This document shows, piece by piece, positions 1 to 64,000 of a DNA stretch of 64,000 nt (its first letter is position 1; each line of letters starts with the position of its first letter). Position numbers and translations under genes: made by a program. The notes beneath the pieces were generated by a model. The model saw only the letters and a list, made by a program, of their open reading frames with translations, was not told the origin of the DNA and did not search any database. The DNA comes from Gemmatimonadota bacterium (lineage in GTDB: Bacteria; Gemmatimonadota; Gemmatimonadetes; Gemmatimonadales; GWC2-71-9): contig JBDHAB010000010.1 of the NCBI GenBank assembly GCA_039588295.1, positions 1-64,000 on the forward strand, written 5' to 3'.

Positions 1-333
1 GGGGTTCCGCACCCGAGAGTCTACGGCGCGTTTCCCCGAAAGATCCGCGTGTACGTGTTGGAGAAGGGCATCATCGATCTTGCCAGCGCGATTCGCAGCA
101 TGACGAGCCTGCCGGCGACCGTATTCGGCATCCCAGATCGTGGTCTGATCCAGGTCGGCAAGATCGCGGACCTGGTGGTGTTCGATCTGGACACGATCAC
201 CGACAAGGCCACGTACAGCGATCCGCATCATCTGAGTGAGGGAATGGTCTCCGTCCTGGTGAACGGGCAACTCGCGGTCGATGGCGGTGGGTTCACGGGA
301 ACGTTGGCGGGTCGGGTATTGACGAAACACTGA
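1..333 (+). CDS. N-acyl-D-amino-acid deacylase family amidohydrolase, C-terminal fragment (5' truncated by window)
   Basis: Frame 1 is open from base 1: GVPHPRVYGAFPR...AIRSMTSLPA...DRGLIQVGKIADLVVFD...VLVNG, the same C-terminal signature as the three full-length paralogs in this window. Confidence 0.85.
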   Translation, partial: GVPHPRVYGAFPRKIRVYVLEKGIIDLASAIRSMTSLPATVFGIPDRGLIQVGKIADLVVFDLDTITDKATYSDPHHLSEGMVSVLVNGQLAVDGGGFTGTLAGRVLTKH

Positions 334-433
334 CCTGCCCACGGAGCGCCGCGCTGCGTGTACGGGCGGGGACGGTCCGCACGGCCTGCCTCAACGCTCG
401 AGGGCACGCTACCTTTCCATCGCCACCCGACGC

Positions 434-462
434 GCAACGCTTCCCGTCGCTCGCGCGTCTAA
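434..462 (+). promoter_or_regulatory. Candidate ECF sigma-factor promoter
   Basis: GCAAC (434-438), 17 nt, CGTCTAA (456-462) upstream of the gene at 529; fits the generic AAC-N16/17-CGTC ECF pattern. Confidence 0.35.
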
Positions 463-528
463 CAGGTGAGTTCTGCCCTCCCCCGGTACCCGTCGTTGTG
501 TCTGGGCCCTTCACGGTGAGGCCGTCAC

Positions 529-1833
529 ATGTCCAAGCCATCTCTCAGGTTCTGGCTCGCGGGGACGCTCCTCGCCGTACCGCTCGCCGCACCCGCACAG
601 GAACCGGCGACGGAGCAAGTCCTGGGCGTCTTTCTCGACTGCAACACCTTCTACTGCGACTTCGATCACTTCCGCCGTGAGATCGCGTTCGTCAACTGGG
701 TGCGCGACCGGCAGGACGCCGACGTCCATGTCCTCGTGACCCAGCAGCAGACGGGCGGCGGCGGCTGGGAGCTAACGCTTGCGTTCATTGGCTTGGACGA
801 CTTCGCGGGTCGCGACGACACGCTGCGGTACGTCTCCGACCGGGATGACACAACCGACGAGATTCGTTCAGGCCTCACCGGCACGTTGAAGCTCGGGCTC
901 ATACCGTACATCGCCGGAACGCCGGCGGCCGACCACCTCGTCATTCTCTACCAGCCACCGGCAGAGCAGGCCCAAGCGGCCGCCACTCAGGCGGACGACC
1001 CGTGGAACTTCTGGGTGTTCGAGCTCCGGGCACGCGGCTCGCTCCAGGGCGAAAGCCAGCAACGCTTCTTCAGCGGCAGCGCGTCCGCCGAAGCAAGCCG
1101 AACGACGGACGATCTCAAGATCTCCATCGAAGCGTCCTGGTTCGGCAACCGTCAGGAGTTCGATCTCGTCGACACGCTGGCCGGTCTCGATACGACGATC
1201 ATCAGCACCCGGAACTCGTATGAGCTCGAGGGTTTGTCGGTCTGGAGCCTCGATCCCCACTGGTCGGCCGGCGTGCAGGCCTCCGCGAGTCGGTCGACCG
1301 TCGTGAACCAGGATCTTGCCCTGCGGGGCGGGCCGGCGATCGAATACAACATCTTTCCGTACAGTGAGTCTACCCGCCGTCAATTGACGCTGCGATACTC
1401 AGTTGGCGTGGCGGTGTTCGACTACAATGAGGTCACGATCTTCGACAAGACATCGGAGGTGCGGCCGACCCACAACTTGCGCGTCGGCCTATCCGTCACG
1501 CAGCCGTGGGGAAACGTGTTCACTTCGCTGAATGCGTTTCAGTACCTCAACGATCTGTCGAAACACTCGGTTTCGCTCTTCGGGAGCGTCAATTTCCGCG
1601 TGTTCCGGGGCTTGAGCCTCAACATGTTCGGCAGCGTCGCACGGATCAAGGATCAGCTGTTTCTTTCGCGAGTCGGACTCACACCCGAGGAGATCCTGCT
1701 GCGGCAACGACAGCGGGAAACGGACTTTCGATACGACATCAGCATCGGCCTCAGTTATCGGTTCGGATCGCGGTTCAACAACGTCGTCAACCCCCGCATG
1801 GGCGGCGGCGGCGGAGTGATTATCATGATGTGA
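529..1833 (+). CDS. Exported hypothetical protein, probable outer-membrane beta-barrel (paralog 1)
   Basis: Signal peptide ending APA-Q; N-domain VFLDCNTFYCDFDHFRREI; low-complexity linker; DDPWNFWVF followed by amphipathic strands; C-terminal YRFGSRFNNVVNPRM. Confidence 0.7.
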   Translation: MSKPSLRFWLAGTLLAVPLAAPAQEPATEQVLGVFLDCNTFYCDFDHFRREIAFVNWVRDRQDADVHVLVTQQQTGGGGWELTLAFIGLDDFAGRDDTLRYVSDRDDTTDEIRSGLTGTLKLGLIPYIAGTPAADHLVILYQPPAEQAQAAATQADDPWNFWVFELRARGSLQGESQQRFFSGSASAEASRTTDDLKISIEASWFGNRQEFDLVDTLAGLDTTIISTRNSYELEGLSVWSLDPHWSAGVQASASRSTVVNQDLALRGGPAIEYNIFPYSESTRRQLTLRYSVGVAVFDYNEVTIFDKTSEVRPTHNLRVGLSVTQPWGNVFTSLNAFQYLNDLSKHSVSLFGSVNFRVFRGLSLNMFGSVARIKDQLFLSRVGLTPEEILLRQRQRETDFRYDISIGLSYRFGSRFNNVVNPRMGGGGGVIIMM

Positions 1834-1880
1834 CAGATGGCCCGTGACCGACGCGGTATGGCCTTTGACCTGCAGGGGAA

Positions 1881-3176
1881 ATGAAGAGACACAACGTGAT
1901 CTTGAGCGTTGCGGCGGCCGCCTGTGTCGCCCCGCTGACCGCGGTCGTCGGGCAGGAGACGCCGGATTCAGTGCCGACGCAAACGAATGGCACGCTTACC
2001 GTCTTCCTGGACTGTCATACGCGGGGCTGTGACTTCGACCATTTCCGACGTGAGATCACGTTCGTCAGTTGGGTACGGGATCGTCAGGACGCCGATGTGC
2101 ACATCCTCGTCACCGCACAACGGACCGGTGCCGGCGGCACCGAGCTCACGATCAACCTGATGGGCCTCAGGGATTTCGAGGGACAGGAATCGACCCTCCA
2201 ATACATCTCGAGTCCCGACGACACGCGCGACGAGTTCCGAGACGGGTTCACCAGAATGTTGCAGCTCGGGTTGGCATCCTATGCGGCCAACACGCCTGCG
2301 GGCGGGCAGCTCAGCGTGGTGTACGCGCCACTGGACGACATGGACCTCCCCAGCTCCGGTCCCTCGGACGATCCGTGGAACTTCTGGGTGTTCCGTGTCG
2401 GACTCCGGGGCTCGGTCGAAGGCGAGAGCCAGGAGCGTTTCTTGTCCGGCAACGCCTCCTTCTCGGCGAGTCGGGTCACTGAGAGTCTCAAGCTCATCTT
2501 CTCCGCGCGCGCAAACGGCGACCGCTCCGAGTTCGACGTGGTGGATACGGTCGAAGGCCTCGATACGACGTTTGTCAGCACCCGGACGAGCTATAATTTC
2601 GATGCGGAGTCGATCTGGAGCCTCGGCCCAAACTGGTCGGCGGGAGTGATGGCGGAGGTTGACCGTATCAGCACGCTCAATTGGGATCTGGCCGTGCGTG
2701 GTGGTCCCGCCCTGGAGTACAACATCTTCCCCTACGCCGAATCGACGCGGCGGAGTCTGACGTTCACCTACACGCTCGGCGTGGCGTTCTTCGACTACGA
2801 AGAGGAGACGATCTTCGATCAGCTTTCCGAGCTTCGCCCGGCCCACAACTTCGAGATCGATGTCGGAGTACAGCAGCCCTGGGGATCGGTGCACGGCTCA
2901 GTCGAGGCGTTTCAGTACCTTCACGATCTGGGTCGACACAGCCTGACGCTGGATGGGGGCATCAACGTCCGAGTGTTCCGCGGCCTCGAGTTCAATACCG
3001 GTGGAGAAATAGCTCGGATCAAGGACCAGCTCTATCTGTCGAAGGCGGGGTTGACTCCGGAGGAAATTCTCCTGCGGCAACGCTCTCGAGGCACCGACTT
3101 TCGGTTCCACCTCAGCGTCGGATTCAGCTATCGGTTCGGCTCCAAGTTCAACAACGTCGTGAATCCGAGGATGTAG
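1881..3176 (+). CDS. Exported hypothetical protein, probable outer-membrane beta-barrel (paralog 2)
   Basis: Colinear with 529..1833 and shares blocks CDFDHFRREI, WVRDRQDADVH, DDPWNFWVF, EYNIFPY, RIKDQL, GLTPEEILLRQR, FNNVVNPRM. Confidence 0.7.
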   Translation: MKRHNVILSVAAAACVAPLTAVVGQETPDSVPTQTNGTLTVFLDCHTRGCDFDHFRREITFVSWVRDRQDADVHILVTAQRTGAGGTELTINLMGLRDFEGQESTLQYISSPDDTRDEFRDGFTRMLQLGLASYAANTPAGGQLSVVYAPLDDMDLPSSGPSDDPWNFWVFRVGLRGSVEGESQERFLSGNASFSASRVTESLKLIFSARANGDRSEFDVVDTVEGLDTTFVSTRTSYNFDAESIWSLGPNWSAGVMAEVDRISTLNWDLAVRGGPALEYNIFPYAESTRRSLTFTYTLGVAFFDYEEETIFDQLSELRPAHNFEIDVGVQQPWGSVHGSVEAFQYLHDLGRHSLTLDGGINVRVFRGLEFNTGGEIARIKDQLYLSKAGLTPEEILLRQRSRGTDFRFHLSVGFSYRFGSKFNNVVNPRM

Positions 3177-3197
3177 CGATCGAGTATCTTTGCGTGT

Positions 3198-3644
3198 ATG
3201 TCTGAACCATCCGCCGGGACTCTGCAAGCCATCTGGATCAAGCGTGCCCATCGTGGCCCCATGGACGCCGCCCAGCAGGCGTCGCTCAAAGGCGGCTCCG
3301 GGATCGTCGGCAACGCCGACCAGGGTGGTGCGCGTCAAGTAACGCTTATCGAGCGTGAGATTTGGGATGAGGTTTCCCGCGCCTTGCGTGCCACCGTCGA
3401 GCCGGTGATGCGCCGAGCCAACCTGCTCGTATCCGGCGTCAGGCTGGCCGACGCAGGTGGGCGAGTCCTTCGAGTCGGCGCCTGTCGCATCCGGATACGC
3501 GGTGAGACGAAGCCATGCGAGCGCATGGACGAGGCGTGCGAGGGACTCCACGCGGCGCTCGCCCCGCGCTGGGGCGGTGGCGCCTATGGCGAAGTGCTGG
3601 ACGACGGCGAGATTACCGTAGGTGACGTCGTACACTGGGAGTAA
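3198..3644 (+). CDS. MOSC domain-containing protein
   Basis: [23 protein letters not shown] (conserved Cys), GEITVGD. Confidence 0.85.
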
Positions 3645-3711
3645 CCCGATCTCCGCCCCAAGCCACACTTCCCGGTACCCATCACTGTTCACCAATCACC
3701 CAACCACTGAG

Positions 3712-4119
3712 ATGCCCAAGAAGACTCCGAAATCAGACGACGACTGGCGCCGCGAGCTGACGCCCGAGCAGTACCGCGTGACCCGGGAGAAGGGGACGGA
3801 GCCCCCGTTCTCCGGCCGGTACGTGGATTCCAAGCAGGACGGCGTATATCGATGCGTCTGCTGTGGCGCAACGCTCTTCGACGCCGAGGCCAAGTTCGAT
3901 TCGGGGACGGGGTGGCCCAGTTTCTGGGCCCCGGCCGACGGAGAATCAGTGCGCACGGAAGCCGACCACAGCCTGTTCATGCGTCGAACGGAGGTCGTCT
4001 GCGCGGGGTGCGATGCGCACCTCGGCCACGTGTTCGACGACGGGCCGCAGCCGACCGGTAAGCGCTATTGCATCAACTCCGTCGCGCTGACCCTGGACCC
4101 GAAAGACGACGACACATAG
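3712..4119 (+). CDS. msrB: Peptide-methionine (R)-S-oxide reductase MsrB
   Basis: [22 protein letters not shown] and CAGC zinc ligands, [27 protein letters not shown]. Start moved to ATG 3712. Confidence 0.97.
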
Positions 4120-4141
4120 CCGCCCGAGGCCGTGGGGTACC

Positions 4142-5110
4142 GTGCTCATCTACACGGACAACGTCGAGTTCATCTCGCAGTTCTTTCCCAGTCGGCCGGC
4201 CGACTGGGCGACGTCGCCGTCCATCCCGAACAAAGCCGTTGGCCGACTCGTCGAGCGGTTGTTGGGCGACAGGACGGTGTACGCCAGCGAGGCACCCAGC
4301 GCAGCCAGCTGGACGCACCTCGTGGCAGCTGAAACCGCGCCGCGCTCCCAGTACGACGTCTTGGTGAGCCTCGGTCAGCAAGGAACCGGGCTCCCGGACG
4401 GAGTCCTCTGTCTTGCCGGAACCGGGCACGGGTTCCACGGCTTCCATGCTCGGCCCTGGTCGGTCTCGGCTGGAAACATCCATCTGTCCGTTCGGGTCAC
4501 GCCTCCACCCCGAGCCGGACGGCCGCCGGTCTGCTTCATTGCACTCGCGGCTGTGTCGGTCGTCGACGCCATCGACGCGACCCCGGGACTCGAGCGGCAA
4601 GCCGGAATCAAGTGGGTCAACGACATCCTCATTGAGGACGCGAAGGTCTGCGGAATCCTCGCGCACACGGAGGGACTGACCAGAGGTATCTCGGCGGCGG
4701 TCATGGGTATCGGCTTGAATGTGGAGACCACGCCCACGGTTCCGCCAACCCCGTTCGTGCCGCGGGTCGGGTCGTTGCGCGAGTTCATGCCCGATCCAGC
4801 TGGCTGCAGCGTGGGTCGCGCCCTCGCCGCGCTCCTCGCGGCGCTCGACCGCAACTACCAACGACTGGCTTCAGGAGACGATGCGGGCGTGCTCCGCCGA
4901 TATCGCGACCGGTCGATAGTGGTCGGCCGCGAGGTGGCGGTGTGTTCGGAGCAGTCGGGCAGCAACCCCGTCGCCCGAGGGAGGGTGATCGGGCTGGGCG
5001 AGCACCTCGAGTTGCTCATCGAGGGACACGAACGGCCGTTCTTCAGCGGGCGGCTCGTGCTGGATCCCGCGAACGCTGGTCCGGACACGATCGGGAACTC
5101 GACCGCATAA
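4142..5110 (+). CDS. Biotin-protein ligase (BPL/BirA catalytic domain), divergent, no HTH repressor domain evident
   Basis: IKWVNDILI (KWPND-like), KVCGIL, GIGLNV, C-terminal SH3-like segment; lies directly upstream of a biotin-dependent decarboxylase operon. Confidence 0.8.
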   Translation: MLIYTDNVEFISQFFPSRPADWATSPSIPNKAVGRLVERLLGDRTVYASEAPSAASWTHLVAAETAPRSQYDVLVSLGQQGTGLPDGVLCLAGTGHGFHGFHARPWSVSAGNIHLSVRVTPPPRAGRPPVCFIALAAVSVVDAIDATPGLERQAGIKWVNDILIEDAKVCGILAHTEGLTRGISAAVMGIGLNVETTPTVPPTPFVPRVGSLREFMPDPAGCSVGRALAALLAALDRNYQRLASGDDAGVLRRYRDRSIVVGREVAVCSEQSGSNPVARGRVIGLGEHLELLIEGHERPFFSGRLVLDPANAGPDTIGNSTA

Positions 5111-5195
5111 CGCCGGGTGCGACGGGCGATCCGCCGTGTGCCCCGTATGCGGACTGGGACTGCCGCCCGCGCCAGTTGCGCGGAATCGGCATTTG

Positions 5196-5240
5196 GTGCC
5201 TATTTGAGCGGGGTGTGATAAGCAGTACGGGCAATGGCAC
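5196..5240 (+). promoter_or_regulatory. Candidate Na+-sensing (DUF1646-type) riboswitch aptamer in the oadG leader
   Basis: Outer stem GTGCC(5196-5200)/GGCAC(5236-5240) enclosing GGGGTG-TGATAAGCAG-TAC-GGG; competing pairing of GGCACG with CGTGCC (5266-5271) beside the SD GGGAGG. Match to the riboswitch class is from memory and context, not from a covariance search. Confidence 0.55.
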
Positions 5241-5282
5241 GGCCCTTCCCTGACCTGTCTCGGCTCGTGCCTGGGAGGTGAT

Positions 5283-5495
5283 ATGGGTTCGCCCGATGTG
5301 CTCCTCGTCTGCGTTTCCGCGTTCGTAGCCGTGTTCCTTCTCCTCTCTGTGCTGGCGCTCGTCATGCGCACCCTGATCGCCGTGTTCCCAGGGCACTTGA
5401 AATCGACCGACGCAGCCGTGCTCGCCGCGATAGGAGCCGCCGTCGCCGCCGCCCACCCTGGTACCAAGATCACGAGAATCCAGGAGACACCATGA
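5283..5495 (+). CDS. oadG: Na+-transporting decarboxylase gamma subunit (OadG-like)
   Basis: 70 aa, one N-terminal TM helix, DAAVLAAIGAAVAA motif, strong SD, ATGA overlap with the alpha subunit. Confidence 0.75.
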   Translation: MGSPDVLLVCVSAFVAVFLLLSVLALVMRTLIAVFPGHLKSTDAAVLAAIGAAVAAAHPGTKITRIQETP

Positions 5496-7357
5496 TCTTC
5501 ACCGAGACCCCACGGAAGATCCGGGTGATGTTCACACCGTTCCGGGACGGGTTGCAGAGCTCCTTCGGCGGCAAGGTCCGACTCACCGACTTCCTGCCAG
5601 CCATGGAAGCATCTGCCGGAGCCGGCATTCGGCACTTCGAGTTCGGTGGTGGGGCTCGGTTCCAGGCCCCGCTCTTCTATCTCGGAGAGGACCCGTTCGA
5701 GGATATGGAGAAGATGCGGAGCGCGGTGGGGCCGGACGTCGACCTCCAGATCTTGACGCGGTCGGTCTCCGGGGTCACCCTCACGACCCAGTCTCCCGAG
5801 GGATTGCAGCTGCAGGCCAAGCTCATGAAGGCAAGCGGCACGACGTGGGACCGCAACTTCGACTACATGAACGATGTGCGGAACCTGGTGAACACCGGCA
5901 AACCGATCGTCGATGCAGGCATGCACCATCAAGTCTGCATCGCACTCATGGGACTGCCATTCCACTCGGACCGGGTCCACACCCCGGCGTTCTATGTCGA
6001 CATTGGCCGGCGGATGCTGGAGAGTGGGGTGCGCATCGACAGCATCTGCTTGAAGGACGCGAGCGGCACGACCGACCCCAAGACGATCTACGACACCGCC
6101 ATCGGGCTCAAGAAGATCATGCCGCCTGAGATGCCGCTCTGGATGCACACGCACGACACCGCCAGCACGGCGGTCGCCTGCTACATGGCCGCCATTGCGG
6201 GCGGTGCGGACGGCGTCGATGTATCGGTGCGACCCTTGGCGAGTGGCACCGTACAGCCGGATGCCCGCTCGCTGGCTCACGCACTCAAGGGAACTGGCTA
6301 CTCGCTCGATCTCGACGTGGGCAAGCTGGCGGAGATCGAGAACATGATGGTGGAGCTGCTCAGCGAGTACGCCTTCAACCCGACCACGACGACACCCGAC
6401 GCTCGGGTGTTGGGCTTCCCCATGCCGGGAGGAGCGATCGGGCCAAACGTCCACATGATGGAGAAGGCCGGAATTCTCGATCGGTACAGCGAAGTCCTGG
6501 CAGAGTTTCCGGTGGTGGTCGAGGCGGGCGGCGCTTGGACGAGCGTCACGCCAGGGAGCCAACAGTACTGGCTGCAGGCGTTCAACAACGTCTTGTACGG
6601 GCGTTGGAAGAAGATCGACCCCGGCTATGGTAAGGCCGTGCTCGGGTACTTCGGCAAGACACCGCTCGCGCCCGATCCCGAGGTCGTGAAGCACGCCTCC
6701 GAGCAGCTCGACATGCCGGTCTTCGAAGGAGACCCATTGGAGGCGGCACCCAAGAACATTGGCCCGGCCACGAAGGCGTTGGAGGAACGCGGCCTCCCAG
6801 TGAACGACCGTAATGTCTTCCTCGTGCTCGCTTCGATGGTGCCCAACAAGAAGATGGAAGTCAACGAGGGAATCAGGCTCCTCACCGGCAAGGCGAAAAT
6901 CGACGTTCCGCTGAAGAAGCGGGCGGAGCTCACGCCTCCGGCAGTCGCGCCGGCGCCAGCGCCAGCCGTCACGCCGGCGTTCACCGGGCCGATCACGTCG
7001 CGGTGCACGGTCGAGGAAAACGGCACCAAGCGCCAGTTCGTCATCACACTCGAGCCGGCCTCTGGGGCTGCCACCAGCACCGTCGCCACTCCTGCACCCG
7101 TCGCCACTGCCACCGCAGCCCCTCTGGCGGCGGCGCAGGGCACACGCGTGTACTCAACGTTCGCCGGTGCCGTCGACATCGTGGACATCCGCGTCAAGGT
7201 CGGGGACCGGGTGAGGGTCGGCAGTGTGCTTGCCCAGGTCGAGGCCATGAAGGCCACGCACGACATCAAGTCGCCGTGCGATGGGACCGTGGCGGAGATC
7301 GGAGTGCAGATCGGCGACGAGATCGATTCCACCAAGCCACTGATGACCATCGCCTGA
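5492..7357 (+). CDS. oadA: Oxaloacetate decarboxylase alpha subunit (carboxyltransferase + biotin carrier)
   Basis: FRDGLQS, FGGGARFQ, ICLKDASG, MHTHDT, PMPGGA, SVTPGSQ; Pro/Ala-rich linkers; C-terminal biotinyl domain VEAMKAT. Confidence 0.88.
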   Translation: MIFTETPRKIRVMFTPFRDGLQSSFGGKVRLTDFLPAMEASAGAGIRHFEFGGGARFQAPLFYLGEDPFEDMEKMRSAVGPDVDLQILTRSVSGVTLTTQSPEGLQLQAKLMKASGTTWDRNFDYMNDVRNLVNTGKPIVDAGMHHQVCIALMGLPFHSDRVHTPAFYVDIGRRMLESGVRIDSICLKDASGTTDPKTIYDTAIGLKKIMPPEMPLWMHTHDTASTAVACYMAAIAGGADGVDVSVRPLASGTVQPDARSLAHALKGTGYSLDLDVGKLAEIENMMVELLSEYAFNPTTTTPDARVLGFPMPGGAIGPNVHMMEKAGILDRYSEVLAEFPVVVEAGGAWTSVTPGSQQYWLQAFNNVLYGRWKKIDPGYGKAVLGYFGKTPLAPDPEVVKHASEQLDMPVFEGDPLEAAPKNIGPATKALEERGLPVNDRNVFLVLASMVPNKKMEVNEGIRLLTGKAKIDVPLKKRAELTPPAVAPAPAPAVTPAFTGPITSRCTVEENGTKRQFVITLEPASGAATSTVATPAPVATATAAPLAAAQGTRVYSTFAGAVDIVDIRVKVGDRVRVGSVLAQVEAMKATHDIKSPCDGTVAEIGVQIGDEIDSTKPLMTIA

Positions 7358-7366
7358 GGGGCGGGC

Positions 7367-8488
7367 ATGGATACGGTGGCTGAGCTGCTGCGGCAGTCGG
7401 GGCTCGCCAATCTGAGCCTCGGCAACGTCGCGATGTTCGTCATCGCCGGCGTACTCATCTACCTCGCGATTGCCAGGCAATACGAGCCGCTCCTGTTGAT
7501 CCCCATCGGGTTCGGGGCGGCGCTGGCCAACCTGCCGCTGGCCGGCATGGGCTCGTACGGCGAAGGTATCATCGCCCTCATCTACGAGTCCGGGATCAGA
7601 ACCGAGCTGCTTCCCCCACTCATCTTCCTCGGGGTGGGAGCGCTCACCGACTTCCGCCCGCTGCTGGGGCGACCGCTCACGTTCCTGCTCGGCGCGGCGG
7701 CGCAACTCGGCATCTTTGCGGCGGCGTTGATCGCAGCGACAGTGCTGGGCTTCACACCTCAAGAAGCAGGGTCCATCGGCATCATCGGTGGGGCGGACGG
7801 ACCGACGACGATCTTCCTTGCCTCCCAGCTGGCCCCTCACCTGCTTGGCCCCGTCGCCGTCGCGGCGTACAGCTACATGTCGCTGGTTCCCATTATCCAG
7901 CCACCGATCATGCGGCTGTTGACCACACGGGCGGAGCGTGAGATCGACATGCCGCAGGCCATTCCGGTCTCGAGGACCGCCGTCATCCTCTTCCCCGTCG
8001 TCACGGGCATTCTGACCTCACTGGCGGTTCCGGCCAGCGCACCGCTCATCGGGATGCTGATGTTCGGCAACCTCCTTCGAGAGTCTGGTGTGACGGAGCG
8101 TCTGCGCAAGACGGCGGGCGGTTCGCTCATCGACATCGTGACCTTGTTCCTGGGCATTGCGGTGGGCGCGACGATGGACGCGGAGCACTTCCTCAACCTC
8201 CGCACGATCCTGATCTTGGTGCTCGGTGCCGTCGCGTTCTCGTTCAGTACAGCCGGTGGGATCGTCTTCGCCAAGATCCTCAATCTATTCCTGCGCCGGA
8301 AGATCAATCCGTGCATCGGCGCGGCCGGCGTCTCGGCCGTGCCTATGTCGGCAAGGGTAGTCCAGCGGTTCGTGTCGGACTCGACGGACGGTCGGGTGAA
8401 TCCCCTCATGCCGGCGATGGGGCCAAACGTTGCTGGCGTGATCGGCTCGGCGGTCGCCGCCGGCGTCTTCCTCACCCTGTTGGGCTGA
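7367..8488 (+). CDS. oadB: Na+-translocating decarboxylase beta subunit
   Basis: YEPLLLIPIGFG, LIFLGVGALTDF, IGIIGGADGPT, AVAAYSYMSLVP, GAAGVSAVPMSAR, AMGPNVAGVIGS. Confidence 0.96.
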   Translation: MDTVAELLRQSGLANLSLGNVAMFVIAGVLIYLAIARQYEPLLLIPIGFGAALANLPLAGMGSYGEGIIALIYESGIRTELLPPLIFLGVGALTDFRPLLGRPLTFLLGAAAQLGIFAAALIAATVLGFTPQEAGSIGIIGGADGPTTIFLASQLAPHLLGPVAVAAYSYMSLVPIIQPPIMRLLTTRAEREIDMPQAIPVSRTAVILFPVVTGILTSLAVPASAPLIGMLMFGNLLRESGVTERLRKTAGGSLIDIVTLFLGIAVGATMDAEHFLNLRTILILVLGAVAFSFSTAGGIVFAKILNLFLRRKINPCIGAAGVSAVPMSARVVQRFVSDSTDGRVNPLMPAMGPNVAGVIGSAVAAGVFLTLLG

Positions 8489-8734
8489 CTCCGAAACGCT
8501 CGGCTCCGGCCAACGCCGTCGGCACTGCCATCTGCTCGCCACTACAACATCTATGAAGGCCCTTTCAATGGGTTTTCTACAACCCATCAGACGGCCGGAC
8601 GTATTCTGATGTCTTGCGCTGCGCTGAGGATCCGCGATTCGGATCTCGCCGCGCATGTGGGGGTCTGAGGGATGCCGGTCGGTCGGTGCCCGCACGATGC
8701 ACCGGTCGATACCGCGAACGGGAGGGGTGATTCC

Positions 8735-10474
8735 GTGTCATCGAAGAAATCCGCAAAACGAGTGGCGAAGCCGACGGCTTCGCGTTCCCCAAAAACGACC
8801 AAGCAAGTCAAGAAACGCGCGAAGCCGTCGGCACGTCCGGCGAAGCGGCAGGCCGCGCGGTCCGGGGTCGACCTGTTGCACGATCCTCGGCTCAACAAGG
8901 GAACCGCGTTCACCGAGGCCGAGCGCGACGCGCTGGGACTGCGAGGGCTACTGCCACCACATATCCACAGCATGGAGGAACAACAGGCCCGCGTACTTGA
9001 GAACTTTCGACTCAAACCCAACGCACTCGAGAAGTACATCTTCTTGACCGCGCTGCAGGACCGCAACGAGACGCTCTTCTACCGTACGGTGATCGACAAC
9101 ATTTACGAGATGACGCCGATCATCTACACACCCACGGTGGGTGAGGCATGTGCCAAGTACGGGCACATCTTCCGCCGTCCCCGTGGCCTCTACGTCACGG
9201 CAAACGACCGCGGACGCATGGCCGACGTGTTGCGAAACTGGCCTGTGAAAGACGTGGCGATCATCGTCGTGACCGATGGCGAGCGGATTCTCGGACTGGG
9301 CGATCTGGGCGCAGACGGCATGGGGATCCCCATCGGAAAGCTCTCGCTGTACACCGCCTGCGCTGGGGTCCATCCACGCCGTGCGCTGCCCATCACTTTG
9401 GACATCGGAACGAACAACGAGGGCCTGCTCAACGATCCCCTCTACATCGGGCTCAAGCAGCGCCGCCTGCGAGGAGAGGAATACGATCAACTCGTGGACG
9501 AGTTCATGGAAGCGGCGCAGCGAGCGTTTCCCGGCGTGCTCATTCAGTTCGAAGATTTTGCCACGCTGAACGCGTTCCGGCTTCTGAAGAAGTACCGCAA
9601 TCGACTTTGCACGTTCAATGACGATATCCAGGGGACCGCCGCGGTGACCCTCGCCGGAATGCTCGGCGCGACTCGGATCAGCAAGCAGGATATCACCCAA
9701 CAGCGTGTGCTGTTTCTCGGAGCAGGAGAGGCGGGGATCGGCATCGCCGGCCTCATCGTCTCGGCAATGGTGCGGGAGGGTGTGCCTCACCAAGAGGCGA
9801 AGGGCCGCATGTGGTTTGTGGACTCCAAGGGCCTCGTGGTGGAATCTCGCAAGGACCTCGCCGAGCACAAGATCCCGTACGCCCGCGACCATGCGGCCGT
9901 GACCGATTTGCTGTCTGCGGTCAAGGCCGCCCGACCGACGGCGCTCATCGGCGTGTCAGGCAGGCCGCAGTCGTTCACCGAGCCAGTCGTTCGGGCCGTC
10001 ACGGAGCTCAACGAGCACCCGATTGTCTTCGCGCTCTCCAACCCGACCTCCAAAGCCGAGTGCACCGCCGAGCAGGCGTATCAGTGGACCAACGGGCGGG
10101 GCATTTACGCCAGCGGAAGCCCGTTCGAACCCGTAGAATACCTGGGCAAGCGCCACGTTCCGACTCAGGGGAACAACGCCTACATCTTCCCCGGACTGGG
10201 GTTGGGCGCGATTCTGTCGGGTGCCAAATTTGTCACGGACGAGATGTTCTACACCGCCGCCAAAGCAGTAGCCAACATGACCACCGAGTCGATGCTCGCT
10301 CAGGGGTCGGTTCTCCCGCCGCTCACGGAGATCCGTGAGGTATCGGCCACGATCGCGACCGCCGTAGCCGAGTACGCGTGGGACGAAGAGCTCGCCACTA
10401 GACCACGGCCCAGTGATGTTCTCGCATACGTCCGATCCCAGATGTACGACCCGCGGTACGAGAGCTACGTGTGA
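8735..10474 (+). CDS. maeA: NAD(P)-dependent malic enzyme (large SfcA/MaeA type) with basic N-terminal extension
   Basis: NKGTAFT, PIIYTPTVGEAC, VTDGERILGLGDLG, QFEDFA, FNDDIQGTA, GAGEAGIG, LSNPT, QGNNAYIFPG. Probable GTG start at 8735 after GGAGGGG. Confidence 0.93.
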   Translation: MSSKKSAKRVAKPTASRSPKTTKQVKKRAKPSARPAKRQAARSGVDLLHDPRLNKGTAFTEAERDALGLRGLLPPHIHSMEEQQARVLENFRLKPNALEKYIFLTALQDRNETLFYRTVIDNIYEMTPIIYTPTVGEACAKYGHIFRRPRGLYVTANDRGRMADVLRNWPVKDVAIIVVTDGERILGLGDLGADGMGIPIGKLSLYTACAGVHPRRALPITLDIGTNNEGLLNDPLYIGLKQRRLRGEEYDQLVDEFMEAAQRAFPGVLIQFEDFATLNAFRLLKKYRNRLCTFNDDIQGTAAVTLAGMLGATRISKQDITQQRVLFLGAGEAGIGIAGLIVSAMVREGVPHQEAKGRMWFVDSKGLVVESRKDLAEHKIPYARDHAAVTDLLSAVKAARPTALIGVSGRPQSFTEPVVRAVTELNEHPIVFALSNPTSKAECTAEQAYQWTNGRGIYASGSPFEPVEYLGKRHVPTQGNNAYIFPGLGLGAILSGAKFVTDEMFYTAAKAVANMTTESMLAQGSVLPPLTEIREVSATIATAVAEYAWDEELATRPRPSDVLAYVRSQMYDPRYESYV

Positions 10475-11820
10475 CCCGATCGCTGAAATGGCACCTCGTT
10501 GTCGCGGCCGTTCTCGTCGCGGTTGCTGTGCCCCTCGAGGCACAAACGCGCGAGCGAGAGGCCGTCGACTCGATCTTCCGTGCATGGGATCGGCCCGGTT
10601 CGCCTGGTTGCGCCCTCGCCGTCGTGGAGGGTGGGGCCGTGGCGTACGCGCAGGGGTACGGTTATGCCAACCTCGAACGAGGCACCCCGATCACGCCCAA
10701 CGGGGTGTTCTACATCGCATCGGTCTCAAAGCAGCTCACAGCGGCGAGCATTGTGTTGCTGGCACTCGAAGGCAAGATCTCGCTCGACGACGACGTTCGG
10801 ACGTATGTACCAGAGCTGCCGGATTACGGTCAGACCATCACGATTCGGCATCTGCTGAACCACACGAGTGGATTGCGCGATTACCTGACCCTTATGGAAG
10901 CGGCGGGTATGTCCCTGGAGGAAGAGCAGTCTCCAGAGAACATTCTCGCCCTGGTCGCGCGGCAGGAACAGCTGAATTTCCCACCGGGAACGGAGTACCT
11001 CTATAGCAACACCGGATACTTCCTGATTCCGATCATCATCCAACGCGTCACGGGAATCACGATCCACGAGTATGCTGCCGCCAGGCTCTTCAGCCCGCTG
11101 GGCATGTCACGCACACGGTTTCACGACGACTACCGTACACCCGTCGACAATCGTGTGTGGAGCTACCGACCAGCCGACGACGAGGGCTTCGAGCTCGCGT
11201 TCCTCGAGAAGTTCGACCAGGTGGGCTCGGGAGGAGTACTGACAACCGTCGGAGATCTCGCCCTGTGGGACGAGAATCTTCACACCGGCACGGTGGGCGG
11301 CGAGCAATTGCTGCATCTCATGCAAACGCGAGGCGTACTCGCCACCGGGGATACGCTGGACTACGCGCTCGGCCTCGTGATCGGGACGTACAAGGGATTG
11401 CGCACGGTCTCACACGGCGGGTCGATGATGGGATTTCGCACCCACCTGCTGCGATTCCCCAACCAGCGACTGAGTGTCATCTGCCTGTGCAACCTCGCAA
11501 ACATCGATCCAGGAGCACTGGCGCGTCAGGTGGCGGATGTGTATCTGACGGATCCGCTGAATCAGAGCCTCACTCCGTACGGCGGACGCTACGTCTCAGC
11601 GGAACTCGGTGTCAGTTGGACCATTCGGGTGGACGGCAGCGACCTGATACTGGAGCGACCGGGAGAGGATGCCCCCGCCGAACTGGAATCCCAAGGCACG
11701 GACGCGTTCAGCCCTCGGCGCGGCGTAGTCCTCGAATTCGAGCGGGATGCCGAGGACCACGTAACGGGCTTTCGACTCAACACTGGACGTGCGAACGGCA
11801 TCGAATTTGTGAGACGCTGA
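10471..11820 (+). CDS. Exported serine hydrolase, beta-lactamase/D-aminopeptidase-like (S12)
   Basis: Signal peptide; ASVSK (SxxK), LLNHTSG, YLYSNTGY, SHGG; C-terminal beta domain; 4-nt overlap with the malic enzyme stop. Confidence 0.9.
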   Translation: MTRSLKWHLVVAAVLVAVAVPLEAQTREREAVDSIFRAWDRPGSPGCALAVVEGGAVAYAQGYGYANLERGTPITPNGVFYIASVSKQLTAASIVLLALEGKISLDDDVRTYVPELPDYGQTITIRHLLNHTSGLRDYLTLMEAAGMSLEEEQSPENILALVARQEQLNFPPGTEYLYSNTGYFLIPIIIQRVTGITIHEYAAARLFSPLGMSRTRFHDDYRTPVDNRVWSYRPADDEGFELAFLEKFDQVGSGGVLTTVGDLALWDENLHTGTVGGEQLLHLMQTRGVLATGDTLDYALGLVIGTYKGLRTVSHGGSMMGFRTHLLRFPNQRLSVICLCNLANIDPGALARQVADVYLTDPLNQSLTPYGGRYVSAELGVSWTIRVDGSDLILERPGEDAPAELESQGTDAFSPRRGVVLEFERDAEDHVTGFRLNTGRANGIEFVRR

Positions 11821-11869
11821 ACCCGGTCACCTGGTGCACCGCACCGAAGAGCCGGACCGCACTCTCTCT

Positions 11870-12793
11870 CTACGGCTCCAAGTCCACGCGGTAACTCATC
11901 ACGAACTCCAAGAACCGTGAGACCTCGGGCACATCTCTGCCCACGTACCGGACGCTGTGCGCGTCGATGCGCTCAACTGAGGGCAGGTATGCCAGGACCT
12001 GAGACGGTCGATAGCTCTTGAAGCGTATCTCCAGCGCCACCGGCGTCGCGAGCCGGTACGGCTCAAAATCGTGGAGCCTGCCGAGTGCCGCCCGGGTCCG
12101 TTCCTCGATGAGCTGGGACGCCGCCGCCGGCGTGAGTGAGCGTGCCGAATGAAAGCCATAGTTTCGTTTGACGACGGCAGCTTCGACGTCGCCCAACAGG
12201 GCTTGCGCCTCCGAGACCGCCGCGTCGTCTCCGGTGACCAAGATGACGGGGACTCCGAAGTGACCGGCAATCGCCGCGCTCAAACCGGCCTCGGGGATCG
12301 ATCTGCCGTTCAGCCGGACGTCGGCGAGGCGCGCGCTGGAGATGGTATGGGCTCGGACGCCGTCCGGATTCGTTGTACCGGCGTGATAGCCCAGCAGCAC
12401 AGCGCCCGCGAATGTGGAATCGATGCCCTGCATCATCATCAGCGGTCGCGGCCACGCGCGGATGACTTCGATATCGTCCGGTAGCATGTCGAGGAGGAGA
12501 TTCTGACCGTTTCCGTGGGAGTCACTCACCAGGATCTCCGTCACCCCAGCCGCCCGCGCTCCTCGGATGACCGCCAGTACCTCTCGTGTCATGAATTCCC
12601 TGAAGGCGGCATACTCGAACCCTTGTGGGCCAAGTTGATCGGGCGTTACCACGCCCGCAACACCTTCCATGTCGGCTGAGATGTAAAGCTTCCGTGCGGC
12701 CGTTTGTCCGTGCGCCGGCAGCGCGATGCTGACCAGCGCTCCCGAGAGGCAGGTCAGCAGGCAACCGTGTCGAATCTTCTTTGGGTAGCGCAT
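11870..12793 (-). CDS. M55 family D-aminopeptidase (DppA-like) with signal peptide
   Basis: LYISADMEG, VSDSHG, LMMMQG, LGYHA, AHT, VTGDD. Start moved to ATG 12793, just after the dodecin stop. Confidence 0.9.
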   Translation of the reverse strand: MRYPKKIRHGCLLTCLSGALVSIALPAHGQTAARKLYISADMEGVAGVVTPDQLGPQGFEYAAFREFMTREVLAVIRGARAAGVTEILVSDSHGNGQNLLLDMLPDDIEVIRAWPRPLMMMQGIDSTFAGAVLLGYHAGTTNPDGVRAHTISSARLADVRLNGRSIPEAGLSAAIAGHFGVPVILVTGDDAAVSEAQALLGDVEAAVVKRNYGFHSARSLTPAAASQLIEERTRAALGRLHDFEPYRLATPVALEIRFKSYRPSQVLAYLPSVERIDAHSVRYVGRDVPEVSRFLEFVMSYRVDLEP

Positions 12794-12795
12794 GT

Positions 12796-13005
12796 TCAGT
12801 CTTCCAGCGTGAAGCCGATCTTCACCGCCACCTGCCAGTGCCCAACTGCTCCATTCTCCAGATGGCCGCGGATCTGGTCGACTTCGAGCCACCGCATGTT
12901 CCGCACGGTCTTGCCGGCACGTGCGACCGCGTTTTCGATCGCGCGCTCGAGGCTCTCCGAGGAAGTGCCAACGAGCTCTGTGGTCTTGTAGACGTGGTCC
13001 GTCAT
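12796..13005 (-). CDS. Dodecin (flavin-binding protein)
   Basis: [15 protein letters not shown]...AIENAV.RA.KT.RN.RW.EV...[11 protein letters not shown], 69 aa. Confidence 0.95.
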
Positions 13006-13238
13006 ACACCGTCCTCGTTGCAGGGTTCATCTTTCCGTCCGCGCGACGCCGCGTGCTTCCTGGAGCACGTACAATATCCCGCCGTCATCGATCCGGCCAG
13101 CTGCCGGTGGCTGACGAGTCGCCGGAGCGGCTTGCCCGGAGTGATCCTGGGAGGCAACTTACCGTCCCACGCGGTGCGGTTGGCCCCGTCCCACGTCCAC
13201 GGCACTCCAAGACGACGCGCAACTGCCAGATCGTGACG

Positions 13239-14282
13239 ATGCCATCCCCTCGCCTACGCCAAGCACGCGCCCCGACTCGAAGCATCCGCCGGAGACTCTT
13301 CCGGTTTGCCATCGCGTATACGTCGGTGGCCGCGGTAGGGACCCTCGGATACATGGCCCTCGAGGGCTGGCGCCTGCCAGAGGCGCTCTACATGACCGTC
13401 ATCACCCTGTCAACGGTCGGCTTCAGCGAGGTGCGGCCACTCTCAGAGGTTGGCCGCTTCTTCACCGCCGGGCTGATCGTCGCCGGGGTGGGCGCCGTTG
13501 CATATGTCTTTGCCGCAATCAGCCAGTACGTCATCAGTGGTGAACTCAGTGGATCCCTGCGAAGGTCACGTATGCACCAGCGAATCGATGCGACCAGTGG
13601 ACATTTCATCGTGTGCGGCTACGGCCGCGTCGGCCAGCAGGTCGTGGTAGACCTGCTGGAGGAACGCCGCCAAAGCGTCGTCGTAGAGTCACATGCCGAT
13701 GCATTGTCTGACGCCCCACCAGGGGTTCTCTCAGTGATCGGCGATGCCTCGGACGACGACGTCCTCGGCCTGGCCGGCATCGCGCGAGCCAGCGGCCTCG
13801 TTGCCGCGACCGGAGACGATGCGATCAACCTCTTCATCACGTTGAGCGCACGCACACTCAATCCAGACCTCTGTATCGTGGCGCGGGCCAACCAACCGGC
13901 CAGCGAGCCCAAGCTCCTCCGCGCTGGCGCGACACACGTCATCTCACCGTATCGTATCAGTGGCCGCCGGATGGCCCGCCAGCTGTTGTATCCCTCGATC
14001 GTCGACTTTCTCGACGTCGTCATGCATTCAGGCGGTCTGGAGCTGTTTCTGGAGGAATACACCGTGCAGCCCGACAGCGACCTGCACGGCAAAACAGTGG
14101 CGGAAGCAGAAGTGCGCACCCGTAGCGGCGCGAACGTCCTTGCCGTCCGGCGACACGACCAAGGGTCGATCGTGACCAACCCGCCGTCGGAGATGCGGTT
14201 CGAGCCTGGGGACATGCTGATCGTGCTGGGAACACACCAACAACTGGAAGCGCTGAGCGGACTCGCAGCAGCTGCTGCGTGA
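13239..14282 (+). CDS. Two-TM potassium channel protein with TrkA-N/TrkA-C (RCK) domains
   Basis: ALYMTVITLSTVGFSEV pore segment, HFIVCGYGRVG, GDAS, AGATHVISPY, C-terminal RCK_C (GDMLIVLG). Start approximate (13233 or 13239). Confidence 0.9.
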   Translation: MPSPRLRQARAPTRSIRRRLFRFAIAYTSVAAVGTLGYMALEGWRLPEALYMTVITLSTVGFSEVRPLSEVGRFFTAGLIVAGVGAVAYVFAAISQYVISGELSGSLRRSRMHQRIDATSGHFIVCGYGRVGQQVVVDLLEERRQSVVVESHADALSDAPPGVLSVIGDASDDDVLGLAGIARASGLVAATGDDAINLFITLSARTLNPDLCIVARANQPASEPKLLRAGATHVISPYRISGRRMARQLLYPSIVDFLDVVMHSGGLELFLEEYTVQPDSDLHGKTVAEAEVRTRSGANVLAVRRHDQGSIVTNPPSEMRFEPGDMLIVLGTHQQLEALSGLAAAAA

Positions 14283-14302
14283 GCACCCGACACCCGCACA
14301 TG

Positions 14303-14343
14303 CACAACGCGGTCGGGTACCACCGGTACCCGACCGCGTTGTG
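14303..14343. terminator. Perfect 19-bp inverted repeat between convergent genes (probable bidirectional terminator)
   Basis: CACAACGCGGTCGGGTACC-acc-GGTACCCGACCGCGTTGTG between stops at 14282(+) and 14360(-); no U-tract. Confidence 0.7.
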
Positions 14344-14359
14344 TACCCAGTGACCCTCG

Positions 14360-14893
14360 CTACTGACTCAACGAGCTCGTGAACAAATAGTCGTTGTCGG
14401 CCTTACTGGCGTGACATCCCTGACACCCACCGACACGCCCGGAGGCTTCCACCGTCCCGTCGGTGAGTCGCTTCAGGAAGAACCAATCGCCAACGTCCGC
14501 GTTGTACCCCTCGGACTTGAACATGACGGTGACAGCCGCCAGCATGCTGTCCGGCATGTAGTTCTCCTTCACCACGATCGCGCCGGCCGGCATCATGCCG
14601 GCACCACTCGTGATCGCGTTGAGCGCCGACTCGTTGACATAGGTGGTGAGGAGCATTCCGTGGGGCTCCGTCCCGGCATAGAGGGCATCCTTACCCGGCC
14701 ACATCGACCAGTTCTGGTAGCCGGCATCTTCCAGGTGCGCCCACACGGCCTCCGCCGTGGTATCGGGCATCGCCGCCTGCATCGTCGGCGCCTCCTCGGC
14801 CGGTGCCTCCTCGGCCGGCGCCTCCTCCTGCTCCTGCGCGCATGCCAGGCCCAGTACAACGACCATCGCAAGCCAGCCCATCGCCTTTCTCAT
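14360..14893 (-). CDS. Cytochrome P460 family lipoprotein
   Basis: Lipobox LGLAC, EEAPA linker repeats, YQNW, TTYVN, GAIVVKENY, GDWFF, C-terminal CQGCH and DYLF. Confidence 0.8.
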   Translation of the reverse strand: MRKAMGWLAMVVVLGLACAQEQEEAPAEEAPAEEAPTMQAAMPDTTAEAVWAHLEDAGYQNWSMWPGKDALYAGTEPHGMLLTTYVNESALNAITSGAGMMPAGAIVVKENYMPDSMLAAVTVMFKSEGYNADVGDWFFLKRLTDGTVEASGRVGGCQGCHASKADNDYLFTSSLSQ

Positions 14894-14962
14894 CCTGCGT
14901 TCCCCCCTTGCTGAGTGACTGCAATTGGCGACGCCCCGTGGGCGCCCCGTCTCCCGTAGCCG

Positions 14963-16417
14963 TCAGTGCCCTCGTTCGCGAGGCAGGGCCTCCGGCATAT
15001 CCGCGACAACGTACGCCATCACCGCCATGGCCGCAACACACAATGCCATCTCGCGCGGATCCAACTTATCGATCGTGTCGGCATCAGTGTGGTGGTACCA
15101 GAAGTACTTCGATCCATCGACCGAAAGCCCCATTCCCGGCACGCCGGCACGCATCAGCGGGCCGATATCGGCGCCACCCCCAGGCCGTGTGACGGTGCCT
15201 GCCTCGATCCGGTCGAGGAGTGTGCCGACCTCCGCTACGACGGCGTACGCGTCGTCCGAACCACCGAACCCGAATCCCCGTGGTTTGAAGACTCCGCCAT
15301 CGGATTCGATTGCCAGAACATGCTGATCCATCTCACTGCGATGGGCTTCCCGATAGGCCGTCGCACCGCGCAGCCCGTTCTCCTCGTTCGTCCATAATAC
15401 GACGCGAAGGGTGCGCCGGGGCTGCAATCCCAACTGTTGGATCAGGCGCACGGCCTCCCACGCCGCGACGCTCCCCCCACCATCGTCCATCGCTCCCTGG
15501 CCGACATCCCACGAATCGATGTGCCCCCCGAGTACGACCACCTCCTCAGGGTGTTCGGATCCGACCAGCTCCGCTACGACGTTGCGCGACGGCACATCGG
15601 GCAGCGTTCGCGCGCCCAGTTCGAGTCGAACCACCACGCGCTCCCCCCGATCGGCCATCCGCTGGATGAGCTCCGCGTCTTCGACCGTGATCGCCGCGTA
15701 CGGAATGCGGGGTACGCCGTCGGCGTATCCCATGGCGCCGGTGTGGGGTGTCTGGAGCGAGTACGGGGTGACCGAGCGGAGCAGACCGGCAATGGCACCG
15801 GCCCGCGCCGCCCAAATCGCCCCAGCTCCGCGGTACCGCACCGTTTGACCGTACGCGGTAAACGGAACGTTGAACAGCACGATCTTGCCCTCCGCTTCAC
15901 TCGCCCGCTCCCGCAGTTCGTCTACGCTTCCCACCACCATCACCTCACCCGTGACGCCTCCGGGTGGGGTGCCCACGGTGCCCCCCAGGCCCAGTACTGG
16001 CAGCGCCCGCTGACGCGGCGCCAGCATTTCGGCGTTCTCGTCTCCCCGCACCCAATGTGGCACCATGACCTGTTCCCCGTGGACGTTCTCCAAGCCGTCG
16101 CGCCGCATCTCCTCCATGATCCAGTCCAGTGCCAGTTCCAGGTTCTCCGAGCCACTGAAGCGATGACCGAACCGATCAACCAGGGCGGCCAGACGTTGGT
16201 AGGCCGAACTGTCTGCCAGTGCGGCATCGATGATCCGGTCGGCAACGGCTTGATATCGCGGCACGATCGACTGGGCCTGTGCCTCGAACGGCTGGGTCAG
16301 CGCCAGCAGCGCCAGCAGGCCGCCGCCCGTGACCCGAACCGAACTACGCGACGGGTGAGGAATCGCACCGCTTCGTCTAGTCCGTCGCCGCACCGCCCTC
16401 GCCTCCGGATCGAGCAT
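14963..16417 (-). CDS. M28 family metallopeptidase (carboxypeptidase Q-like, PA domain), exported
   Basis: FGHRFSGS, VPHWVRG, PHTG, GGHIDSWDVGQGAMDDGGG, WTNEENG, IESDGG, YFWYHHTDADT. True start may be somewhat downstream. Confidence 0.92.
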   Translation of the reverse strand: MLDPEARAVRRRTRRSGAIPHPSRSSVRVTGGGLLALLALTQPFEAQAQSIVPRYQAVADRIIDAALADSSAYQRLAALVDRFGHRFSGSENLELALDWIMEEMRRDGLENVHGEQVMVPHWVRGDENAEMLAPRQRALPVLGLGGTVGTPPGGVTGEVMVVGSVDELRERASEAEGKIVLFNVPFTAYGQTVRYRGAGAIWAARAGAIAGLLRSVTPYSLQTPHTGAMGYADGVPRIPYAAITVEDAELIQRMADRGERVVVRLELGARTLPDVPSRNVVAELVGSEHPEEVVVLGGHIDSWDVGQGAMDDGGGSVAAWEAVRLIQQLGLQPRRTLRVVLWTNEENGLRGATAYREAHRSEMDQHVLAIESDGGVFKPRGFGFGGSDDAYAVVAEVGTLLDRIEAGTVTRPGGGADIGPLMRAGVPGMGLSVDGSKYFWYHHTDADTIDKLDPREMALCVAAMAVMAYVVADMPEALPRERGH

Positions 16418-16422
16418 GATGG

Positions 16423-18837
16423 CTAGTCCTGAACCGTCCGACCAGCATCGAGCTGGTCGAACGTACGATTGAGTATCCGGTACTCACGCCAGTCTCGGTA
16501 ATCAAAATGCCACCACTCGAACTCGTAGACCGAGAACCCTACGGCTTCCATGGCATCTCGCAGCAGTTCTCTACGCCAGCGCTGAAGCGATGTTCCGCCG
16601 AGATACTGAGGAAACGAGCGATCCGAGAACTCGTCATACCCACCGACCATCTCGACGACACGCCCCGTCGGGAGGTCGTACAGCGTCAGATCCACCGCGG
16701 AGCCGCGATTGTGACGAGAGCCTTCGGCCGGGTTCGCCACGAAAATCTTGTACGCCTCCGGCGTCGCATCCCAGAACATCTTCGTGACGTACCACGGGCG
16801 ATAGGCGTCGTGGACGAGCAGACCATAGCCTTCCGCCGCAAGTCGCTGGTGCGCACGAACCAACGCCTCGGCGGCTGGGCGCTGCATGAACGCCTTGGGT
16901 TCATCATAGAAGATGGAGCTCATGAAGTTGTTGGTCGTTGCGTATCGAATGTCGTACCGGATCGACGGGTCCAGCGCCTGGAGCTCGACGAGGTCGGGAT
17001 CACGGAATGTCCCGGGCTCGGCGGGTGGCGATGCCGCCAACGCTGCCTGGCGCAGTTCTTCGACTGGGCGGACCGGCTGGATCGTAAACGTCGTGCCCGC
17101 CTCACCCCCAGAGTCTCGTCTGGCAAAGACAACACTGGCCGCCTCCACCTGCGTGGCGCGACCTGCTGCATCACGGGTGAAGATCAACCGCTCTCCGTCG
17201 TAGAGACCCCAATTCGGGAACGCAAACACGTCGGGTCCGAGTTCCATCAGCGGATAGAGAAAGAACCACTCGATCAACGCGTGGAGCTGGCCGTCCTTCT
17301 CCAGCACATACAGTACGTTGTGATCCCAGCCGTACTCGCCGATCAACCCGTTCCAGCGACCGGGTGCCGGTGGTGGAATCGCTCTGGAAACCCGTCTCAG
17401 CGTGTCACGGCCCAGTACGAGCCCGTCGGCGAGGGGCAGGAGGCGCGGTCCGTACGAGAGGCGGTCGTCCGCCACCAGCGTGTCGCCTCGGGTCCGGAGC
17501 CGCAGCCGCAGCCCGGGCTCACGAAACCACGCGTAAAGCGCAGCAGGTCGCTTTTCGATCTCGATCACCTGTTCGTCGAGCGCGTAGCGCCCGGCGACGC
17601 GGTCCGCCAACTCGTCCGGCACGGCATCCGTTATCTCGGCTGAGAGCAACGACTCATCATCTCGGACTGCCAGCATCAGTCGCAGCGCATAGGCGACAAT
17701 CCGTCCCACGACGGCGTTGGCCCCATCCATCGTCGTGACCGCCACCGCGCCGAGCTTCTCGTCTGGCAGCGCCGCGAACTCCGTGGCGAAACCGTAGATG
17801 GCACCGCCATGACGGACGAGGCGATGGCCATCCAGGTCGCCGAGCGCGAAGCCGATTCCGAACCCCTCGGTGGCATCGGACGGAGCGAACTGCGGCGTCA
17901 GCATCTGCTCGAGCGTTGCCGACGACACCACCTGACCATCCACGCCAACGCCGTCGGCAAAGATCGCGCTGAGGAACCGTGCGATGTCGGTCACCGGCGC
18001 ATACATGCTTCCCGCGGGTGCCATGCCGAGCTGGAACGTGGGCGCCGCGAACGGTTCGCCGTGATACGACCACATGGAGGCCTTCGCGAGCCGTCGCATG
18101 AGTACGGAGTCCGGCCGAAACGCGCTGCTCTGCATGCCAAGCGGCTCCAGCACCGATCGCTGCAAATACCCGGCAAACGGCTCATCGTGGAGCCGCTCGA
18201 GCACGTAGCCAACCGTCGCAATCCCAGCGTTTGAGTACTTCGTACGCCTGGTGGGTTCGTACACGAGCCGAGTACCGTTGAGGCTGCGAACGGTCGGGCC
18301 GAGCGCGGTGCCCGTGTTGTCGAAGTAGTGCCCCGTCGGTGGCTCCCGGACGAGACCCGAGCGGTGCGACATCAACTGCCGCAGCGTAATCGGTGTGCCG
18401 AACTCATTGGCCGGACTGAAGTCCGAGAGGTACTGCGTGATCGGCGCATCGAGATCAACCTCCCCACGCTCCACGAGCTGCATGATGCCGAGATCGGTGA
18501 AGAGTTTCGACACGGACCCGACTCGGTGGACGGTCGCCGCCGTCGCTGGAATGCTGTCTTCGGGATCGGCGTATCCGAACCCATGGGCCCACACGGTTTC
18601 TTGGTCATCTACCAGTGCGATGGACAGCGCCGGGAGCTCCTTGTCCTTCATCTCGTGTTCGATGAACGCCGTCAGTGCCTCGACTGCCTCCGCATAGTCG
18701 ACTCGGACTGGGACGTTTCCGGCATCCTGCCCGCAGCCTGTGACAACTGCCGAGAGCAACACTGCTGTGAAAGACCCGAGACACGAGACCCGGAATCTGC
18801 GCAGAACCCTGTTGGTTGCGACGGTATGTCTCACCAT
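16423..18837 (-). CDS. Lipoprotein: S12 serine hydrolase fused to C-terminal VanX/DdpX-type (M15D) D-Ala-D-Ala dipeptidase
   Basis: Lipobox VTGC; GSVSK, YSN, HGG; C-domain DIRYATTNNF, DAYRPW, GSRHNRGSAVDLTL, EFEWWHFDY. Confidence 0.9.
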   Translation of the reverse strand: MVRHTVATNRVLRRFRVSCLGSFTAVLLSAVVTGCGQDAGNVPVRVDYAEAVEALTAFIEHEMKDKELPALSIALVDDQETVWAHGFGYADPEDSIPATAATVHRVGSVSKLFTDLGIMQLVERGEVDLDAPITQYLSDFSPANEFGTPITLRQLMSHRSGLVREPPTGHYFDNTGTALGPTVRSLNGTRLVYEPTRRTKYSNAGIATVGYVLERLHDEPFAGYLQRSVLEPLGMQSSAFRPDSVLMRRLAKASMWSYHGEPFAAPTFQLGMAPAGSMYAPVTDIARFLSAIFADGVGVDGQVVSSATLEQMLTPQFAPSDATEGFGIGFALGDLDGHRLVRHGGAIYGFATEFAALPDEKLGAVAVTTMDGANAVVGRIVAYALRLMLAVRDDESLLSAEITDAVPDELADRVAGRYALDEQVIEIEKRPAALYAWFREPGLRLRLRTRGDTLVADDRLSYGPRLLPLADGLVLGRDTLRRVSRAIPPPAPGRWNGLIGEYGWDHNVLYVLEKDGQLHALIEWFFLYPLMELGPDVFAFPNWGLYDGERLIFTRDAAGRATQVEAASVVFARRDSGGEAGTTFTIQPVRPVEELRQAALAASPPAEPGTFRDPDLVELQALDPSIRYDIRYATTNNFMSSIFYDEPKAFMQRPAAEALVRAHQRLAAEGYGLLVHDAYRPWYVTKMFWDATPEAYKIFVANPAEGSRHNRGSAVDLTLYDLPTGRVVEMVGGYDEFSDRSFPQYLGGTSLQRWRRELLRDAMEAVGFSVYEFEWWHFDYRDWREYRILNRTFDQLDAGRTVQD

Positions 18838-18975
18838 CCCTCCTCATCTATGGCGTGGGATCCAGTCATTGATCTCACGTGCACGAATCACGCGGCCGAG
18901 CACGACGGACCCGGTGTCCGACAGCCGTGCACTGGGCTGCGTTGTTGCGAAATCAATGATAACGGAGTATAGCCG

Positions 18976-20835
18976 TCACTCGTCGATTACCGGCAAGACC
19001 ATGTGTGACGGAAAACTCGCGCTTCGGTAGACACGCTGAGTCGCCTTCCGGTAATCGGACTCGGTGGCGGTCGGGATGTTGACGAACGTCTGCGGATTCC
19101 GGCCGATCAGCGGAAACCACGTGCTCTGTACCTGCACCATGATCTTGTGACCGCGGCGGAACCGGTGATACCGGCTGTTGAGATCGATGCGATACTCGAT
19201 GACTTCGTTTGCAGGCACCGGCTCGGGTCGCTCAAACCCATTGCGGAACTTTGCGCGCAGCACATCATCCGCGATCATCAGCTGGAAGCCGCCCATCTCG
19301 GGGTCGTCGGCGTAGTCTTCCGGGTAGATGTCGATCAGCTTGACGACCCAGTCGCAGTCGGTACCACTGGAAGAGGCGAACAAATTCGCCACGATGCGGC
19401 CAGCCACGACGACATCCTGCTCGAGTGGCTCGGTCTCCCAGCTCAGGACGTCCGGCCGTCGATGGACGAACCGCTGGTCGGTGACCTTCCAGAGCGCCTG
19501 CCCACCTTGCCAGAATCCGGGCATCGGCCGAGGCATGTACGGAACCGGGTTGGCGGGATCCGAGACGTAGCTGTCGTAGGCCTCCGTGCTCGGATCACTC
19601 CGCCTCGCGAATGCCAACCGGCCGGAGGGGTGGAAATAGAGATGCCGTACCTCGACCGCATCCGTCGGTGGCCACGCGTCGTGCGCTACCCACCTGTTAC
19701 CCCCCGTCTCGAACGTGTGGGCCTCCCCAACGTCCCAATCCCCCTCGCCCTTCAGGTAGTACGCAAAGAATCGGGACTGCAGTTGCGTCCGGTAGTACTC
19801 GCTCGTGTTGCTGCCGAAATCCACCGACCCCAGGGTGCTTCCATCGCTCCTTGCCCACCCACCGTGCCGCCACGGACCGACGACCAGAAAGTTCATGCCC
19901 GCCGTATCGTACCGCTCGAGCGTCTCATAGATCTTCATCGGACCATAGAAGTCCTCGGCATCCCACCAGCCGGCGACGTTGAGTGTTGGCATGTTCACGG
20001 CCGTAAGGTACGGGGTCACGGCCTGACGCTTCCAGTACTCGGTATAGACCGGATTCTCCATGAAAGCGTTCCACGTCGGAATCTCGCCGTGGAGATACCG
20101 CTCGTTCGCGTTGGAAAGGGGGCCGAGGTCGAGGTACCACTCGTAGGCGTCGCGTTGGTCGAACTGAAACGGCCTGTTGGTCTTGCCGGTCTCCATCAAA
20201 GCCGCATAGCCAAACGCCGCCGCGAGACGCAGGGCACCATTGTGCAAGAAGTCATCACCGATGTACATGTCCGCCGGAGAAGCCTGCGGGGAAACCGCGG
20301 CGACGGCCGGATGCGGCTCGATCATCGCCATGACGGTAAGCCAGCCGCCGTAGGAGATCCCGAGGATCCCCACCCGACCGTTGTGGTCCTCGACGTTCTC
20401 GAGGACCCACTCAATGGTATCGTACGTGTCCGTCCCCTCGTCGATCGCGTCCGGGTCGTGCGGATCCCGCGGCGGCCGCAGCATGACGAACGAACCCTCG
20501 GATTCATAGCGCCCACGGATGTCCTGAAACACGAAGATGTAGCCGTCCGCGGCGAGCTCGGCGTACGATGTGGATAGGGACGTGTGATACCCATCATCAT
20601 CGTGTCTAAGGCCATAGGGCGTTCGCGTTAGTAAGACCGGTAGCGCTCCGCCACGCCTCTCCTTCGGCACGTAGATCTCAGTGTTCAATGCGATCCCATC
20701 ACGCATCGGGATCATGACCTGCTGTCTGTCGAACGCCTCGTTCGGTGCACCGTCTCCGCCGGCACAGCCGGCTGTTGCGAGTGCGACGGACAGCAACGCG
20801 CCATGTCGAATGAGGTACGTAGTGCAGTGCCGCAT
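18976..20835 (-). CDS. CocE/NonD family hydrolase (alpha-amino acid ester hydrolase / S15-like), lipoprotein
   Basis: IPMRDG, RTPY, QDIRGRYESEG, GISYGG nucleophile, GWWDAED, GPWRHG, QSTWFP; lipobox TAGC. Confidence 0.92.
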   Translation of the reverse strand: MRHCTTYLIRHGALLSVALATAGCAGGDGAPNEAFDRQQVMIPMRDGIALNTEIYVPKERRGGALPVLLTRTPYGLRHDDDGYHTSLSTSYAELAADGYIFVFQDIRGRYESEGSFVMLRPPRDPHDPDAIDEGTDTYDTIEWVLENVEDHNGRVGILGISYGGWLTVMAMIEPHPAVAAVSPQASPADMYIGDDFLHNGALRLAAAFGYAALMETGKTNRPFQFDQRDAYEWYLDLGPLSNANERYLHGEIPTWNAFMENPVYTEYWKRQAVTPYLTAVNMPTLNVAGWWDAEDFYGPMKIYETLERYDTAGMNFLVVGPWRHGGWARSDGSTLGSVDFGSNTSEYYRTQLQSRFFAYYLKGEGDWDVGEAHTFETGGNRWVAHDAWPPTDAVEVRHLYFHPSGRLAFARRSDPSTEAYDSYVSDPANPVPYMPRPMPGFWQGGQALWKVTDQRFVHRRPDVLSWETEPLEQDVVVAGRIVANLFASSSGTDCDWVVKLIDIYPEDYADDPEMGGFQLMIADDVLRAKFRNGFERPEPVPANEVIEYRIDLNSRYHRFRRGHKIMVQVQSTWFPLIGRNPQTFVNIPTATESDYRKATQRVYRSASFPSHMVLPVIDE

Positions 20836-20918
20836 GTTCTCCTCCTACGAGCGACGCATGGGTACTCGTTGCCTGCCAGCGGCGTGCGCCGGCACGGCCC
20901 CGTGTTGCGGGCCGAGAA

Positions 20919-22028
20919 CTAGTTCACACCGTGATACCGCCGGTCCTCCGCCGGCTCCGGCGTCTCAGGCGGAGACCACCGCCCCGACTCGACGTCCATC
21001 CACCGCTCGAACAGCGCGGCGACGAAGCCATTCCGAATGGCTGTCCCGTCCTCACGAGTCGCGAGGGCCTCGAACAGCACATCGATGTATCCAGTGGTGG
21101 CGACGCCGATGAACGCGGTTACACCGTCGTAGGCCTCGCCGAAGTCCTGCGCCTCGAACGAGACGGTCTCGGCTTCGTACTCGATTCCGGGAATGCCGTC
21201 CAGCATCTCCAGGGTAGCGGGTGGCACTACTCGAAGAGCCGCGCGGATCGGCGTCACCAACTGCATCGACCGCGCGCCTTCGAGGTTCTCGACGGCGCGC
21301 TTCGCAGCCTCGCGCATCTCCGCATGCACTTCATCGAGTGGTCTCAGCTCCGCCGAGGACGCGCTGGTCGCGCGTTTCACGGTCACGAACTCGATCCACG
21401 GCATGGTCTCGAGATCACGGGCAAGGCGGTCGTCGCCCGAAGCGAAGATCACCGGAACACTGACGCGCCCCCACGAGTAGCCGATCAACTCCGTTTCGGT
21501 GATGGACATCCCGTTCATGATGATGTCCATGCCGAGCGTGTACGTGTGGGAGGCGAATCCCCCACTCCCAGTTTTGGCATGCATACCGACCGCCGCCACT
21601 GCGTCGTACACACCCTCTTCAACGAGATCGACGTACGGGCGGTACCGCTCGTCGCGGAAGGTCATCGTCGCGCGGGAATCGAGTTGATCCAGAAGGAGAT
21701 CCGGCTCGGGGCTGCCACTGCCGTGCGCGTCGACCACATGCACCTCGTCCGCGCCCCCTGAGAAGAGACCGTCGATCACCGCATTGACGTCTGCCGTGAG
21801 CAGCTCTCGGCCCCTGGGGTAAGACTCGGTTTCGCGATAGCTGAAGGTGCGGGGATCGTCTTGCCCCGAGAGACCCTCCATGTCGTGGTAGACCAGAGCA
21901 CGCAACACCCCATCGTCGTTCGACGCAGGGTCCGAGAGTAGTCGCTCATCCTCGGAACTCACCGTCTCCGTTTCCACCGCACAGCCCGCGAGCATTCCCA
22001 GGATGAGTAGAGCAACGAAACGAGTCAT
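20919..22028 (-). CDS. M55 family D-aminopeptidase-like lipoprotein
   Basis: Lipobox LAGC; YHDMEG, VDAHG, VGMHA, ASHT, ASGDD. Confidence 0.85.
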   Translation of the reverse strand: MTRFVALLILGMLAGCAVETETVSSEDERLLSDPASNDDGVLRALVYHDMEGLSGQDDPRTFSYRETESYPRGRELLTADVNAVIDGLFSGGADEVHVVDAHGSGSPEPDLLLDQLDSRATMTFRDERYRPYVDLVEEGVYDAVAAVGMHAKTGSGGFASHTYTLGMDIIMNGMSITETELIGYSWGRVSVPVIFASGDDRLARDLETMPWIEFVTVKRATSASSAELRPLDEVHAEMREAAKRAVENLEGARSMQLVTPIRAALRVVPPATLEMLDGIPGIEYEAETVSFEAQDFGEAYDGVTAFIGVATTGYIDVLFEALATREDGTAIRNGFVAALFERWMDVESGRWSPPETPEPAEDRRYHGVN

Positions 22029-22160
22029 GAGAAACGTCCTCTTCCGTGGTTCGCCATCACATATTGAGACCGGGGACCTGCGGTGGCCGGCGCACCGTCA
22101 GCGCGTGGACGCGCACGCCCCGTGCTAGACGCCAACCTGCAGTCTCGATTCTGAATCTGC

Positions 22161-23798
22161 TCACCGACCAGTGTATCCCGGACCCCGCAACACACGGCCC
22201 GGACGGGCGCCTGTGTGCCGACCGTGATCGACTACGATCTCACCGTTCACGAGGACGTAGTCGATGCCCACGGGGTATTCGACCGGGTCGTCCCACGTTG
22301 CGAGGTCCTGGATCGCTTCGAAGTCGAACACCACAACGTCCGCCCACATCCCTTCGCGAATGACGCCGCGGTCGGGCAACCGCATCCGAGTCGCTGGCCA
22401 CGAGCTCATCTTGCGAATCGCCTCTTCGAGCGTGAGCGCTCCCATTTCCCGGACGTAGCGCGCGATGATCCGTGGAAAGGTCCCGTAGCTTCTGGGGTGT
22501 GGTAGACCCAAGAGATCAACCTCACCCGCCCCGCGAGCCGCACCTGCATCGCTGCCGATGCTGGTCCAAGGAAACCGAAGCGCCCGGCGGATGTCACGCT
22601 CGCTCATCATGTGATAGATGGCCATGACGCGCCCTTCGCCCCCCAATACCAGATCCCACGCCGCGTCAGCCGGATGCTTGCCGAGTTCTTTCGCGATATC
22701 GGTAATCGACCTGCCCTCGAAGCGGGCATTGTCTGGATTGCGGGTGTTGACCACCACGACCCCGTCCCAACCGCCAGCCGCCTCGATGATATTCCACCAC
22801 CCAGGTGAGCCTGTCTCGAGTTCCCGCTTCAAACGCGCGCGAATTGCGGGACTGGACAGCCGCGCGCGCGCGGAGTCGATTCCAGCATCGAACACCCAGG
22901 ATGGCACGGTCGCCTCGAGACCGGTCCCGCCCGCAGTGTAGGGATAGAGGTTTGCCGCGACATCGACTCCCCGCGCCCGCGCCTCGTCGATCGTCACCCC
23001 CGCTGCGTTCATGAGCGTGCCCCACCCGGGCCGGTAGGCCGCCTTCAGATGAAAGATCTCGACCGGGATGCCGCCCCGCTCTCCGATCTCGATGGCCTCT
23101 GCAACGGCCGTGACGAGTTCCTTACCCTCTCCTCGAATATGACTCGCATAGAGTCCACCGTACCGGCCTGCCACTTTGGCCAGCTCGACCAGCTCGGCAG
23201 TCGTGTGATAACTGGACGGAGGGTAAATGAGCGCAGTGGTGATGCCCATGGCGCCTGCTTGCATCGCCGTGTCCACGATCGCCCGCATCCGCTCCAGTTC
23301 GTCCGCGGTCGGCTCCCGATCGGCGAAGCCGAGTACCGCTCTCCTGGCCTGCGTCGCGCTGAAATACGTGCCGAAGTTGAGGCTGATGCCCTGCTCTTCG
23401 AGGTTGCGGAAGTACTCCCCGACCTCGGACGCGGGGACGGGAGTGCCTCCTTCCCCTCCGATGGCAGTAGTCACACCCATGCGCAGTTTGTTCTCCGCCA
23501 GACCGTTCTGCCGCAGGATGCTGCCGGACTGGTCCATCATGTCGATCCAGCCGGGAGAGACGTACTTGCCCGTCGCATCGAGCTCGACCCGTCCCCGACC
23601 GGCGATCTTCCCGATCGCCACGAACCGTCCGTCCCGGACGGCGACGTCGGCCAGAATCCACGGATTCCCCGCACCATCCATCACTCGGCCCCCGCGGATC
23701 ACTACGTCGTATTCCTGCGCACGCGCTGGGGTCCAGAGCGTCGTAACGAACGAGAACCCCACGATGAGACCACAGCGAACCACGCGTCGGCATCTCAT
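22161..23798 (-). CDS. N-acyl-D-amino-acid deacylase family amidohydrolase, exported
   Basis: Signal peptide; DVVIRGGRVMDG, PGWIDMM, LIYPP, YASHIRGE, IFHLK, YPYTAG, IGSDA, HPRSYGTFPR. Confidence 0.88.
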   Translation of the reverse strand: MRCRRVVRCGLIVGFSFVTTLWTPARAQEYDVVIRGGRVMDGAGNPWILADVAVRDGRFVAIGKIAGRGRVELDATGKYVSPGWIDMMDQSGSILRQNGLAENKLRMGVTTAIGGEGGTPVPASEVGEYFRNLEEQGISLNFGTYFSATQARRAVLGFADREPTADELERMRAIVDTAMQAGAMGITTALIYPPSSYHTTAELVELAKVAGRYGGLYASHIRGEGKELVTAVAEAIEIGERGGIPVEIFHLKAAYRPGWGTLMNAAGVTIDEARARGVDVAANLYPYTAGGTGLEATVPSWVFDAGIDSARARLSSPAIRARLKRELETGSPGWWNIIEAAGGWDGVVVVNTRNPDNARFEGRSITDIAKELGKHPADAAWDLVLGGEGRVMAIYHMMSERDIRRALRFPWTSIGSDAGAARGAGEVDLLGLPHPRSYGTFPRIIARYVREMGALTLEEAIRKMSSWPATRMRLPDRGVIREGMWADVVVFDFEAIQDLATWDDPVEYPVGIDYVLVNGEIVVDHGRHTGARPGRVLRGPGYTGR

Positions 23799-25336
23799 TG
23801 CTCGGTCCCCTCGGGCTCCGGTTTCTCAACGCGCATGAACTCGTCGACCCCCTGCACCGTCACTCCTGTCACCTTGCCGTTGCTGCCGAGCGTGAAGGTG
23901 AACTCGGTTCCGGGACCCGCCGACATACTCAGATCCCGCCATTTGGCAACGAACGTATCGTAGTGCCAGTGCTCGAGATCGCCGACAAATGCCGTATGCC
24001 GTCGACACACGAGTTTCCCGTCCTCCTCACTGACGGTCATCGTACCGTACATGTCGTTGTCGTACGTGCCGACATACTCCGAAAGAGGTAACGACGGGCT
24101 CGTTGCTTTCACCCGGCCTTCCTCCCGCTTGCGCTGCTGCTCCGCGGCAGCTTTCTCCGCCTCTTGATTTAACTGGAGAAACAGCGCGTTCCAGTCCCTT
24201 GTGGGAACGCCGAGATACGAATCGACGATGTACCAGGTTATAGCATTGAACGACCCGCGGTTGGAGGTGTTCGTGAGCACCACCACTCCCAGCTCCTCCT
24301 CAGGAACGAGCGTCACCTGCGAGAGCATTCCGTCGATCCCACCTGTGTGCCCCGCCACCAAGCGACCTTGATAGTCGCGCAGTCCCCACCCAAGACCGTA
24401 GGTGCTGAAGTGCATCGACGGGAAGAGCTTCCGGGTCTGAGGGCCCATCGGGTAGATGATGTTCGGTGTGTGCACCTCGCGCACCACGCTATCGCTCAAC
24501 AGGCGCTCGCCCGCGAACTCCCCCTCTCCCAACATCGCGCGTAACCAATGTGTCATTTCCCACACGCTCGAGTTGATGGAGCCTGCCGGCGCGACGTTGT
24601 CGAGGTTGCGATAGGGAATGACTTTGACGGTTCCGTCGAACGGTTGGTGGGGGCTTGCGACGTTATCATCGGATGCAAGATCCAGCGTGCTCGTGTTGCT
24701 GCGGCTCATGCCGAGCGGCTGAAAGATGCGGCTCTTGATGAACTCGTCCCACGTCACGCCGGTGACCGCGTCGGTCACGAGCCCGGCTGCCAAGAACATC
24801 GTGTTCTGATAGCCGGCCCGCGAGCGGAAGCTCGAGTTGGGTTCGAGATGGCGGATCCGGCGCACGACCTCCTCCCGACTGAAATCTGTCGCGTACCAGT
24901 TGGCGTCTCCGCGACGCCCCAATCCGCTCCGGTGAGAAAGCAGGTCCCGCACCGTAATCTCGCGGGTGACGTACGGATCGTAGAGTTGGAACCATGGAAG
25001 ATGCTCGACGACACGGTCATCCCAGCTCATTCTCCCTTCATCCACCAGGATGCCGATTCCAGCTGCGGTGAAGGCCTTGGAATTGGATCCGATCGCGAAC
25101 AGGGTGTGCTCGTCGACCCGCTCCGGCTTTCCCAGCTCTCTGAGGCCGAATCCCTTGGCGTAGACCAGCGAATCGTCCTTCACCACCGCAACGGCGATGC
25201 CCACGACGTTCCAGTCAGTCCGCACTTTCTCGATGTAGTCGTCCAAGCCGTCCGGGAGCTGCGCGGACAGCGGTGCGACCGCAACGAGGCTGAGCACCAA
25301 CATGCTCAGCCACCCCACCACTCGACGGTATTTCAT
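23795..25336 (-). CDS. Exported S12 serine hydrolase with C-terminal DUF3471-like domain
   Basis: Signal peptide; GSNSK, LLSHRSG, YQN, HTGG; LEHWHYDTF in C-domain. Confidence 0.9.
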   Translation of the reverse strand: MKYRRVVGWLSMLVLSLVAVAPLSAQLPDGLDDYIEKVRTDWNVVGIAVAVVKDDSLVYAKGFGLRELGKPERVDEHTLFAIGSNSKAFTAAGIGILVDEGRMSWDDRVVEHLPWFQLYDPYVTREITVRDLLSHRSGLGRRGDANWYATDFSREEVVRRIRHLEPNSSFRSRAGYQNTMFLAAGLVTDAVTGVTWDEFIKSRIFQPLGMSRSNTSTLDLASDDNVASPHQPFDGTVKVIPYRNLDNVAPAGSINSSVWEMTHWLRAMLGEGEFAGERLLSDSVVREVHTPNIIYPMGPQTRKLFPSMHFSTYGLGWGLRDYQGRLVAGHTGGIDGMLSQVTLVPEEELGVVVLTNTSNRGSFNAITWYIVDSYLGVPTRDWNALFLQLNQEAEKAAAEQQRKREEGRVKATSPSLPLSEYVGTYDNDMYGTMTVSEEDGKLVCRRHTAFVGDLEHWHYDTFVAKWRDLSMSAGPGTEFTFTLGSNGKVTGVTVQGVDEFMRVEKPEPEGTEQ

Positions 25337-25369
25337 TGGTAGTGTTCCCTCAGTTCACGTTCTCAGTAG

Positions 25370-26926
25370 CTACGGTCGCCTCGGCCCCCCAACCACGGGA
25401 ACCAGATCCGCCACGCGTCGAAATGTCGGCCACCACCCGGGTAGTTCCAGCTCTACGACGCGTCCAGCGGCATCCAACCTGAACGTGGCCAGCATATCTC
25501 CCAGATATGCGTAGTCCCACACAATCCGAAACGTGTCGAAATGCCAATGCTCCATCACGCCCCGAATCTCCGGGCCGATCTCGATCACGAGCGCTCCATC
25601 CTGCAGTGACACGCGGCCCTTACCGTACGCGCTGTCCAGGTACAGCCCCGTGTATCGATCCAGCGAGAGCGACGGGCTCGTGCCAGACACGCGCTCACGC
25701 TCGGTCCGCTCCCGTTCCTTCGCTCCTTCGGCCTCCTGCTCGCGCATCACGGCGAGAAACTCGGCGCTCCAGTCGTTCCCGGAGGTCTCCAGGTACGCGT
25801 CGAGTACCCAATTGCGAATCGCGTCGTACAGCATATTCTGGCGGCCGCGATTGGTGAGAATCACAACGCCAAGGTTCTCCTCCGGCATGAGGGCGATACG
25901 CGACCGCTGCCCGTCAATGCCGCCGCTGTGCTGAATGAGCTTGCGTCCTCGATAGTCCTGCATCTGCCAGCCGAAGCCATACGCCGAGAAGTGGATCCCG
26001 GGACTGAGTCGTCGCGTCGTCTCGGAGATGGGAATCAAGGTCTGTGGCGCATGGGTCTCGGCGAGCGCCTCCCGCGAGATCAGCCGACGACCCTCGAACT
26101 CGCCACCCGCAAGCTGGAACCGCGCCCACCTGGCCATGTCGAGCACGGTGGAGTTGATCGAGCCACCGGGTGCCTCGTTATCCAGGCTCCGGTACGGAAC
26201 CGGTTGCAGCATCCCGTTCAGCTCCTCGTGGGGAGAAGCGCGGTTCTCGAAGTGCGAAAGCTCCCACACGCTGGTGCAGCTCGAGGTCATGCCCAGCGGC
26301 TCGAAGATGCGTTTGCGAATGACGTCGTCCCAGTTCATGCCGGTGACGGCCGCGATGAGCTGTCCTGCGGTGATGAACATGTTGTTGCTGTACCCGTACG
26401 CCGCGCGGAACCCCGCCACCGGCCGCAGGTAGCGGATGTGGTGCACCAGCTCGTCGCGGGTAAAGCCGGTCCCAAACCAGAGAAAATCCCCGCGCTCAAC
26501 GCCCATGCGGTGCGACAGGAGGTCCCGGATCGTGACCTCGCGCGTGACCCAGTCGTTGTACACGTAGAAGCCTGGGAGGTGATCGATCACGCGGTCGTCC
26601 CACCGCACACGCCCCTCGTCCACCAGCATGCCCATGGCTGTGGCTGTGAACGCCTTGGTCATCGACATGATACCGAAGACGGTATTGGTGTCGACGCTCT
26701 TCTGGGTGCCGACCTCTCGCACCCCATAACCCTTAGCGTAGACCAGCGAGTCGTCCTTGACGATCGCAAGCGCGAGACCGGGGACCTGCCACGCCACCAT
26801 CGCCCGCTCGACATAGGCGTCGAGCCCTGCCAACCGTCCTTGCTGGCCCACCGCCTGCGGCGGCGCAGCCACACCAAGTGTCGCGAGCGCGAAGAGGCCC
26901 CTACCCATCAATGCGAGACCGCTCAT
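25370..26926 (-). CDS. Exported S12 serine hydrolase with C-terminal DUF3471-like domain (tandem paralog)
   Basis: Signal peptide; MSMTK, YSN, HSGG; MEHWHFDTF; colinear with 23795..25336. Confidence 0.9.
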   Translation of the reverse strand: MSGLALMGRGLFALATLGVAAPPQAVGQQGRLAGLDAYVERAMVAWQVPGLALAIVKDDSLVYAKGYGVREVGTQKSVDTNTVFGIMSMTKAFTATAMGMLVDEGRVRWDDRVIDHLPGFYVYNDWVTREVTIRDLLSHRMGVERGDFLWFGTGFTRDELVHHIRYLRPVAGFRAAYGYSNNMFITAGQLIAAVTGMNWDDVIRKRIFEPLGMTSSCTSVWELSHFENRASPHEELNGMLQPVPYRSLDNEAPGGSINSTVLDMARWARFQLAGGEFEGRRLISREALAETHAPQTLIPISETTRRLSPGIHFSAYGFGWQMQDYRGRKLIQHSGGIDGQRSRIALMPEENLGVVILTNRGRQNMLYDAIRNWVLDAYLETSGNDWSAEFLAVMREQEAEGAKERERTERERVSGTSPSLSLDRYTGLYLDSAYGKGRVSLQDGALVIEIGPEIRGVMEHWHFDTFRIVWDYAYLGDMLATFRLDAAGRVVELELPGWWPTFRRVADLVPVVGGPRRP

Positions 26927-26987
26927 CGCGTACCTCCCTTGCGACCGGCGATCGAGTGCCGGCGACCACGTTGCCCGGCCCCTTCGC

Positions 26988-27713
26988 CTACCAGTGTCCT
27001 CGCTCGCCGATCGCGTCGATCACTTGACCGAGGCGTACCGCAGCACTCATGAAGTTCGCTTCCACCGCAGCACGCGCCCGCTCGGGGTTTCCCTGCTCGA
27101 TGGCGTCGATGATGGCGTCGTGTTCGTGGACCGACGTCATGATCTCGTCGGTGAGGGCGCTCGTGTAGACACGGATGTATCGCTCGGCCTGTGGCTTGAT
27201 CGCATCGTAGAGCGCGATCACCCGCGGGCGCCCCGACGCCTCCACGTAGCGGCGATGGAACGCCTGGTCCAGATCGAAGTATCGATTCCCGTCCGGACGA
27301 TCTCCCTCGGCGGCACGCCGCAGATCCATGTTCAGTGAGCGCAGCTCTGTCACGAGCCGCCCACGGGCCGGGTCCGGAAGCTCAGCAGCATACCGACCGG
27401 CCAACCCTTCCACCACCGCAACGACGTGCAGGAGTTCGGTGGCATCGTCCCGCGTCAGCGGCACGACCGTCAGCCGCGCGCGGCGTGCGCCCTTTGTCTC
27501 GACAACGTAGCCCTCCTGCCGCAGCCGATGGAGGGCCGAGCGCACCGGCGTGCGACTCACTCCGAGCCGGCCCGCGATCTCGCTCTCGATCAGCCGCGTG
27601 CCCGGTGCGAGACGCCCGGTGACGATCAGCTCACGGAGCTTGTGATACGCCTCGGCGGGCAGGGCAACCCGTGATCGGCGCCTGGCTCGTGCCGACCCAC
27701 CGCGCGCCATCAT
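26988..27713 (-). CDS. GntR family transcriptional regulator (FadR/FCD type)
   Basis: LAPGTRLIE, LGVSRTPVRSAL winged HTH; FCD with DQAFH and EHDAIIDAI; 4-nt overlap with the upstream gene. Confidence 0.93.
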   Translation of the reverse strand: MMARGGSARARRRSRVALPAEAYHKLRELIVTGRLAPGTRLIESEIAGRLGVSRTPVRSALHRLRQEGYVVETKGARRARLTVVPLTRDDATELLHVVAVVEGLAGRYAAELPDPARGRLVTELRSLNMDLRRAAEGDRPDGNRYFDLDQAFHRRYVEASGRPRVIALYDAIKPQAERYIRVYTSALTDEIMTSVHEHDAIIDAIEQGNPERARAAVEANFMSAAVRLGQVIDAIGERGHW

Positions 27714-28840
27714 CCGGCCTCACCCCCAGTCACTGCGCCCGCTCGGCGCGCGCTCTTCCTGACCATCCACACACCCAGCGTGAGGATTGGAACGCCATAC
27801 AGCGCCACGAAGAACCAGCTCATCGTGCCGTATCCGCGGGCAATGAGATCGATGATGCCGAACTGGGCGAGCACGGCACCGATGATCAACAGCCCAACGG
27901 CCACCGCCGGGCGGAGGAACATGGGCATGTCGATCTTCTTCTCAGCGAACACGCCTGCGATGCGCTCGTTCACGCCGTGGATCAGTCCGGTTCCTGTCTC
28001 GATCAGGGTCCCAAACAGCACCACTTGAAACGCGATCTGAAAGGCGCGGGACCCCAGGACCTCCAGCATGAAGTTGGCCGGGACCGGTCGGTCGACGACC
28101 TCCGGATACTGGCTGATGATCGAGACGTAGAACAGGAAACCCGGGAGGATCGCGATGGGACCTGCAATCAGTCCCCCCACGGTCGCTTCACGCCTGGTAT
28201 CCGCGTGTCGGATGACGAACAGGATGGGTGGGATGACCGCGAGGTTGTACGCGGCGTACCGGATCCCTCCCCAGATCCAGCCGGTTCCGAAACCATCACC
28301 ACTCTTGCCAAGGTTCGCGGTGATGTCAGCCCCGAAACGCGCGAAGCACCATACGAAGAAGACGATGTAGACCACGTAGAGCACGAACGACCAGCGCGCC
28401 AGGAACCACTCGATCACCGACGTGCCTCGAAACGTGAGGAACCCCACCGCCACCATGATGCCAATCACGCCCACCGCGTACGGGAAGTCGAACATCTCCT
28501 GGAGGATCGTGCCGGCCGCCGCCGCGATGACCGCGAGGATGATGAAGAGCATGGCCAGGTAGATGATCTCGTACAGGAACCAGGCTCTTCCGAGAAGGTT
28601 CTTGAACACGCTGCGGTAGTCGTAGCTGTCGAACGTCTTTGCGAACGCGAACGTCGCGGCGCACACGGCACTCCAAATGACCATGGAAATGAGCATCATG
28701 GCGAGGAGTCCGGGCAACGGCCCCTGCGTCAAGAAGAACTCCACCAGCTCCCGGCCGGTGCCGTATCCACCAGCGATCACCACCGACTGAAACACGAACC
28801 CGGGCAGGAGATACTTCTGGAAGAACTTGGACTTGAGCAA
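27710..28840 (-). CDS. YkvI-family multi-pass membrane protein (putative amino acid/peptide transporter)
   Basis: LLPGFVFQSVVIAGGYGTGRELVEFF, YAAYNL, GTLIETG, about 10 hydrophobic segments. Probable TTG start 28840 after AAGGAG. Confidence 0.8.
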   Translation of the reverse strand: MLKSKFFQKYLLPGFVFQSVVIAGGYGTGRELVEFFLTQGPLPGLLAMMLISMVIWSAVCAATFAFAKTFDSYDYRSVFKNLLGRAWFLYEIIYLAMLFIILAVIAAAAGTILQEMFDFPYAVGVIGIMVAVGFLTFRGTSVIEWFLARWSFVLYVVYIVFFVWCFARFGADITANLGKSGDGFGTGWIWGGIRYAAYNLAVIPPILFVIRHADTRREATVGGLIAGPIAILPGFLFYVSIISQYPEVVDRPVPANFMLEVLGSRAFQIAFQVVLFGTLIETGTGLIHGVNERIAGVFAEKKIDMPMFLRPAVAVGLLIIGAVLAQFGIIDLIARGYGTMSWFFVALYGVPILTLGVWMVRKSARRAGAVTGGEAG

Positions 28841-28891
28841 GCCGACTCCTTTGAAGGACCGCCGAGCGGCCCGGTGGTCACCCCACAAAGA

Positions 28892-28927
28892 ACCGCAGCT
28901 TCCGGGCCCGATCCCGGAAGCTGCGGT
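28892..28927 (-). terminator. Stem-loop downstream of susD (intrinsic terminator or mRNA stabiliser)
   Basis: Perfect 15-bp stem ACCGCAGCTTCCGGG/CCCGGAAGCTGCGGT, 6-nt loop, followed on the minus strand by TCTTTGT. Confidence 0.7.
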
Positions 28928-28963
28928 GACTAGCGAACCCGATTCCCGATGCTCGGGACACTA

Positions 28964-30241
28964 CTAGATGTTCGGGTTGTTGTCCTTCTCCACCAACGGG
29001 AGCGGCAGACAAACCGTCGTACCGTACGTGCCACCCTTGGAACCCGTCTCCTGATACGTAGCGCCGGGCGGAGGCAGGAGCGGCTTGTTGAACCGGATCA
29101 TATCCCCCAGGTGGTGCGACTCGAGGAACAACTCCCGCTCGCGCTCCTGTATGATGTGATCCAGAATCGGCCCGTCGGTCGCCGGGTCGTACCCGGGGAG
29201 CCCCGCGGCCGCGTGCAGCGCGTTGATGATGTCCACCGCCGTCTGCCCGCCCTGGATCTCCGCAATGATGAGCTGGGCCTCCTCGTACCGCGCGATGGGA
29301 ATCGGTGCTTCCCGGTCGGGGTACTTCTGCTGCGTCCAGAACGGAGTGAGGTCGTCCCCGGCAGTCAGTCGGCCCTCGTCGTTCACCGGTACTCGAGGGT
29401 CGGGCACCCCCTTCCACGTGAGATCGTGGAAGTCGTCCTCTACGCTCGAGAACTCAAAGCGGTTGTTGTGGTTGTACACCTTGTTGGACGAGCGATTCGT
29501 CGCCGCCGAGTAGGTCGCGTACGTGACGAACCCTGCCGGGATTTGCTGCGCATCTGCCAGGGCTCCTGTCGTGTTTCCCTGGTTCAGGCGGGCACGGGCA
29601 CGTCCGACCAACGCCATATTCTGGATGTCGGCTGTGGGGGAGCCGTTCAACGCATTGGTGAACTGCTCCTCCGCTGAAGCCCAGGCCTGGTCTCGCGTCA
29701 GCTCGGGGCCGGATTCCAACGCAACGCTGCACATTGCCTCGCCCAACAGCAGCTGGCTGTAGCCGGCATACGCATAGGCCTGGGCAAGAAGCTGCGCCCC
29801 GTTGGACACGTCCGCGATATTCTCCGATATCAGCCGGGCCGCGATGCTCGCCTGTGCATTGGCAGTGGAGAGACTCTGGAAGAGGGAAACCCACTGGTTG
29901 CTGCTGCACGTTGTGGTGGCGTAGGGCCCGCCGCTCTCATCGAAGTCGCGACGGTCATATGGCCACTGCGCAGCGCCGAGTTGGCCGTCCCACATCTCGT
30001 TGCCAATCAAGGCTCCGGCCTGGATGTAATTGGAGAATGCGCACTGGAAATCTGCGATCGCACTGGTGACCAGGAGTGGCGCCTGGGCGGGGTCCTCCAG
30101 GAAATCGGCCGTCACGGCCGAACCGCTCTCGATCTCGAGCAGCTCGCCACACGCCACAACGCCCCCTCCGAGCAGCAGCAGCACGGCCGACCACATCATC
30201 AGTCCCCGCAAGAGCCTGCGGGGTGAGCCTGTTGCTCTCAT
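28964..30241 (-). CDS. susD: RagB/SusD family outer-membrane lipoprotein
   Basis: Lipobox VVAC; DPRVP, YEEAQLIIAE, ERERELFLESHHLGDMIR, PLPLVEKDNNPNI; directly follows susC. Start ATG 30241 after GGAGG. Confidence 0.9.
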   Translation of the reverse strand: MRATGSPRRLLRGLMMWSAVLLLLGGGVVACGELLEIESGSAVTADFLEDPAQAPLLVTSAIADFQCAFSNYIQAGALIGNEMWDGQLGAAQWPYDRRDFDESGGPYATTTCSSNQWVSLFQSLSTANAQASIAARLISENIADVSNGAQLLAQAYAYAGYSQLLLGEAMCSVALESGPELTRDQAWASAEEQFTNALNGSPTADIQNMALVGRARARLNQGNTTGALADAQQIPAGFVTYATYSAATNRSSNKVYNHNNRFEFSSVEDDFHDLTWKGVPDPRVPVNDEGRLTAGDDLTPFWTQQKYPDREAPIPIARYEEAQLIIAEIQGGQTAVDIINALHAAAGLPGYDPATDGPILDHIIQERERELFLESHHLGDMIRFNKPLLPPPGATYQETGSKGGTYGTTVCLPLPLVEKDNNPNI

Positions 30242-30303
30242 CGTTCGTCCTCCCAAAGAGGAAGGTAATGGTCTCGTCATTGGTGCAGGTCCGCGCATGG
30301 CCA

Positions 30304-33300
30304 TTAGAAGGTCACGCTGATCGACGTCATGAACGTCGCGAGTTGCGGCGTGTTGTCCTGCTCCAGGTTCGTGAACCCGAACTCGACGAATCCGGCCTCC
30401 GGATCGAGGCCCGTGTAGTTCGTGAACGTGTGAAGGTTCCGGCCCGTGACCGTAAGCGCCAACCGTTTGGCGCCGATGCGAGAAGCGATCCCCGGGGGCA
30501 TGCTCCAGCTCAGCGAGAGCTCACGAATCTTGGCAAAGCCTGCACCGACGAAGACGAACGAACGGAGCGGGCTTCCCGACTGCATGTCCGCGATGTCCCC
30601 AGAATCGAATTCCTCGGGGAAGTAGTTCTCCCTGCACTGATCGAAGATCTGGCAACGGATCCGCAGGTTGTTGTCGAGCTTCGTGTGGCCCCCCTGCCAG
30701 TCGACCATGGCGTAGAGCCGCAGGTTCTTGAACAGCGTCACCGTCGTGGAGAATGACCCCTCGAACGTTGGCACGGGGTTGCCCAAGTAGAGCCGCGGCG
30801 CACCGTCACAGGGCACCAGTGGCCCACCTAGCTCAGTCGGCGTGCCGTCGGGCAGCAGAATGCCGTTGGGGTCGCCGCCATCACACATGGGGTTCTCCGC
30901 GACCGCCGTATAGCCGGTGCCGACTAGCGTCGCTTCCACCGCGTCGCGCCGGAACCAGGAGCCCACCGGGTGGCCGACATTGTGGCGGTTCGAGCCAGCC
31001 GGAATGAACCCAGCCCCCATGTCAATGCCACCCAGATCGAGGATCTTGTTCGAGTTTGTCGCCAGGTTGAGCGCAAAGTCCACGCTCAGGTTCTCGGACT
31101 GCATCGCGAGAGCAGTGAGTTGAAGCTCGAAGCCCTGGTTCCGAATCTTCCCGGCATTCACAAACTGCGATCCCGGAAACCCGAGCGACGGCGGGAGCTC
31201 TCGCAAGAGAATGGCGTCGGCAGTCCTGGAATGGTAGAAGGTGAAGTCGAGCCCCACGCGGCTGTTCCACAGACCGGCCTCGAAGCCCACCTCGAACTCG
31301 GTCCCCTTTTCCGGACCCAGGCTGTCGTTGCCGATCACGGACGGAGTGAGCGCGGCGACCCCGCCACCACCCGTAATGGGCGAGTAGGTCCGGGTCGCAG
31401 CAAAGGCGGAAGGTTGCTGCCCGGCCTGGCCGAACGCCGCCCGAAGCTTCAACGCATTGATGAGGCCGACGTTCCAGAAGGACTCTTCGCTGATCACCCA
31501 GGTCGCACTCGCCTTTGGATAGAGGACGAAATCGTAGTCGCGGCCGAACGCGCTGTTGTCGTCGCCGCGGACTGCGGCGGTCAAGAAGATCCGATCACCG
31601 AAGGAGAGCTGCTCCTGGATGAACAGCCCGACGGTGTTGTTCTCGATGAAGAACTCGCCACCGAACGTCTCGGATAGTGCGTCGACCACCGTGAGGCCTG
31701 GTGCGGGGAACGTATTCCCCTGTGATACCGTCAGGTCGACGAATGACCGATAATACTGCGCACCAAACGTCGTCGACGACCGTATTGACTGGCTCACCGG
31801 CGCAGTGGCCGTGAGGCTGTAGTCAACGGTCGTTGTTTCCACCTTTCGGTTCTGGCGGAACTTGAAGCCCTGGCGGAAGTTCGCACTGAAGAATGGCGCG
31901 AACGTATCGTCCAACTGCTCCGCCAGCTCGACGTTGGCCTCGCTGACCCGATCCTGACCGACGGTAAGCCGCTGCGCCAACCAGTTCCACGGGCGGTGGT
32001 TGAACTGCAGGCTATACTGCGACCGCACGTTGTCCTGCCACCAATCGATCGCATTGTGGATGATCTCCGGCGGCGTGCTCCGGAAGCCGCGGAAGTCAGG
32101 GTCGTCGCGCAGATTCGCGTTGGCGAATAGCGTGGCCCACCAGATCCCGCCGCACCCGGCCTCACAGGCGAGGTTAGTGCGTCCTTGGCTGTACCCGACG
32201 TTGGCAGTGAGGTCCCAACTTGGATCGGGGGCGATCGTCACGTTGGCGCGGGTGCTCAGCCGCCACAGCCTGTTGCTCACCTCGACGCCCTTATCATTGT
32301 CGTAATCGGCGCTGACGAAGTAGCGGACCTGATCGGTCCCGCCACGGAGGCTGGCACCGTACCCCTGGAGGCGCCCAGTTGAGAAGATCGGCGGGTTGCC
32401 CCGCTCCTTTTCGAGGGCCTGGATGTTCATCTCGTACGGCTCGCCCGTGACCGGGTCGAACCCCCAGGTTCCAGGAATCCGGCCCTCCGGGTTCGAGAAC
32501 CAAGTGGCACCCTGACGGGTGGTCAGATTGAAACTTGGCGCACCCGTCCGGCCCCGCTTCGTGATGATCTGAATCACGCCGTTGGACGCTTCCGTGCCGT
32601 ACAGCGTCGCGGCCGCCGGCCCCTTGATGATCTCGATGCTCTCGATGTCCTCAGGGTTGATGTCGTTCAGGCGGTTAACGATGCCCGAGCCGAAGGCCTG
32701 CACACTGATGCCCGCTCCGACCGCGTTGTCGAGCCGTACACCATCCAGATAGATGATGGGCTGCGTGCCGAGCGAGAAACTCGACGCCCCGCGCACGCGG
32801 ATGGTGGGTCCGGCACCGACCTGTCCAGTGCCCGGCGTCACGACAACCCCCGGAGCGCGGGCGTTGATCAAATTGCTGACATCTGGTACTGGCGCGACTT
32901 CCATCAAAGCCTCGACGCCAATCGAACTCACGCTGTTACCGACCGAGCGAGCCTCCTGCACGCCGGCCGCGGTACCGGTGATCACGAACGCGTCCAGGCT
33001 AATGGCCGCGGGGTTCATTTGAATCCGCAGCCCACCGGTGCCAATCTGAACCGTCTCCGTGACCGGGCCGAAGCCGATCAGCATGACTCGGAGCGTGATC
33101 GTGCCGGTTGCCGGTAGCCCGCCGATACGGAAGTTCCCCGCGGCGTCGGTCAGCGTCACGAAGTTGGTCCCGGGCACGACCACGCGGGCATTGGCAATCG
33201 GACTGCCTTGCTCATCCACGACGGTCCCAGAGACCGAACCCGTCTGCTGGGCCATCGCAGATGTCCCGACCAACAAGGAGAGTAGCGCGAAGAGGCTACC

Positions 33301-33345
33301 CAGACTTGCCAGGCTCAGTCGGGCACGCACACGACTTCGCTGCAT
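30304..33345 (-). CDS. susC: SusC/RagA family TonB-dependent outer-membrane transporter
   Basis: Signal peptide, CarboxypepD_reg domain, plug (IRVRG, PIIYLDG, INPEDIESIEIIKGPAAATLYG...NGVIQIITKRG), barrel with GRNLHTFTNYTGLDPE, terminal Phe. Start ATG 33345 after GGAGG. Confidence 0.95.
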   Translation of the reverse strand: MQRSRVRARLSLASLGSLFALLSLLVGTSAMAQQTGSVSGTVVDEQGSPIANARVVVPGTNFVTLTDAAGNFRIGGLPATGTITLRVMLIGFGPVTETVQIGTGGLRIQMNPAAISLDAFVITGTAAGVQEARSVGNSVSSIGVEALMEVAPVPDVSNLINARAPGVVVTPGTGQVGAGPTIRVRGASSFSLGTQPIIYLDGVRLDNAVGAGISVQAFGSGIVNRLNDINPEDIESIEIIKGPAAATLYGTEASNGVIQIITKRGRTGAPSFNLTTRQGATWFSNPEGRIPGTWGFDPVTGEPYEMNIQALEKERGNPPIFSTGRLQGYGASLRGGTDQVRYFVSADYDNDKGVEVSNRLWRLSTRANVTIAPDPSWDLTANVGYSQGRTNLACEAGCGGIWWATLFANANLRDDPDFRGFRSTPPEIIHNAIDWWQDNVRSQYSLQFNHRPWNWLAQRLTVGQDRVSEANVELAEQLDDTFAPFFSANFRQGFKFRQNRKVETTTVDYSLTATAPVSQSIRSSTTFGAQYYRSFVDLTVSQGNTFPAPGLTVVDALSETFGGEFFIENNTVGLFIQEQLSFGDRIFLTAAVRGDDNSAFGRDYDFVLYPKASATWVISEESFWNVGLINALKLRAAFGQAGQQPSAFAATRTYSPITGGGGVAALTPSVIGNDSLGPEKGTEFEVGFEAGLWNSRVGLDFTFYHSRTADAILLRELPPSLGFPGSQFVNAGKIRNQGFELQLTALAMQSENLSVDFALNLATNSNKILDLGGIDMGAGFIPAGSNRHNVGHPVGSWFRRDAVEATLVGTGYTAVAENPMCDGGDPNGILLPDGTPTELGGPLVPCDGAPRLYLGNPVPTFEGSFSTTVTLFKNLRLYAMVDWQGGHTKLDNNLRIRCQIFDQCRENYFPEEFDSGDIADMQSGSPLRSFVFVGAGFAKIRELSLSWSMPPGIASRIGAKRLALTVTGRNLHTFTNYTGLDPEAGFVEFGFTNLEQDNTPQLATFMTSISVTF

Positions 33346-33448
33346 CGCACGCCTCCATGGAAAGAGGGTCCTCAAAAACGCCCCGGCCGAGGGTGCGGGT
33401 GACCTAACACCCACCAGCCGCTCCCGGCAAGGGGCTGCAGGTTTCGTA

Positions 33449-33476
33449 TGCAACTTTGGATGCATCTGATGTTGCA
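33449..33476. promoter_or_regulatory. Imperfect 28-bp palindrome upstream of susC (candidate operator)
   Basis: TGCAAC-tttg-GATGCATC-tgat-GTTGCA; outer and inner dyads share one centre. Confidence 0.5.
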
Positions 33477-33478
33477 CC

Positions 33479-33508
33479 AAAAAAACCCGGGCTGCCCACT
33501 CGCCGGGT
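33479..33508 (-). terminator. Intrinsic terminator-like element upstream of susC
   Basis: Minus strand ACCCGG-12 nt-CCGGGT running into a T7 tract. Confidence 0.55.
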
Positions 33509-33584
33509 GGCTCTGCTACGTATGTCGTTCCATTCCAACACCTTGCGTAATTCACGAATGCTCGGCCGCAGCCGACTACTGCCC

Positions 33585-33613
33585 ATAATACGCGCCGGTC
33601 ACTACCGCCGCAA
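33585..33613 (-). promoter_or_regulatory. Candidate sigma70 promoter
   Basis: Minus strand TTGCGG-N17-TATTAT. Confidence 0.5.
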
Positions 33614-33630
33614 GAAGCCAGAGACGGGAC

Positions 33631-34383
33631 CTAATCCCTGCCCTTCGTGGTGATCAGGATGACCCCGTTGACGGAACCCAGGCCGTAGGCCGTCGCCTCT
33701 GCCCCCCGCAGAACTTCGATCCGCTCGATCTCGGCAGGGTTCACGAGATCGAAGATGCTGGGGCCCACGAGACCGAGCCAGGGCGACCCCGTCGCATACT
33801 CCACTCGGATACCGTCGATGTAGACCAACGGGTGCCCCGGCACGCTCACACTCCGTGCGCCGCGAAGCCGGATACGGATGCCCGAGCCCACCTGGCCGCT
33901 GCCACGCCGCACTTCGAGTCCGGGGGTCGCCGCGTCGAGAGCGTCGCCGAGGGATGCCACCGGCACCGTTTCCGGCAACGAAATTTCCTTCGCCTTGCGC
34001 CGCGGGCCCACAGGCTGCCGGCCAGCGACGACCAGGCTGTCGAGCAGCACGGTCAGAACGGGAAGGCGGAAGTGAGCCACCGTCATTCGGCCGGGGTACA
34101 CCGCGACTTCGTCCACCAGCGTCGCATATCCCAGCCGCTCAACGCGAAGACGGTATGTCCCCGCCGCCAAGTTGATCAGGCGGTATCGCCCGTTCCCGTC
34201 GGTGGACGCATTGATTGCCGTTCCTTCGACCGACACGGTCACGCCGACCAGGGGTGCATCCGAGGCTGCTTCGCGAACGGAGCCGTGCACCACCCCAGGC
34301 TCCTGCGCCACGATGTCGCTCACGCCCAGGCAGAGCAGGACGACCGCTGAGAGACCGAGCGGACTCCTCAACGTCGTGTCCAT
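33631..34383 (-). CDS. Exported CarboxypepD_reg + TonB plug domain protein without beta-barrel
   Basis: Signal peptide; TDGNGRYRL; GQVGSG.RIRLRG, PLVYIDG, NPAEIERIEVLRG, NGVILITTKG then stop. Confidence 0.8.
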   Translation of the reverse strand: MDTTLRSPLGLSAVVLLCLGVSDIVAQEPGVVHGSVREAASDAPLVGVTVSVEGTAINASTDGNGRYRLINLAAGTYRLRVERLGYATLVDEVAVYPGRMTVAHFRLPVLTVLLDSLVVAGRQPVGPRRKAKEISLPETVPVASLGDALDAATPGLEVRRGSGQVGSGIRIRLRGARSVSVPGHPLVYIDGIRVEYATGSPWLGLVGPSIFDLVNPAEIERIEVLRGAEATAYGLGSVNGVILITTKGRD

Positions 34384-35132
34384 AGGACGATCACTCCGCA
34401 CATGCCCTGTCCCGCGGTCAGCTCCAGAGGAACCTCAGACAACCGCCGGTAGATCTCGACGCCCTCGAGTTGCTCCGGTCGGATGGACAAGGCGACACCC
34501 TCATTCGATCGGACGCCATCAACGTAATAGAGCGGGGAGCACTTGCCGGGTAGGCGGAGGGTCCACTGCAGATTCCCAAGGTACTCGACATCCAACGACG
34601 GGATGCCACGCATGAGATCGACGAATGCGTCCGCGCGTCGAGCTTCGATCTCCTCCCGGTCGATAAACAGCCCGGCACCTTCCGCCCGTCTCCGGTAGAA
34701 ATCCCGCATCACGCCCGCGATCAGCCGGGTACGCTCAGCTTCGACAACGATTTCCGGCATTTGGACCGGGATGGGTTCGAGCACGATTGGGACATCGAGA
34801 ATGTTGGTTTCCACCGAATCGAACCGCACCCTGAACATCGCTGTCCGGTAACCAAGCCGCCAAATCCTGATCGTGTGCTCGCCTCCAGGGAGGCCGTCGA
34901 TCCGGAATGACCCGTGGTCGTCGGTGGTTGCAAAGCGGTCGGTCCCGAGGGCGGCGGCGAAGGCCGCGACGACTGGCTCTCGGGTTCTCGCGTCGAGCAC
35001 GCTTGCCACGAATGTGAAACTCCCTTGGGCGCTCTGCGCGGCCACCTCGGAACGGAGCCCGCTCAGGAGCACACTGACCGCGATGGTCAGCCGCAAGCCA
35101 GATCGGAATGGGGTAGTCATCAGATTGGACAT
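34368..35132 (-). CDS. Exported CarboxypepD_reg + plug-like domain protein without beta-barrel
   Basis: Signal peptide; TTDDHGSFRI; FYRRR..GAGLFIDREEI, CSPLYYVDG, LEGVEIY, CGVIVLWTRR then stop. Confidence 0.78.
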   Translation of the reverse strand: MSNLMTTPFRSGLRLTIAVSVLLSGLRSEVAAQSAQGSFTFVASVLDARTREPVVAAFAAALGTDRFATTDDHGSFRIDGLPGGEHTIRIWRLGYRTAMFRVRFDSVETNILDVPIVLEPIPVQMPEIVVEAERTRLIAGVMRDFYRRRAEGAGLFIDREEIEARRADAFVDLMRGIPSLDVEYLGNLQWTLRLPGKCSPLYYVDGVRSNEGVALSIRPEQLEGVEIYRRLSEVPLELTAGQGMCGVIVLWTRR

Positions 35133-35147
35133 GTCCGAGAAATACGA

Positions 35148-35161
35148 TTATGTATACAAAA
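35148..35161. promoter_or_regulatory. TGTATACA palindrome in divergent intergenic region (candidate GntR-family operator)
   Basis: AT-rich TTATGTATACAAAA between divergent starts at 35132(-) and 35338(+). Confidence 0.45.
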
Positions 35162-35337
35162 CGGTTACCGTGCTCCGCAGCCGCTCCGGAGCTACCTGTT
35201 CGTTCATACCGGGGCGCGCTGCCTCGGTTCCCCACAATGTACAGGTCCCGCCGGATGGGGTCGATGATGCGGAGGGCGAAGGTAGGCGGGACGACGGTGG
35301 TCAGGGCTTGGCTCGCAGCTCGCGAAAAGGGGGCTTC

Positions 35338-36351
35338 ATGCGCGTACTCACTCCCTTCGTGCTGAGTGCAACACTGGCAGCGCTCAGCCTCCCCACCACG
35401 GCGCAGGCGCAGGGCGACCCCGGGCTCCCGAATCTAGAACAGGAGATCGCCCGACTCGCCGAGCTTGCCCAGGGCAGCGTCGGCGTGGGAGCGATCCACC
35501 TCGAGACCGGACGGGCGGCGTTCTTGAACCGTGGGGAGCGATTCCCCCTGGCGAGCACGTACAAGGTACCGATCGCAGTCCAACTCTTGACACTCGTCGA
35601 CGAGGGAAAGCTCTCGCTCGACAGCATGCTCGAGCTGAGACCGGGCGACCTGCACCCGGGGAGCGGCACGTTGACACGGCTGCTCGACGATCCCGGCGTG
35701 ATCCTCTCGGTGCGAAACCTCCTCGAGCTGATGCTGCTCATCAGCGACAATTCGGCCACCGATCTGTGCCTGCGAACCGCCGGCGGCGGTCAAGCGGTGA
35801 CCCAACGGATGCGGGCACTGGGGATCGACGGGATCAGCGTTGACCGGCCGACCGTCAATCTGATCGCCGACTACCTCGGCATCGCGGATATGCCGCCGCC
35901 GTCGGAGTGGACCACGTCCACCTTCGAAAGCCTATATGAGGCGACGACGGAGGCCCAGCGAGATTCGGCTGAGGCGGTGTTCGACGCCGATCCGCGCGAT
36001 ACCGCAACACCCGAGGGCATGGCTCAACTGCTCGCGCGCCTCTGGCATGGCGAGATCCTCAGCGACTCCAGCACCGCACTGCTCCTCGACATCATGCGTC
36101 GCAGCACGACCGGCGCAAATCGGCTCAAGGGCTACCTCGCCCCGGGAACGGAGGTCGCCCACAAGACCGGAACGATCGGTGGCACGACCAACGACGTCGG
36201 CATCATTACGCTGCCCGACGACGCGGGCCACGTCGTCACCGTCGTATTCGTCAAGGAGTCGGTGATCGAAGTGCCGGAGCGAGAGCACGTGATCGCCCAT
36301 ATCGCACGTGCGGTGCACGACTACTTCGTGTTCAACCCGGGTCTCGATTGA
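35338..36351 (+). CDS. Class A beta-lactamase-fold serine hydrolase with altered omega loop, exported
   Basis: Signal peptide; FPLASTYK, ISDNSA, DPRDTATP, HKTGT, NDVG; DRPTVNL in place of DRxExxLN. Start ATG 35338. Confidence 0.88.
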   Translation: MRVLTPFVLSATLAALSLPTTAQAQGDPGLPNLEQEIARLAELAQGSVGVGAIHLETGRAAFLNRGERFPLASTYKVPIAVQLLTLVDEGKLSLDSMLELRPGDLHPGSGTLTRLLDDPGVILSVRNLLELMLLISDNSATDLCLRTAGGGQAVTQRMRALGIDGISVDRPTVNLIADYLGIADMPPPSEWTTSTFESLYEATTEAQRDSAEAVFDADPRDTATPEGMAQLLARLWHGEILSDSSTALLLDIMRRSTTGANRLKGYLAPGTEVAHKTGTIGGTTNDVGIITLPDDAGHVVTVVFVKESVIEVPEREHVIAHIARAVHDYFVFNPGLD

Positions 36352-36406
36352 TTACCGGGCGGCGCGGGGGATCGTCGTGCAAGGCACCCTACGGGTGGAG
36401 GTCTGC

Positions 36407-38050
36407 ATGAGACGCCGTACTCGCTCGGTCATCGCGCTCGTGGCATTCGGGCTCGGCAGCTGCGCCGCCCCGTCGTACGACCTCGTCGTGGCTGGCGGGA
36501 CGATAGTGGACGGCTCCGGGAGTCCCGGGTTCACGGCTGACATCGGTATCACGGACGGACGCATCGTCGAGATCGGCGATCTCTCCAATCAGCGGGCGCG
36601 ACGCACGGTCGATGCAACGGGCCTCGTGGTCGCCCCTGGCTTCATCGACATGATGGGTGGGAGCAGCCTGCCGCTCCTGCGCGATCCCGTGAGTGCGGAG
36701 AGCAAGCTGCGGCAAGGCATCACGACCATGCTGGCCGGCGAAGGCGGCTCGATGGCTCCGATCGACGATCGCCTCCGAGCGACGTACGAGGAGGAGCGGG
36801 GCTTTCGTCCGACATGGACCACGTTCGCGGAGTACTTCGCACTGCTGGAGGAAACCGGAATCCAGCTCAACGTGGTCCACAACGTGGGTGCGGCTCAGGT
36901 TCGGCGCATCGTCATCGGTGAGGAGGATCGTCAGGCGACGCCCGAGCAGCTGGCCGCAATGAAGGCACTCGTTGCGGACGCCATGCGGGACGGGGCGGTC
37001 GGCCTTTCTACGGCATTGATCTATCCCCCGGGCTCCTACGCGAGCACCGACGAGCTGATCGAGCTGGCAAGGACCGCCGGGGAGCACGGCGGGGCCTACC
37101 TCACCCACATGAGGAATGAGAGCGGGCAAGTCCTCGAGGCGATCACGGAGGCCATTCGCATTGGCAGAGAAGGCGGCCTCCCGGTTCACATCTTCCACCT
37201 GAAGGCGGCCGGGCGCGAGAATTGGCCGCTGATGACAGAGGCCATCGGGCTCATTCAACAGGCGCGCGACGAAGGGCTGCAAGTGACCGCCGACGTGTAT
37301 CCGTACATCCGCAACGGTATCGGACTCGGCTCCTTCCTCCATCCTCGGCACTACGCGCGGGGCGAGGACGCGTTCCTACCCACCTTATCCGATCCCGAAG
37401 TCCGACAATCGCTGCGACGCGAAGTCGAGACGACAGCCGACTGGGAGAACTGGTACCGACACGTGGGCTTCGACTGGACCAACGTGCTCATCTCGGGCGT
37501 GGGGCGCGAAGGCGACACGTCCATTGTCGGTCTCACTATTCAGGAGGCGGCCGATCAGCGCGACCGAGAGGTGTGGGACACGTTCTTCGACCTCGTGCAG
37601 ACGGGTCGGGTCAGCGTGAACCCCAAGAGCATGAACGAAGAGCAGAAGCACGAGGCAATGCGCGCGCCGTTCATGTGCTTCGATACCGATGCCTCACCGA
37701 CCAACCCCACAACGGTCGCCAGCGCACACCCACGCGCGTTCGGGTCGTTTCCGCGCGTGCTCGCCAAGTACGTGCGAGAGGAGGGAGTGATCAGCCTCGA
37801 GGAAGCGATCCACAAGCTGGCCCTGCTGCCGGCACAGATACTCGGACTCGATGACCGGGGCCACATCGCCGCCGACTTGGTCGCCGACCTCGTGGTCTTC
37901 GACGCCAACCGGATCCAGGACCGCGCAACGTTCACGGCACCCTTGCAGTACGCCGAGGGAATCGACTACCTGGTGGTGCGGGGCGAATTGGTCATCGACG
38001 ACGGTGCGGTAACGGCGGCACGACCGGGGGAGGTCATACGACACCGGTGA
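36407..38050 (+). CDS. N-acyl-D-amino-acid deacylase family amidohydrolase, lipoprotein
   Basis: Lipobox LGSC; PGFIDMM, LIYPPG, THMRNE, IFHLK, YPY, DTDA, HPRAFGSFPR. Start ATG 36407 after GGAGG. Confidence 0.88.
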   Translation: MRRRTRSVIALVAFGLGSCAAPSYDLVVAGGTIVDGSGSPGFTADIGITDGRIVEIGDLSNQRARRTVDATGLVVAPGFIDMMGGSSLPLLRDPVSAESKLRQGITTMLAGEGGSMAPIDDRLRATYEEERGFRPTWTTFAEYFALLEETGIQLNVVHNVGAAQVRRIVIGEEDRQATPEQLAAMKALVADAMRDGAVGLSTALIYPPGSYASTDELIELARTAGEHGGAYLTHMRNESGQVLEAITEAIRIGREGGLPVHIFHLKAAGRENWPLMTEAIGLIQQARDEGLQVTADVYPYIRNGIGLGSFLHPRHYARGEDAFLPTLSDPEVRQSLRREVETTADWENWYRHVGFDWTNVLISGVGREGDTSIVGLTIQEAADQRDREVWDTFFDLVQTGRVSVNPKSMNEEQKHEAMRAPFMCFDTDASPTNPTTVASAHPRAFGSFPRVLAKYVREEGVISLEEAIHKLALLPAQILGLDDRGHIAADLVADLVVFDANRIQDRATFTAPLQYAEGIDYLVVRGELVIDDGAVTAARPGEVIRHR

Positions 38051-38111
38051 CAGTGAGCCGCCCGCTGGGCGGGAACGATACATCGAACACGGCGAACCTG
38101 GAGCGGGCGCC

Positions 38112-39227
38112 ATGAACATGGAACCGATTGTGGTGCTTGGAGGGGGGCATGGGGCCCATGCAATGGCCGCGGACCTGACGCTGGCAGGGTATGAGGTGCG
38201 CTTGTGTGAGCATCCGCGCTTCGCCGAGCGATTCGGCCCGACGATCAAGGGCGGCGAGATCGAGCTCAGCGGCATCGGCCGCACCGGCAAGGCACGGCCG
38301 GCGATGGTCACGACCGACTTTGCGACCGCGTTGAACGGTGCAACGCTGATTAACCTCTCGATCCCCGCGTTCGGCCATGATCTGTTCTTCGAAGCCATGA
38401 TCCCTCACTTGACCTCTGAACAACTGATCGTGGTCTGGGCCGGGGACTTCGGCTCCTTGAGGCTGGCGCACATGATCGCGCAGCGCCCGGGTGCGTCGCG
38501 GCCGGTGATTCTGGAGGGCAGTACCCTTCCGTATGGCACCCGCCTCTCCGGACCGGCTCGTGTTGACATGCTCCTGTTCGCCAACCCGATTCTCGTCGCG
38601 GCACTTCCGGGAACCGAGACCGGAGTCTGGCCCGAGGCCCTGCGCACACTCTGGCCAGGCGTCAAGCCGGCAGAGAACGTGCTGCAAGCGGCGTTCGCGA
38701 ATCCCAACCCGATCGTTCATCCGCCGGGGGCACTGCTCAGCGTCGGACGCATCGAATACTCGGGCGGTGAGTTCTACATGTATCGCGAAGGCATGGGACC
38801 GGCGACCCGCCGCGTGGTCTACGGCATCTATCAGGACTCCTGTGCCGTGGCGGAGGAGCTCGGCTTTACGATTCCGGGCTACCCCAAAGAGGACTTCGAC
38901 AAACCCGCGAGCATCATGGGCGAAGTATTCGAGTGCCCGGGCAACCGCTACGACGTGATCGCCAATGTGAAGGGTCCGACTACGCTGCAAGACCGGTACC
39001 TGACCGAGGACCTGCCGTGCGGGTTGCTGCCGATTGCTCAACTCGGCGACAAGCTCGGTGTCCCCACGCCGACGATCGATGCGATCATTCAGCTCGGTAG
39101 CCTCGTCTGCGAGCGAGATTTCTGGCAGGTCGGCCGTAGCCTCGCGTCGCTCGGCCTCGACACCATGAAACCGGACGAGATCATAGGCTACGTCACGAAC
39201 GGCCCTACCGTCCCCGGCGCGCGATAG
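38112..39227 (+). CDS. NAD/NADP opine (octopine/nopaline) dehydrogenase family protein
   Basis: VLGGGHGAHAMAADL Rossmann, TLPYGTR, NPNPIVHPP, FYMYREG, RYLTEDLPCGL. Confidence 0.88.
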   Translation: MNMEPIVVLGGGHGAHAMAADLTLAGYEVRLCEHPRFAERFGPTIKGGEIELSGIGRTGKARPAMVTTDFATALNGATLINLSIPAFGHDLFFEAMIPHLTSEQLIVVWAGDFGSLRLAHMIAQRPGASRPVILEGSTLPYGTRLSGPARVDMLLFANPILVAALPGTETGVWPEALRTLWPGVKPAENVLQAAFANPNPIVHPPGALLSVGRIEYSGGEFYMYREGMGPATRRVVYGIYQDSCAVAEELGFTIPGYPKEDFDKPASIMGEVFECPGNRYDVIANVKGPTTLQDRYLTEDLPCGLLPIAQLGDKLGVPTPTIDAIIQLGSLVCERDFWQVGRSLASLGLDTMKPDEIIGYVTNGPTVPGAR

Positions 39228-39261
39228 GCAGCGACACGACGCCCGACCCACGCACCCCGAG

Positions 39262-40395
39262 ATGATGCGCCTACGGCCTCAGATTCTCACGCTCGCGGCA
39301 TGCGCCGTTCTCGCCGTTGCCTGTGGCGACGGCTCCACCGGGCCCATCACCCGGCCTCCGGTTCCGTCACTGGAGGAGACGCTTCGCAGCTATCGGAACG
39401 CGAACGGACTCCCCGCCATCGCCGCTGCGATCATCCGAAGCGACAGTATTGAAGAAGTGGCCGCCGTAGGGGTGCGGCGCCTTTCCACCACTGACAGCGT
39501 GACCGTCGACGATGAGTTCCACATCGGCTCCGACACCAAAGCAATGGTGGCAACAGTTGCAGGGACATTGGTGGAAGACGGCGTCCTGGAGTGGTTTCAC
39601 ACCCCGGTCCACATCTTCCCGGACCTGGCCGATACGATCCACACAGATCTCCAGTCCATCACGCTGCGAGACCTGCTCACGCACCGAGCCGGCCTCCAGC
39701 CATTCACGACCGGCGCAGAATGGAATTCGGTCCCGGCATTTCCTGGCACGCCGGTCGAGCAGCGGAGGGCTTTCGTTGCGTGGTTCCTGAGCCGCCCACC
39801 GTGGGGCACGGTCGGCCAGTACGAATACTCCAACGCAGGGTACTCGATTGCAGCAGCGATGTTGGAGGAGATCACGCAACGGGCGTGGAACGAGCTCTTG
39901 CAGGAACGGCTCTTCACGCCACTCGGAATGACCACCGCCGGCTTCGGCTGGCCAGCCTTCAACGATCCCAACCAGCCGTGGGGCCACTGGGTCGTGTCCG
40001 GCTCCCTCGAGCCACACCCACCGGATGACGCGTACCAACTGGGCGAGTTCATCGGGCCGGCCGGCGATGTCCATGTGTCCATCACCGACTTCGCGCGGTT
40101 CGTGCAGATGCATCTTCGGGGCTTTCGGGGACAGGACGGGATCCTGAAATCGGAAACCGTGCAATACCTCCATGACCCAGTGGGCAGCTACGCGCTCGGC
40201 TGGGGAGTGTACTCCACGGGCGGTCACTCGATCAGCTCGCACAATGGGAGCGCCGGGACCTTCTACGCAACGATGGCATTCAGCCGCTCGCGCGACTGGG
40301 GTGTGGTGATAGCGACCAACGCGGGTGGCTCGAACGCCCAGTCCGTATGCAGCACGCTTCTCAGCGTGTTTCTCAACCGGTATTCCAACGACTGA
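39262..40395 (+). CDS. S12 serine hydrolase lipoprotein
   Basis: Lipobox AVAC; GSDTK, LLTHRAG, YEYSNAGY, HNGS. Confidence 0.88.
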   Translation: MMRLRPQILTLAACAVLAVACGDGSTGPITRPPVPSLEETLRSYRNANGLPAIAAAIIRSDSIEEVAAVGVRRLSTTDSVTVDDEFHIGSDTKAMVATVAGTLVEDGVLEWFHTPVHIFPDLADTIHTDLQSITLRDLLTHRAGLQPFTTGAEWNSVPAFPGTPVEQRRAFVAWFLSRPPWGTVGQYEYSNAGYSIAAAMLEEITQRAWNELLQERLFTPLGMTTAGFGWPAFNDPNQPWGHWVVSGSLEPHPPDDAYQLGEFIGPAGDVHVSITDFARFVQMHLRGFRGQDGILKSETVQYLHDPVGSYALGWGVYSTGGHSISSHNGSAGTFYATMAFSRSRDWGVVIATNAGGSNAQSVCSTLLSVFLNRYSND

Positions 40396-40490
40396 CGTGG
40401 CCGCGCTCCGATCGTCGCCTTTCGAATGGTGTGTGGCGATGATACCCTATCCAGCCGCAGTCGAAACACGCCAACGGCGGGGGTGAGTGG

Positions 40491-41192
40491 ATGAAGACCA
40501 TCGGGATTTTCGGCGGATTGGGGCCGGCCTCCACAATTGCCTACTATCAGTACATCACCGACAAGTACTACGAGGAGTTCGGCGACTACGGATACCCGCA
40601 GATTCTGATCTACAGCCTCAACTTCCAGAGTATCATCGATGTCGGCTACGAAGCTGCGGACACCATCAAGCGCGCCATCGAGGCCCTGCACCGTGCCGGC
40701 GCCGATTTCGCCGTAGCCTCGTGCAACTCCATCCACATCGTGCGTGACGACGTTGTGGGCGACATCCCGATCCCCTGGATCAGCATCATCGACGTGACGG
40801 CAGAGCACGTCCGGGCGGCCGGGATGAACAAGGTGGGACTCCTGGGAACCGTCTTCACCATGGGGAAGGGGTTTTACCAGCGAGGGCTGGCCAAGCACGG
40901 TATTGAGACGATCATCCCGGACCCCAGCGATCAGAAACGCGTCAACGAGATCATCTTCAACGAGCTCGTGCGGGGGGTGTTTACGGAGGAGTCGCGACGG
41001 GTCATGCTGGAGTCTATCGAGCAGCTGAGTGCGCATGGTGCGCAGGGTGTCGTGCTGGGATGCACCGAGATTCCGCTGTTGGTGAAGCAGGAACACACGG
41101 GGGTACGGGTCTTCGACACCATGACGCTGCACGCGCAGCGAGCGCTGGATCTCGCGCTCGAGCGACCCGCCGGTGTTCCCGGCACCGGCTAG
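40491..41192 (+). CDS. Aspartate/glutamate racemase family protein (RacX/YgeA-like)
   Basis: MKTIGIFGGLGPAST..YY, SCNSIH, GLLGT.FTM, LGCTEIP; both catalytic Cys present. Confidence 0.93.
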   Translation: MKTIGIFGGLGPASTIAYYQYITDKYYEEFGDYGYPQILIYSLNFQSIIDVGYEAADTIKRAIEALHRAGADFAVASCNSIHIVRDDVVGDIPIPWISIIDVTAEHVRAAGMNKVGLLGTVFTMGKGFYQRGLAKHGIETIIPDPSDQKRVNEIIFNELVRGVFTEESRRVMLESIEQLSAHGAQGVVLGCTEIPLLVKQEHTGVRVFDTMTLHAQRALDLALERPAGVPGTG

Positions 41193-41303
41193 CGATTGCC
41201 GCACCACGTGATGACGGATAAGCTCTGGAGCAACATGCGGGACACGGCCGCTCCGGCGTCCGGTGTTGTCGGACGCTTGACCCTCTTTTCGAGGAGCATA
41301 CCC

Positions 41304-42986
41304 ATGCGTCGCTTGGCGTTGTTCAGCTTGGTCACTCTGGTAGGATCCGCCTGCACGGCGGACTACGACATCATCATCCGGAATGGGATGGTATACGACG
41401 GCACCGGAGCAGCACCTATCGTGGCCGATGTTGCGATCGCCGACGACACGATTGCTGCCATCGGCTCACTCGCTGGCGTGCGGGGTCGCCTCGAAGTCGA
41501 CGCGCAGGGAATGGCGGTCGCCCCCGGATTCATCAACATGTTGAGCTGGGCAACCGAGTCGCTGATCGAAGACAGCCGCTCGCAGGGCGACATCCGGCAA
41601 GGCGTCACCCTCGAGGTGATGGGAGAGGGGTGGTCGATGGGACCGCTGAACGACCGGATGAAAGAAGAGGCTGTCGAGGAACAAGGCGACATCACGTACG
41701 ACATTGAATGGACCACGCTCGGGGAATACCTCGAGTATCTGGAACAGCGTGGCATCGCAGCGAACGTGGGGTCCTTCGTCGGTGCGACGACGGTGCGGAT
41801 TCACGAGATCGGATACGAGGACCGTCCGCCGACCGCCGAGGAGCTCGACCGCATGCGTGGCCTCGTTCGCCAGGCCATGGAAGAAGGGGCGTTCGGGCTC
41901 GGCTCGTCGCTCATCTATGCTCCCGCCTTCTACGCGAAGACCGATGAGCTGATCGAGCTCGCCAAAGTCGCCGCACAATATAACGGCATGTACATCTCAC
42001 ACATGCGCAGCGAGGGAAATCAACTCCTCGAAGCGTTGGAGGAGTTGATCACGATCGCGCGGGACGCGGGCATCCGGGCGGAGGTCTACCACCTGAAAGC
42101 CGCGGGTCAGGCAAACTGGGAAAAGATGGATGCCGTCATTGAACGGGTAGAGCAGGCCAGAGCGGAAGGTCTCGAGATCGTGGCCGACATGTACACGTAC
42201 ACGGCGGGGGCTACCGGCCTTTCGGCAGCGTTTCCCCCCTGGGCTCACGAGGGGGGGCACGAGGCCTTGATCGAGCGGCTCAAGGACCCCGCCACCAGGG
42301 CGCGCATTGCGCACGAGATGGTGACGCCCTCTGACGAATGGGAGAACCTGTATCTGGCAGCCGGCTCGGCCGACCGCGTGCTCCTCGTGGGATTCAAGAA
42401 CCCCGATCTCAAATCGCTCACAGGCAAGAGCCTCGCGGAAGTGGCAGAAATGCGTGGGAAGCCGCCAGCGGAGGCCGCCATGGACCTGGTGGTCGAGGAC
42501 GACAGCCGCATCGGGACCGTCTACTTCATGATGTCCGAGGAGAACGTCAAGAAACAGATTGCACTGCCGTGGGTCAGCTTCGATTCCGACGCGGAGTCCA
42601 TGGCGCCAGAGGGAGTCTTCCTGCTCTCGAACCCACACCCACGAGCATACGGCAACTTTGCGCGGCTGCTCGGCAAATATGTCCGCGAAGAGCAGGTGGT
42701 CCCGCTCGAGGAAGCCATCCGCAAACTCACATCGCTGCCCGCACAGAACCTCCGCATCGAGCGGCGGGGAACCCTCGCGGTCGGCAACTACGCCGACGTG
42801 GTAGTGTTTGACCCGGCCACCATCATCGACCACGCCACGTTCGCGGAGCCTCACCAGTACGCGACCGGCATGATTCACGTGTTCGTCAATGGCGAGCAAG
42901 TGCTCCGGAACGGTGAGCATACCGGCGCGACGCCGGGACGCGTCGTGCGCGGTCCCGGCTGGACCGGAGGGACGGCTACGGAATAG
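41304..42986 (+). CDS. N-acyl-D-amino-acid deacylase family amidohydrolase, lipoprotein
   Basis: Lipobox GSAC; PGFINMLSWA, LIYAP, SHMRSE, VYHLK, YTYTAG, DSDA, HPRAYGNFAR. Start ATG 41304 after GAGGAG. Confidence 0.88.
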   Translation: MRRLALFSLVTLVGSACTADYDIIIRNGMVYDGTGAAPIVADVAIADDTIAAIGSLAGVRGRLEVDAQGMAVAPGFINMLSWATESLIEDSRSQGDIRQGVTLEVMGEGWSMGPLNDRMKEEAVEEQGDITYDIEWTTLGEYLEYLEQRGIAANVGSFVGATTVRIHEIGYEDRPPTAEELDRMRGLVRQAMEEGAFGLGSSLIYAPAFYAKTDELIELAKVAAQYNGMYISHMRSEGNQLLEALEELITIARDAGIRAEVYHLKAAGQANWEKMDAVIERVEQARAEGLEIVADMYTYTAGATGLSAAFPPWAHEGGHEALIERLKDPATRARIAHEMVTPSDEWENLYLAAGSADRVLLVGFKNPDLKSLTGKSLAEVAEMRGKPPAEAAMDLVVEDDSRIGTVYFMMSEENVKKQIALPWVSFDSDAESMAPEGVFLLSNPHPRAYGNFARLLGKYVREEQVVPLEEAIRKLTSLPAQNLRIERRGTLAVGNYADVVVFDPATIIDHATFAEPHQYATGMIHVFVNGEQVLRNGEHTGATPGRVVRGPGWTGGTATE

Positions 42987-43033
42987 GGTGAGAACCGCGC
43001 AGGCCGGATCCCGTCCGGCCCGCAGCGCAGTGA

Positions 43034-43411
43034 TTACCGTCGGCGGGTGATTGGGATCCTCCGATCGAGGTCCGGCTCGATCACCAGCTGGAGGATGTCA
43101 CCGCGGTCGACGTTCATCGATTCCGTGAAATAGGATCCCACTGAGATGAGCTGGATCTCGATTCTCAGTTCGGGGCCCGTCCAGCGAAATGTGAACGTTT
43201 CCTCGGCATTGCTCCGGACCGTTCCGAGCCGAATCCGCTGTGAGCCGATGAGGGCGTAGAGCGTGGCCTCGTAGAAGTTCTGGTTTGTGGCCTCGAGAGT
43301 GAGCTCGTTGGACGAGGCCGGTGCCAGCTCATCGTAATCGCCGCTCGCCGCTGAACTGCATGCGGCGATTCCTATGAGGAGCACAATAGCACGTGGCTTG
43401 CCTGCCATCAT
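43034..43411 (-). CDS. Small hypothetical lipoprotein
   Basis: SD GGAG; lipobox IAAC; beta-rich mature part (NQNFYEATLY...RLGTV). Confidence 0.6.
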   Translation of the reverse strand: MMAGKPRAIVLLIGIAACSSAASGDYDELAPASSNELTLEATNQNFYEATLYALIGSQRIRLGTVRSNAEETFTFRWTGPELRIEIQLISVGSYFTESMNVDRGDILQLVIEPDLDRRIPITRRR

Positions 43412-43528
43412 CGTTCTCCGCTCCCGTGGTGACTGCAGCGGACTCCCGGTCGCTCCGCTCCGACGCCCAAACGGTCTGCAACTTCGTACCCCGCGGGCGT
43501 CCGGGTGATCACGGCACCGCACACTACG

Positions 43529-44593
43529 CTACAGAAGCTCCTCCAGACCAAGTGCGCCTGCGTAGGCAAACAGCGCCGGCAGCCCTCCGGTGTGCACGAA
43601 GACCACCGTGCGGGAAGCCGGGATCGCGCCTCGTCGGATGTGGTCAATCAAGCCCGCCATGGCCTTGGACGTGTACACCGGATCGAGCAGCACCCCGTCA
43701 CACCGTCCCACAAGCCGCATGGCTTCCTTCGCGGCGTCGGTGACCACGCCGTACCCGGGGCCGACATAGTCCACGATACTGGTGATGTCCCCGGGGGTCA
43801 GACGCGTCGGGAGCCCGAGGATCTCCGCGCAGTCATTCCCGATCGAGGCAATCGATGTCGGAAACGTCCACCCGGGTGCAATGGGCTTCGGGAGCGCCGG
43901 CAGGCCGACGATGCGAACCGGGGATTCGACATGCTTGGCGGCGATCGCCAGCCCCGCCTGCGTTGCGTCAGAGGAGCTGACCCAGATTTCGTCGACTCCA
44001 AGGTTCAGAGTTTCGGCTTGCTCGATGAGCTCGACAAAGGTATGCACGTAGGCGCAGGCGTATCGTCCGAGTCCCGACTCGTCGCCGCAGCGGCCGACGT
44101 AGACCTTCTTGCCGGTTGCTTCCAGCTCGCTTCCCCGTTGGCGCACGCGTTCGCCGTGGACCACCCAATCGACGCCCTCGATGATCTCCACCGTCGCGCC
44201 GACCAAGAGATCGAGCAGTATCCCACCCTGGATCTCATCATCGCGCTCCCCGCGGACCTTCCGAAGGATCAAGTGGCATTCGAGACCCAGCTTCGCGCAT
44301 GCGGCCGCCAATTGTCGGCAGTAGTTCGACTGCACTGCCGCACCCGCCACCACCGTATTCACTCCTCGTTCGAGGGCGTTGGCCAACACGTACTCGAACA
44401 TGCGAGTCTTGTTGCCACCCGTCGCCAGGCCCGTGAGATCGTCGCGCTTCATCCATATCTCCGGGCCACCGAGCTCGCGCGTCAGCCCCGCACAGGACTC
44501 GAGCGGTGTCGGCAACGCGGCGAGGGAAACCCGTGGTAAGGATGCCAATGCGCTTGTCAGCTCAGCGAGCTTGTCGGGCCTGGCATTTCTCAT
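43529..44593 (-). CDS. D-cysteine desulfhydrolase / ACC deaminase family PLP enzyme
   Basis: LPTPL, IWMKRDDLTG..GGNKTR, QSNYCR, YVGPGYG, LDPVYTSK, FVHTGG. Start ATG 44593. Confidence 0.9.
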   Translation of the reverse strand: MRNARPDKLAELTSALASLPRVSLAALPTPLESCAGLTRELGGPEIWMKRDDLTGLATGGNKTRMFEYVLANALERGVNTVVAGAAVQSNYCRQLAAACAKLGLECHLILRKVRGERDDEIQGGILLDLLVGATVEIIEGVDWVVHGERVRQRGSELEATGKKVYVGRCGDESGLGRYACAYVHTFVELIEQAETLNLGVDEIWVSSSDATQAGLAIAAKHVESPVRIVGLPALPKPIAPGWTFPTSIASIGNDCAEILGLPTRLTPGDITSIVDYVGPGYGVVTDAAKEAMRLVGRCDGVLLDPVYTSKAMAGLIDHIRRGAIPASRTVVFVHTGGLPALFAYAGALGLEELL

Positions 44594-44661
44594 GACCGCT
44601 CCTGTCCGAGCGCGCTGCGAAGGGGGCTCGCCGCGGCGCGTCAGCTCCGTGGTGTGCGGGC

Positions 44662-45114
44662 CTACAGGGTCGTCCTCATTATCAGATAGGGCGCCGCTGA
44701 GAAGCCCACCCGTTCGTACGCGTGGATGGCACCGTGGTTGTTCTCGTGAACGTAGAGGCGAAGCTCGATGGCGCCGTGGCGGCGAGCCTCCGTGACAACC
44801 GCTTCCAACAGCCGCTTCATGAGACCGCGTCCGCGGAACGCCGGCTCGATGAACATGCTCTGGATCCACCAGTAGTGACCGGCGTTCCAATCACTCCATT
44901 CCCGGACTACCGAGGCACTGCCAACGACCGCACCGTCTTCCGTCTCCACGACCCAATAGGTCGAGAGGGACGGGTCCTCGAGCCCAGCCCTCACCGCATG
45001 TTGCACGACGGCGTGATCCTGAGTGCGACCCTCAGCTTCACGGGCCTCGGCCAGCGTGAACGCTACCAGTGATTCGAGGTCCCGCTGGTCTGCCTTTCTC
45101 GCGCGTACCGACAT
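44662..45114 (-). CDS. GNAT family N-acetyltransferase
   Basis: EWSDW, WWIQSMFIEPAFRGRG, LRLYV..NN..A...YERVGF. Confidence 0.9.
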   Translation of the reverse strand: MSVRARKADQRDLESLVAFTLAEAREAEGRTQDHAVVQHAVRAGLEDPSLSTYWVVETEDGAVVGSASVVREWSDWNAGHYWWIQSMFIEPAFRGRGLMKRLLEAVVTEARRHGAIELRLYVHENNHGAIHAYERVGFSAAPYLIMRTTL

Positions 45115-45179
45115 GCACGCCCCTCCTCCGCTCGAGACGGCGCGGCGGCACATGCCGTCACGGGAGCAGATGCCGCCGT

Positions 45180-46850
45180 CTACTGAATTCGTCTCGCGGT
45201 TTGATCCCGGCCACCCTGGTGCAGAATCAGGGCGGTCACCACTGCCTCCTCGTTCCGCACAAAGGTGATCTGCGCATCGACCACCTTGTAGAAGAACTTC
45301 GTCTCCGACTCCGCAAAGACCTGGTATCGTGCCTGGCCAGTAAGTTGTGCCATCAACTTCCCGTCCTCCGTGGACACCTCCAACACCACTCCCGGCGCCA
45401 GCTCGTACATGCCGACGTAGTCCTCGAGAAGCGTCGGGTCGACCGCGACCTCTACCCTTGGGGGAGGCGGCTGGTACTCGGCACCCACCTTGCGCAGGGT
45501 CCGGTCGGCACCACCCTGATGGAGGACCACGGCCGTCACCTCTCCGTCCTCGTTCTCTACGAAGGTGAGTTGCGCGTCGACAACGGTGAGGAAGAACTCT
45601 GTTTCGGAGGCGGCGTAGATCGGGAACCGCTGTTGCCCCTCTACGTGCACGGTCAGCTGGCCGTCCTGCAACGCAATGTCCGCGAGGACGCCGGGCTGGA
45701 ACTCGTACTTCCCCACATAGCGCTCGAGAATGGCCGGATCGACGTCTACCGGTACCTTGATCTCGCGGAGAGGACTACTGGGATCGAGTAGGTGAAATCC
45801 AATGTCATCGGGACTGGTGGACGTGTTCGACAGTACCACAACGCCAATCTGGCTATCGTCGACGAAACCCGCGAAACTCCGATAGCCACCCGTTCCCCCG
45901 TTGTGCCAGACAACCTCGCGCTCCCCCCTGCGCAAATGCCACCCGAGGCCGATACGCATGTTTGGTGAGCCTGCATCGTGACGAGCCTCGTGGGTTGTCC
46001 GCATCGCAGAGTGGAGCCGGCTCCGGCGCAGTCCCATGTTGGCAGCCAGGAACGCGAGCATGTCACGAGCGGTCGATCGTAGTGCGCCCGCCCCCGCAAG
46101 CGTTGGAATATCCCAGTTCGCCACTTCCGTGGTTCCACTGTGCCCGGGTGCGAGACGGCTGCGCATCGAGGATGTGAGCGCAATCCTGGTATCCGACATG
46201 CCGAGCTCGCTCGCGATGCGTTGCTGAATCAGCTCGTCATAGCTCGCGCCCGCTGCCAGCGTGAGGATATGGCCCAACAATCCGACGCCATAGTTGGAGT
46301 ATTCGTACTCCGCACCGACATCCCGGCGAAGCGTGTGGTTCGACAAGAATTCGTACAGTTGCTCCACCGAGTAGTCGGCGTACGGATTGCTCGGGTCGGC
46401 CGGCGCGAAGTTGTCGGGCATTCTGGGAAGACCCGATGTCTGGGTGGCGAGATGCTCCAAGGTGATGGACTGATCGTTGCGCATTGGAGCATGCACGGCA
46501 TCTGGAAGATATCGCTCGATGGGATCGTCGAAGGCCACCTCTTCCCGCTCGACCATGTCCGCCAGGAGGAGCGAAGTGAACACCTTCGTGATCGACCCGA
46601 TCTCGAACACCGTGTCTTCATCCGGTGTGCCGCCGTCAGGAAGTGCCGTCTTCCCATAGGCGAAATACCGAGTCCCCTTCGGACTCACGACCCCGACTAC
46701 GATGCTCATGTTGTGACCGTGATCCACCCGTGCGCGGATCGACGCTTTCACGTCCTCCGGAACGTCGGGAGCTTGCGCCTTGCATGGAGAGAACCCTACA
46801 AGAAGGCCCGTCGCGGCCACGATCGACGCGGATCGGAGATCGAGCTTCAT
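45180..46850 (-). CDS. Exported S12 serine hydrolase (AmpH-like) with two C-terminal DUF3471-like repeats
   Basis: GSITK, YEYSN, WHNGGTGG; two repeats VDP..LE.YVG.YE..PG...SET.FF..VVDAQ.TFV. Confidence 0.9.
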   Translation of the reverse strand: MKLDLRSASIVAATGLLVGFSPCKAQAPDVPEDVKASIRARVDHGHNMSIVVGVVSPKGTRYFAYGKTALPDGGTPDEDTVFEIGSITKVFTSLLLADMVEREEVAFDDPIERYLPDAVHAPMRNDQSITLEHLATQTSGLPRMPDNFAPADPSNPYADYSVEQLYEFLSNHTLRRDVGAEYEYSNYGVGLLGHILTLAAGASYDELIQQRIASELGMSDTRIALTSSMRSRLAPGHSGTTEVANWDIPTLAGAGALRSTARDMLAFLAANMGLRRSRLHSAMRTTHEARHDAGSPNMRIGLGWHLRRGEREVVWHNGGTGGYRSFAGFVDDSQIGVVVLSNTSTSPDDIGFHLLDPSSPLREIKVPVDVDPAILERYVGKYEFQPGVLADIALQDGQLTVHVEGQQRFPIYAASETEFFLTVVDAQLTFVENEDGEVTAVVLHQGGADRTLRKVGAEYQPPPPRVEVAVDPTLLEDYVGMYELAPGVVLEVSTEDGKLMAQLTGQARYQVFAESETKFFYKVVDAQITFVRNEEAVVTALILHQGGRDQTARRIQ

Positions 46851-46943
46851 GTTCACCTCACAGTGTGCGAAGACCATCGTTCACGAAGTGTGCGGTCCAC
46901 CCGACATCGGCCGCACACCCGACACGGACGTGACGCTGGGAGT

Positions 46944-48539
46944 TCACTCCCGGTGGATTCGCAGGATGGGGTAGACCCGTGCCTCCTCGAGCGCGTCATC
47001 GAGCACGTTCCAGTTCACCACTCCGTCGTCGGAGCGGGGCTCCAACAACGAGAATACGAGCTTGGCAAGCGGCTGATCGAGCGGCACCTCCATCGTGCCA
47101 ACCGGTACGGTGACCTCCGTGGCCTCATACCGTCCGAACAGCGTCCGCTCACGGTGACCCTGGAACTCCCGCGTTGCCTGCGTCGTCGAGTCAACGACAA
47201 ACCGTTCCACCGTTCGTCGCTGTTCAGCGTCGAGCCGCCGCATGCCGATCCCGTGCGCCTCGAGGAGCGCCACGACAGTACGGAGCTCCGGCGGCACCAG
47301 ATACGACGTGGGGACGCGAACTACCTCGAGCGCCCGGAACGTCCCGAACGAGGGCATCCGCTCGGGGATCGCGACGTTGAGCCGCCGGTACATGGGACGG
47401 CCGGTATAAGGATTCGCCTCCTGTTCGACTTTCCCAAGGAGGATCTCGACCGAATCCGGTGAGCGCTCGAAGGTCGCTCGCAGTGCCAGATCCGTCCCGA
47501 TCAGGGATACCCGGTCGGCGGTTTTCGCGGCGTCGCGAATCGCCGTCGTGTGTTCGAACGCAAACTCGACCACCTCCTCCACGAATCGCAGCGTGGCGAG
47601 AATCCGCTCCTCAAAGGTGGCATAGGCGTAGGCCTCACTCAGGATCCCAAACCGGTTTCTGAGGCCGATGTAGTTCGTGTTGAACCGGGGCCGATGGTCA
47701 AACGTGTACCACCCGCGTTCCGCCGAGCCGCTGCGCCACGGGAGGTTGCCGTAGTAGTAGTAATCCCAACCGTCTGTTGCCTTCACCGCTCGAGTCACGG
47801 CCGGTAGCCATTCTCCACGCAGCAGTTGTGTGATTGCGGAGGGGGTGTTGGGATGGAGCGGCGGCGCGTAGAGCAGATGGTAGGCGCGGCGCGTGCCGTT
47901 GGTGGTATGAAGATCCATGAGCACGTGCGGATCCCATTGACTCATGAAGGAAACCAGCGACCGGGCCTCAGGTGATTCCAGTTTCATGTGATCGCGGTTG
48001 AGATCGAGCCCCTGGGCGTTCGCCCGCTGACCCATGCCACCGACCGGTCCGTGCTGGCCCGGGCGGTTCGTCAGCCGCACCCGCTCGTTGCCGTCGGCAT
48101 TGTAGATCGGCGCGATCAGGAGGATCAGTGAATCGAGCCACTCAGCGTGGCTGCCTTCGGCGAGCGCTCGGATGAGCATGAGCGCCGCTTCCTTGCCGGC
48201 CACCTCCCCCGCATGAATGTTGGCCTGGACGAACACCCGTAGCTTACCGGAGCGACGCACGGCTGCGGGCTCCGCGGGCTCGACGTCCCCCACGACCACG
48301 AGTGGCAGCGAGCGGCCTTCCAGCGAGTAGCCAAAGGATGTGAGCCGGATCCGCGGCGACCGTTCGGCAGCGTGTTGAATGAAGGCCATCACGTCCGCGT
48401 AGCGGCTGGTCTCCTCAAACCCGGTGCGTTCGGCCCGCGTGACCAGTGGACTGGAGGATGACGCCAGTTGCGCCTCGATCGAGCCCGCCCACAACGCCAT
48501 GGTGACCAACCCGATCCCCAGCGTCCGCAGTCCCGACAT
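46944..48539 (-). CDS. M14 family zinc carboxypeptidase, exported
   Basis: Signal peptide; NIHAGE (HxxE), PIYNADG, DLNRD, DLHTTNG. Start ATG 48539. Confidence 0.88.
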   Translation of the reverse strand: MSGLRTLGIGLVTMALWAGSIEAQLASSSSPLVTRAERTGFEETSRYADVMAFIQHAAERSPRIRLTSFGYSLEGRSLPLVVVGDVEPAEPAAVRRSGKLRVFVQANIHAGEVAGKEAALMLIRALAEGSHAEWLDSLILLIAPIYNADGNERVRLTNRPGQHGPVGGMGQRANAQGLDLNRDHMKLESPEARSLVSFMSQWDPHVLMDLHTTNGTRRAYHLLYAPPLHPNTPSAITQLLRGEWLPAVTRAVKATDGWDYYYYGNLPWRSGSAERGWYTFDHRPRFNTNYIGLRNRFGILSEAYAYATFEERILATLRFVEEVVEFAFEHTTAIRDAAKTADRVSLIGTDLALRATFERSPDSVEILLGKVEQEANPYTGRPMYRRLNVAIPERMPSFGTFRALEVVRVPTSYLVPPELRTVVALLEAHGIGMRRLDAEQRRTVERFVVDSTTQATREFQGHRERTLFGRYEATEVTVPVGTMEVPLDQPLAKLVFSLLEPRSDDGVVNWNVLDDALEEARVYPILRIHRE

Positions 48540-48707
48540 GTGCTCCCCAGCGAAGAAGTCGAACGAATTTAGTCGGACAGCCCTCGATTGTCGCCCGCGG
48601 TACGTGAATCCTCGACGTGGCCGCCCCACCAAAGGAGGAGGCCACCCCTCTGCATCGGAGTGGCCACTCAGCGTCGCGCGACGCCACCTCGGTGCATCAG
48701 CGGCCCG

Positions 48708-49178
48708 CTAACGCGGGGCCAGCGCAAAGCCGAGTAGCGTGGGTTCGACCAGGCGCACGAAGTCGGCGAACGGCAGTTTGATCAGTTCCGTGTGGGTGCA
48801 CGCATTGAACGCGATCTCGTCATCCTCGGCAAGACGTTCCTCGACATACACGGGCATGCCGTAGAGATTGCCGAACGGCGGCATTGCGCCAACCTCACAT
48901 TCCGGGAATTGGTCGCGGAAATCTGCTTCGGCGGCGAGCTCGACCTTGGCACCGCCGATGCCCTGCCCCAGGCGGCGGAAATCGACCTGCATCGGCGCAG
49001 GCAGCACCGCCATCGCCAACTTGCCATCAACCTTGATCACCACAGTCTTCGCCAACTCCTTCCCAGGCACGTGCGCTGAGGCGGCGGTCTTCTGCGACGT
49101 ATAGGTCGGCGAATGCGCTATGGTCTCGTAGCGAACTTTGTGCTCCTCGAGAAACTCCTTGAGCTTGCTCACCGGCAT
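48708..49178 (-). CDS. YbaK/EbsC family aminoacyl-tRNA deacylase-like protein
   Basis: ELAKTVV, AVLPA, FPECEVGAMPPFG, FNACTH. Start ATG 49178. Confidence 0.9.
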   Translation of the reverse strand: MPVSKLKEFLEEHKVRYETIAHSPTYTSQKTAASAHVPGKELAKTVVIKVDGKLAMAVLPAPMQVDFRRLGQGIGGAKVELAAEADFRDQFPECEVGAMPPFGNLYGMPVYVEERLAEDDEIAFNACTHTELIKLPFADFVRLVEPTLLGFALAPR

Positions 49179-49551
49179 GGCGTCACCCCCTGGACCGTTA
49201 CCTTCCTCTAATCCTGACGTTCGTGCACCCGCTCTCGCAAGACGCAAGACCTTCATCCCGGTTTCACAGTCGTTTAAGGTCTGCGGCACCATCTTTGCAT
49301 CGCTGGTGGGATCGGTCGCGCATCCCACCCACCCCAAGGTGGCGCGCTGGGGTGCCTTGCGAGAGGAACACTTTGCGACATGCTCCGACTCGCGGCGCTC
49401 ATGTCGGTGAACCGTGCGGTCGCGGCCGAGTCCGCATGGGAATGGAAGCCGGAGCTTCCCATCGCCCTACCCAGCGACCAGAGCGAGCACGCGGCGGCGA
49501 GGGAAAGAAGAACGGCGGGAGCAATCCTCCGTCCCCGGCATAACCGGTATG

Positions 49552-49594
49552 CGGGGCGTCCAGAAATCCAGCACGGACGCCCCGATTTCTTTTT
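49552..49594 (+). terminator. Intrinsic terminator with no annotated upstream gene on this strand
   Basis: Perfect 10-bp stem CGGGGCGTCC/GGACGCCCCG followed by ATTTCTTTTT. Confidence 0.65.
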
Positions 49595-49738
49595 GCACAC
49601 AATGGAGGGTTCCCACCCCAGGCCGGTCCCGCCCACACCCCTCATCCAACGCAGGTTCACGGAGTGACCCTGAGTGACACCCTAAGGTATGGTCAGGAAA
49701 CAGACCGAGTGCCGACCGGCCGCCACGAGGAATCATCC

Positions 49739-50233
49739 ATGGGCACCAACGCTGACCGCCATCTCCTTCTCTGCAAGGCGATCGGTTTCGTCCTCATTGC
49801 GGCGACCTTAGCGGGATGCACCGACCAGCCTCTCGACTCGGGCGACGGCGACTTCCACCCGATCCCGACCATCCTGGTCCAGTCGCTGCACACCGACCCG
49901 TGGCCCAACGCCCCCTATCACGTGAGCGACGCGCAGGTGGTGGGCAACACGCTATTGCTCGACGTGACCTACGGTGGGGGATGCAGGGAGCACGTGTTCC
50001 AGTTCGTGGTCTCCACCACGTTCTTGGAGTCCAACCCGGTGCAGGCACCTTCCCTGCTGGCCCACGACGACAACGACGACGCGTGCGACGCGTTGCTGCG
50101 GGGTCGGTTCAGGACGAATCTCTCGGCGCTACGGGTAACCTGGCAGCAGGCGTACCAGGCGCAGTCCGGCGCCATCCTGCTCGGGTGGAGGACGCCGGAT
50201 AGCACGTTGCACTTCATTCGCTACGAATTCTGA
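49739..50233 (+). CDS. Hypothetical lipoprotein
   Basis: SD GAGG; lipobox LAGC; YGGGCREHVF and HDDNDDACDA Cys pair. Confidence 0.75.
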   Translation: MGTNADRHLLLCKAIGFVLIAATLAGCTDQPLDSGDGDFHPIPTILVQSLHTDPWPNAPYHVSDAQVVGNTLLLDVTYGGGCREHVFQFVVSTTFLESNPVQAPSLLAHDDNDDACDALLRGRFRTNLSALRVTWQQAYQAQSGAILLGWRTPDSTLHFIRYEF

Positions 50234-51499
50234 CTAGGGTTGGCCCATCTGGCACGCGCCCGACTGCGTCGGACCCGGTCGGTCGGTGACCCGAAGGCGA
50301 AACCGACCGTCGGTCTCGGCAGGAACGGTGTTTGGGATGACGCGAAATGTGCCGGGACGCGCAGCTGTGAACGTGATACGGGCGTTACACCCGCCCGCCC
50401 CATCGTCATCCATCAGCACCTGCCGGAAGCCCGTGCCGACGATCATCAAGTAGGCGTCAAACTCATCAGACAGGAGATCGACGGTGACCTGTTGTCCTCG
50501 CTCCAGCTCCAGGCGCCACGCCTGGACATAGCTATCGTCCCAACTCTTGGCGTCCGACGATGTCAGCTCGCCGTCGACCGTATGACCCACGGTCAGCTGC
50601 CCTTCGAACGGAAGGCCGTTCAGCAGTGCAACTTTCCCCGCCTCGGCACACTGGCCCGGAGTGACCGGACCCGGCTCGGCCGTCACCCGTAGCTCGAACC
50701 GCCCAGTCTCCTTCGCGCCGTTGGTGTTCACAATGACCCGATAGGTTGCGCTCGCGGGAGCCGTGAACGTCACGCGCGCGTTGCAGGCTCCCGCCCCGTC
50801 GTCGTCCGACAACACCTCGAGTCCGGTGCCCGTGATCATGAGAAACGCGTCGAAGTCGTCTGAGACGAGATCGATCGTCGCACTGACGTCTTGACTCATT
50901 CGCACGTCCCACGCCTGCGCATACGAGTCGTCCGTGAGCAGGCTATCCATCGCGGTGAGCTCACCCTCCACCCCCGATCCTATCTCGAGGGTCCGCCCCA
51001 CCGAGGGGAGTGCTGCAAACCAGTCTGCGAGCGCCGCAGGGTTACCGCACGCACCGGTTGTGACCGGGCCCGGCTCCTCCGAAACCCGCAGTCGAAACCG
51101 GCCTGTCGTCTCACCACCCACGGTGTTGGCGATCACCCGATACATGCCGTCCTCCGGTGCCGTAAACGTGATCCGCGCATCACACGCACCCGCACCGTCG
51201 TCATCCCTGATTGCCTCGTCGAGCCCGGGCCCCATGACGAAGAGAAAAGCATCGAAATCATCGGACAGCAGGTCGACCGTCACCTGTGTCCCTTCGCGCA
51301 ACTCCAGGCCCCACGCCTGAGCATACGAACTGTCAGCCAGGCTGACGTCCGCCGCCGTGAGTTTGCCGCGCGCCTCCGACCCAAGCTCGAGCCGACGCGC
51401 GCCGACGGACAAGGACCCGACCCCGGTCTGGGCCAGCGCCGGTCCGCTTCCCACGAGCATGAAGGCCACGGCGAGACAGATTCTCGACCGGATAGTCAT
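50234..51499 (-). CDS. Exported protein of three tandem PPC-like (pre-peptidase C-terminal) domains
   Basis: Signal peptide then three repeats G.LT..D....DSY.QAW...TVDL.SD.FDA.L...DDDGAG.C.AR.TFTA...G.F.LRV...PGP...G.C. Start ATG 51499. Confidence 0.8.
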   Translation of the reverse strand: MTIRSRICLAVAFMLVGSGPALAQTGVGSLSVGARRLELGSEARGKLTAADVSLADSSYAQAWGLELREGTQVTVDLLSDDFDAFLFVMGPGLDEAIRDDDGAGACDARITFTAPEDGMYRVIANTVGGETTGRFRLRVSEEPGPVTTGACGNPAALADWFAALPSVGRTLEIGSGVEGELTAMDSLLTDDSYAQAWDVRMSQDVSATIDLVSDDFDAFLMITGTGLEVLSDDDGAGACNARVTFTAPASATYRVIVNTNGAKETGRFELRVTAEPGPVTPGQCAEAGKVALLNGLPFEGQLTVGHTVDGELTSSDAKSWDDSYVQAWRLELERGQQVTVDLLSDEFDAYLMIVGTGFRQVLMDDDGAGGCNARITFTAARPGTFRVIPNTVPAETDGRFRLRVTDRPGPTQSGACQMGQP

Positions 51500-51593
51500 G
51501 GAAATCTCCTCCGGAAGTTCGTAGGCGGTGGCGAGTGCCGCCCTGGCAAGGTGCTGGCAGAGCGCGAGGACTGCAACAACTCCAATCGACAGA

Positions 51594-53723
51594 TCACTGG
51601 GCTCGCCCGCTGCCAAACCGCTCGTCGAGCAACCGCAAACCCGCCGGAGCGCCGATGATCGTCAACCGGTCGCCCTCGCGCAGCACCGTGCGGCCCTGCG
51701 GCACGATCATCTCACCATAGCGGCGAATCAACGCGATCAAGCACCCCGGTGGCAGTGCAAGCTCGTTGATGGCATGACCGACCAGCGATTCCGTAGAGGT
51801 TCCGGACCGCAGCTTCAGCGAGAAGAATCGATCATCGCGCAGGAGCGTCTCCTTGAGCTCTTGCTCGTGCCGACTTTCGAGCCACGCGGGCATGAAACTC
51901 CCCTCCTCCACCCGACCCGCGAGCTGCGCGAGAATCCGTAGATGCCGACCGGGGTCGGCCTCACCGCTCACCAGGAAGAAGACGGCACGGATCGGGACGT
52001 CGGCCGCCTGCCGGACCATGTCCTCGTCCTCGACCGGTACCCGCACGCCTTCGGTACACCGCACCAAGACCATCTCCGACGACCGGAGGGACGGCAGACG
52101 CGTGTGCAGCAGTGCCGCACCGTGTGAGACCGGCGTGCCACCCATCCGCACGCCGCGGCCAAATGCCTCGAACAACTCGTCGCCTCGCACAGGAAGCCGG
52201 CGATCCAGACGATCGGACGCCTCGCGGATGATGTCCTCGAGCTTGACCGAGACGATGAAATCGAGGACCGTTGCCCGCGCCACCACTTGGTCAAAGGGAT
52301 CCTCAGCGCGGAGGCCTTTTTCTTTCATCAAATCGCGCAATTCGCGATCCAGGCCCGCGTAGCGACGGCGCCCGAGACGCGCGAAGACGTGGTAGATCGC
52401 TCCGTCACGGCCGATGCGCGGCTTGGCGTAATAGGTGTACCACCCGAAGCAAAGTGCTGTCACGCCGAGCGTGAAGAGCACCGGGAGCCACCCCATTTCC
52501 GCCACCAGCACCACCGGCACGAAGAGGCCCACGAGTTGCGTCCATGGATAGAGCGGCGATCGGAAACCGGGATCGTATGCCTCGATCCCGCTCTCCCGCA
52601 TCACGATGACCGCAACGTTCAGCAACCCGAAGAGCAGTAGTTGCAGCGCGCTTGCGAGCTTGGCCACTTGTACCACGTCGAGGACGAGAAGGAAGAACAC
52701 CAACAGACCGCACGTCACCAGAATGGCGAGCGCTGGCGTACCGAAGCGACCGGTCGTCGCGAGCGGAGCGGGGAAGATGCGATCCCGCGCCATGGCCAGT
52801 GGGTAGCGTGACGCGGAGAGGATCCCCGCGTTCGACATCGATGCGAAGGCCACGATTGCCGCTCCCACCATCAGGTAGACCCCCACCCTCCTCGGCAACC
52901 ACCCCGGCAATGCCTCCGCCGTATCGGCCACAGGGGTGAGGCTTCCGCTCAGCGCGTCGACGCCGAGGACCGACAGCATGATGAACACGCCCGCCACATA
53001 GACCGCCACGACAGTCGCCAACGCCAACATCATTCCAAGTGGAATGTTGCGCTCGGGATCCCGGACCTCCTCCGCAAGACTCGCGACTTTTGTCAGGCCG
53101 ATGTACGACACGAACACCAAGCCGACCGTGCCCAACAGGCCCTCCAACCCGTTCACGGTCTCTGGCGTAAATGACACGCCGGGCTCCCGCGCCGACGTTC
53201 CCGTCAGCACAGCGTACAGCCCGTGGATGATGAAGAATGACAGGATCGAGAGCAGCGTGATCACCAGGACACGAATCAAGCCGCTCGACTGGCTCGCGCC
53301 AAACATGTTGAGAAGCATGAACACGATCGTGAACGCCACCGCCATCGGGAGCATGGGCACGTCGATCACCAGGGCGACGTACACAGTCATGCCGATCAGT
53401 GCAAACGCACTCTTCAGCACGAGCGCCAGCCAGGTTCCCACACCACCGATGGTTCCCACCAACGGGCCCAGCGTCCGATCCAGGAAGTAGTACGCGCCGC
53501 CGGCGCGCGGCATGGCGGTCGCAAGCTCCGCCTGACTCAGCATGGCCGGCAGGATCAGCAGACCGGAGAGGCCGTACGCCAACACCACTCCCGACCCGGC
53601 GCTGGCCGCGGCGACACCGGGGAGTAAGAAGAATCCCGACCCGATCATCGCGCTCGTGCTGATCACGTACACGTCGAACAGCGTGAGCTGCTTCTGGAGC
53701 CTCGCGAACTCAGGAAGTGCCAT
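51594..53723 (-). CDS. APC-family amino acid permease fused to PTS EIIA-like and RCK_C domains
   Basis: MIGSGFFLLPG, AELATAMPRAGGAY, FVSYIG, AEEVRDPERNIP, SRYPLAMARD; then GTPVSHGAALLHTR and HLRILAQLA (EIIA-like); terminal PQGRTVLREGDRLTIIG. Confidence 0.85.
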   Translation of the reverse strand: MALPEFARLQKQLTLFDVYVISTSAMIGSGFFLLPGVAAASAGSGVVLAYGLSGLLILPAMLSQAELATAMPRAGGAYYFLDRTLGPLVGTIGGVGTWLALVLKSAFALIGMTVYVALVIDVPMLPMAVAFTIVFMLLNMFGASQSSGLIRVLVITLLSILSFFIIHGLYAVLTGTSAREPGVSFTPETVNGLEGLLGTVGLVFVSYIGLTKVASLAEEVRDPERNIPLGMMLALATVVAVYVAGVFIMLSVLGVDALSGSLTPVADTAEALPGWLPRRVGVYLMVGAAIVAFASMSNAGILSASRYPLAMARDRIFPAPLATTGRFGTPALAILVTCGLLVFFLLVLDVVQVAKLASALQLLLFGLLNVAVIVMRESGIEAYDPGFRSPLYPWTQLVGLFVPVVLVAEMGWLPVLFTLGVTALCFGWYTYYAKPRIGRDGAIYHVFARLGRRRYAGLDRELRDLMKEKGLRAEDPFDQVVARATVLDFIVSVKLEDIIREASDRLDRRLPVRGDELFEAFGRGVRMGGTPVSHGAALLHTRLPSLRSSEMVLVRCTEGVRVPVEDEDMVRQAADVPIRAVFFLVSGEADPGRHLRILAQLAGRVEEGSFMPAWLESRHEQELKETLLRDDRFFSLKLRSGTSTESLVGHAINELALPPGCLIALIRRYGEMIVPQGRTVLREGDRLTIIGAPAGLRLLDERFGSGRAQ

Positions 53724-54005
53724 CGATCTGGTCAGAACGGCCTAGGCGTATTAGCTTCTGCGCCCGGCGGCGCTGCGAATCAGCCACAACGGGCGGCGGA
53801 CCCGTGCGGCAGGACGGAACGCACCCCAGTCGTGGGGGCTCCGTCCCGGGGCCGCGGTCCCCGTCTGGCGTGTTGGCCGGAACACGATCATGCGGCTCGC
53901 AGCTATGAGGGTCAGTAACAGTACGCTTGGCGCCCGGGGATGGCCAGGCGGCGCCAAGAGCCCGAACGGACCAATTCGGCACGGAACTTGCGCTCAGAGA
54001 GGGAC

Positions 54006-55445
54006 ATGGAGCTCGTCCAGATACCAACGCTCTCGTTCGACCGGTTTGGCCCGATTATCGGGCGAACCGCGGCCGACCGGCTGCGCTCGACGGTGGCGGA
54101 TGCCCGCGAGATCCTCGATGGACGGATCGTGTGGCACGTCAACTCGACGCGAACGGGAGGGGGGGTTGCCGAGATGCTCCAGACCCTTCTCGGATACGAG
54201 CGCGGGGCCGGCCTGGACGCCCGCTGGATGGTGATCGACGGTGACCCCGAGTTCTTCGCCCTCACCAAGCGAATCCATCACAGTCTGCACGGGCGCAACG
54301 GTGACGGCCTGAGATACAGCGAGCGCGATCGGGATCACTACCGCGCGGTAGCGCACCACAATACGAAGCAGGTCCTACGGCACGTCCGGCCGAACGATGT
54401 TGTCGTGCTGCACGATCCGCAGACAGCCGGGCTAGCGCCGGCGCTCCGTCAGGCAGGCGCAGTGGTTGTGTGGCGATGCCACATTGGCTGTGACAGACCG
54501 AACCACGTCGTCCACGACGCATGGCAGTTCCTCCAGCCCCACCTCGACGACGCCCATGGCTTCGTATTTACACGACCGGGATACGTCCCACCGTGGGCTC
54601 GCGATGCGCAGACGTTCATCATCCCGCCGGCCGTCGACGCGTTCTCCGCCAAGAATGCGCCCATGGCCCGGTCAGTGGTTCGCGGCGTCCTCGGCCATAT
54701 CGGCTTGCTGCGCCGCGGCAGCTACCCTGGCGAGATGGTGTTCATCCGCACCGACGGGTCGACCGGTCGGGTCGAGCGACGCGCGAAGATCCACCAGACG
54801 GCGCCGATCCCGGGGTGGAACGTTCCGATGGTTGTCCAGGTCTCGCGCTGGGATCCGCTGAAAGACATGCTCGGCGTGATGCATGCCTTTGCCCAGAGCG
54901 ACCACCTGGGAGATGCGCACCTCGCACTCGTCGGACCCGATGTCAGCGGAGTGAGCGACGATCCGGAAGGTGCGGGCGTACTCGAGGAGTGTATCGAGGA
55001 GTGGTACGCGCTGCCGCCGGCCGCGCGTGAGCGGGTGCACTTGGTGACACTGCCCATGGACGACATCGAGGAAAACGCGGTGATGGTCAACGCCATTCAA
55101 CGCCACGCCACGGTGGTCATCCAGAAAAGCCTCCAAGAGGGATTCGGGCTCACGGTCACGGAGGCGATGTGGAAGGGTCGGCCGATCATCGCGAGTGCGG
55201 TCGGGGGCATTCAAGATCAGATCGTGGACGGCGTACACGGTCTGTTGCTGCAGGACCCCACAGACCCTCGGGGGCTCGGCCACCGGCTCGAGCGCCTGCT
55301 CAAGGATCCACAACTGGCGCGCCGTCTCGGCCGGAATGCCCGGCGGCGGGCGATCAATCACTTTCTCGGCCCGCGCCACATGACTCGATTCGTCGACCTA
55401 CTCTACGCAGTGGAAGGTAGGACTCGGCGGTCGCGCGCCGCCTAG
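54006..55445 (+). CDS. treT: GT4 glycosyltransferase, TreT-like trehalose synthase
   Basis: HVNSTRTGGGVAEML, FFALTKRIH, LHDPQ, WRCHI, VSRWDPLK, QKSLQEGFGLTVTEAMWK. Confidence 0.8.
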   Translation: MELVQIPTLSFDRFGPIIGRTAADRLRSTVADAREILDGRIVWHVNSTRTGGGVAEMLQTLLGYERGAGLDARWMVIDGDPEFFALTKRIHHSLHGRNGDGLRYSERDRDHYRAVAHHNTKQVLRHVRPNDVVVLHDPQTAGLAPALRQAGAVVVWRCHIGCDRPNHVVHDAWQFLQPHLDDAHGFVFTRPGYVPPWARDAQTFIIPPAVDAFSAKNAPMARSVVRGVLGHIGLLRRGSYPGEMVFIRTDGSTGRVERRAKIHQTAPIPGWNVPMVVQVSRWDPLKDMLGVMHAFAQSDHLGDAHLALVGPDVSGVSDDPEGAGVLEECIEEWYALPPAARERVHLVTLPMDDIEENAVMVNAIQRHATVVIQKSLQEGFGLTVTEAMWKGRPIIASAVGGIQDQIVDGVHGLLLQDPTDPRGLGHRLERLLKDPQLARRLGRNARRRAINHFLGPRHMTRFVDLLYAVEGRTRRSRAA

Positions 55446-55476
55446 GCCGGCAGATCTCCCGGAGCCCGCCGCTGGC

Positions 55477-56451
55477 TCATGGCGAGGCTCTGATCCACGC
55501 CATCCCATCCGGCTCGTCGCCCGCCACGATCTCACCGTCCAACTTCCACTCCTCCAGATCGACCACCGAGATCTTGTCGTCCTGCGTGTTGGCGACATAG
55601 GCCGTGCGATTATCCGGCGCTATCAGAATCCCAACCGGCACGACGGCCCACCGCTGCAGATCCACCGCCGCGACTTCGTTGCTGCGCGCGTTCGACACGA
55701 GCGCCTCGCGGCCATCGGGCCGCACTTTCACCCTGATCGGGAAGTCTCCTACGGGAAGTGAGCGGGACACGGTGTTCGTCGCGACGTCGATCTCGGTCAA
55801 CGTCCCGGCACTGCGATTCGTGACATACACCTTGTCGCCATCAGGCGACATATCGATACCCTCCGCTCCGGCGCCGGTGGCGAGCTGCGCCAGGACGCGA
55901 CCCGCGACCCAGTCGACCGACGTGACATTGCCGCTGCCAATGTTGGCGGTGTACACCCGACGGGCCTCCTCCGCCACCACCACCATGTGCGTCACCTGTT
56001 GCCCCGTCTCGATCGCTTGCAGAATCTCGCGATCGGCAGGGTCGAGTTGGAGGACGTGGCGCGACCCTTCCGTCGTCACCCATACGGTCCCGTCGCGCGC
56101 TACCGCGATACCATGCGGACGGGTGTGGCGGCCGAGGTCGATCGTCCCGAGCGGTGTCCCGGCGGCGAGATCCACGATGGTGACGGTATTGCCCGGGTCG
56201 CTACCCGTTCCGTAGTCACTGACGTACGCCAATCTGCCATCGAGCGACGTCGCGACCTCATGCGGCGCAAAGCCGGTTGGGACCGTCATGAGCTCGGTGC
56301 GCGTTGCCGGATCAATCACCGATAGGGTACTGGCGCTCTTGTTGACGACGAGCAACCGTTGGGCTACGACGGTCTCCGGTGAGACCATGCATGCAGCCAA
56401 CACGGCTGCGAGGGTAGCCGTGGCGAGCACCGGCAGTGCCTTCGCGGTCAT
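55477..56451 (-). CDS. YVTN/YncE-type beta-propeller protein, exported
   Basis: Repeated blades with PHEVA, PHGIA, YTAN, YVTN, YVAN. Confidence 0.88.
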   Translation of the reverse strand: MTAKALPVLATATLAAVLAACMVSPETVVAQRLLVVNKSASTLSVIDPATRTELMTVPTGFAPHEVATSLDGRLAYVSDYGTGSDPGNTVTIVDLAAGTPLGTIDLGRHTRPHGIAVARDGTVWVTTEGSRHVLQLDPADREILQAIETGQQVTHMVVVAEEARRVYTANIGSGNVTSVDWVAGRVLAQLATGAGAEGIDMSPDGDKVYVTNRSAGTLTEIDVATNTVSRSLPVGDFPIRVKVRPDGREALVSNARSNEVAAVDLQRWAVVPVGILIAPDNRTAYVANTQDDKISVVDLEEWKLDGEIVAGDEPDGMAWIRASP

Positions 56452-56594
56452 GTCATGTCTCCGTGCTCGGGGGATTGGTGTATGCCTCAATACCGCCTGC
56501 CCACTTTGTCGTTTCCGACCTCACCGTATGCAGTACCGCGCATCGGCGGGTTCCCCAGAACCCACACGGACGGAACCGCCCAAACAACGCCAGC

Positions 56595-57068
56595 CTAGAG
56601 CTTGGAAAGCTCCGTGTTCACGCGTGCCTCTGACTCGGGATCGAGCGACGCTCGCGTGGTCTCCATGGGGGCCAGCCGCCGACTCGTCACGCGGAGCCAG
56701 AGGAGCAGCCCTATTCCCCCTGCCACGATGACGCCGATCGGGACGAGCCACGCCATGGCGCCCCGGGGCGACCCGAGGATCTCCTCACCATACGTGTCGT
56801 AGAGCTCGTCCAGCACATCCTGACGGCTGGCGCCCGCGTGGAGCTTGGCTCGGATAGCGTCTCGGAGATCGGCAGCCTCCGCCGACGGACAGTTGGACAG
56901 CAGGCGACCCGGACAGAACGGACTCATGACCGTGTTGAAGATGTAGCTCGCGTCCCGATCGACCGCTCGCTGGTCCTGCGCCTCCAGGCTCGCCAGCGCC
57001 AGCGGAGCAAGCGCGAGTAGCACGAGCATGGTTCGTCGACGTCGGTAGTTCGGCATCGCCCTCTCCAT
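56595..57068 (-). CDS. ccmH: CcmH/NrfF-like cytochrome c biogenesis protein
   Basis: Signal peptide; MSPFCPGRLLSNCPS..A..LR..I, YGEEIL..P, WLVP + TM helix. Confidence 0.75.
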   Translation of the reverse strand: MERAMPNYRRRRTMLVLLALAPLALASLEAQDQRAVDRDASYIFNTVMSPFCPGRLLSNCPSAEAADLRDAIRAKLHAGASRQDVLDELYDTYGEEILGSPRGAMAWLVPIGVIVAGGIGLLLWLRVTSRRLAPMETTRASLDPESEARVNTELSKL

Positions 57069-57264
57069 GATATGACCTCCTCCCCGCTCCCTTCTCCCAC
57101 AGCGTCACGGGCGTTCCCACCTCAACCAGACAGGAACGCTGCAGACAAATGATACGACCCCCCGTGAGCAGATGCGACTCCCGAGGGACGGTTGATCGTA
57201 CACCTTGCCACCGTTGTGGTTCGGCGAGACGTTTCGCCGTAGACGATCTGCGCCGAGGGAATCA

Positions 57265-57963
57265 ATGCGAGTCAGGTCTGGAACGAGCGGTTACGCGTAC
57301 AAAGCATGGAAGGGCAGCTTCTACCCGGATGACTTGCCGAACGACCAGATGCTGCAGTTCTACGGTACCCAGTTCTCGACCGTGGAGATCAACAACACCT
57401 TCTACCGTATGCCCTCCCAGAGAGTCTTGCTCCAGTGGGCTGACCAGGTGCCGGCCGACTTCGCGTTCGTGCTCAAGGCATCGCGCCGGATTACCCACCA
57501 ACTGCGTCTCAAGAACACCGAACAGCCGTTGCGCTACCTACTCGACAACGCCGCCTCCCTTGGCGCAAGGCTGGGCCCGATGCTGTTTCAGCTGCCGCCG
57601 AACCTCAAGAAGGACATGACGCGGTTACAGGAGTTCCTGGACCTCCTGCCGAAACACGGAAAGTTCGCGTTCGAGTTCCGGCACGAATCGTGGTTCGATG
57701 ACGATGTGTACGGCACCCTTGGAGCGGCGGATGCCGCGCTCTGCGTCGCAGACACGGAGGACGGCGCAACCCCGTTCGTGGCGACGGCGGCATTCGGCTA
57801 CCTGCGGCTGAGGCGGGAGCGGTACGCCAAGCGCGAGCTGGAGCGTTGGGCCAAGCAGGTGCTGGGCCAGCAGTGGAGCGAAGTGTTCGTGTTCTTCAAG
57901 CACGAAGACGAGGGGGCCGGCCCCAAACTCGCGAGACGGTTTCTCGAACAGGCCGGCGCCTGA
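57265..57963 (+). CDS. DUF72 (YecE-like) protein
   Basis: GTSGYAY..WKGSFYP, VEINNTFYRMP, F.FVLKA, LGPMLFQLPP, AFEFRH.SW, YLRLR, FFKHE. Start ATG 57265. Confidence 0.93.
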   Translation: MRVRSGTSGYAYKAWKGSFYPDDLPNDQMLQFYGTQFSTVEINNTFYRMPSQRVLLQWADQVPADFAFVLKASRRITHQLRLKNTEQPLRYLLDNAASLGARLGPMLFQLPPNLKKDMTRLQEFLDLLPKHGKFAFEFRHESWFDDDVYGTLGAADAALCVADTEDGATPFVATAAFGYLRLRRERYAKRELERWAKQVLGQQWSEVFVFFKHEDEGAGPKLARRFLEQAGA

Positions 57964-57983
57964 TCCACGGTCCGACCCACCCG

Positions 57984-58397
57984 TTAGCTGCCACCCAGCT
58001 TCCGAATTCGCTCCCACTGGCGCTTTGTCGCGGGAGAGACGGACAGGCGGGACATCCGGACGAGCGGCAGGTCTTCGAACGCCGAGTCCGCCTTGATGGT
58101 CTTCAAGTCAACCGGCGTCTTGAGTTGCCCCATCGCTTCGATGTCCACCACTACGAAGCGCGCGTCGCCTGCACCCGGGTCGGGATAGGGTTCCGACGTG
58201 ATCCGGGCTTCACCGATCACGGCCTTTTCCTTGCCCGAGTGATAGATGAACGCACGGTCCCCAGGGCTCATCCGTCTGAGGTGCTTGAGAGCTAGGTTGT
58301 TGCGCACTCCGTCCCACATCGTCGACCCGTCGCGCTCGAGCTGTTGATAGCTGTACGACGAAGGTTCCGTCTTGAGGATCCAGTAGTTCGCCATCAT
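57984..58397 (-). CDS. EVE domain-containing protein
   Basis: YWILKTEP, WDGVRN..A..HLR.M..GD.AFIYHSG, YPDP, LVRMSRLSV. Confidence 0.95.
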   Translation of the reverse strand: MMANYWILKTEPSSYSYQQLERDGSTMWDGVRNNLALKHLRRMSPGDRAFIYHSGKEKAVIGEARITSEPYPDPGAGDARFVVVDIEAMGQLKTPVDLKTIKADSAFEDLPLVRMSRLSVSPATKRQWERIRKLGGS

Positions 58398-58401
58398 GAC
58401 C

Positions 58402-59103
58402 TCACAGAGCTTCGATCCACTGCACGGCGACGTCGGTCAGTTCATCCATCACGTGCTCCTGAGTTCTACCCGAGCGCTTCAGGACCTTGAACGAGTGGTC
58501 GCCCCCCTCAACGAGATAGAGCGTCGCCCGAGATCCCAGCCGCTGGCACAGCGGTCGCAGGAACTCCAAATCGGCGAACGCATCGCGCGTGCCTTGGAGG
58601 AACAACATTGGCAGCCCGACGTTCACCAAATGCTCGCCTCGAGTCACGCTCGGTTTGCCGGGTGCGTGAAGCGGGAATCCAAAGAATACCAGGCCCTGCA
58701 CACCCGGGAGCGTCTCGTCCGCAGCAGCTTGCGACGTCATCCGGCCGCCGAACGATTTCCCCCCGGCGACGATGGGCACGTCCGGCACCCGCGCCCGGGC
58801 CGCGGCGACGGCGGCCCGAACCGTTGCTTGCGCAATCGCGGGTGAATCCGGACGATTGCGACCAGCCTCCATGTAGGGAAACTGATACCGCCATGTGGCC
58901 ACTCGGTATGCGCTGAAGGCGTCTGCCACCGCCGCGAGAAACGGATGGCGCATTCCCGCGCCCGCGCCGTGGGCGAGCACGAGGAGCGCGCCGGGATTGG
59001 GAGGCTGCGTCAGAAGCGCCGATACTGGACCCTGCGACCCCGCGTCGAAGGTCAGCGTTCGCATGACCGGCCGCTCCGGGCGCTTGCGGTGCTTCGAGCT
59101 CAT
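58402..59103 (-). CDS. Alpha/beta hydrolase (KANL3/Tex30-like)
   Basis: LAHGAGAGM, FPYME, GGKSFGGR nucleophile, GFPLH, QGTRD, GGDHSF; ATGA overlap with the ligD stop. Confidence 0.88.
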   Translation of the reverse strand: MSSKHRKRPERPVMRTLTFDAGSQGPVSALLTQPPNPGALLVLAHGAGAGMRHPFLAAVADAFSAYRVATWRYQFPYMEAGRNRPDSPAIAQATVRAAVAAARARVPDVPIVAGGKSFGGRMTSQAAADETLPGVQGLVFFGFPLHAPGKPSVTRGEHLVNVGLPMLFLQGTRDAFADLEFLRPLCQRLGSRATLYLVEGGDHSFKVLKRSGRTQEHVMDELTDVAVQWIEAL

Positions 59104-61622
59104 TGTGCCTCCTGCAGTCGACTCAGCGCGCGCGCCAAATCTGGCTTGCTTTCCAACACCTCGCGTAACGGATCCTGGCCAAGACGTTTCATCCGGCGCA
59201 CCGCATTGCGAATCGTGAAGCGATCGACGGTGAGCCGGCGGTTCACCTCCCCCCACCGCAATGGCATGGAGACCGGAGCTCCGGGAACCGGCCGAACACA
59301 GAACGGCGCCACGAGCAACTTCCCGTGACCGTTCTGCAGGTAGTCCACGTACACGCGCCCGTCGCGTCGGGTTGGCGAGCGTGCGATCGTGGCGATCTCG
59401 GGGAGCTCGGACACAACAACTCGCGCCAGCAGCTCGCCCAGGGTACGTGATTGTTCATGGGTGCACTGACGTCCCAGCGGGAGCAGCACATGCAGGCCCT
59501 TCGATCCGCTCGTCTTCACGAAGTTGGGGAGCTCGATGTCCTCACACAACCGATGGACCACCCGCGCGATCTCTACCACATCCGTGAACGGCGCCTCACC
59601 GGGATCCAAGTCGAGGATGCACCAGTCGGGTCGCTCGAGCGAGCTGACACGGCTGGCCCAGACGTGCAGCGGGATCGAGCCCAAGTTGATGACGAACAGC
59701 AGGGACGACTCGTCGTCACAGACGAAGTACCTCAGTTCGCGCTCGCCCTGGTCACTCCACACACGCTCCGTGCGAAACCAGTCGGGTGCAAAGTCCGGCG
59801 CGTCTTTCTGAAAGAAGGACTTGCCCGTGATCCCATCCGGATATCGTGTCATCACCAGCGGACGGTCCCGCAGGTACGGCAAGATCCACGGTGCAATGCG
59901 GCGATAGTACTCGATCAGATCGCCCTTGGTGTAGCCCTCTTCGGGCCAGAACACCTTGTCCAGATTGGTGAACCGCAACTCGGCAACTTGGACCGACGCT
60001 GAGGCTACGGTTTCCGGCAAGTCTGCTTCGTCCCCATCCCGTCTCCTGGGACCGGGGTGCTCACAGTCCTTGGGCAGCTTGTCGTCCCGAAAGCGCAGGA
60101 ACACCGGCTGCCGCAGCAGCGTCTCGTCGGTCCACTCCTTGTAGCGGACCTCGCACACCACCGCCGGCTCCACCCAGACGTGCCCGGCTCCGCTCGGAGC
60201 GCCGGCGCACGGCGCATCCGGTCGCCGCGTGTTCTCGAGCGCCTGCCGTACTTGATGCAGCTCCGCCTCGGCGAAACCGCTCCCCGCCCTCCCGACGTAC
60301 ACCAACTCCTCTCCGTCGTAGGCTCCGAGGTGCAGCGCACCGAAGCCCGAGCGCGAGCCCTTGGGCTCGGTGAACCCCACCACCACAAAGTCGTCCGTGC
60401 GGTCGGACCGTACCTTGATCCACTGGGCGGAGCGGCCCGCTCGGTACTTGGAATCCGCCTTCTTGGCGACGACGCCTTCAAGGCCGAGTTTGCGAACTTC
60501 CTCGAAGAATGCCTCTCCGTGCTGGTCGATATGGTCGGCGTAGCGAATGGGACCCACCGTCGGCAGCAGCTCTCGGAGCACGGATTTCCGCTCGACGAGA
60601 GGCAGAGACCGCAGATCGAAATCCTCGAAGCCCAAGAGATCGAAGGCGTAGAACGTCGCGGGGTGCGCCGCGGCCGCCCGTCGAATGTCGATAGGGCGGT
60701 TGAACCGGGCGCGCTTCTGCAGGCGCTGAAAGCTCGGCCGCCCGGACTCGTCGTGCACCACCACCTCTCCGTCCAGCACCAGGCCATCGAATGGCAGGTG
60801 CCGAAGCGTCCGCGCGATCTCCGGAAACGCCTGCGTAGCGTCCCGGCCGCTCCGTGTGAGTAGCAGCGGCTCGCCACCGTCGAGCGATGCGACGAGGCGA
60901 TACCCGTCGTACTTGAGCTCGAAGACCCAGTTGGGCTTTGAGAACGGACGTACCCGCGTTTCGGCGAGCATGAACTCGACATCCTCCGCTCGAACGGTGC
61001 GCCGCTTCGCCTGCCCACCATGCAGCGCCGCACGGATGTCTTCCTCGGGCGCGGCTCCTTCCCCCAGCTGCTCCACGGTCAAACCCGACAGAATGGAATC
61101 CTCCGCGAACTCCTCGTCACGGTCAGCCGCAAGGTGATCCCGCTCCTTGATCAGCAGCCAGTCCTTCTCACTCTTCTTGATCTTCACGAGCGTCCAGGCC
61201 CCGCGGAGTTTATAGCCGCGCAACTCAAACAGGAGCTTCCCCTTCTCGAATCCCTCGGCGACGTCGGACAGCGGGACCCACACGCCCCGGTCCCACACGA
61301 TCATGGCGCCGGCGCCATAGTTGCCCTCGGGAATCAACCCCTCGAAGTCCACATACTCAATCGGGTGGTCCTCGACCTTGACGGCGAGGCGTTTGTCGGT
61401 GGGATCCCGCGACGGTCCTTTGGGCACCGCCCACGACTCCAGGACGCCGCCTAACTCGAGCCGCAGATCGTAGTGGAGCTGTCGCGCGGCGTGCTTGTGT
61501 ACCACGAACACCTGGGCTCCCGTGTCGCCGACGGTTCCTGCCGGCTCGGGCGTCCGGTCCACCGCGCGCTTGGCACGGTAGCCACCAAGGCGATTCGCGT
61601 TCTTGTCCTGCTTGTCAGGCAT
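59100..61622 (-). CDS. ligD: DNA ligase D (phosphoesterase-ligase-polymerase)
   Basis: PE: HAARQLHYDLRLE, WAVPKGPS, VEDHP..Y..FEG; ligase: ELKYDGYR, LDGE, EGVVAK, WIKVR; polymerase: RYPDG, FFQK, DLDP, KTSGSKGLH, VDYLQN. Start ATG 61622. Confidence 0.97.
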   Translation of the reverse strand: MPDKQDKNANRLGGYRAKRAVDRTPEPAGTVGDTGAQVFVVHKHAARQLHYDLRLELGGVLESWAVPKGPSRDPTDKRLAVKVEDHPIEYVDFEGLIPEGNYGAGAMIVWDRGVWVPLSDVAEGFEKGKLLFELRGYKLRGAWTLVKIKKSEKDWLLIKERDHLAADRDEEFAEDSILSGLTVEQLGEGAAPEEDIRAALHGGQAKRRTVRAEDVEFMLAETRVRPFSKPNWVFELKYDGYRLVASLDGGEPLLLTRSGRDATQAFPEIARTLRHLPFDGLVLDGEVVVHDESGRPSFQRLQKRARFNRPIDIRRAAAAHPATFYAFDLLGFEDFDLRSLPLVERKSVLRELLPTVGPIRYADHIDQHGEAFFEEVRKLGLEGVVAKKADSKYRAGRSAQWIKVRSDRTDDFVVVGFTEPKGSRSGFGALHLGAYDGEELVYVGRAGSGFAEAELHQVRQALENTRRPDAPCAGAPSGAGHVWVEPAVVCEVRYKEWTDETLLRQPVFLRFRDDKLPKDCEHPGPRRRDGDEADLPETVASASVQVAELRFTNLDKVFWPEEGYTKGDLIEYYRRIAPWILPYLRDRPLVMTRYPDGITGKSFFQKDAPDFAPDWFRTERVWSDQGERELRYFVCDDESSLLFVINLGSIPLHVWASRVSSLERPDWCILDLDPGEAPFTDVVEIARVVHRLCEDIELPNFVKTSGSKGLHVLLPLGRQCTHEQSRTLGELLARVVVSELPEIATIARSPTRRDGRVYVDYLQNGHGKLLVAPFCVRPVPGAPVSMPLRWGEVNRRLTVDRFTIRNAVRRMKRLGQDPLREVLESKPDLARALSRLQEAQ

Positions 61623-61719
61623 CGGGGTTGGCGCACCTCGGATCGGTTCCGGCCGCATAATCTGGACGGTAAGGCAAACAAAGACAATGCGTTAGGGGGA
61701 AGGGCCCGGCACGCGATTC

Positions 61720-61748
61720 TTGCCAGCGGGCCCGGAAGCCCTTATAGT
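61720..61748 (+). promoter_or_regulatory. Candidate sigma70 promoter for ku
   Basis: TTGCCA-N17-TATAGT ending 10 nt before the ku ATG. Confidence 0.6.
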
Positions 61749-61758
61749 GACTCCCCTT

Positions 61759-62619
61759 ATGAGCGCACGCCCCATCAGTACCGCAACGGTCTCCTTCGGA
61801 CTCGTGTCCGTCCCGGTCAAGCTGTATTCGGCGGCCGAGTCTGCGTCTCGGATCTCGTTCAACTGGCTCCACAAGGACTGTGGCTCCCGACTGCGCCAGC
61901 AGTACGTCTGCAAACAACATGGCGAAGGGGTGGAGAAGGAGGACATGGTCAAGGGCTATGAATTCGCCAAGGAGCAGTATGTCGTCTTCACGCCCGAGGA
62001 GCTCAAGGCGCTGGAGCAGCGTTCCACCGAGTCCATCGAGATCGTGGAGTTCGTGCCGGCGGATCAGGTCGAGCGCCGCCTCCTCGCCAAGGTCTACTAC
62101 CTCGGTCCCGACAAAGGTGGCGATCGAGCCTATCGCCTGCTGAGCAAGGCGTTGCAGGAAACCGGATTGTCCGCCCTCGCCAAGTATGCGGCGCGCGGCA
62201 AGCAGTACCTCGTCCTCGTCAGGCCGCAAGACGACGGGCTCGTCATGGAGCAGCTGTACTACGCCGACGAAGTCCGGCCGTTTTCCGAAGTGCCGCTCGG
62301 GGAGGGAGAGGTCAAGAGCGACGAGCTCAAGCTCGCGGTGCAGCTCATCGAGCAGGCCGCGTCCGACACGTTCCGACCCGAGAACTACGAGGACGAGGTT
62401 CGCAAGCGGACCCTGGAGCAGATCGAGCAGAAAGTTGCCGGTGAGGAGATCACCGCGGCACCGACCGAAGAGCCGAAGACACAGATCATCGATCTGATGG
62501 CTGCGCTCAAAGCGAGCTTGGCGAAGAGTGAGGAGCGGGCACCCGGGCGAAAGGCGGCCAAGCGCGCAGCCGCCGGACAGCGGAAGGCGACCTCCACGCG
62601 CCGCCGCAAGAAGGCCTGA
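61759..62619 (+). CDS. ku: Non-homologous end joining protein Ku
   Basis: SFGLVSVPVKLYSA, VKGYE, YYLGPD, AYRLL..AL, LYYADEVR, IDLMAALKASL, basic C-terminal tail. Confidence 0.97.
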   Translation: MSARPISTATVSFGLVSVPVKLYSAAESASRISFNWLHKDCGSRLRQQYVCKQHGEGVEKEDMVKGYEFAKEQYVVFTPEELKALEQRSTESIEIVEFVPADQVERRLLAKVYYLGPDKGGDRAYRLLSKALQETGLSALAKYAARGKQYLVLVRPQDDGLVMEQLYYADEVRPFSEVPLGEGEVKSDELKLAVQLIEQAASDTFRPENYEDEVRKRTLEQIEQKVAGEEITAAPTEEPKTQIIDLMAALKASLAKSEERAPGRKAAKRAAAGQRKATSTRRRKKA

Positions 62620-62850
62620 GCGAGCCCGGCGCTCACTCCGAGCGCCACTGAGCATCTGAGTTCCGCTCGGCCCGTCCCGCACTTCAGGTCACCATCAGTC
62701 CGACCCACCCGAAGTACGAGAGAGGACGTTCGCATCCCTCGGGATCCGGGAGATAGGCACCTCCAAGCAGTCACCGCTTGACCATCGAGGGATGCGGGCG
62801 TACTTCACCTCCTCCAGGGACACAACGACTCAAGCCACGGAGGCGTACCG

Positions 62851-63279
62851 ATGAAATCCGAGGATGGGATGTTTCAAAATCTCGCGCACAACGCCTTACG
62901 GATCGCCGTCGGTCTGATGTTCTTCACCCACGGTGCCCAGAAGCTGTTGGGCTGGTTCGGTGGGTTCGGCGATGGCGGCACAGCGGAGCTGCTCTCGCGC
63001 TTTGGTGTTGCCGGGGTGCTGGAGACCTTCGGTGGTCTTGCCATCATCTTCGGCCTGTTCACGCGGCCTGTCGCGTTCGTCCTCTCCGGCCAGATGGCGG
63101 TGGCCTATTTCTGGATCCATGCGGGTCGCGGCGGCATCTGGTGGTGGGAGAACCGCGGTGAAGTCGTGGCGCTCTACGCATTCGTATTCCTGTTTCTCTC
63201 GGCCGTCGGCGGCGGGAATCTCAGCCTCGATCGGTGGCTGAAGCAGCGCCGCACATCGCCGGAGCCGAGTGGAGCGTAG
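62851..63279 (+). CDS. DoxX family membrane protein
   Basis: LRIAVGLMFFTHGAQKL.G, GVLE..GG, GLFTRPVAF.LSGQMAVAYF..H, N.GE, SLD. Confidence 0.92.
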   Translation: MKSEDGMFQNLAHNALRIAVGLMFFTHGAQKLLGWFGGFGDGGTAELLSRFGVAGVLETFGGLAIIFGLFTRPVAFVLSGQMAVAYFWIHAGRGGIWWWENRGEVVALYAFVFLFLSAVGGGNLSLDRWLKQRRTSPEPSGA

Positions 63280-63387
63280 GCAGTCCCGTGCAGACTGGGC
63301 CGAGCGAGTCCACCGAGTGGGCAGAACTTTTCGACCCCCGACGCCGTTGGTACTGTTAGATCCGACCTGACGCTGCTCGAGTAAACC

Positions 63388-64000
63388 ATGGCCCAAAAGA
63401 ACATAGCCGCTGCCCTCACCCCGTCGGACGCCCCGGCGGCTGGGACGTTGATCTCACTGCCCGCCGACGTGCTCGAGCAGTCCTGCAAACGAGTCGCTGC
63501 GCTCGGCGTCGTGTTGGCCGTCCTCTGGGCGTTCGCGCTCTTCAAGGGGAACGTGGTCACCCCGGCGTTCACGGAAGACATGCCGATTCACGGCCATGCG
63601 TTTCCGTGGCCCGGGAATCTCATCGCGATCGTCGGTCTCGGGATGTCACTCGGGCTGGTGGTACTGGCCGGCCGCCTGCACCACCGCCCCAACTTCCTGC
63701 TCGACCTCAGCTTGGGGTTCTATGTCGCGACTGCGTTGCTGATCGGCATCCTGAACCAGTGGCAGCCGGAGCTCCACCCCGGCCACATCTCCTGGATCTG
63801 CGTTGTCATTCTCGCCTATCCGGCCATCGCCCCAAATACGCCGGGCAAGATCCTTGTCGCGGGCCTCATCGCGGCATCCATGGACCCGCTGGGTCTCCTC
63901 CTTGCCGGTCTTCGTGGCGCGGAGATGCCGGAGACGCAGCTCGCACTGTTCTGGAGTTTTCTGCCGAACTACATCTGTGCGCTGATCGCCGTCGTGCCGG
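63388..64000 (+). CDS. Multi-pass membrane protein, 3' truncated; probable N-terminal sensor of a Ser/Thr kinase
   Basis: Not in the ORF track (no stop in window). Translated by hand: MAQKNIAAAL...SLPADVLEQSCKRV...ISWICVVILAYPAIAP...AASMDP...LPNYICALIAVVP, several TM segments. Kinase assignment is recalled family resemblance; no kinase domain lies inside the window. Confidence 0.6.
   Translation, partial: MAQKNIAAALTPSDAPAAGTLISLPADVLEQSCKRVAALGVVLAVLWAFALFKGNVVTPAFTEDMPIHGHAFPWPGNLIAIVGLGMSLGLVVLAGRLHHRPNFLLDLSLGFYVATALLIGILNQWQPELHPGHISWICVVILAYPAIAPNTPGKILVAGLIAASMDPLGLLLAGLRGAEMPETQLALFWSFLPNYICALIAVVP

Follow-up and report, generated by a model that had tools for sequence, protein, structure and literature searches.

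What does a SusC/SusD locus take up when no glycoside hydrolase accompanies it? The question is raised by the window analysed here, 64,000 nucleotides from the genome of an uncultured Gemmatimonadota bacterium, in which a sequence-only reading had placed, at 10471..48539, a locus for D-amino-acid-containing peptides with a SusC-SusD-YkvI-GntR core, a minus-strand run and a divergent plus arm. Using ORF and profile annotation, every gene named in that layout was found. The minus-strand arm holds 14 genes (35132 to 14360) and the plus arm 6 (35338 to 42986), and genes tile 10.4-48.6 kb with no space left for a further one. The absence of glycoside hydrolases also held, no GH family being detected in the 49 ORFs scanned. 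Transport and control elements are the following.

26988..27713, minus: GntR (FCD) regulator; 50-62% homologues adjoin many related susC genes
27710..28840, minus: YkvI-family membrane carrier, start codon approximate; Atlas 0.98 to YkvI-named clusters (automatic names)
28892..28927, minus: terminator-like hairpin after susD, 15 pairs and a T-rich tail (consensus scan)
28964..30304 (ORF limits), minus: SusD lipoprotein, true start probably about 100 nt downstream
30304..33345, minus: SusC/RagA TonB-dependent transporter (TIGR04056, 431.6 bits, cut-off 368.25)
33442..33455, no strand: weaker predicted GntR-type operator upstream of susC, 14.2 bits
33631..34401, minus: plug1, secreted CarboxypepD_reg + Plug protein, no barrel; conserved in relatives G125, G346 and L087
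34368..35132, minus: plug2, same architecture and conservation
35148..35161, no strand: predicted palindromic GntR-type operator, TGTATACA core, top-scoring site in the genome

The susC and susD genes form a tandem pair. The predicted structure of SusD (pLDDT 94.7 with 108 sequences, 44 with 3 sequences) matched a SusD at Z 32.5 (rmsd 3.0, 346 aligned), and the fold search returned glycan and peptide binders alike, so the modelled fold does not discriminate between ligands, which was counted against the D-peptide reading. Overall counts in the sigma-70 and terminator scan were no higher than in shuffles. The two plug-only proteins upstream of susC had been overlooked before; they are not specific to the locus, similar genes being found at other loci of the same genome.

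Sequence comparison showed that a local regulator and a shared operator are present. A TGYATACR matrix trained only on distant loci ranked the 35148 site, which lies between both arms, first in 4.5 Mb, and likewise ranked a matching site first in G125, G346, L087 and Gemmatirosa. With the same training the 33442 site scored 10.7 bits and ranked 91 of 128. From the 35148 operator it is 16-29 nt to the start of plug2 and about 180 nt to the plus arm, which was counted as a point against; its control of the plus arm is putative.

The enzyme inventory was borne out as well: seven SxxK hydrolases, an M15/VanX domain, two M55, three D-aminoacylase-family enzymes, S15, M28 and M14, together with a racemase, an opine dehydrogenase and a D-cysteine desulfhydrase-family enzyme. 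The fourth D-aminoacylase announced at the edge is a C-terminal fragment (1-333, at the contig start, 43-53% identical). As claimed, a signal peptide or lipobox, judged by eye, was present in 15 of 15 hydrolases and in none of the last three enzymes. The exported set consists of 15 peptide- or amide-cutting enzymes, mostly of families that cut beside D-amino acids.

10471..11820, plus: S12 serine hydrolase, signal peptide; nearest solved structures Pab87, O. anthropi D-aminopeptidase and alkaline D-peptidase
11870..12793, minus: M55 (DppA-like) D-aminopeptidase family, signal peptide; 191.7 bits, cut-off 430; 71% in G346
14963..16417, minus: M28 peptidase, signal peptide
16423..18837, minus: S12 + M15D (VanX/DdpX-type) fusion lipoprotein; 71-72% in G125 and G346
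18976..20835, minus: S15 CocE/NonD lipoprotein, alpha-amino-acyl peptidase/ester hydrolase type; 76-80% in G125, G346 and L087
20919..22028, minus: M55 lipoprotein, metal motifs intact; 69-75% in G125 and G346
22161..23798, minus: D-aminoacylase-family enzyme, signal peptide; 81-83% in G346 and L087, about 72% in Gemmatirosa
23795..25336, minus: S12 + DUF3471 (Pab87-type architecture), signal peptide
25370..26926, minus: S12 + DUF3471, signal peptide
35338..36351, plus: class A beta-lactamase-like serine hydrolase, signal peptide; Thr at the Glu166 position, long omega-loop insert
36407..38050, plus: D-aminoacylase-family lipoprotein
39262..40395, plus: S12 lipoprotein
41304..42986, plus: D-aminoacylase-family lipoprotein
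45180..46850, minus: S12 + two DUF3471, signal peptide
46944..48539, minus: M14 carboxypeptidase, signal peptide

Two unrelated interlopers, a K+ channel at 12921 and a cytochrome P460 at 14360, had gone unnoticed.

Six of the SxxK hydrolases are S12/PF00144 proteins (10471, 16423, 23795, 25370, 39262 and 45180), and the one at 35338 is class A-like. SxxK and YxN were found in all six S12 proteins, HxG in five by script and in the sixth by reading the sequence. The best score against the D-peptidase model PRK13128 was 162 bits, under the cut-off of 443. Pab87, DAP and ADP were the top solved structures, all distant (up to about 130 bits), and for the protein at 45180 no solved structure matched at 1e-25. 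The S12 family also holds esterases (IS11), which was counted against a D-specific reading. The S12 enzymes of the locus are candidates for D-stereoselective hydrolysis.

The class A-like enzyme has SxxK, SDN and KTG and passes its model (209.8, cut-off 200). The deacylation residues, which we take to be Glu166 and Asn170 by position, are absent from it, DRPTVN standing at the omega loop, and are likewise absent from its readable close orthologues. In all three D-aminoacylase homologues the HxH alpha-site and the bridging Cys are missing, replaced by M-x-[DGS] and Glu, a loss counted against the D-peptide reading. His220, His250, Asp366, Tyr192, the Tyr of YPY and the Arg of HPR are kept; retention of the carboxylate-site Tyr/Arg and general-base Asp of D-acylases was counted for the D-peptide reading, and membership of the sugar-acid deacetylase OngB in this family against it. 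Active D-acylases without the bridging Cys are noted in PMC12149444. The missing Glu166 and the altered metal ligands had both escaped the sequence-only reading.

Both M55 proteins have DxEG, three His and a Glu, presumably the zinc ligands, and do not reach the DppA equivalog cut-off. The M15D domain, at 128 bits below its cut-off of 176, retains SxHxxGxAxD, EWWH and what we assume to be the substrate-site Arg and Asp. No D-specific NCBIfam equivalog cut-off was reached by any enzyme of the locus, a further point against. M28, M14 and, in Gemmatirosa, a tricorn are general peptidases, counted against the D-peptide reading; M28, M14 and P460 are not conserved in related loci.

The enzymes without export signal, expected in the cytoplasm, are these.

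38112..39227, plus: opine dehydrogenase; nearest solved structure N-(1-D-carboxyethyl)-L-norvaline dehydrogenase
40491..41192, plus: PLP-independent two-Cys amino acid racemase; TIGR00035 above cut-off
43529..44590, minus: D-cysteine desulfhydrase-family PLP enzyme; best model D-cysteate sulfo-lyase, below cut-off

The PLP enzyme has the PLP Lys and PVYT/HTGG (not of ACC deaminase type), every model scored below cut-off and two loops diverge. A staphylopine-type metallophore operon was considered for the racemase and opine dehydrogenase and rejected, no nicotianamine synthase being found beside them among the ORFs.

The YkvI protein had no Pfam or NCBIfam match, and its neighbours were examined in other genomes. 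A D-family gene of the window's types lay beside 13 of 27 YkvI loci, D-aminoacylases being among these neighbours, and the GNAT-NSAR-M20 D-to-L pathway beside 3 more (G155, L079 and L085), against 2 of 39 controls; an NSAR-like gene also adjoins related SusCDs. Assignment of these neighbours to the DgcN-DgcA D-glutamate pathway was rejected, the enzyme being of OSBS/NSAR type (332.6, cut-off 200.65; DgcA 106.8 against 400). G179 carries, next to YkvI, a gene of the DAO family similar to N-methyltryptophan or sarcosine oxidase; it was left out of the count. In Pyrococcus horikoshii, the YkvI gene and a racemase are co-induced by D-allo-Ile (PMC13628549).

Homologues of the S12, class A, D-aminoacylase, M55 and M19 families are concentrated at the locus: 12 of the 35 in the genome fall within 38.2 kb of 4,515 kb (0.85%), where 0.3 would be expected, in a test that uses the window proteins as queries and ignores tandem duplication. 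None of the 7 other SusC-type loci of this genome has such a gene within 12 kb.

Conservation of the neighbourhood, on which the D-peptide proposal depended, was found in relatives. Synteny spans two genera at 47-83% identity, with the core order kept in G125 and G346 and reshuffled in L087, and the locus was found in 1 of the 8 other genomes of its genus. An S12 of the 10471 type also flanks the G346 locus (60%). Genes that replace others in relatives keep the D theme: M19 in G125, G346 and G370, and a DadA-like D-amino acid dehydrogenase/oxidoreductase in G125. In G346 lutABC is inserted. YkvI, opine dehydrogenase and D-aminoacylase occur without SusCD in G370 and G394, with the racemase too in G370; the organisation of the locus is modular. 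The cultured Gemmatirosa kalamazoonensis (strain KBS708) has a related locus at about 660-689 kb of NZ_CP007130.1, and the idea is therefore testable.

The expected co-occurrence with D-linked families held in part. Outside the clade, homologous SusD loci had a D-family neighbour in 21 of 49 cases, compared to 4 of 39 random stretches, and the YkvI loci also exceeded their controls; the other 28 SusD loci had none, which was counted against. The sister SusCD clade of a quick SusD tree (genus g121, SusC 61-63%) likewise lacked S12, D-acylase, M55 and YkvI within 20 kb in 6 of 6 genomes, and no strong operator adjoined its susC. Its neighbours are TRAP, CoA-transferase and FAD-oxidase genes. Five g121 genomes each have 9-13 D-acylase homologues, and these families are common across the phylum (counted against).

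With somewhat more confidence than doubt, and judging from gene content and its comparison, we consider this a genuine SusCD locus for peptide utilisation that is under regulation, its most probable substrates being peptides that carry D-residues and N-acylated peptides. Conservation in relatives, the shared operator, the recurrent D-linked families and the link of YkvI to D-amino acids speak for the D-peptide reading, as does the convergence of unrelated folds on one D-amino-acid theme. Stem peptides of peptidoglycan suit the locus less well than had been implied, since it contains no amidase, NlpC/P60, S66 or dipeptide epimerase. Rather than one polymer, its substrate is more probably a mixture of bacterial necromass, non-ribosomal peptides and aged peptides.

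The pathway would run as follows. GntR would repress the locus, which would serve short peptides or amides bearing D-residues or N-acyl caps; SusD would bind such oligopeptides and SusC import them. The exported S12 and class A-like hydrolases would then cleave beside D-residues, M55 and S15 would trim N-termini, M15D (plus M19 in relatives) would split dipeptides, and the D-aminoacylase homologues would take off acyl caps or split L-D dipeptides. YkvI would move the freed D-amino acids over the inner membrane, where racemase, PLP lyase and opine dehydrogenase would yield L-amino acids, keto acids and ammonia. In relatives, a DadA-like oxidoreductase (G125) or GNAT-NSAR-M20 may fill this conversion role.

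The alternative that survives best, unlikely as we hold it to be, is general scavenging of unusual amides without a strict preference for D forms: oxidised or N-carboxyalkyl residues, N-acyl amino acids and esters of amino acids. The D theme would then stem in part from the names of the families. This alternative would suit the altered metal site of the D-acylase homologues, the esterases within S12, the S15, M28 and M14 enzymes, the cysteate sulfo-lyase model of the PLP enzyme, the acyl-CoA and hydroxy-acid genes adjoining the sister SusCD and lutABC in G346. Nevertheless, without D-residues it is hard to account for the racemase, the M15D and M55 enzymes, the DadA-like gene, the NSAR pathway or the YkvI link.

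M15D and M55 act on D-Ala-D-Ala, and the racemase is one of the Asp/Glu family; near related SusCDs lie genes for lactate oxidation that would suit lactyl-peptides. Dedication to peptidoglycan stem peptides is nevertheless quite unlikely: besides the enzymes already named, gamma-D-Glu-mDAP peptidase, LD-carboxypeptidase and amino-sugar genes were not found in the locus, with the M14 enzyme assigned at family level; the genome carries its NlpC/P60 and AnmK on different contigs, no S66 turned up in it at 96% completeness, and seven SxxK enzymes with three acylases exceed the needs of a pentapeptide.

A role in detoxifying or breaking down beta-lactam and non-ribosomal peptide antibiotics is very unlikely. 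The class A model is passed, S15 is near alpha-amino acid ester hydrolases, and the S12 D-peptidases BogQ, TriF, Lip3 and Lip7 cleave peptide natural products, but the loss of Glu166 and Asn170, shared by the readable close orthologues, does not fit, and active import with cytoplasmic catabolism suits feeding more than defence. A locus for glycans or amino-sugar acids, with deacetylases like OngB, is barely tenable: the SusCD architecture and the family of OngB would allow it, yet no GH, lyase, sugar kinase or sugar transporter was found here or among the annotated ORFs of G125, G346 and L087, and OngB is predicted cytoplasmic whereas the homologues here are exported. The chance that common exported hydrolases merely accreted round a transporter is next to negligible, for all the abundance of these families in the phylum, the variable flanks and the patchy presence in the genus, given the synteny between two genera, the enrichment relative to controls and the shared operator.

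The preferred D-peptide locus can be set beside known systems. RagAB of Porphyromonas gingivalis is likewise a SusC/SusD pair for peptide rather than glycan uptake, according to the available part of bioRxiv 10.1101/755678. It imports protease-generated peptides, and its structure is not the closest to the SusD of the locus (Z 26.2 against 32.5 for another SusD). To our knowledge, neither D-specific hydrolases nor a racemase or YkvI accompany RagAB in a cluster. Bacteroidota PULs share the susC-susD tandem, the hairpin after susD, a local regulator, exported hydrolases and an inner-membrane carrier; unlike them, the locus has no CAZymes, is under GntR control, has plug-only proteins upstream and sits in a Gemmatimonadota host. 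The BAR cluster of P. horikoshii also combines YkvI (PH0137), racemase and local regulator and is induced by a D-amino acid, but it handles free amino acids only, has no outer-membrane import or peptidases, and uses a PLP racemase and an FFRP regulator; transport by YkvI is there a proposal, not a measurement (PMC13628549). The D-to-L pathway of Geobacillus kaustophilus is the GNAT, NSAR and M20 set found beside YkvI in relatives; it is not in the window's locus, where racemase, opine dehydrogenase and PLP lyase take its place. The ong cluster of Pseudoalteromonas prydzensis has TonB-dependent import, a deacylase of the D-aminoacylase family and a PLP deaminase, and its pathway is likened to D-amino acid catabolism, but its substrate is oxidised chitin, it needs beta-hexosaminidase and KdgK, and its OngB is predicted cytoplasmic (PMC9537276), none of which applies here. 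The S12 D-stereospecific peptidases DAP, ADP, Pab87, ClbP, BogQ, TriF and Lip3/Lip7 have the same SxxK, YxN and HxG motifs and are single enzymes outside any import locus. No such locus is described in the available portions of PMC12175321, PMC6298971, PMC11747546 and PMC10845958.

D-amino-acid peptides are a persistent fraction of aged organic nitrogen. In estuarine sediment, D-Phe relative to L-Phe aminopeptidase activity increases with depth, and that study, in the part available, traced the D-Phe activity no further than noting D-aminopeptidase genes (PMC6752024). Tentatively, and with more doubt than confidence, we propose that the locus is the fullest case of phylum-wide GntR-controlled D-peptide loci, a peptide counterpart of PULs, through which Gemmatimonadota would selectively take up and break down the D-rich organic nitrogen found in soils and sediments. 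Their tools would be an undescribed subfamily of exported amidohydrolases (HxH lost, Cys to Glu), a class A-fold peptidase lacking Glu166, and YkvI acting as D-amino acid carrier. The locus supplies assayable candidates (importer, 15 hydrolases, carrier, regulator and operator), among them a set of possible D-selective peptidases, and suggests what YkvI may do.

One more gene was retained beside the locus in G125, G346 and G370.

43034..43408, minus: small lipoprotein, no known family

Finally, short pieces of the locus, most at least 99% identical, were found in two DNA runs from a single study, carrying the label marine sediment metagenome, with no spanning contig. No RNA run was among the hits, a result that has no bearing on expression. 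The two DNA runs may be the source sample.

The window was profiled with Pfam on 49 ORFs and with NCBIfam on 28. All the families named by the sequence-only reading were recovered and, as it had stated, no glycoside hydrolase was found among the ORFs scanned; its fourth D-aminoacylase, at the window edge, does belong to the family but is only a fragment, at the contig start. The features of the locus (10471-48539) used here are as follows.

14360-35132, minus strand, minus arm
22161-23798, minus strand, D-aminoacylase homologue
27710-28840, minus strand, YkvI membrane carrier
28964-30304, minus strand, SusD
30304-33345, minus strand, SusC
33631-34401, minus strand, first plug-only protein
34368-35132, minus strand, second plug-only protein
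35148-35161, main predicted operator
35338-42986, plus strand, divergent arm
36407-38050, plus strand, D-aminoacylase homologue
38112-39227, plus strand, opine dehydrogenase (ODH)
41304-42986, plus strand, D-aminoacylase homologue

The expected catalytic motifs are whole in all six S12 enzymes and both M55 peptidases, in the M15 domain, and in S15, M14 and the racemase, and an export signal was judged by eye to be present in 15 of 15 hydrolases. In the class A-like enzyme and its readable close orthologues, Glu166 is replaced by Thr and the omega loop bears a long insert, so that a peptidase or acyl-trap would be a better reading of it than a beta-lactamase. HxH is missing from all three D-aminoacylase homologues, which carry Glu in place of the bridging Cys and retain His220, His250, Asp366 and the carboxylate-binding Tyr and Arg (residue roles according to PMC12149444). 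No solved structure was found for this exported subfamily without HxH and Cys; relatives of the 22161 protein, among the 120 matches listed, are all at least 70% identical, and include Acidobacteriota. We infer the substrate specificities of all the enzymes from their families.

The locus is conserved, and its gene content, synteny and operator were observed. A SusD match was found in 61 of 401 family genomes, with more than 60% identity only in G125, one of 8 congeners, and in G346, from a different genus. In both, the neighbourhood is kept as the sequence-only reading expected of relatives: the minus core runs S12-S12-GntR-YkvI-SusD-SusC-plug-plug and the divergent arm classA-Dacyl-ODH-S12-racemase-Dacyl, with proteins 47-83% identical to those of the window (L075, L076 and L086, duplicates of these two, were left out of further counts). 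In G125 there are also M19 and an oxidoreductase that scores highest with the D-amino acid dehydrogenase model (262 bits, cut-off 383); the additions in G346 are M19 and lutABC, these lactate oxidation-type genes lying between ODH and an S12 gene (L056:1680-5321). The metagenomic locus L087 has the minus-arm core, reshuffled, and neither M55 nor S12-M15 was found within its 17 kb; locus L091 has classA, GntR, SusCD, three S12 and one D-aminoacylase. ODH is matched in 10 of 401 genomes; identities of 78% and above are confined to G125, G346, G370 and G394. Since YkvI in the last two directly adjoins ODH or classA without an intervening SusCD, this inner module exists by itself.

A TGYATACR element is repeated upstream of susC across GntR-linked loci. 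By a matrix of 9 sites from 7 distant loci, the site at 35148-35161, abutting the minus arm, ranks first genome-wide with 19.6 bits, among 128 sites of 10 bits or more; a matching site also ranks first in G125, G346, L087 and Gemmatirosa. With the same matrix no strong site was found in G370 and G394, nor next to susC in g121, a genus with a sister SusCD. The susC-proximal site at 33442 scores 10.7 bits, and 14.2 with close relatives in the matrix. The locus is probably co-regulated, and the main site may act on the plus arm too. The two plug-only proteins (33631-35132), secreted and built of CarboxypepD_reg and Plug domains without a barrel, lie immediately behind the operator and are kept across the clade; similar genes are found at other loci of the source genome.

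A SusD search at E 1e-95 matched 58 of 401 phylum genomes (the tally includes the unpublished G090, which serves no other result here). Around homologues outside the query clade, 49 windows were picked by score and contig size from longer lists. The proposed co-occurrence held for part of them: 21 contain an S12, class A-like, D-aminoacylase, M55 or M19 gene (D-family genes hereafter) and 28 do not. Density was 0.85 per 20 kb. Of 39 random stretches drawn from 17 of these genomes, 4 had such a gene, at a density of 0.15 per 20 kb (Fisher P 0.0008, overstated since kin are not independent). In a quick SusD tree the query clade has an SH-aLRT of 98 and its sister group includes g121 (SusC 61-63%). 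The g121 SusCD (L166-L177) neighbours TRAP, enoyl-CoA hydratase, CoA-transferase III, S15, M28, FAD-linked oxidase and amidohydrolase genes, and no D-family gene was found near it in 6 of 6 genomes. This is the chief result against a fixed D-peptide ligand; with such neighbours, the g121 SusCD may import acylated or organic-acid substrates. In this quick tree the next branch outward (L091, L096) has D-family neighbours, which suggests that they may have been lost in g121. Another g121 SusCD, a distant one (about 30%; L258, L260, L262), has a YkvI gene downstream of it, after which L260 and L262 encode an amidase-signature enzyme. Related SusCDs at L063, L064 and L266 are flanked by Xaa-Pro dipeptidase-like amidohydrolases, a cyclodeaminase-family gene, an enolase-family gene and a sodium-solute symporter, and are possibly proline or hydroxyproline peptide loci.

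The window carrier scored 0.98 against YkvI-named Atlas clusters. The neighbour scan flagged 17 of 27 YkvI loci, against 2 of 39 controls; in 13, a family of the window type lies no more than 6 kb away, and three have GNAT-NSAR-M20 neighbours, a set added post hoc (the G155 match is the query itself). One locus, with a sarcosine-oxidase-like neighbour, was dropped from the D-linked count. GNAT-NSAR-M20 is described as a D-to-L pathway in bioRxiv 10.1101/2022.03.03.481873, and PMC13628549 reports for P. horikoshii that D-allo-Ile co-induces a YkvI gene and a racemase, and proposes this YkvI as a D-amino acid importer.

The locus is a SusCD utilisation locus, likely aimed at D-residue and N-acylated peptides. 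The best reading, which we favour with some reserve, is that substrates would be imported, trimmed in the periplasm, taken up by YkvI, and converted from D to L or deaminated in the cytoplasm. General scavenging of unusual amides, the main rival, is rather unlikely. A peptidoglycan-only role is improbable, and is weakened by the canonical genes being located elsewhere in the genome or not found. We give antibiotic detoxification little credence and an amino-sugar role very little. Chance is scarcely credible; with the window proteins and the M19 of G125 as queries, the source genome holds 35 D-family homologues (20 S12, 2 class A-like, 8 D-aminoacylase, 3 M55, 2 M19), 12 of them in the 38 kb locus against 0.3 expected, and none was found within 12 kb of its seven other SusC-type loci.

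Searches of the full text of openly available papers found no SusCD locus described as combining these families; supplementary tables of Gemmatimonadota genome surveys could include some. The nearest precedent comes from gammaproteobacterium NOR5-3, where a D-aminoacylase is noted to adjoin a TonB-dependent transporter (PMC3400609), and the ong cluster (PMC9537276) and S12 DL-peptidases (PMC12903863) are precedents for parts of the locus.

A strain in which the reading is testable is Gemmatirosa kalamazoonensis KBS708. Its related locus, on plasmid 2 (NZ_CP007130.1, about 660-689 kb), has an NSAR-like gene, SusC (38%), SusD (39%), four S12, GntR (60%), a D-aminoacylase (71%), an M15 gene, a tricorn protease and an amino acid permease, and the operator precedes susC; YkvI, ODH and racemase were not found in the 50 kb covered.

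Within the source locus, a TrkA-domain K+ channel and a cytochrome P460 lipoprotein (12921-14893) break the peptidase run; in genome G095, S12-M15, P460 and M55 are grouped together without SusCD. Adjoining the locus (4142-10474) are a biotin ligase-like gene, a carboxylase with a biotin domain, a Na+-transporting oxaloacetate decarboxylase beta subunit and malic enzyme, the last also flanking the locus in G346. Elsewhere in the window, 529-3176 holds a tandem pair of paralogues, 57% identical, that have signal peptides, a barrel-like C-terminus and no Pfam match, 59100-62700 holds LigD with an upstream minus-strand gene that may be Ku, and 63388-64000 the start of a membrane-linked Ser/Thr kinase gene that extends past the window.
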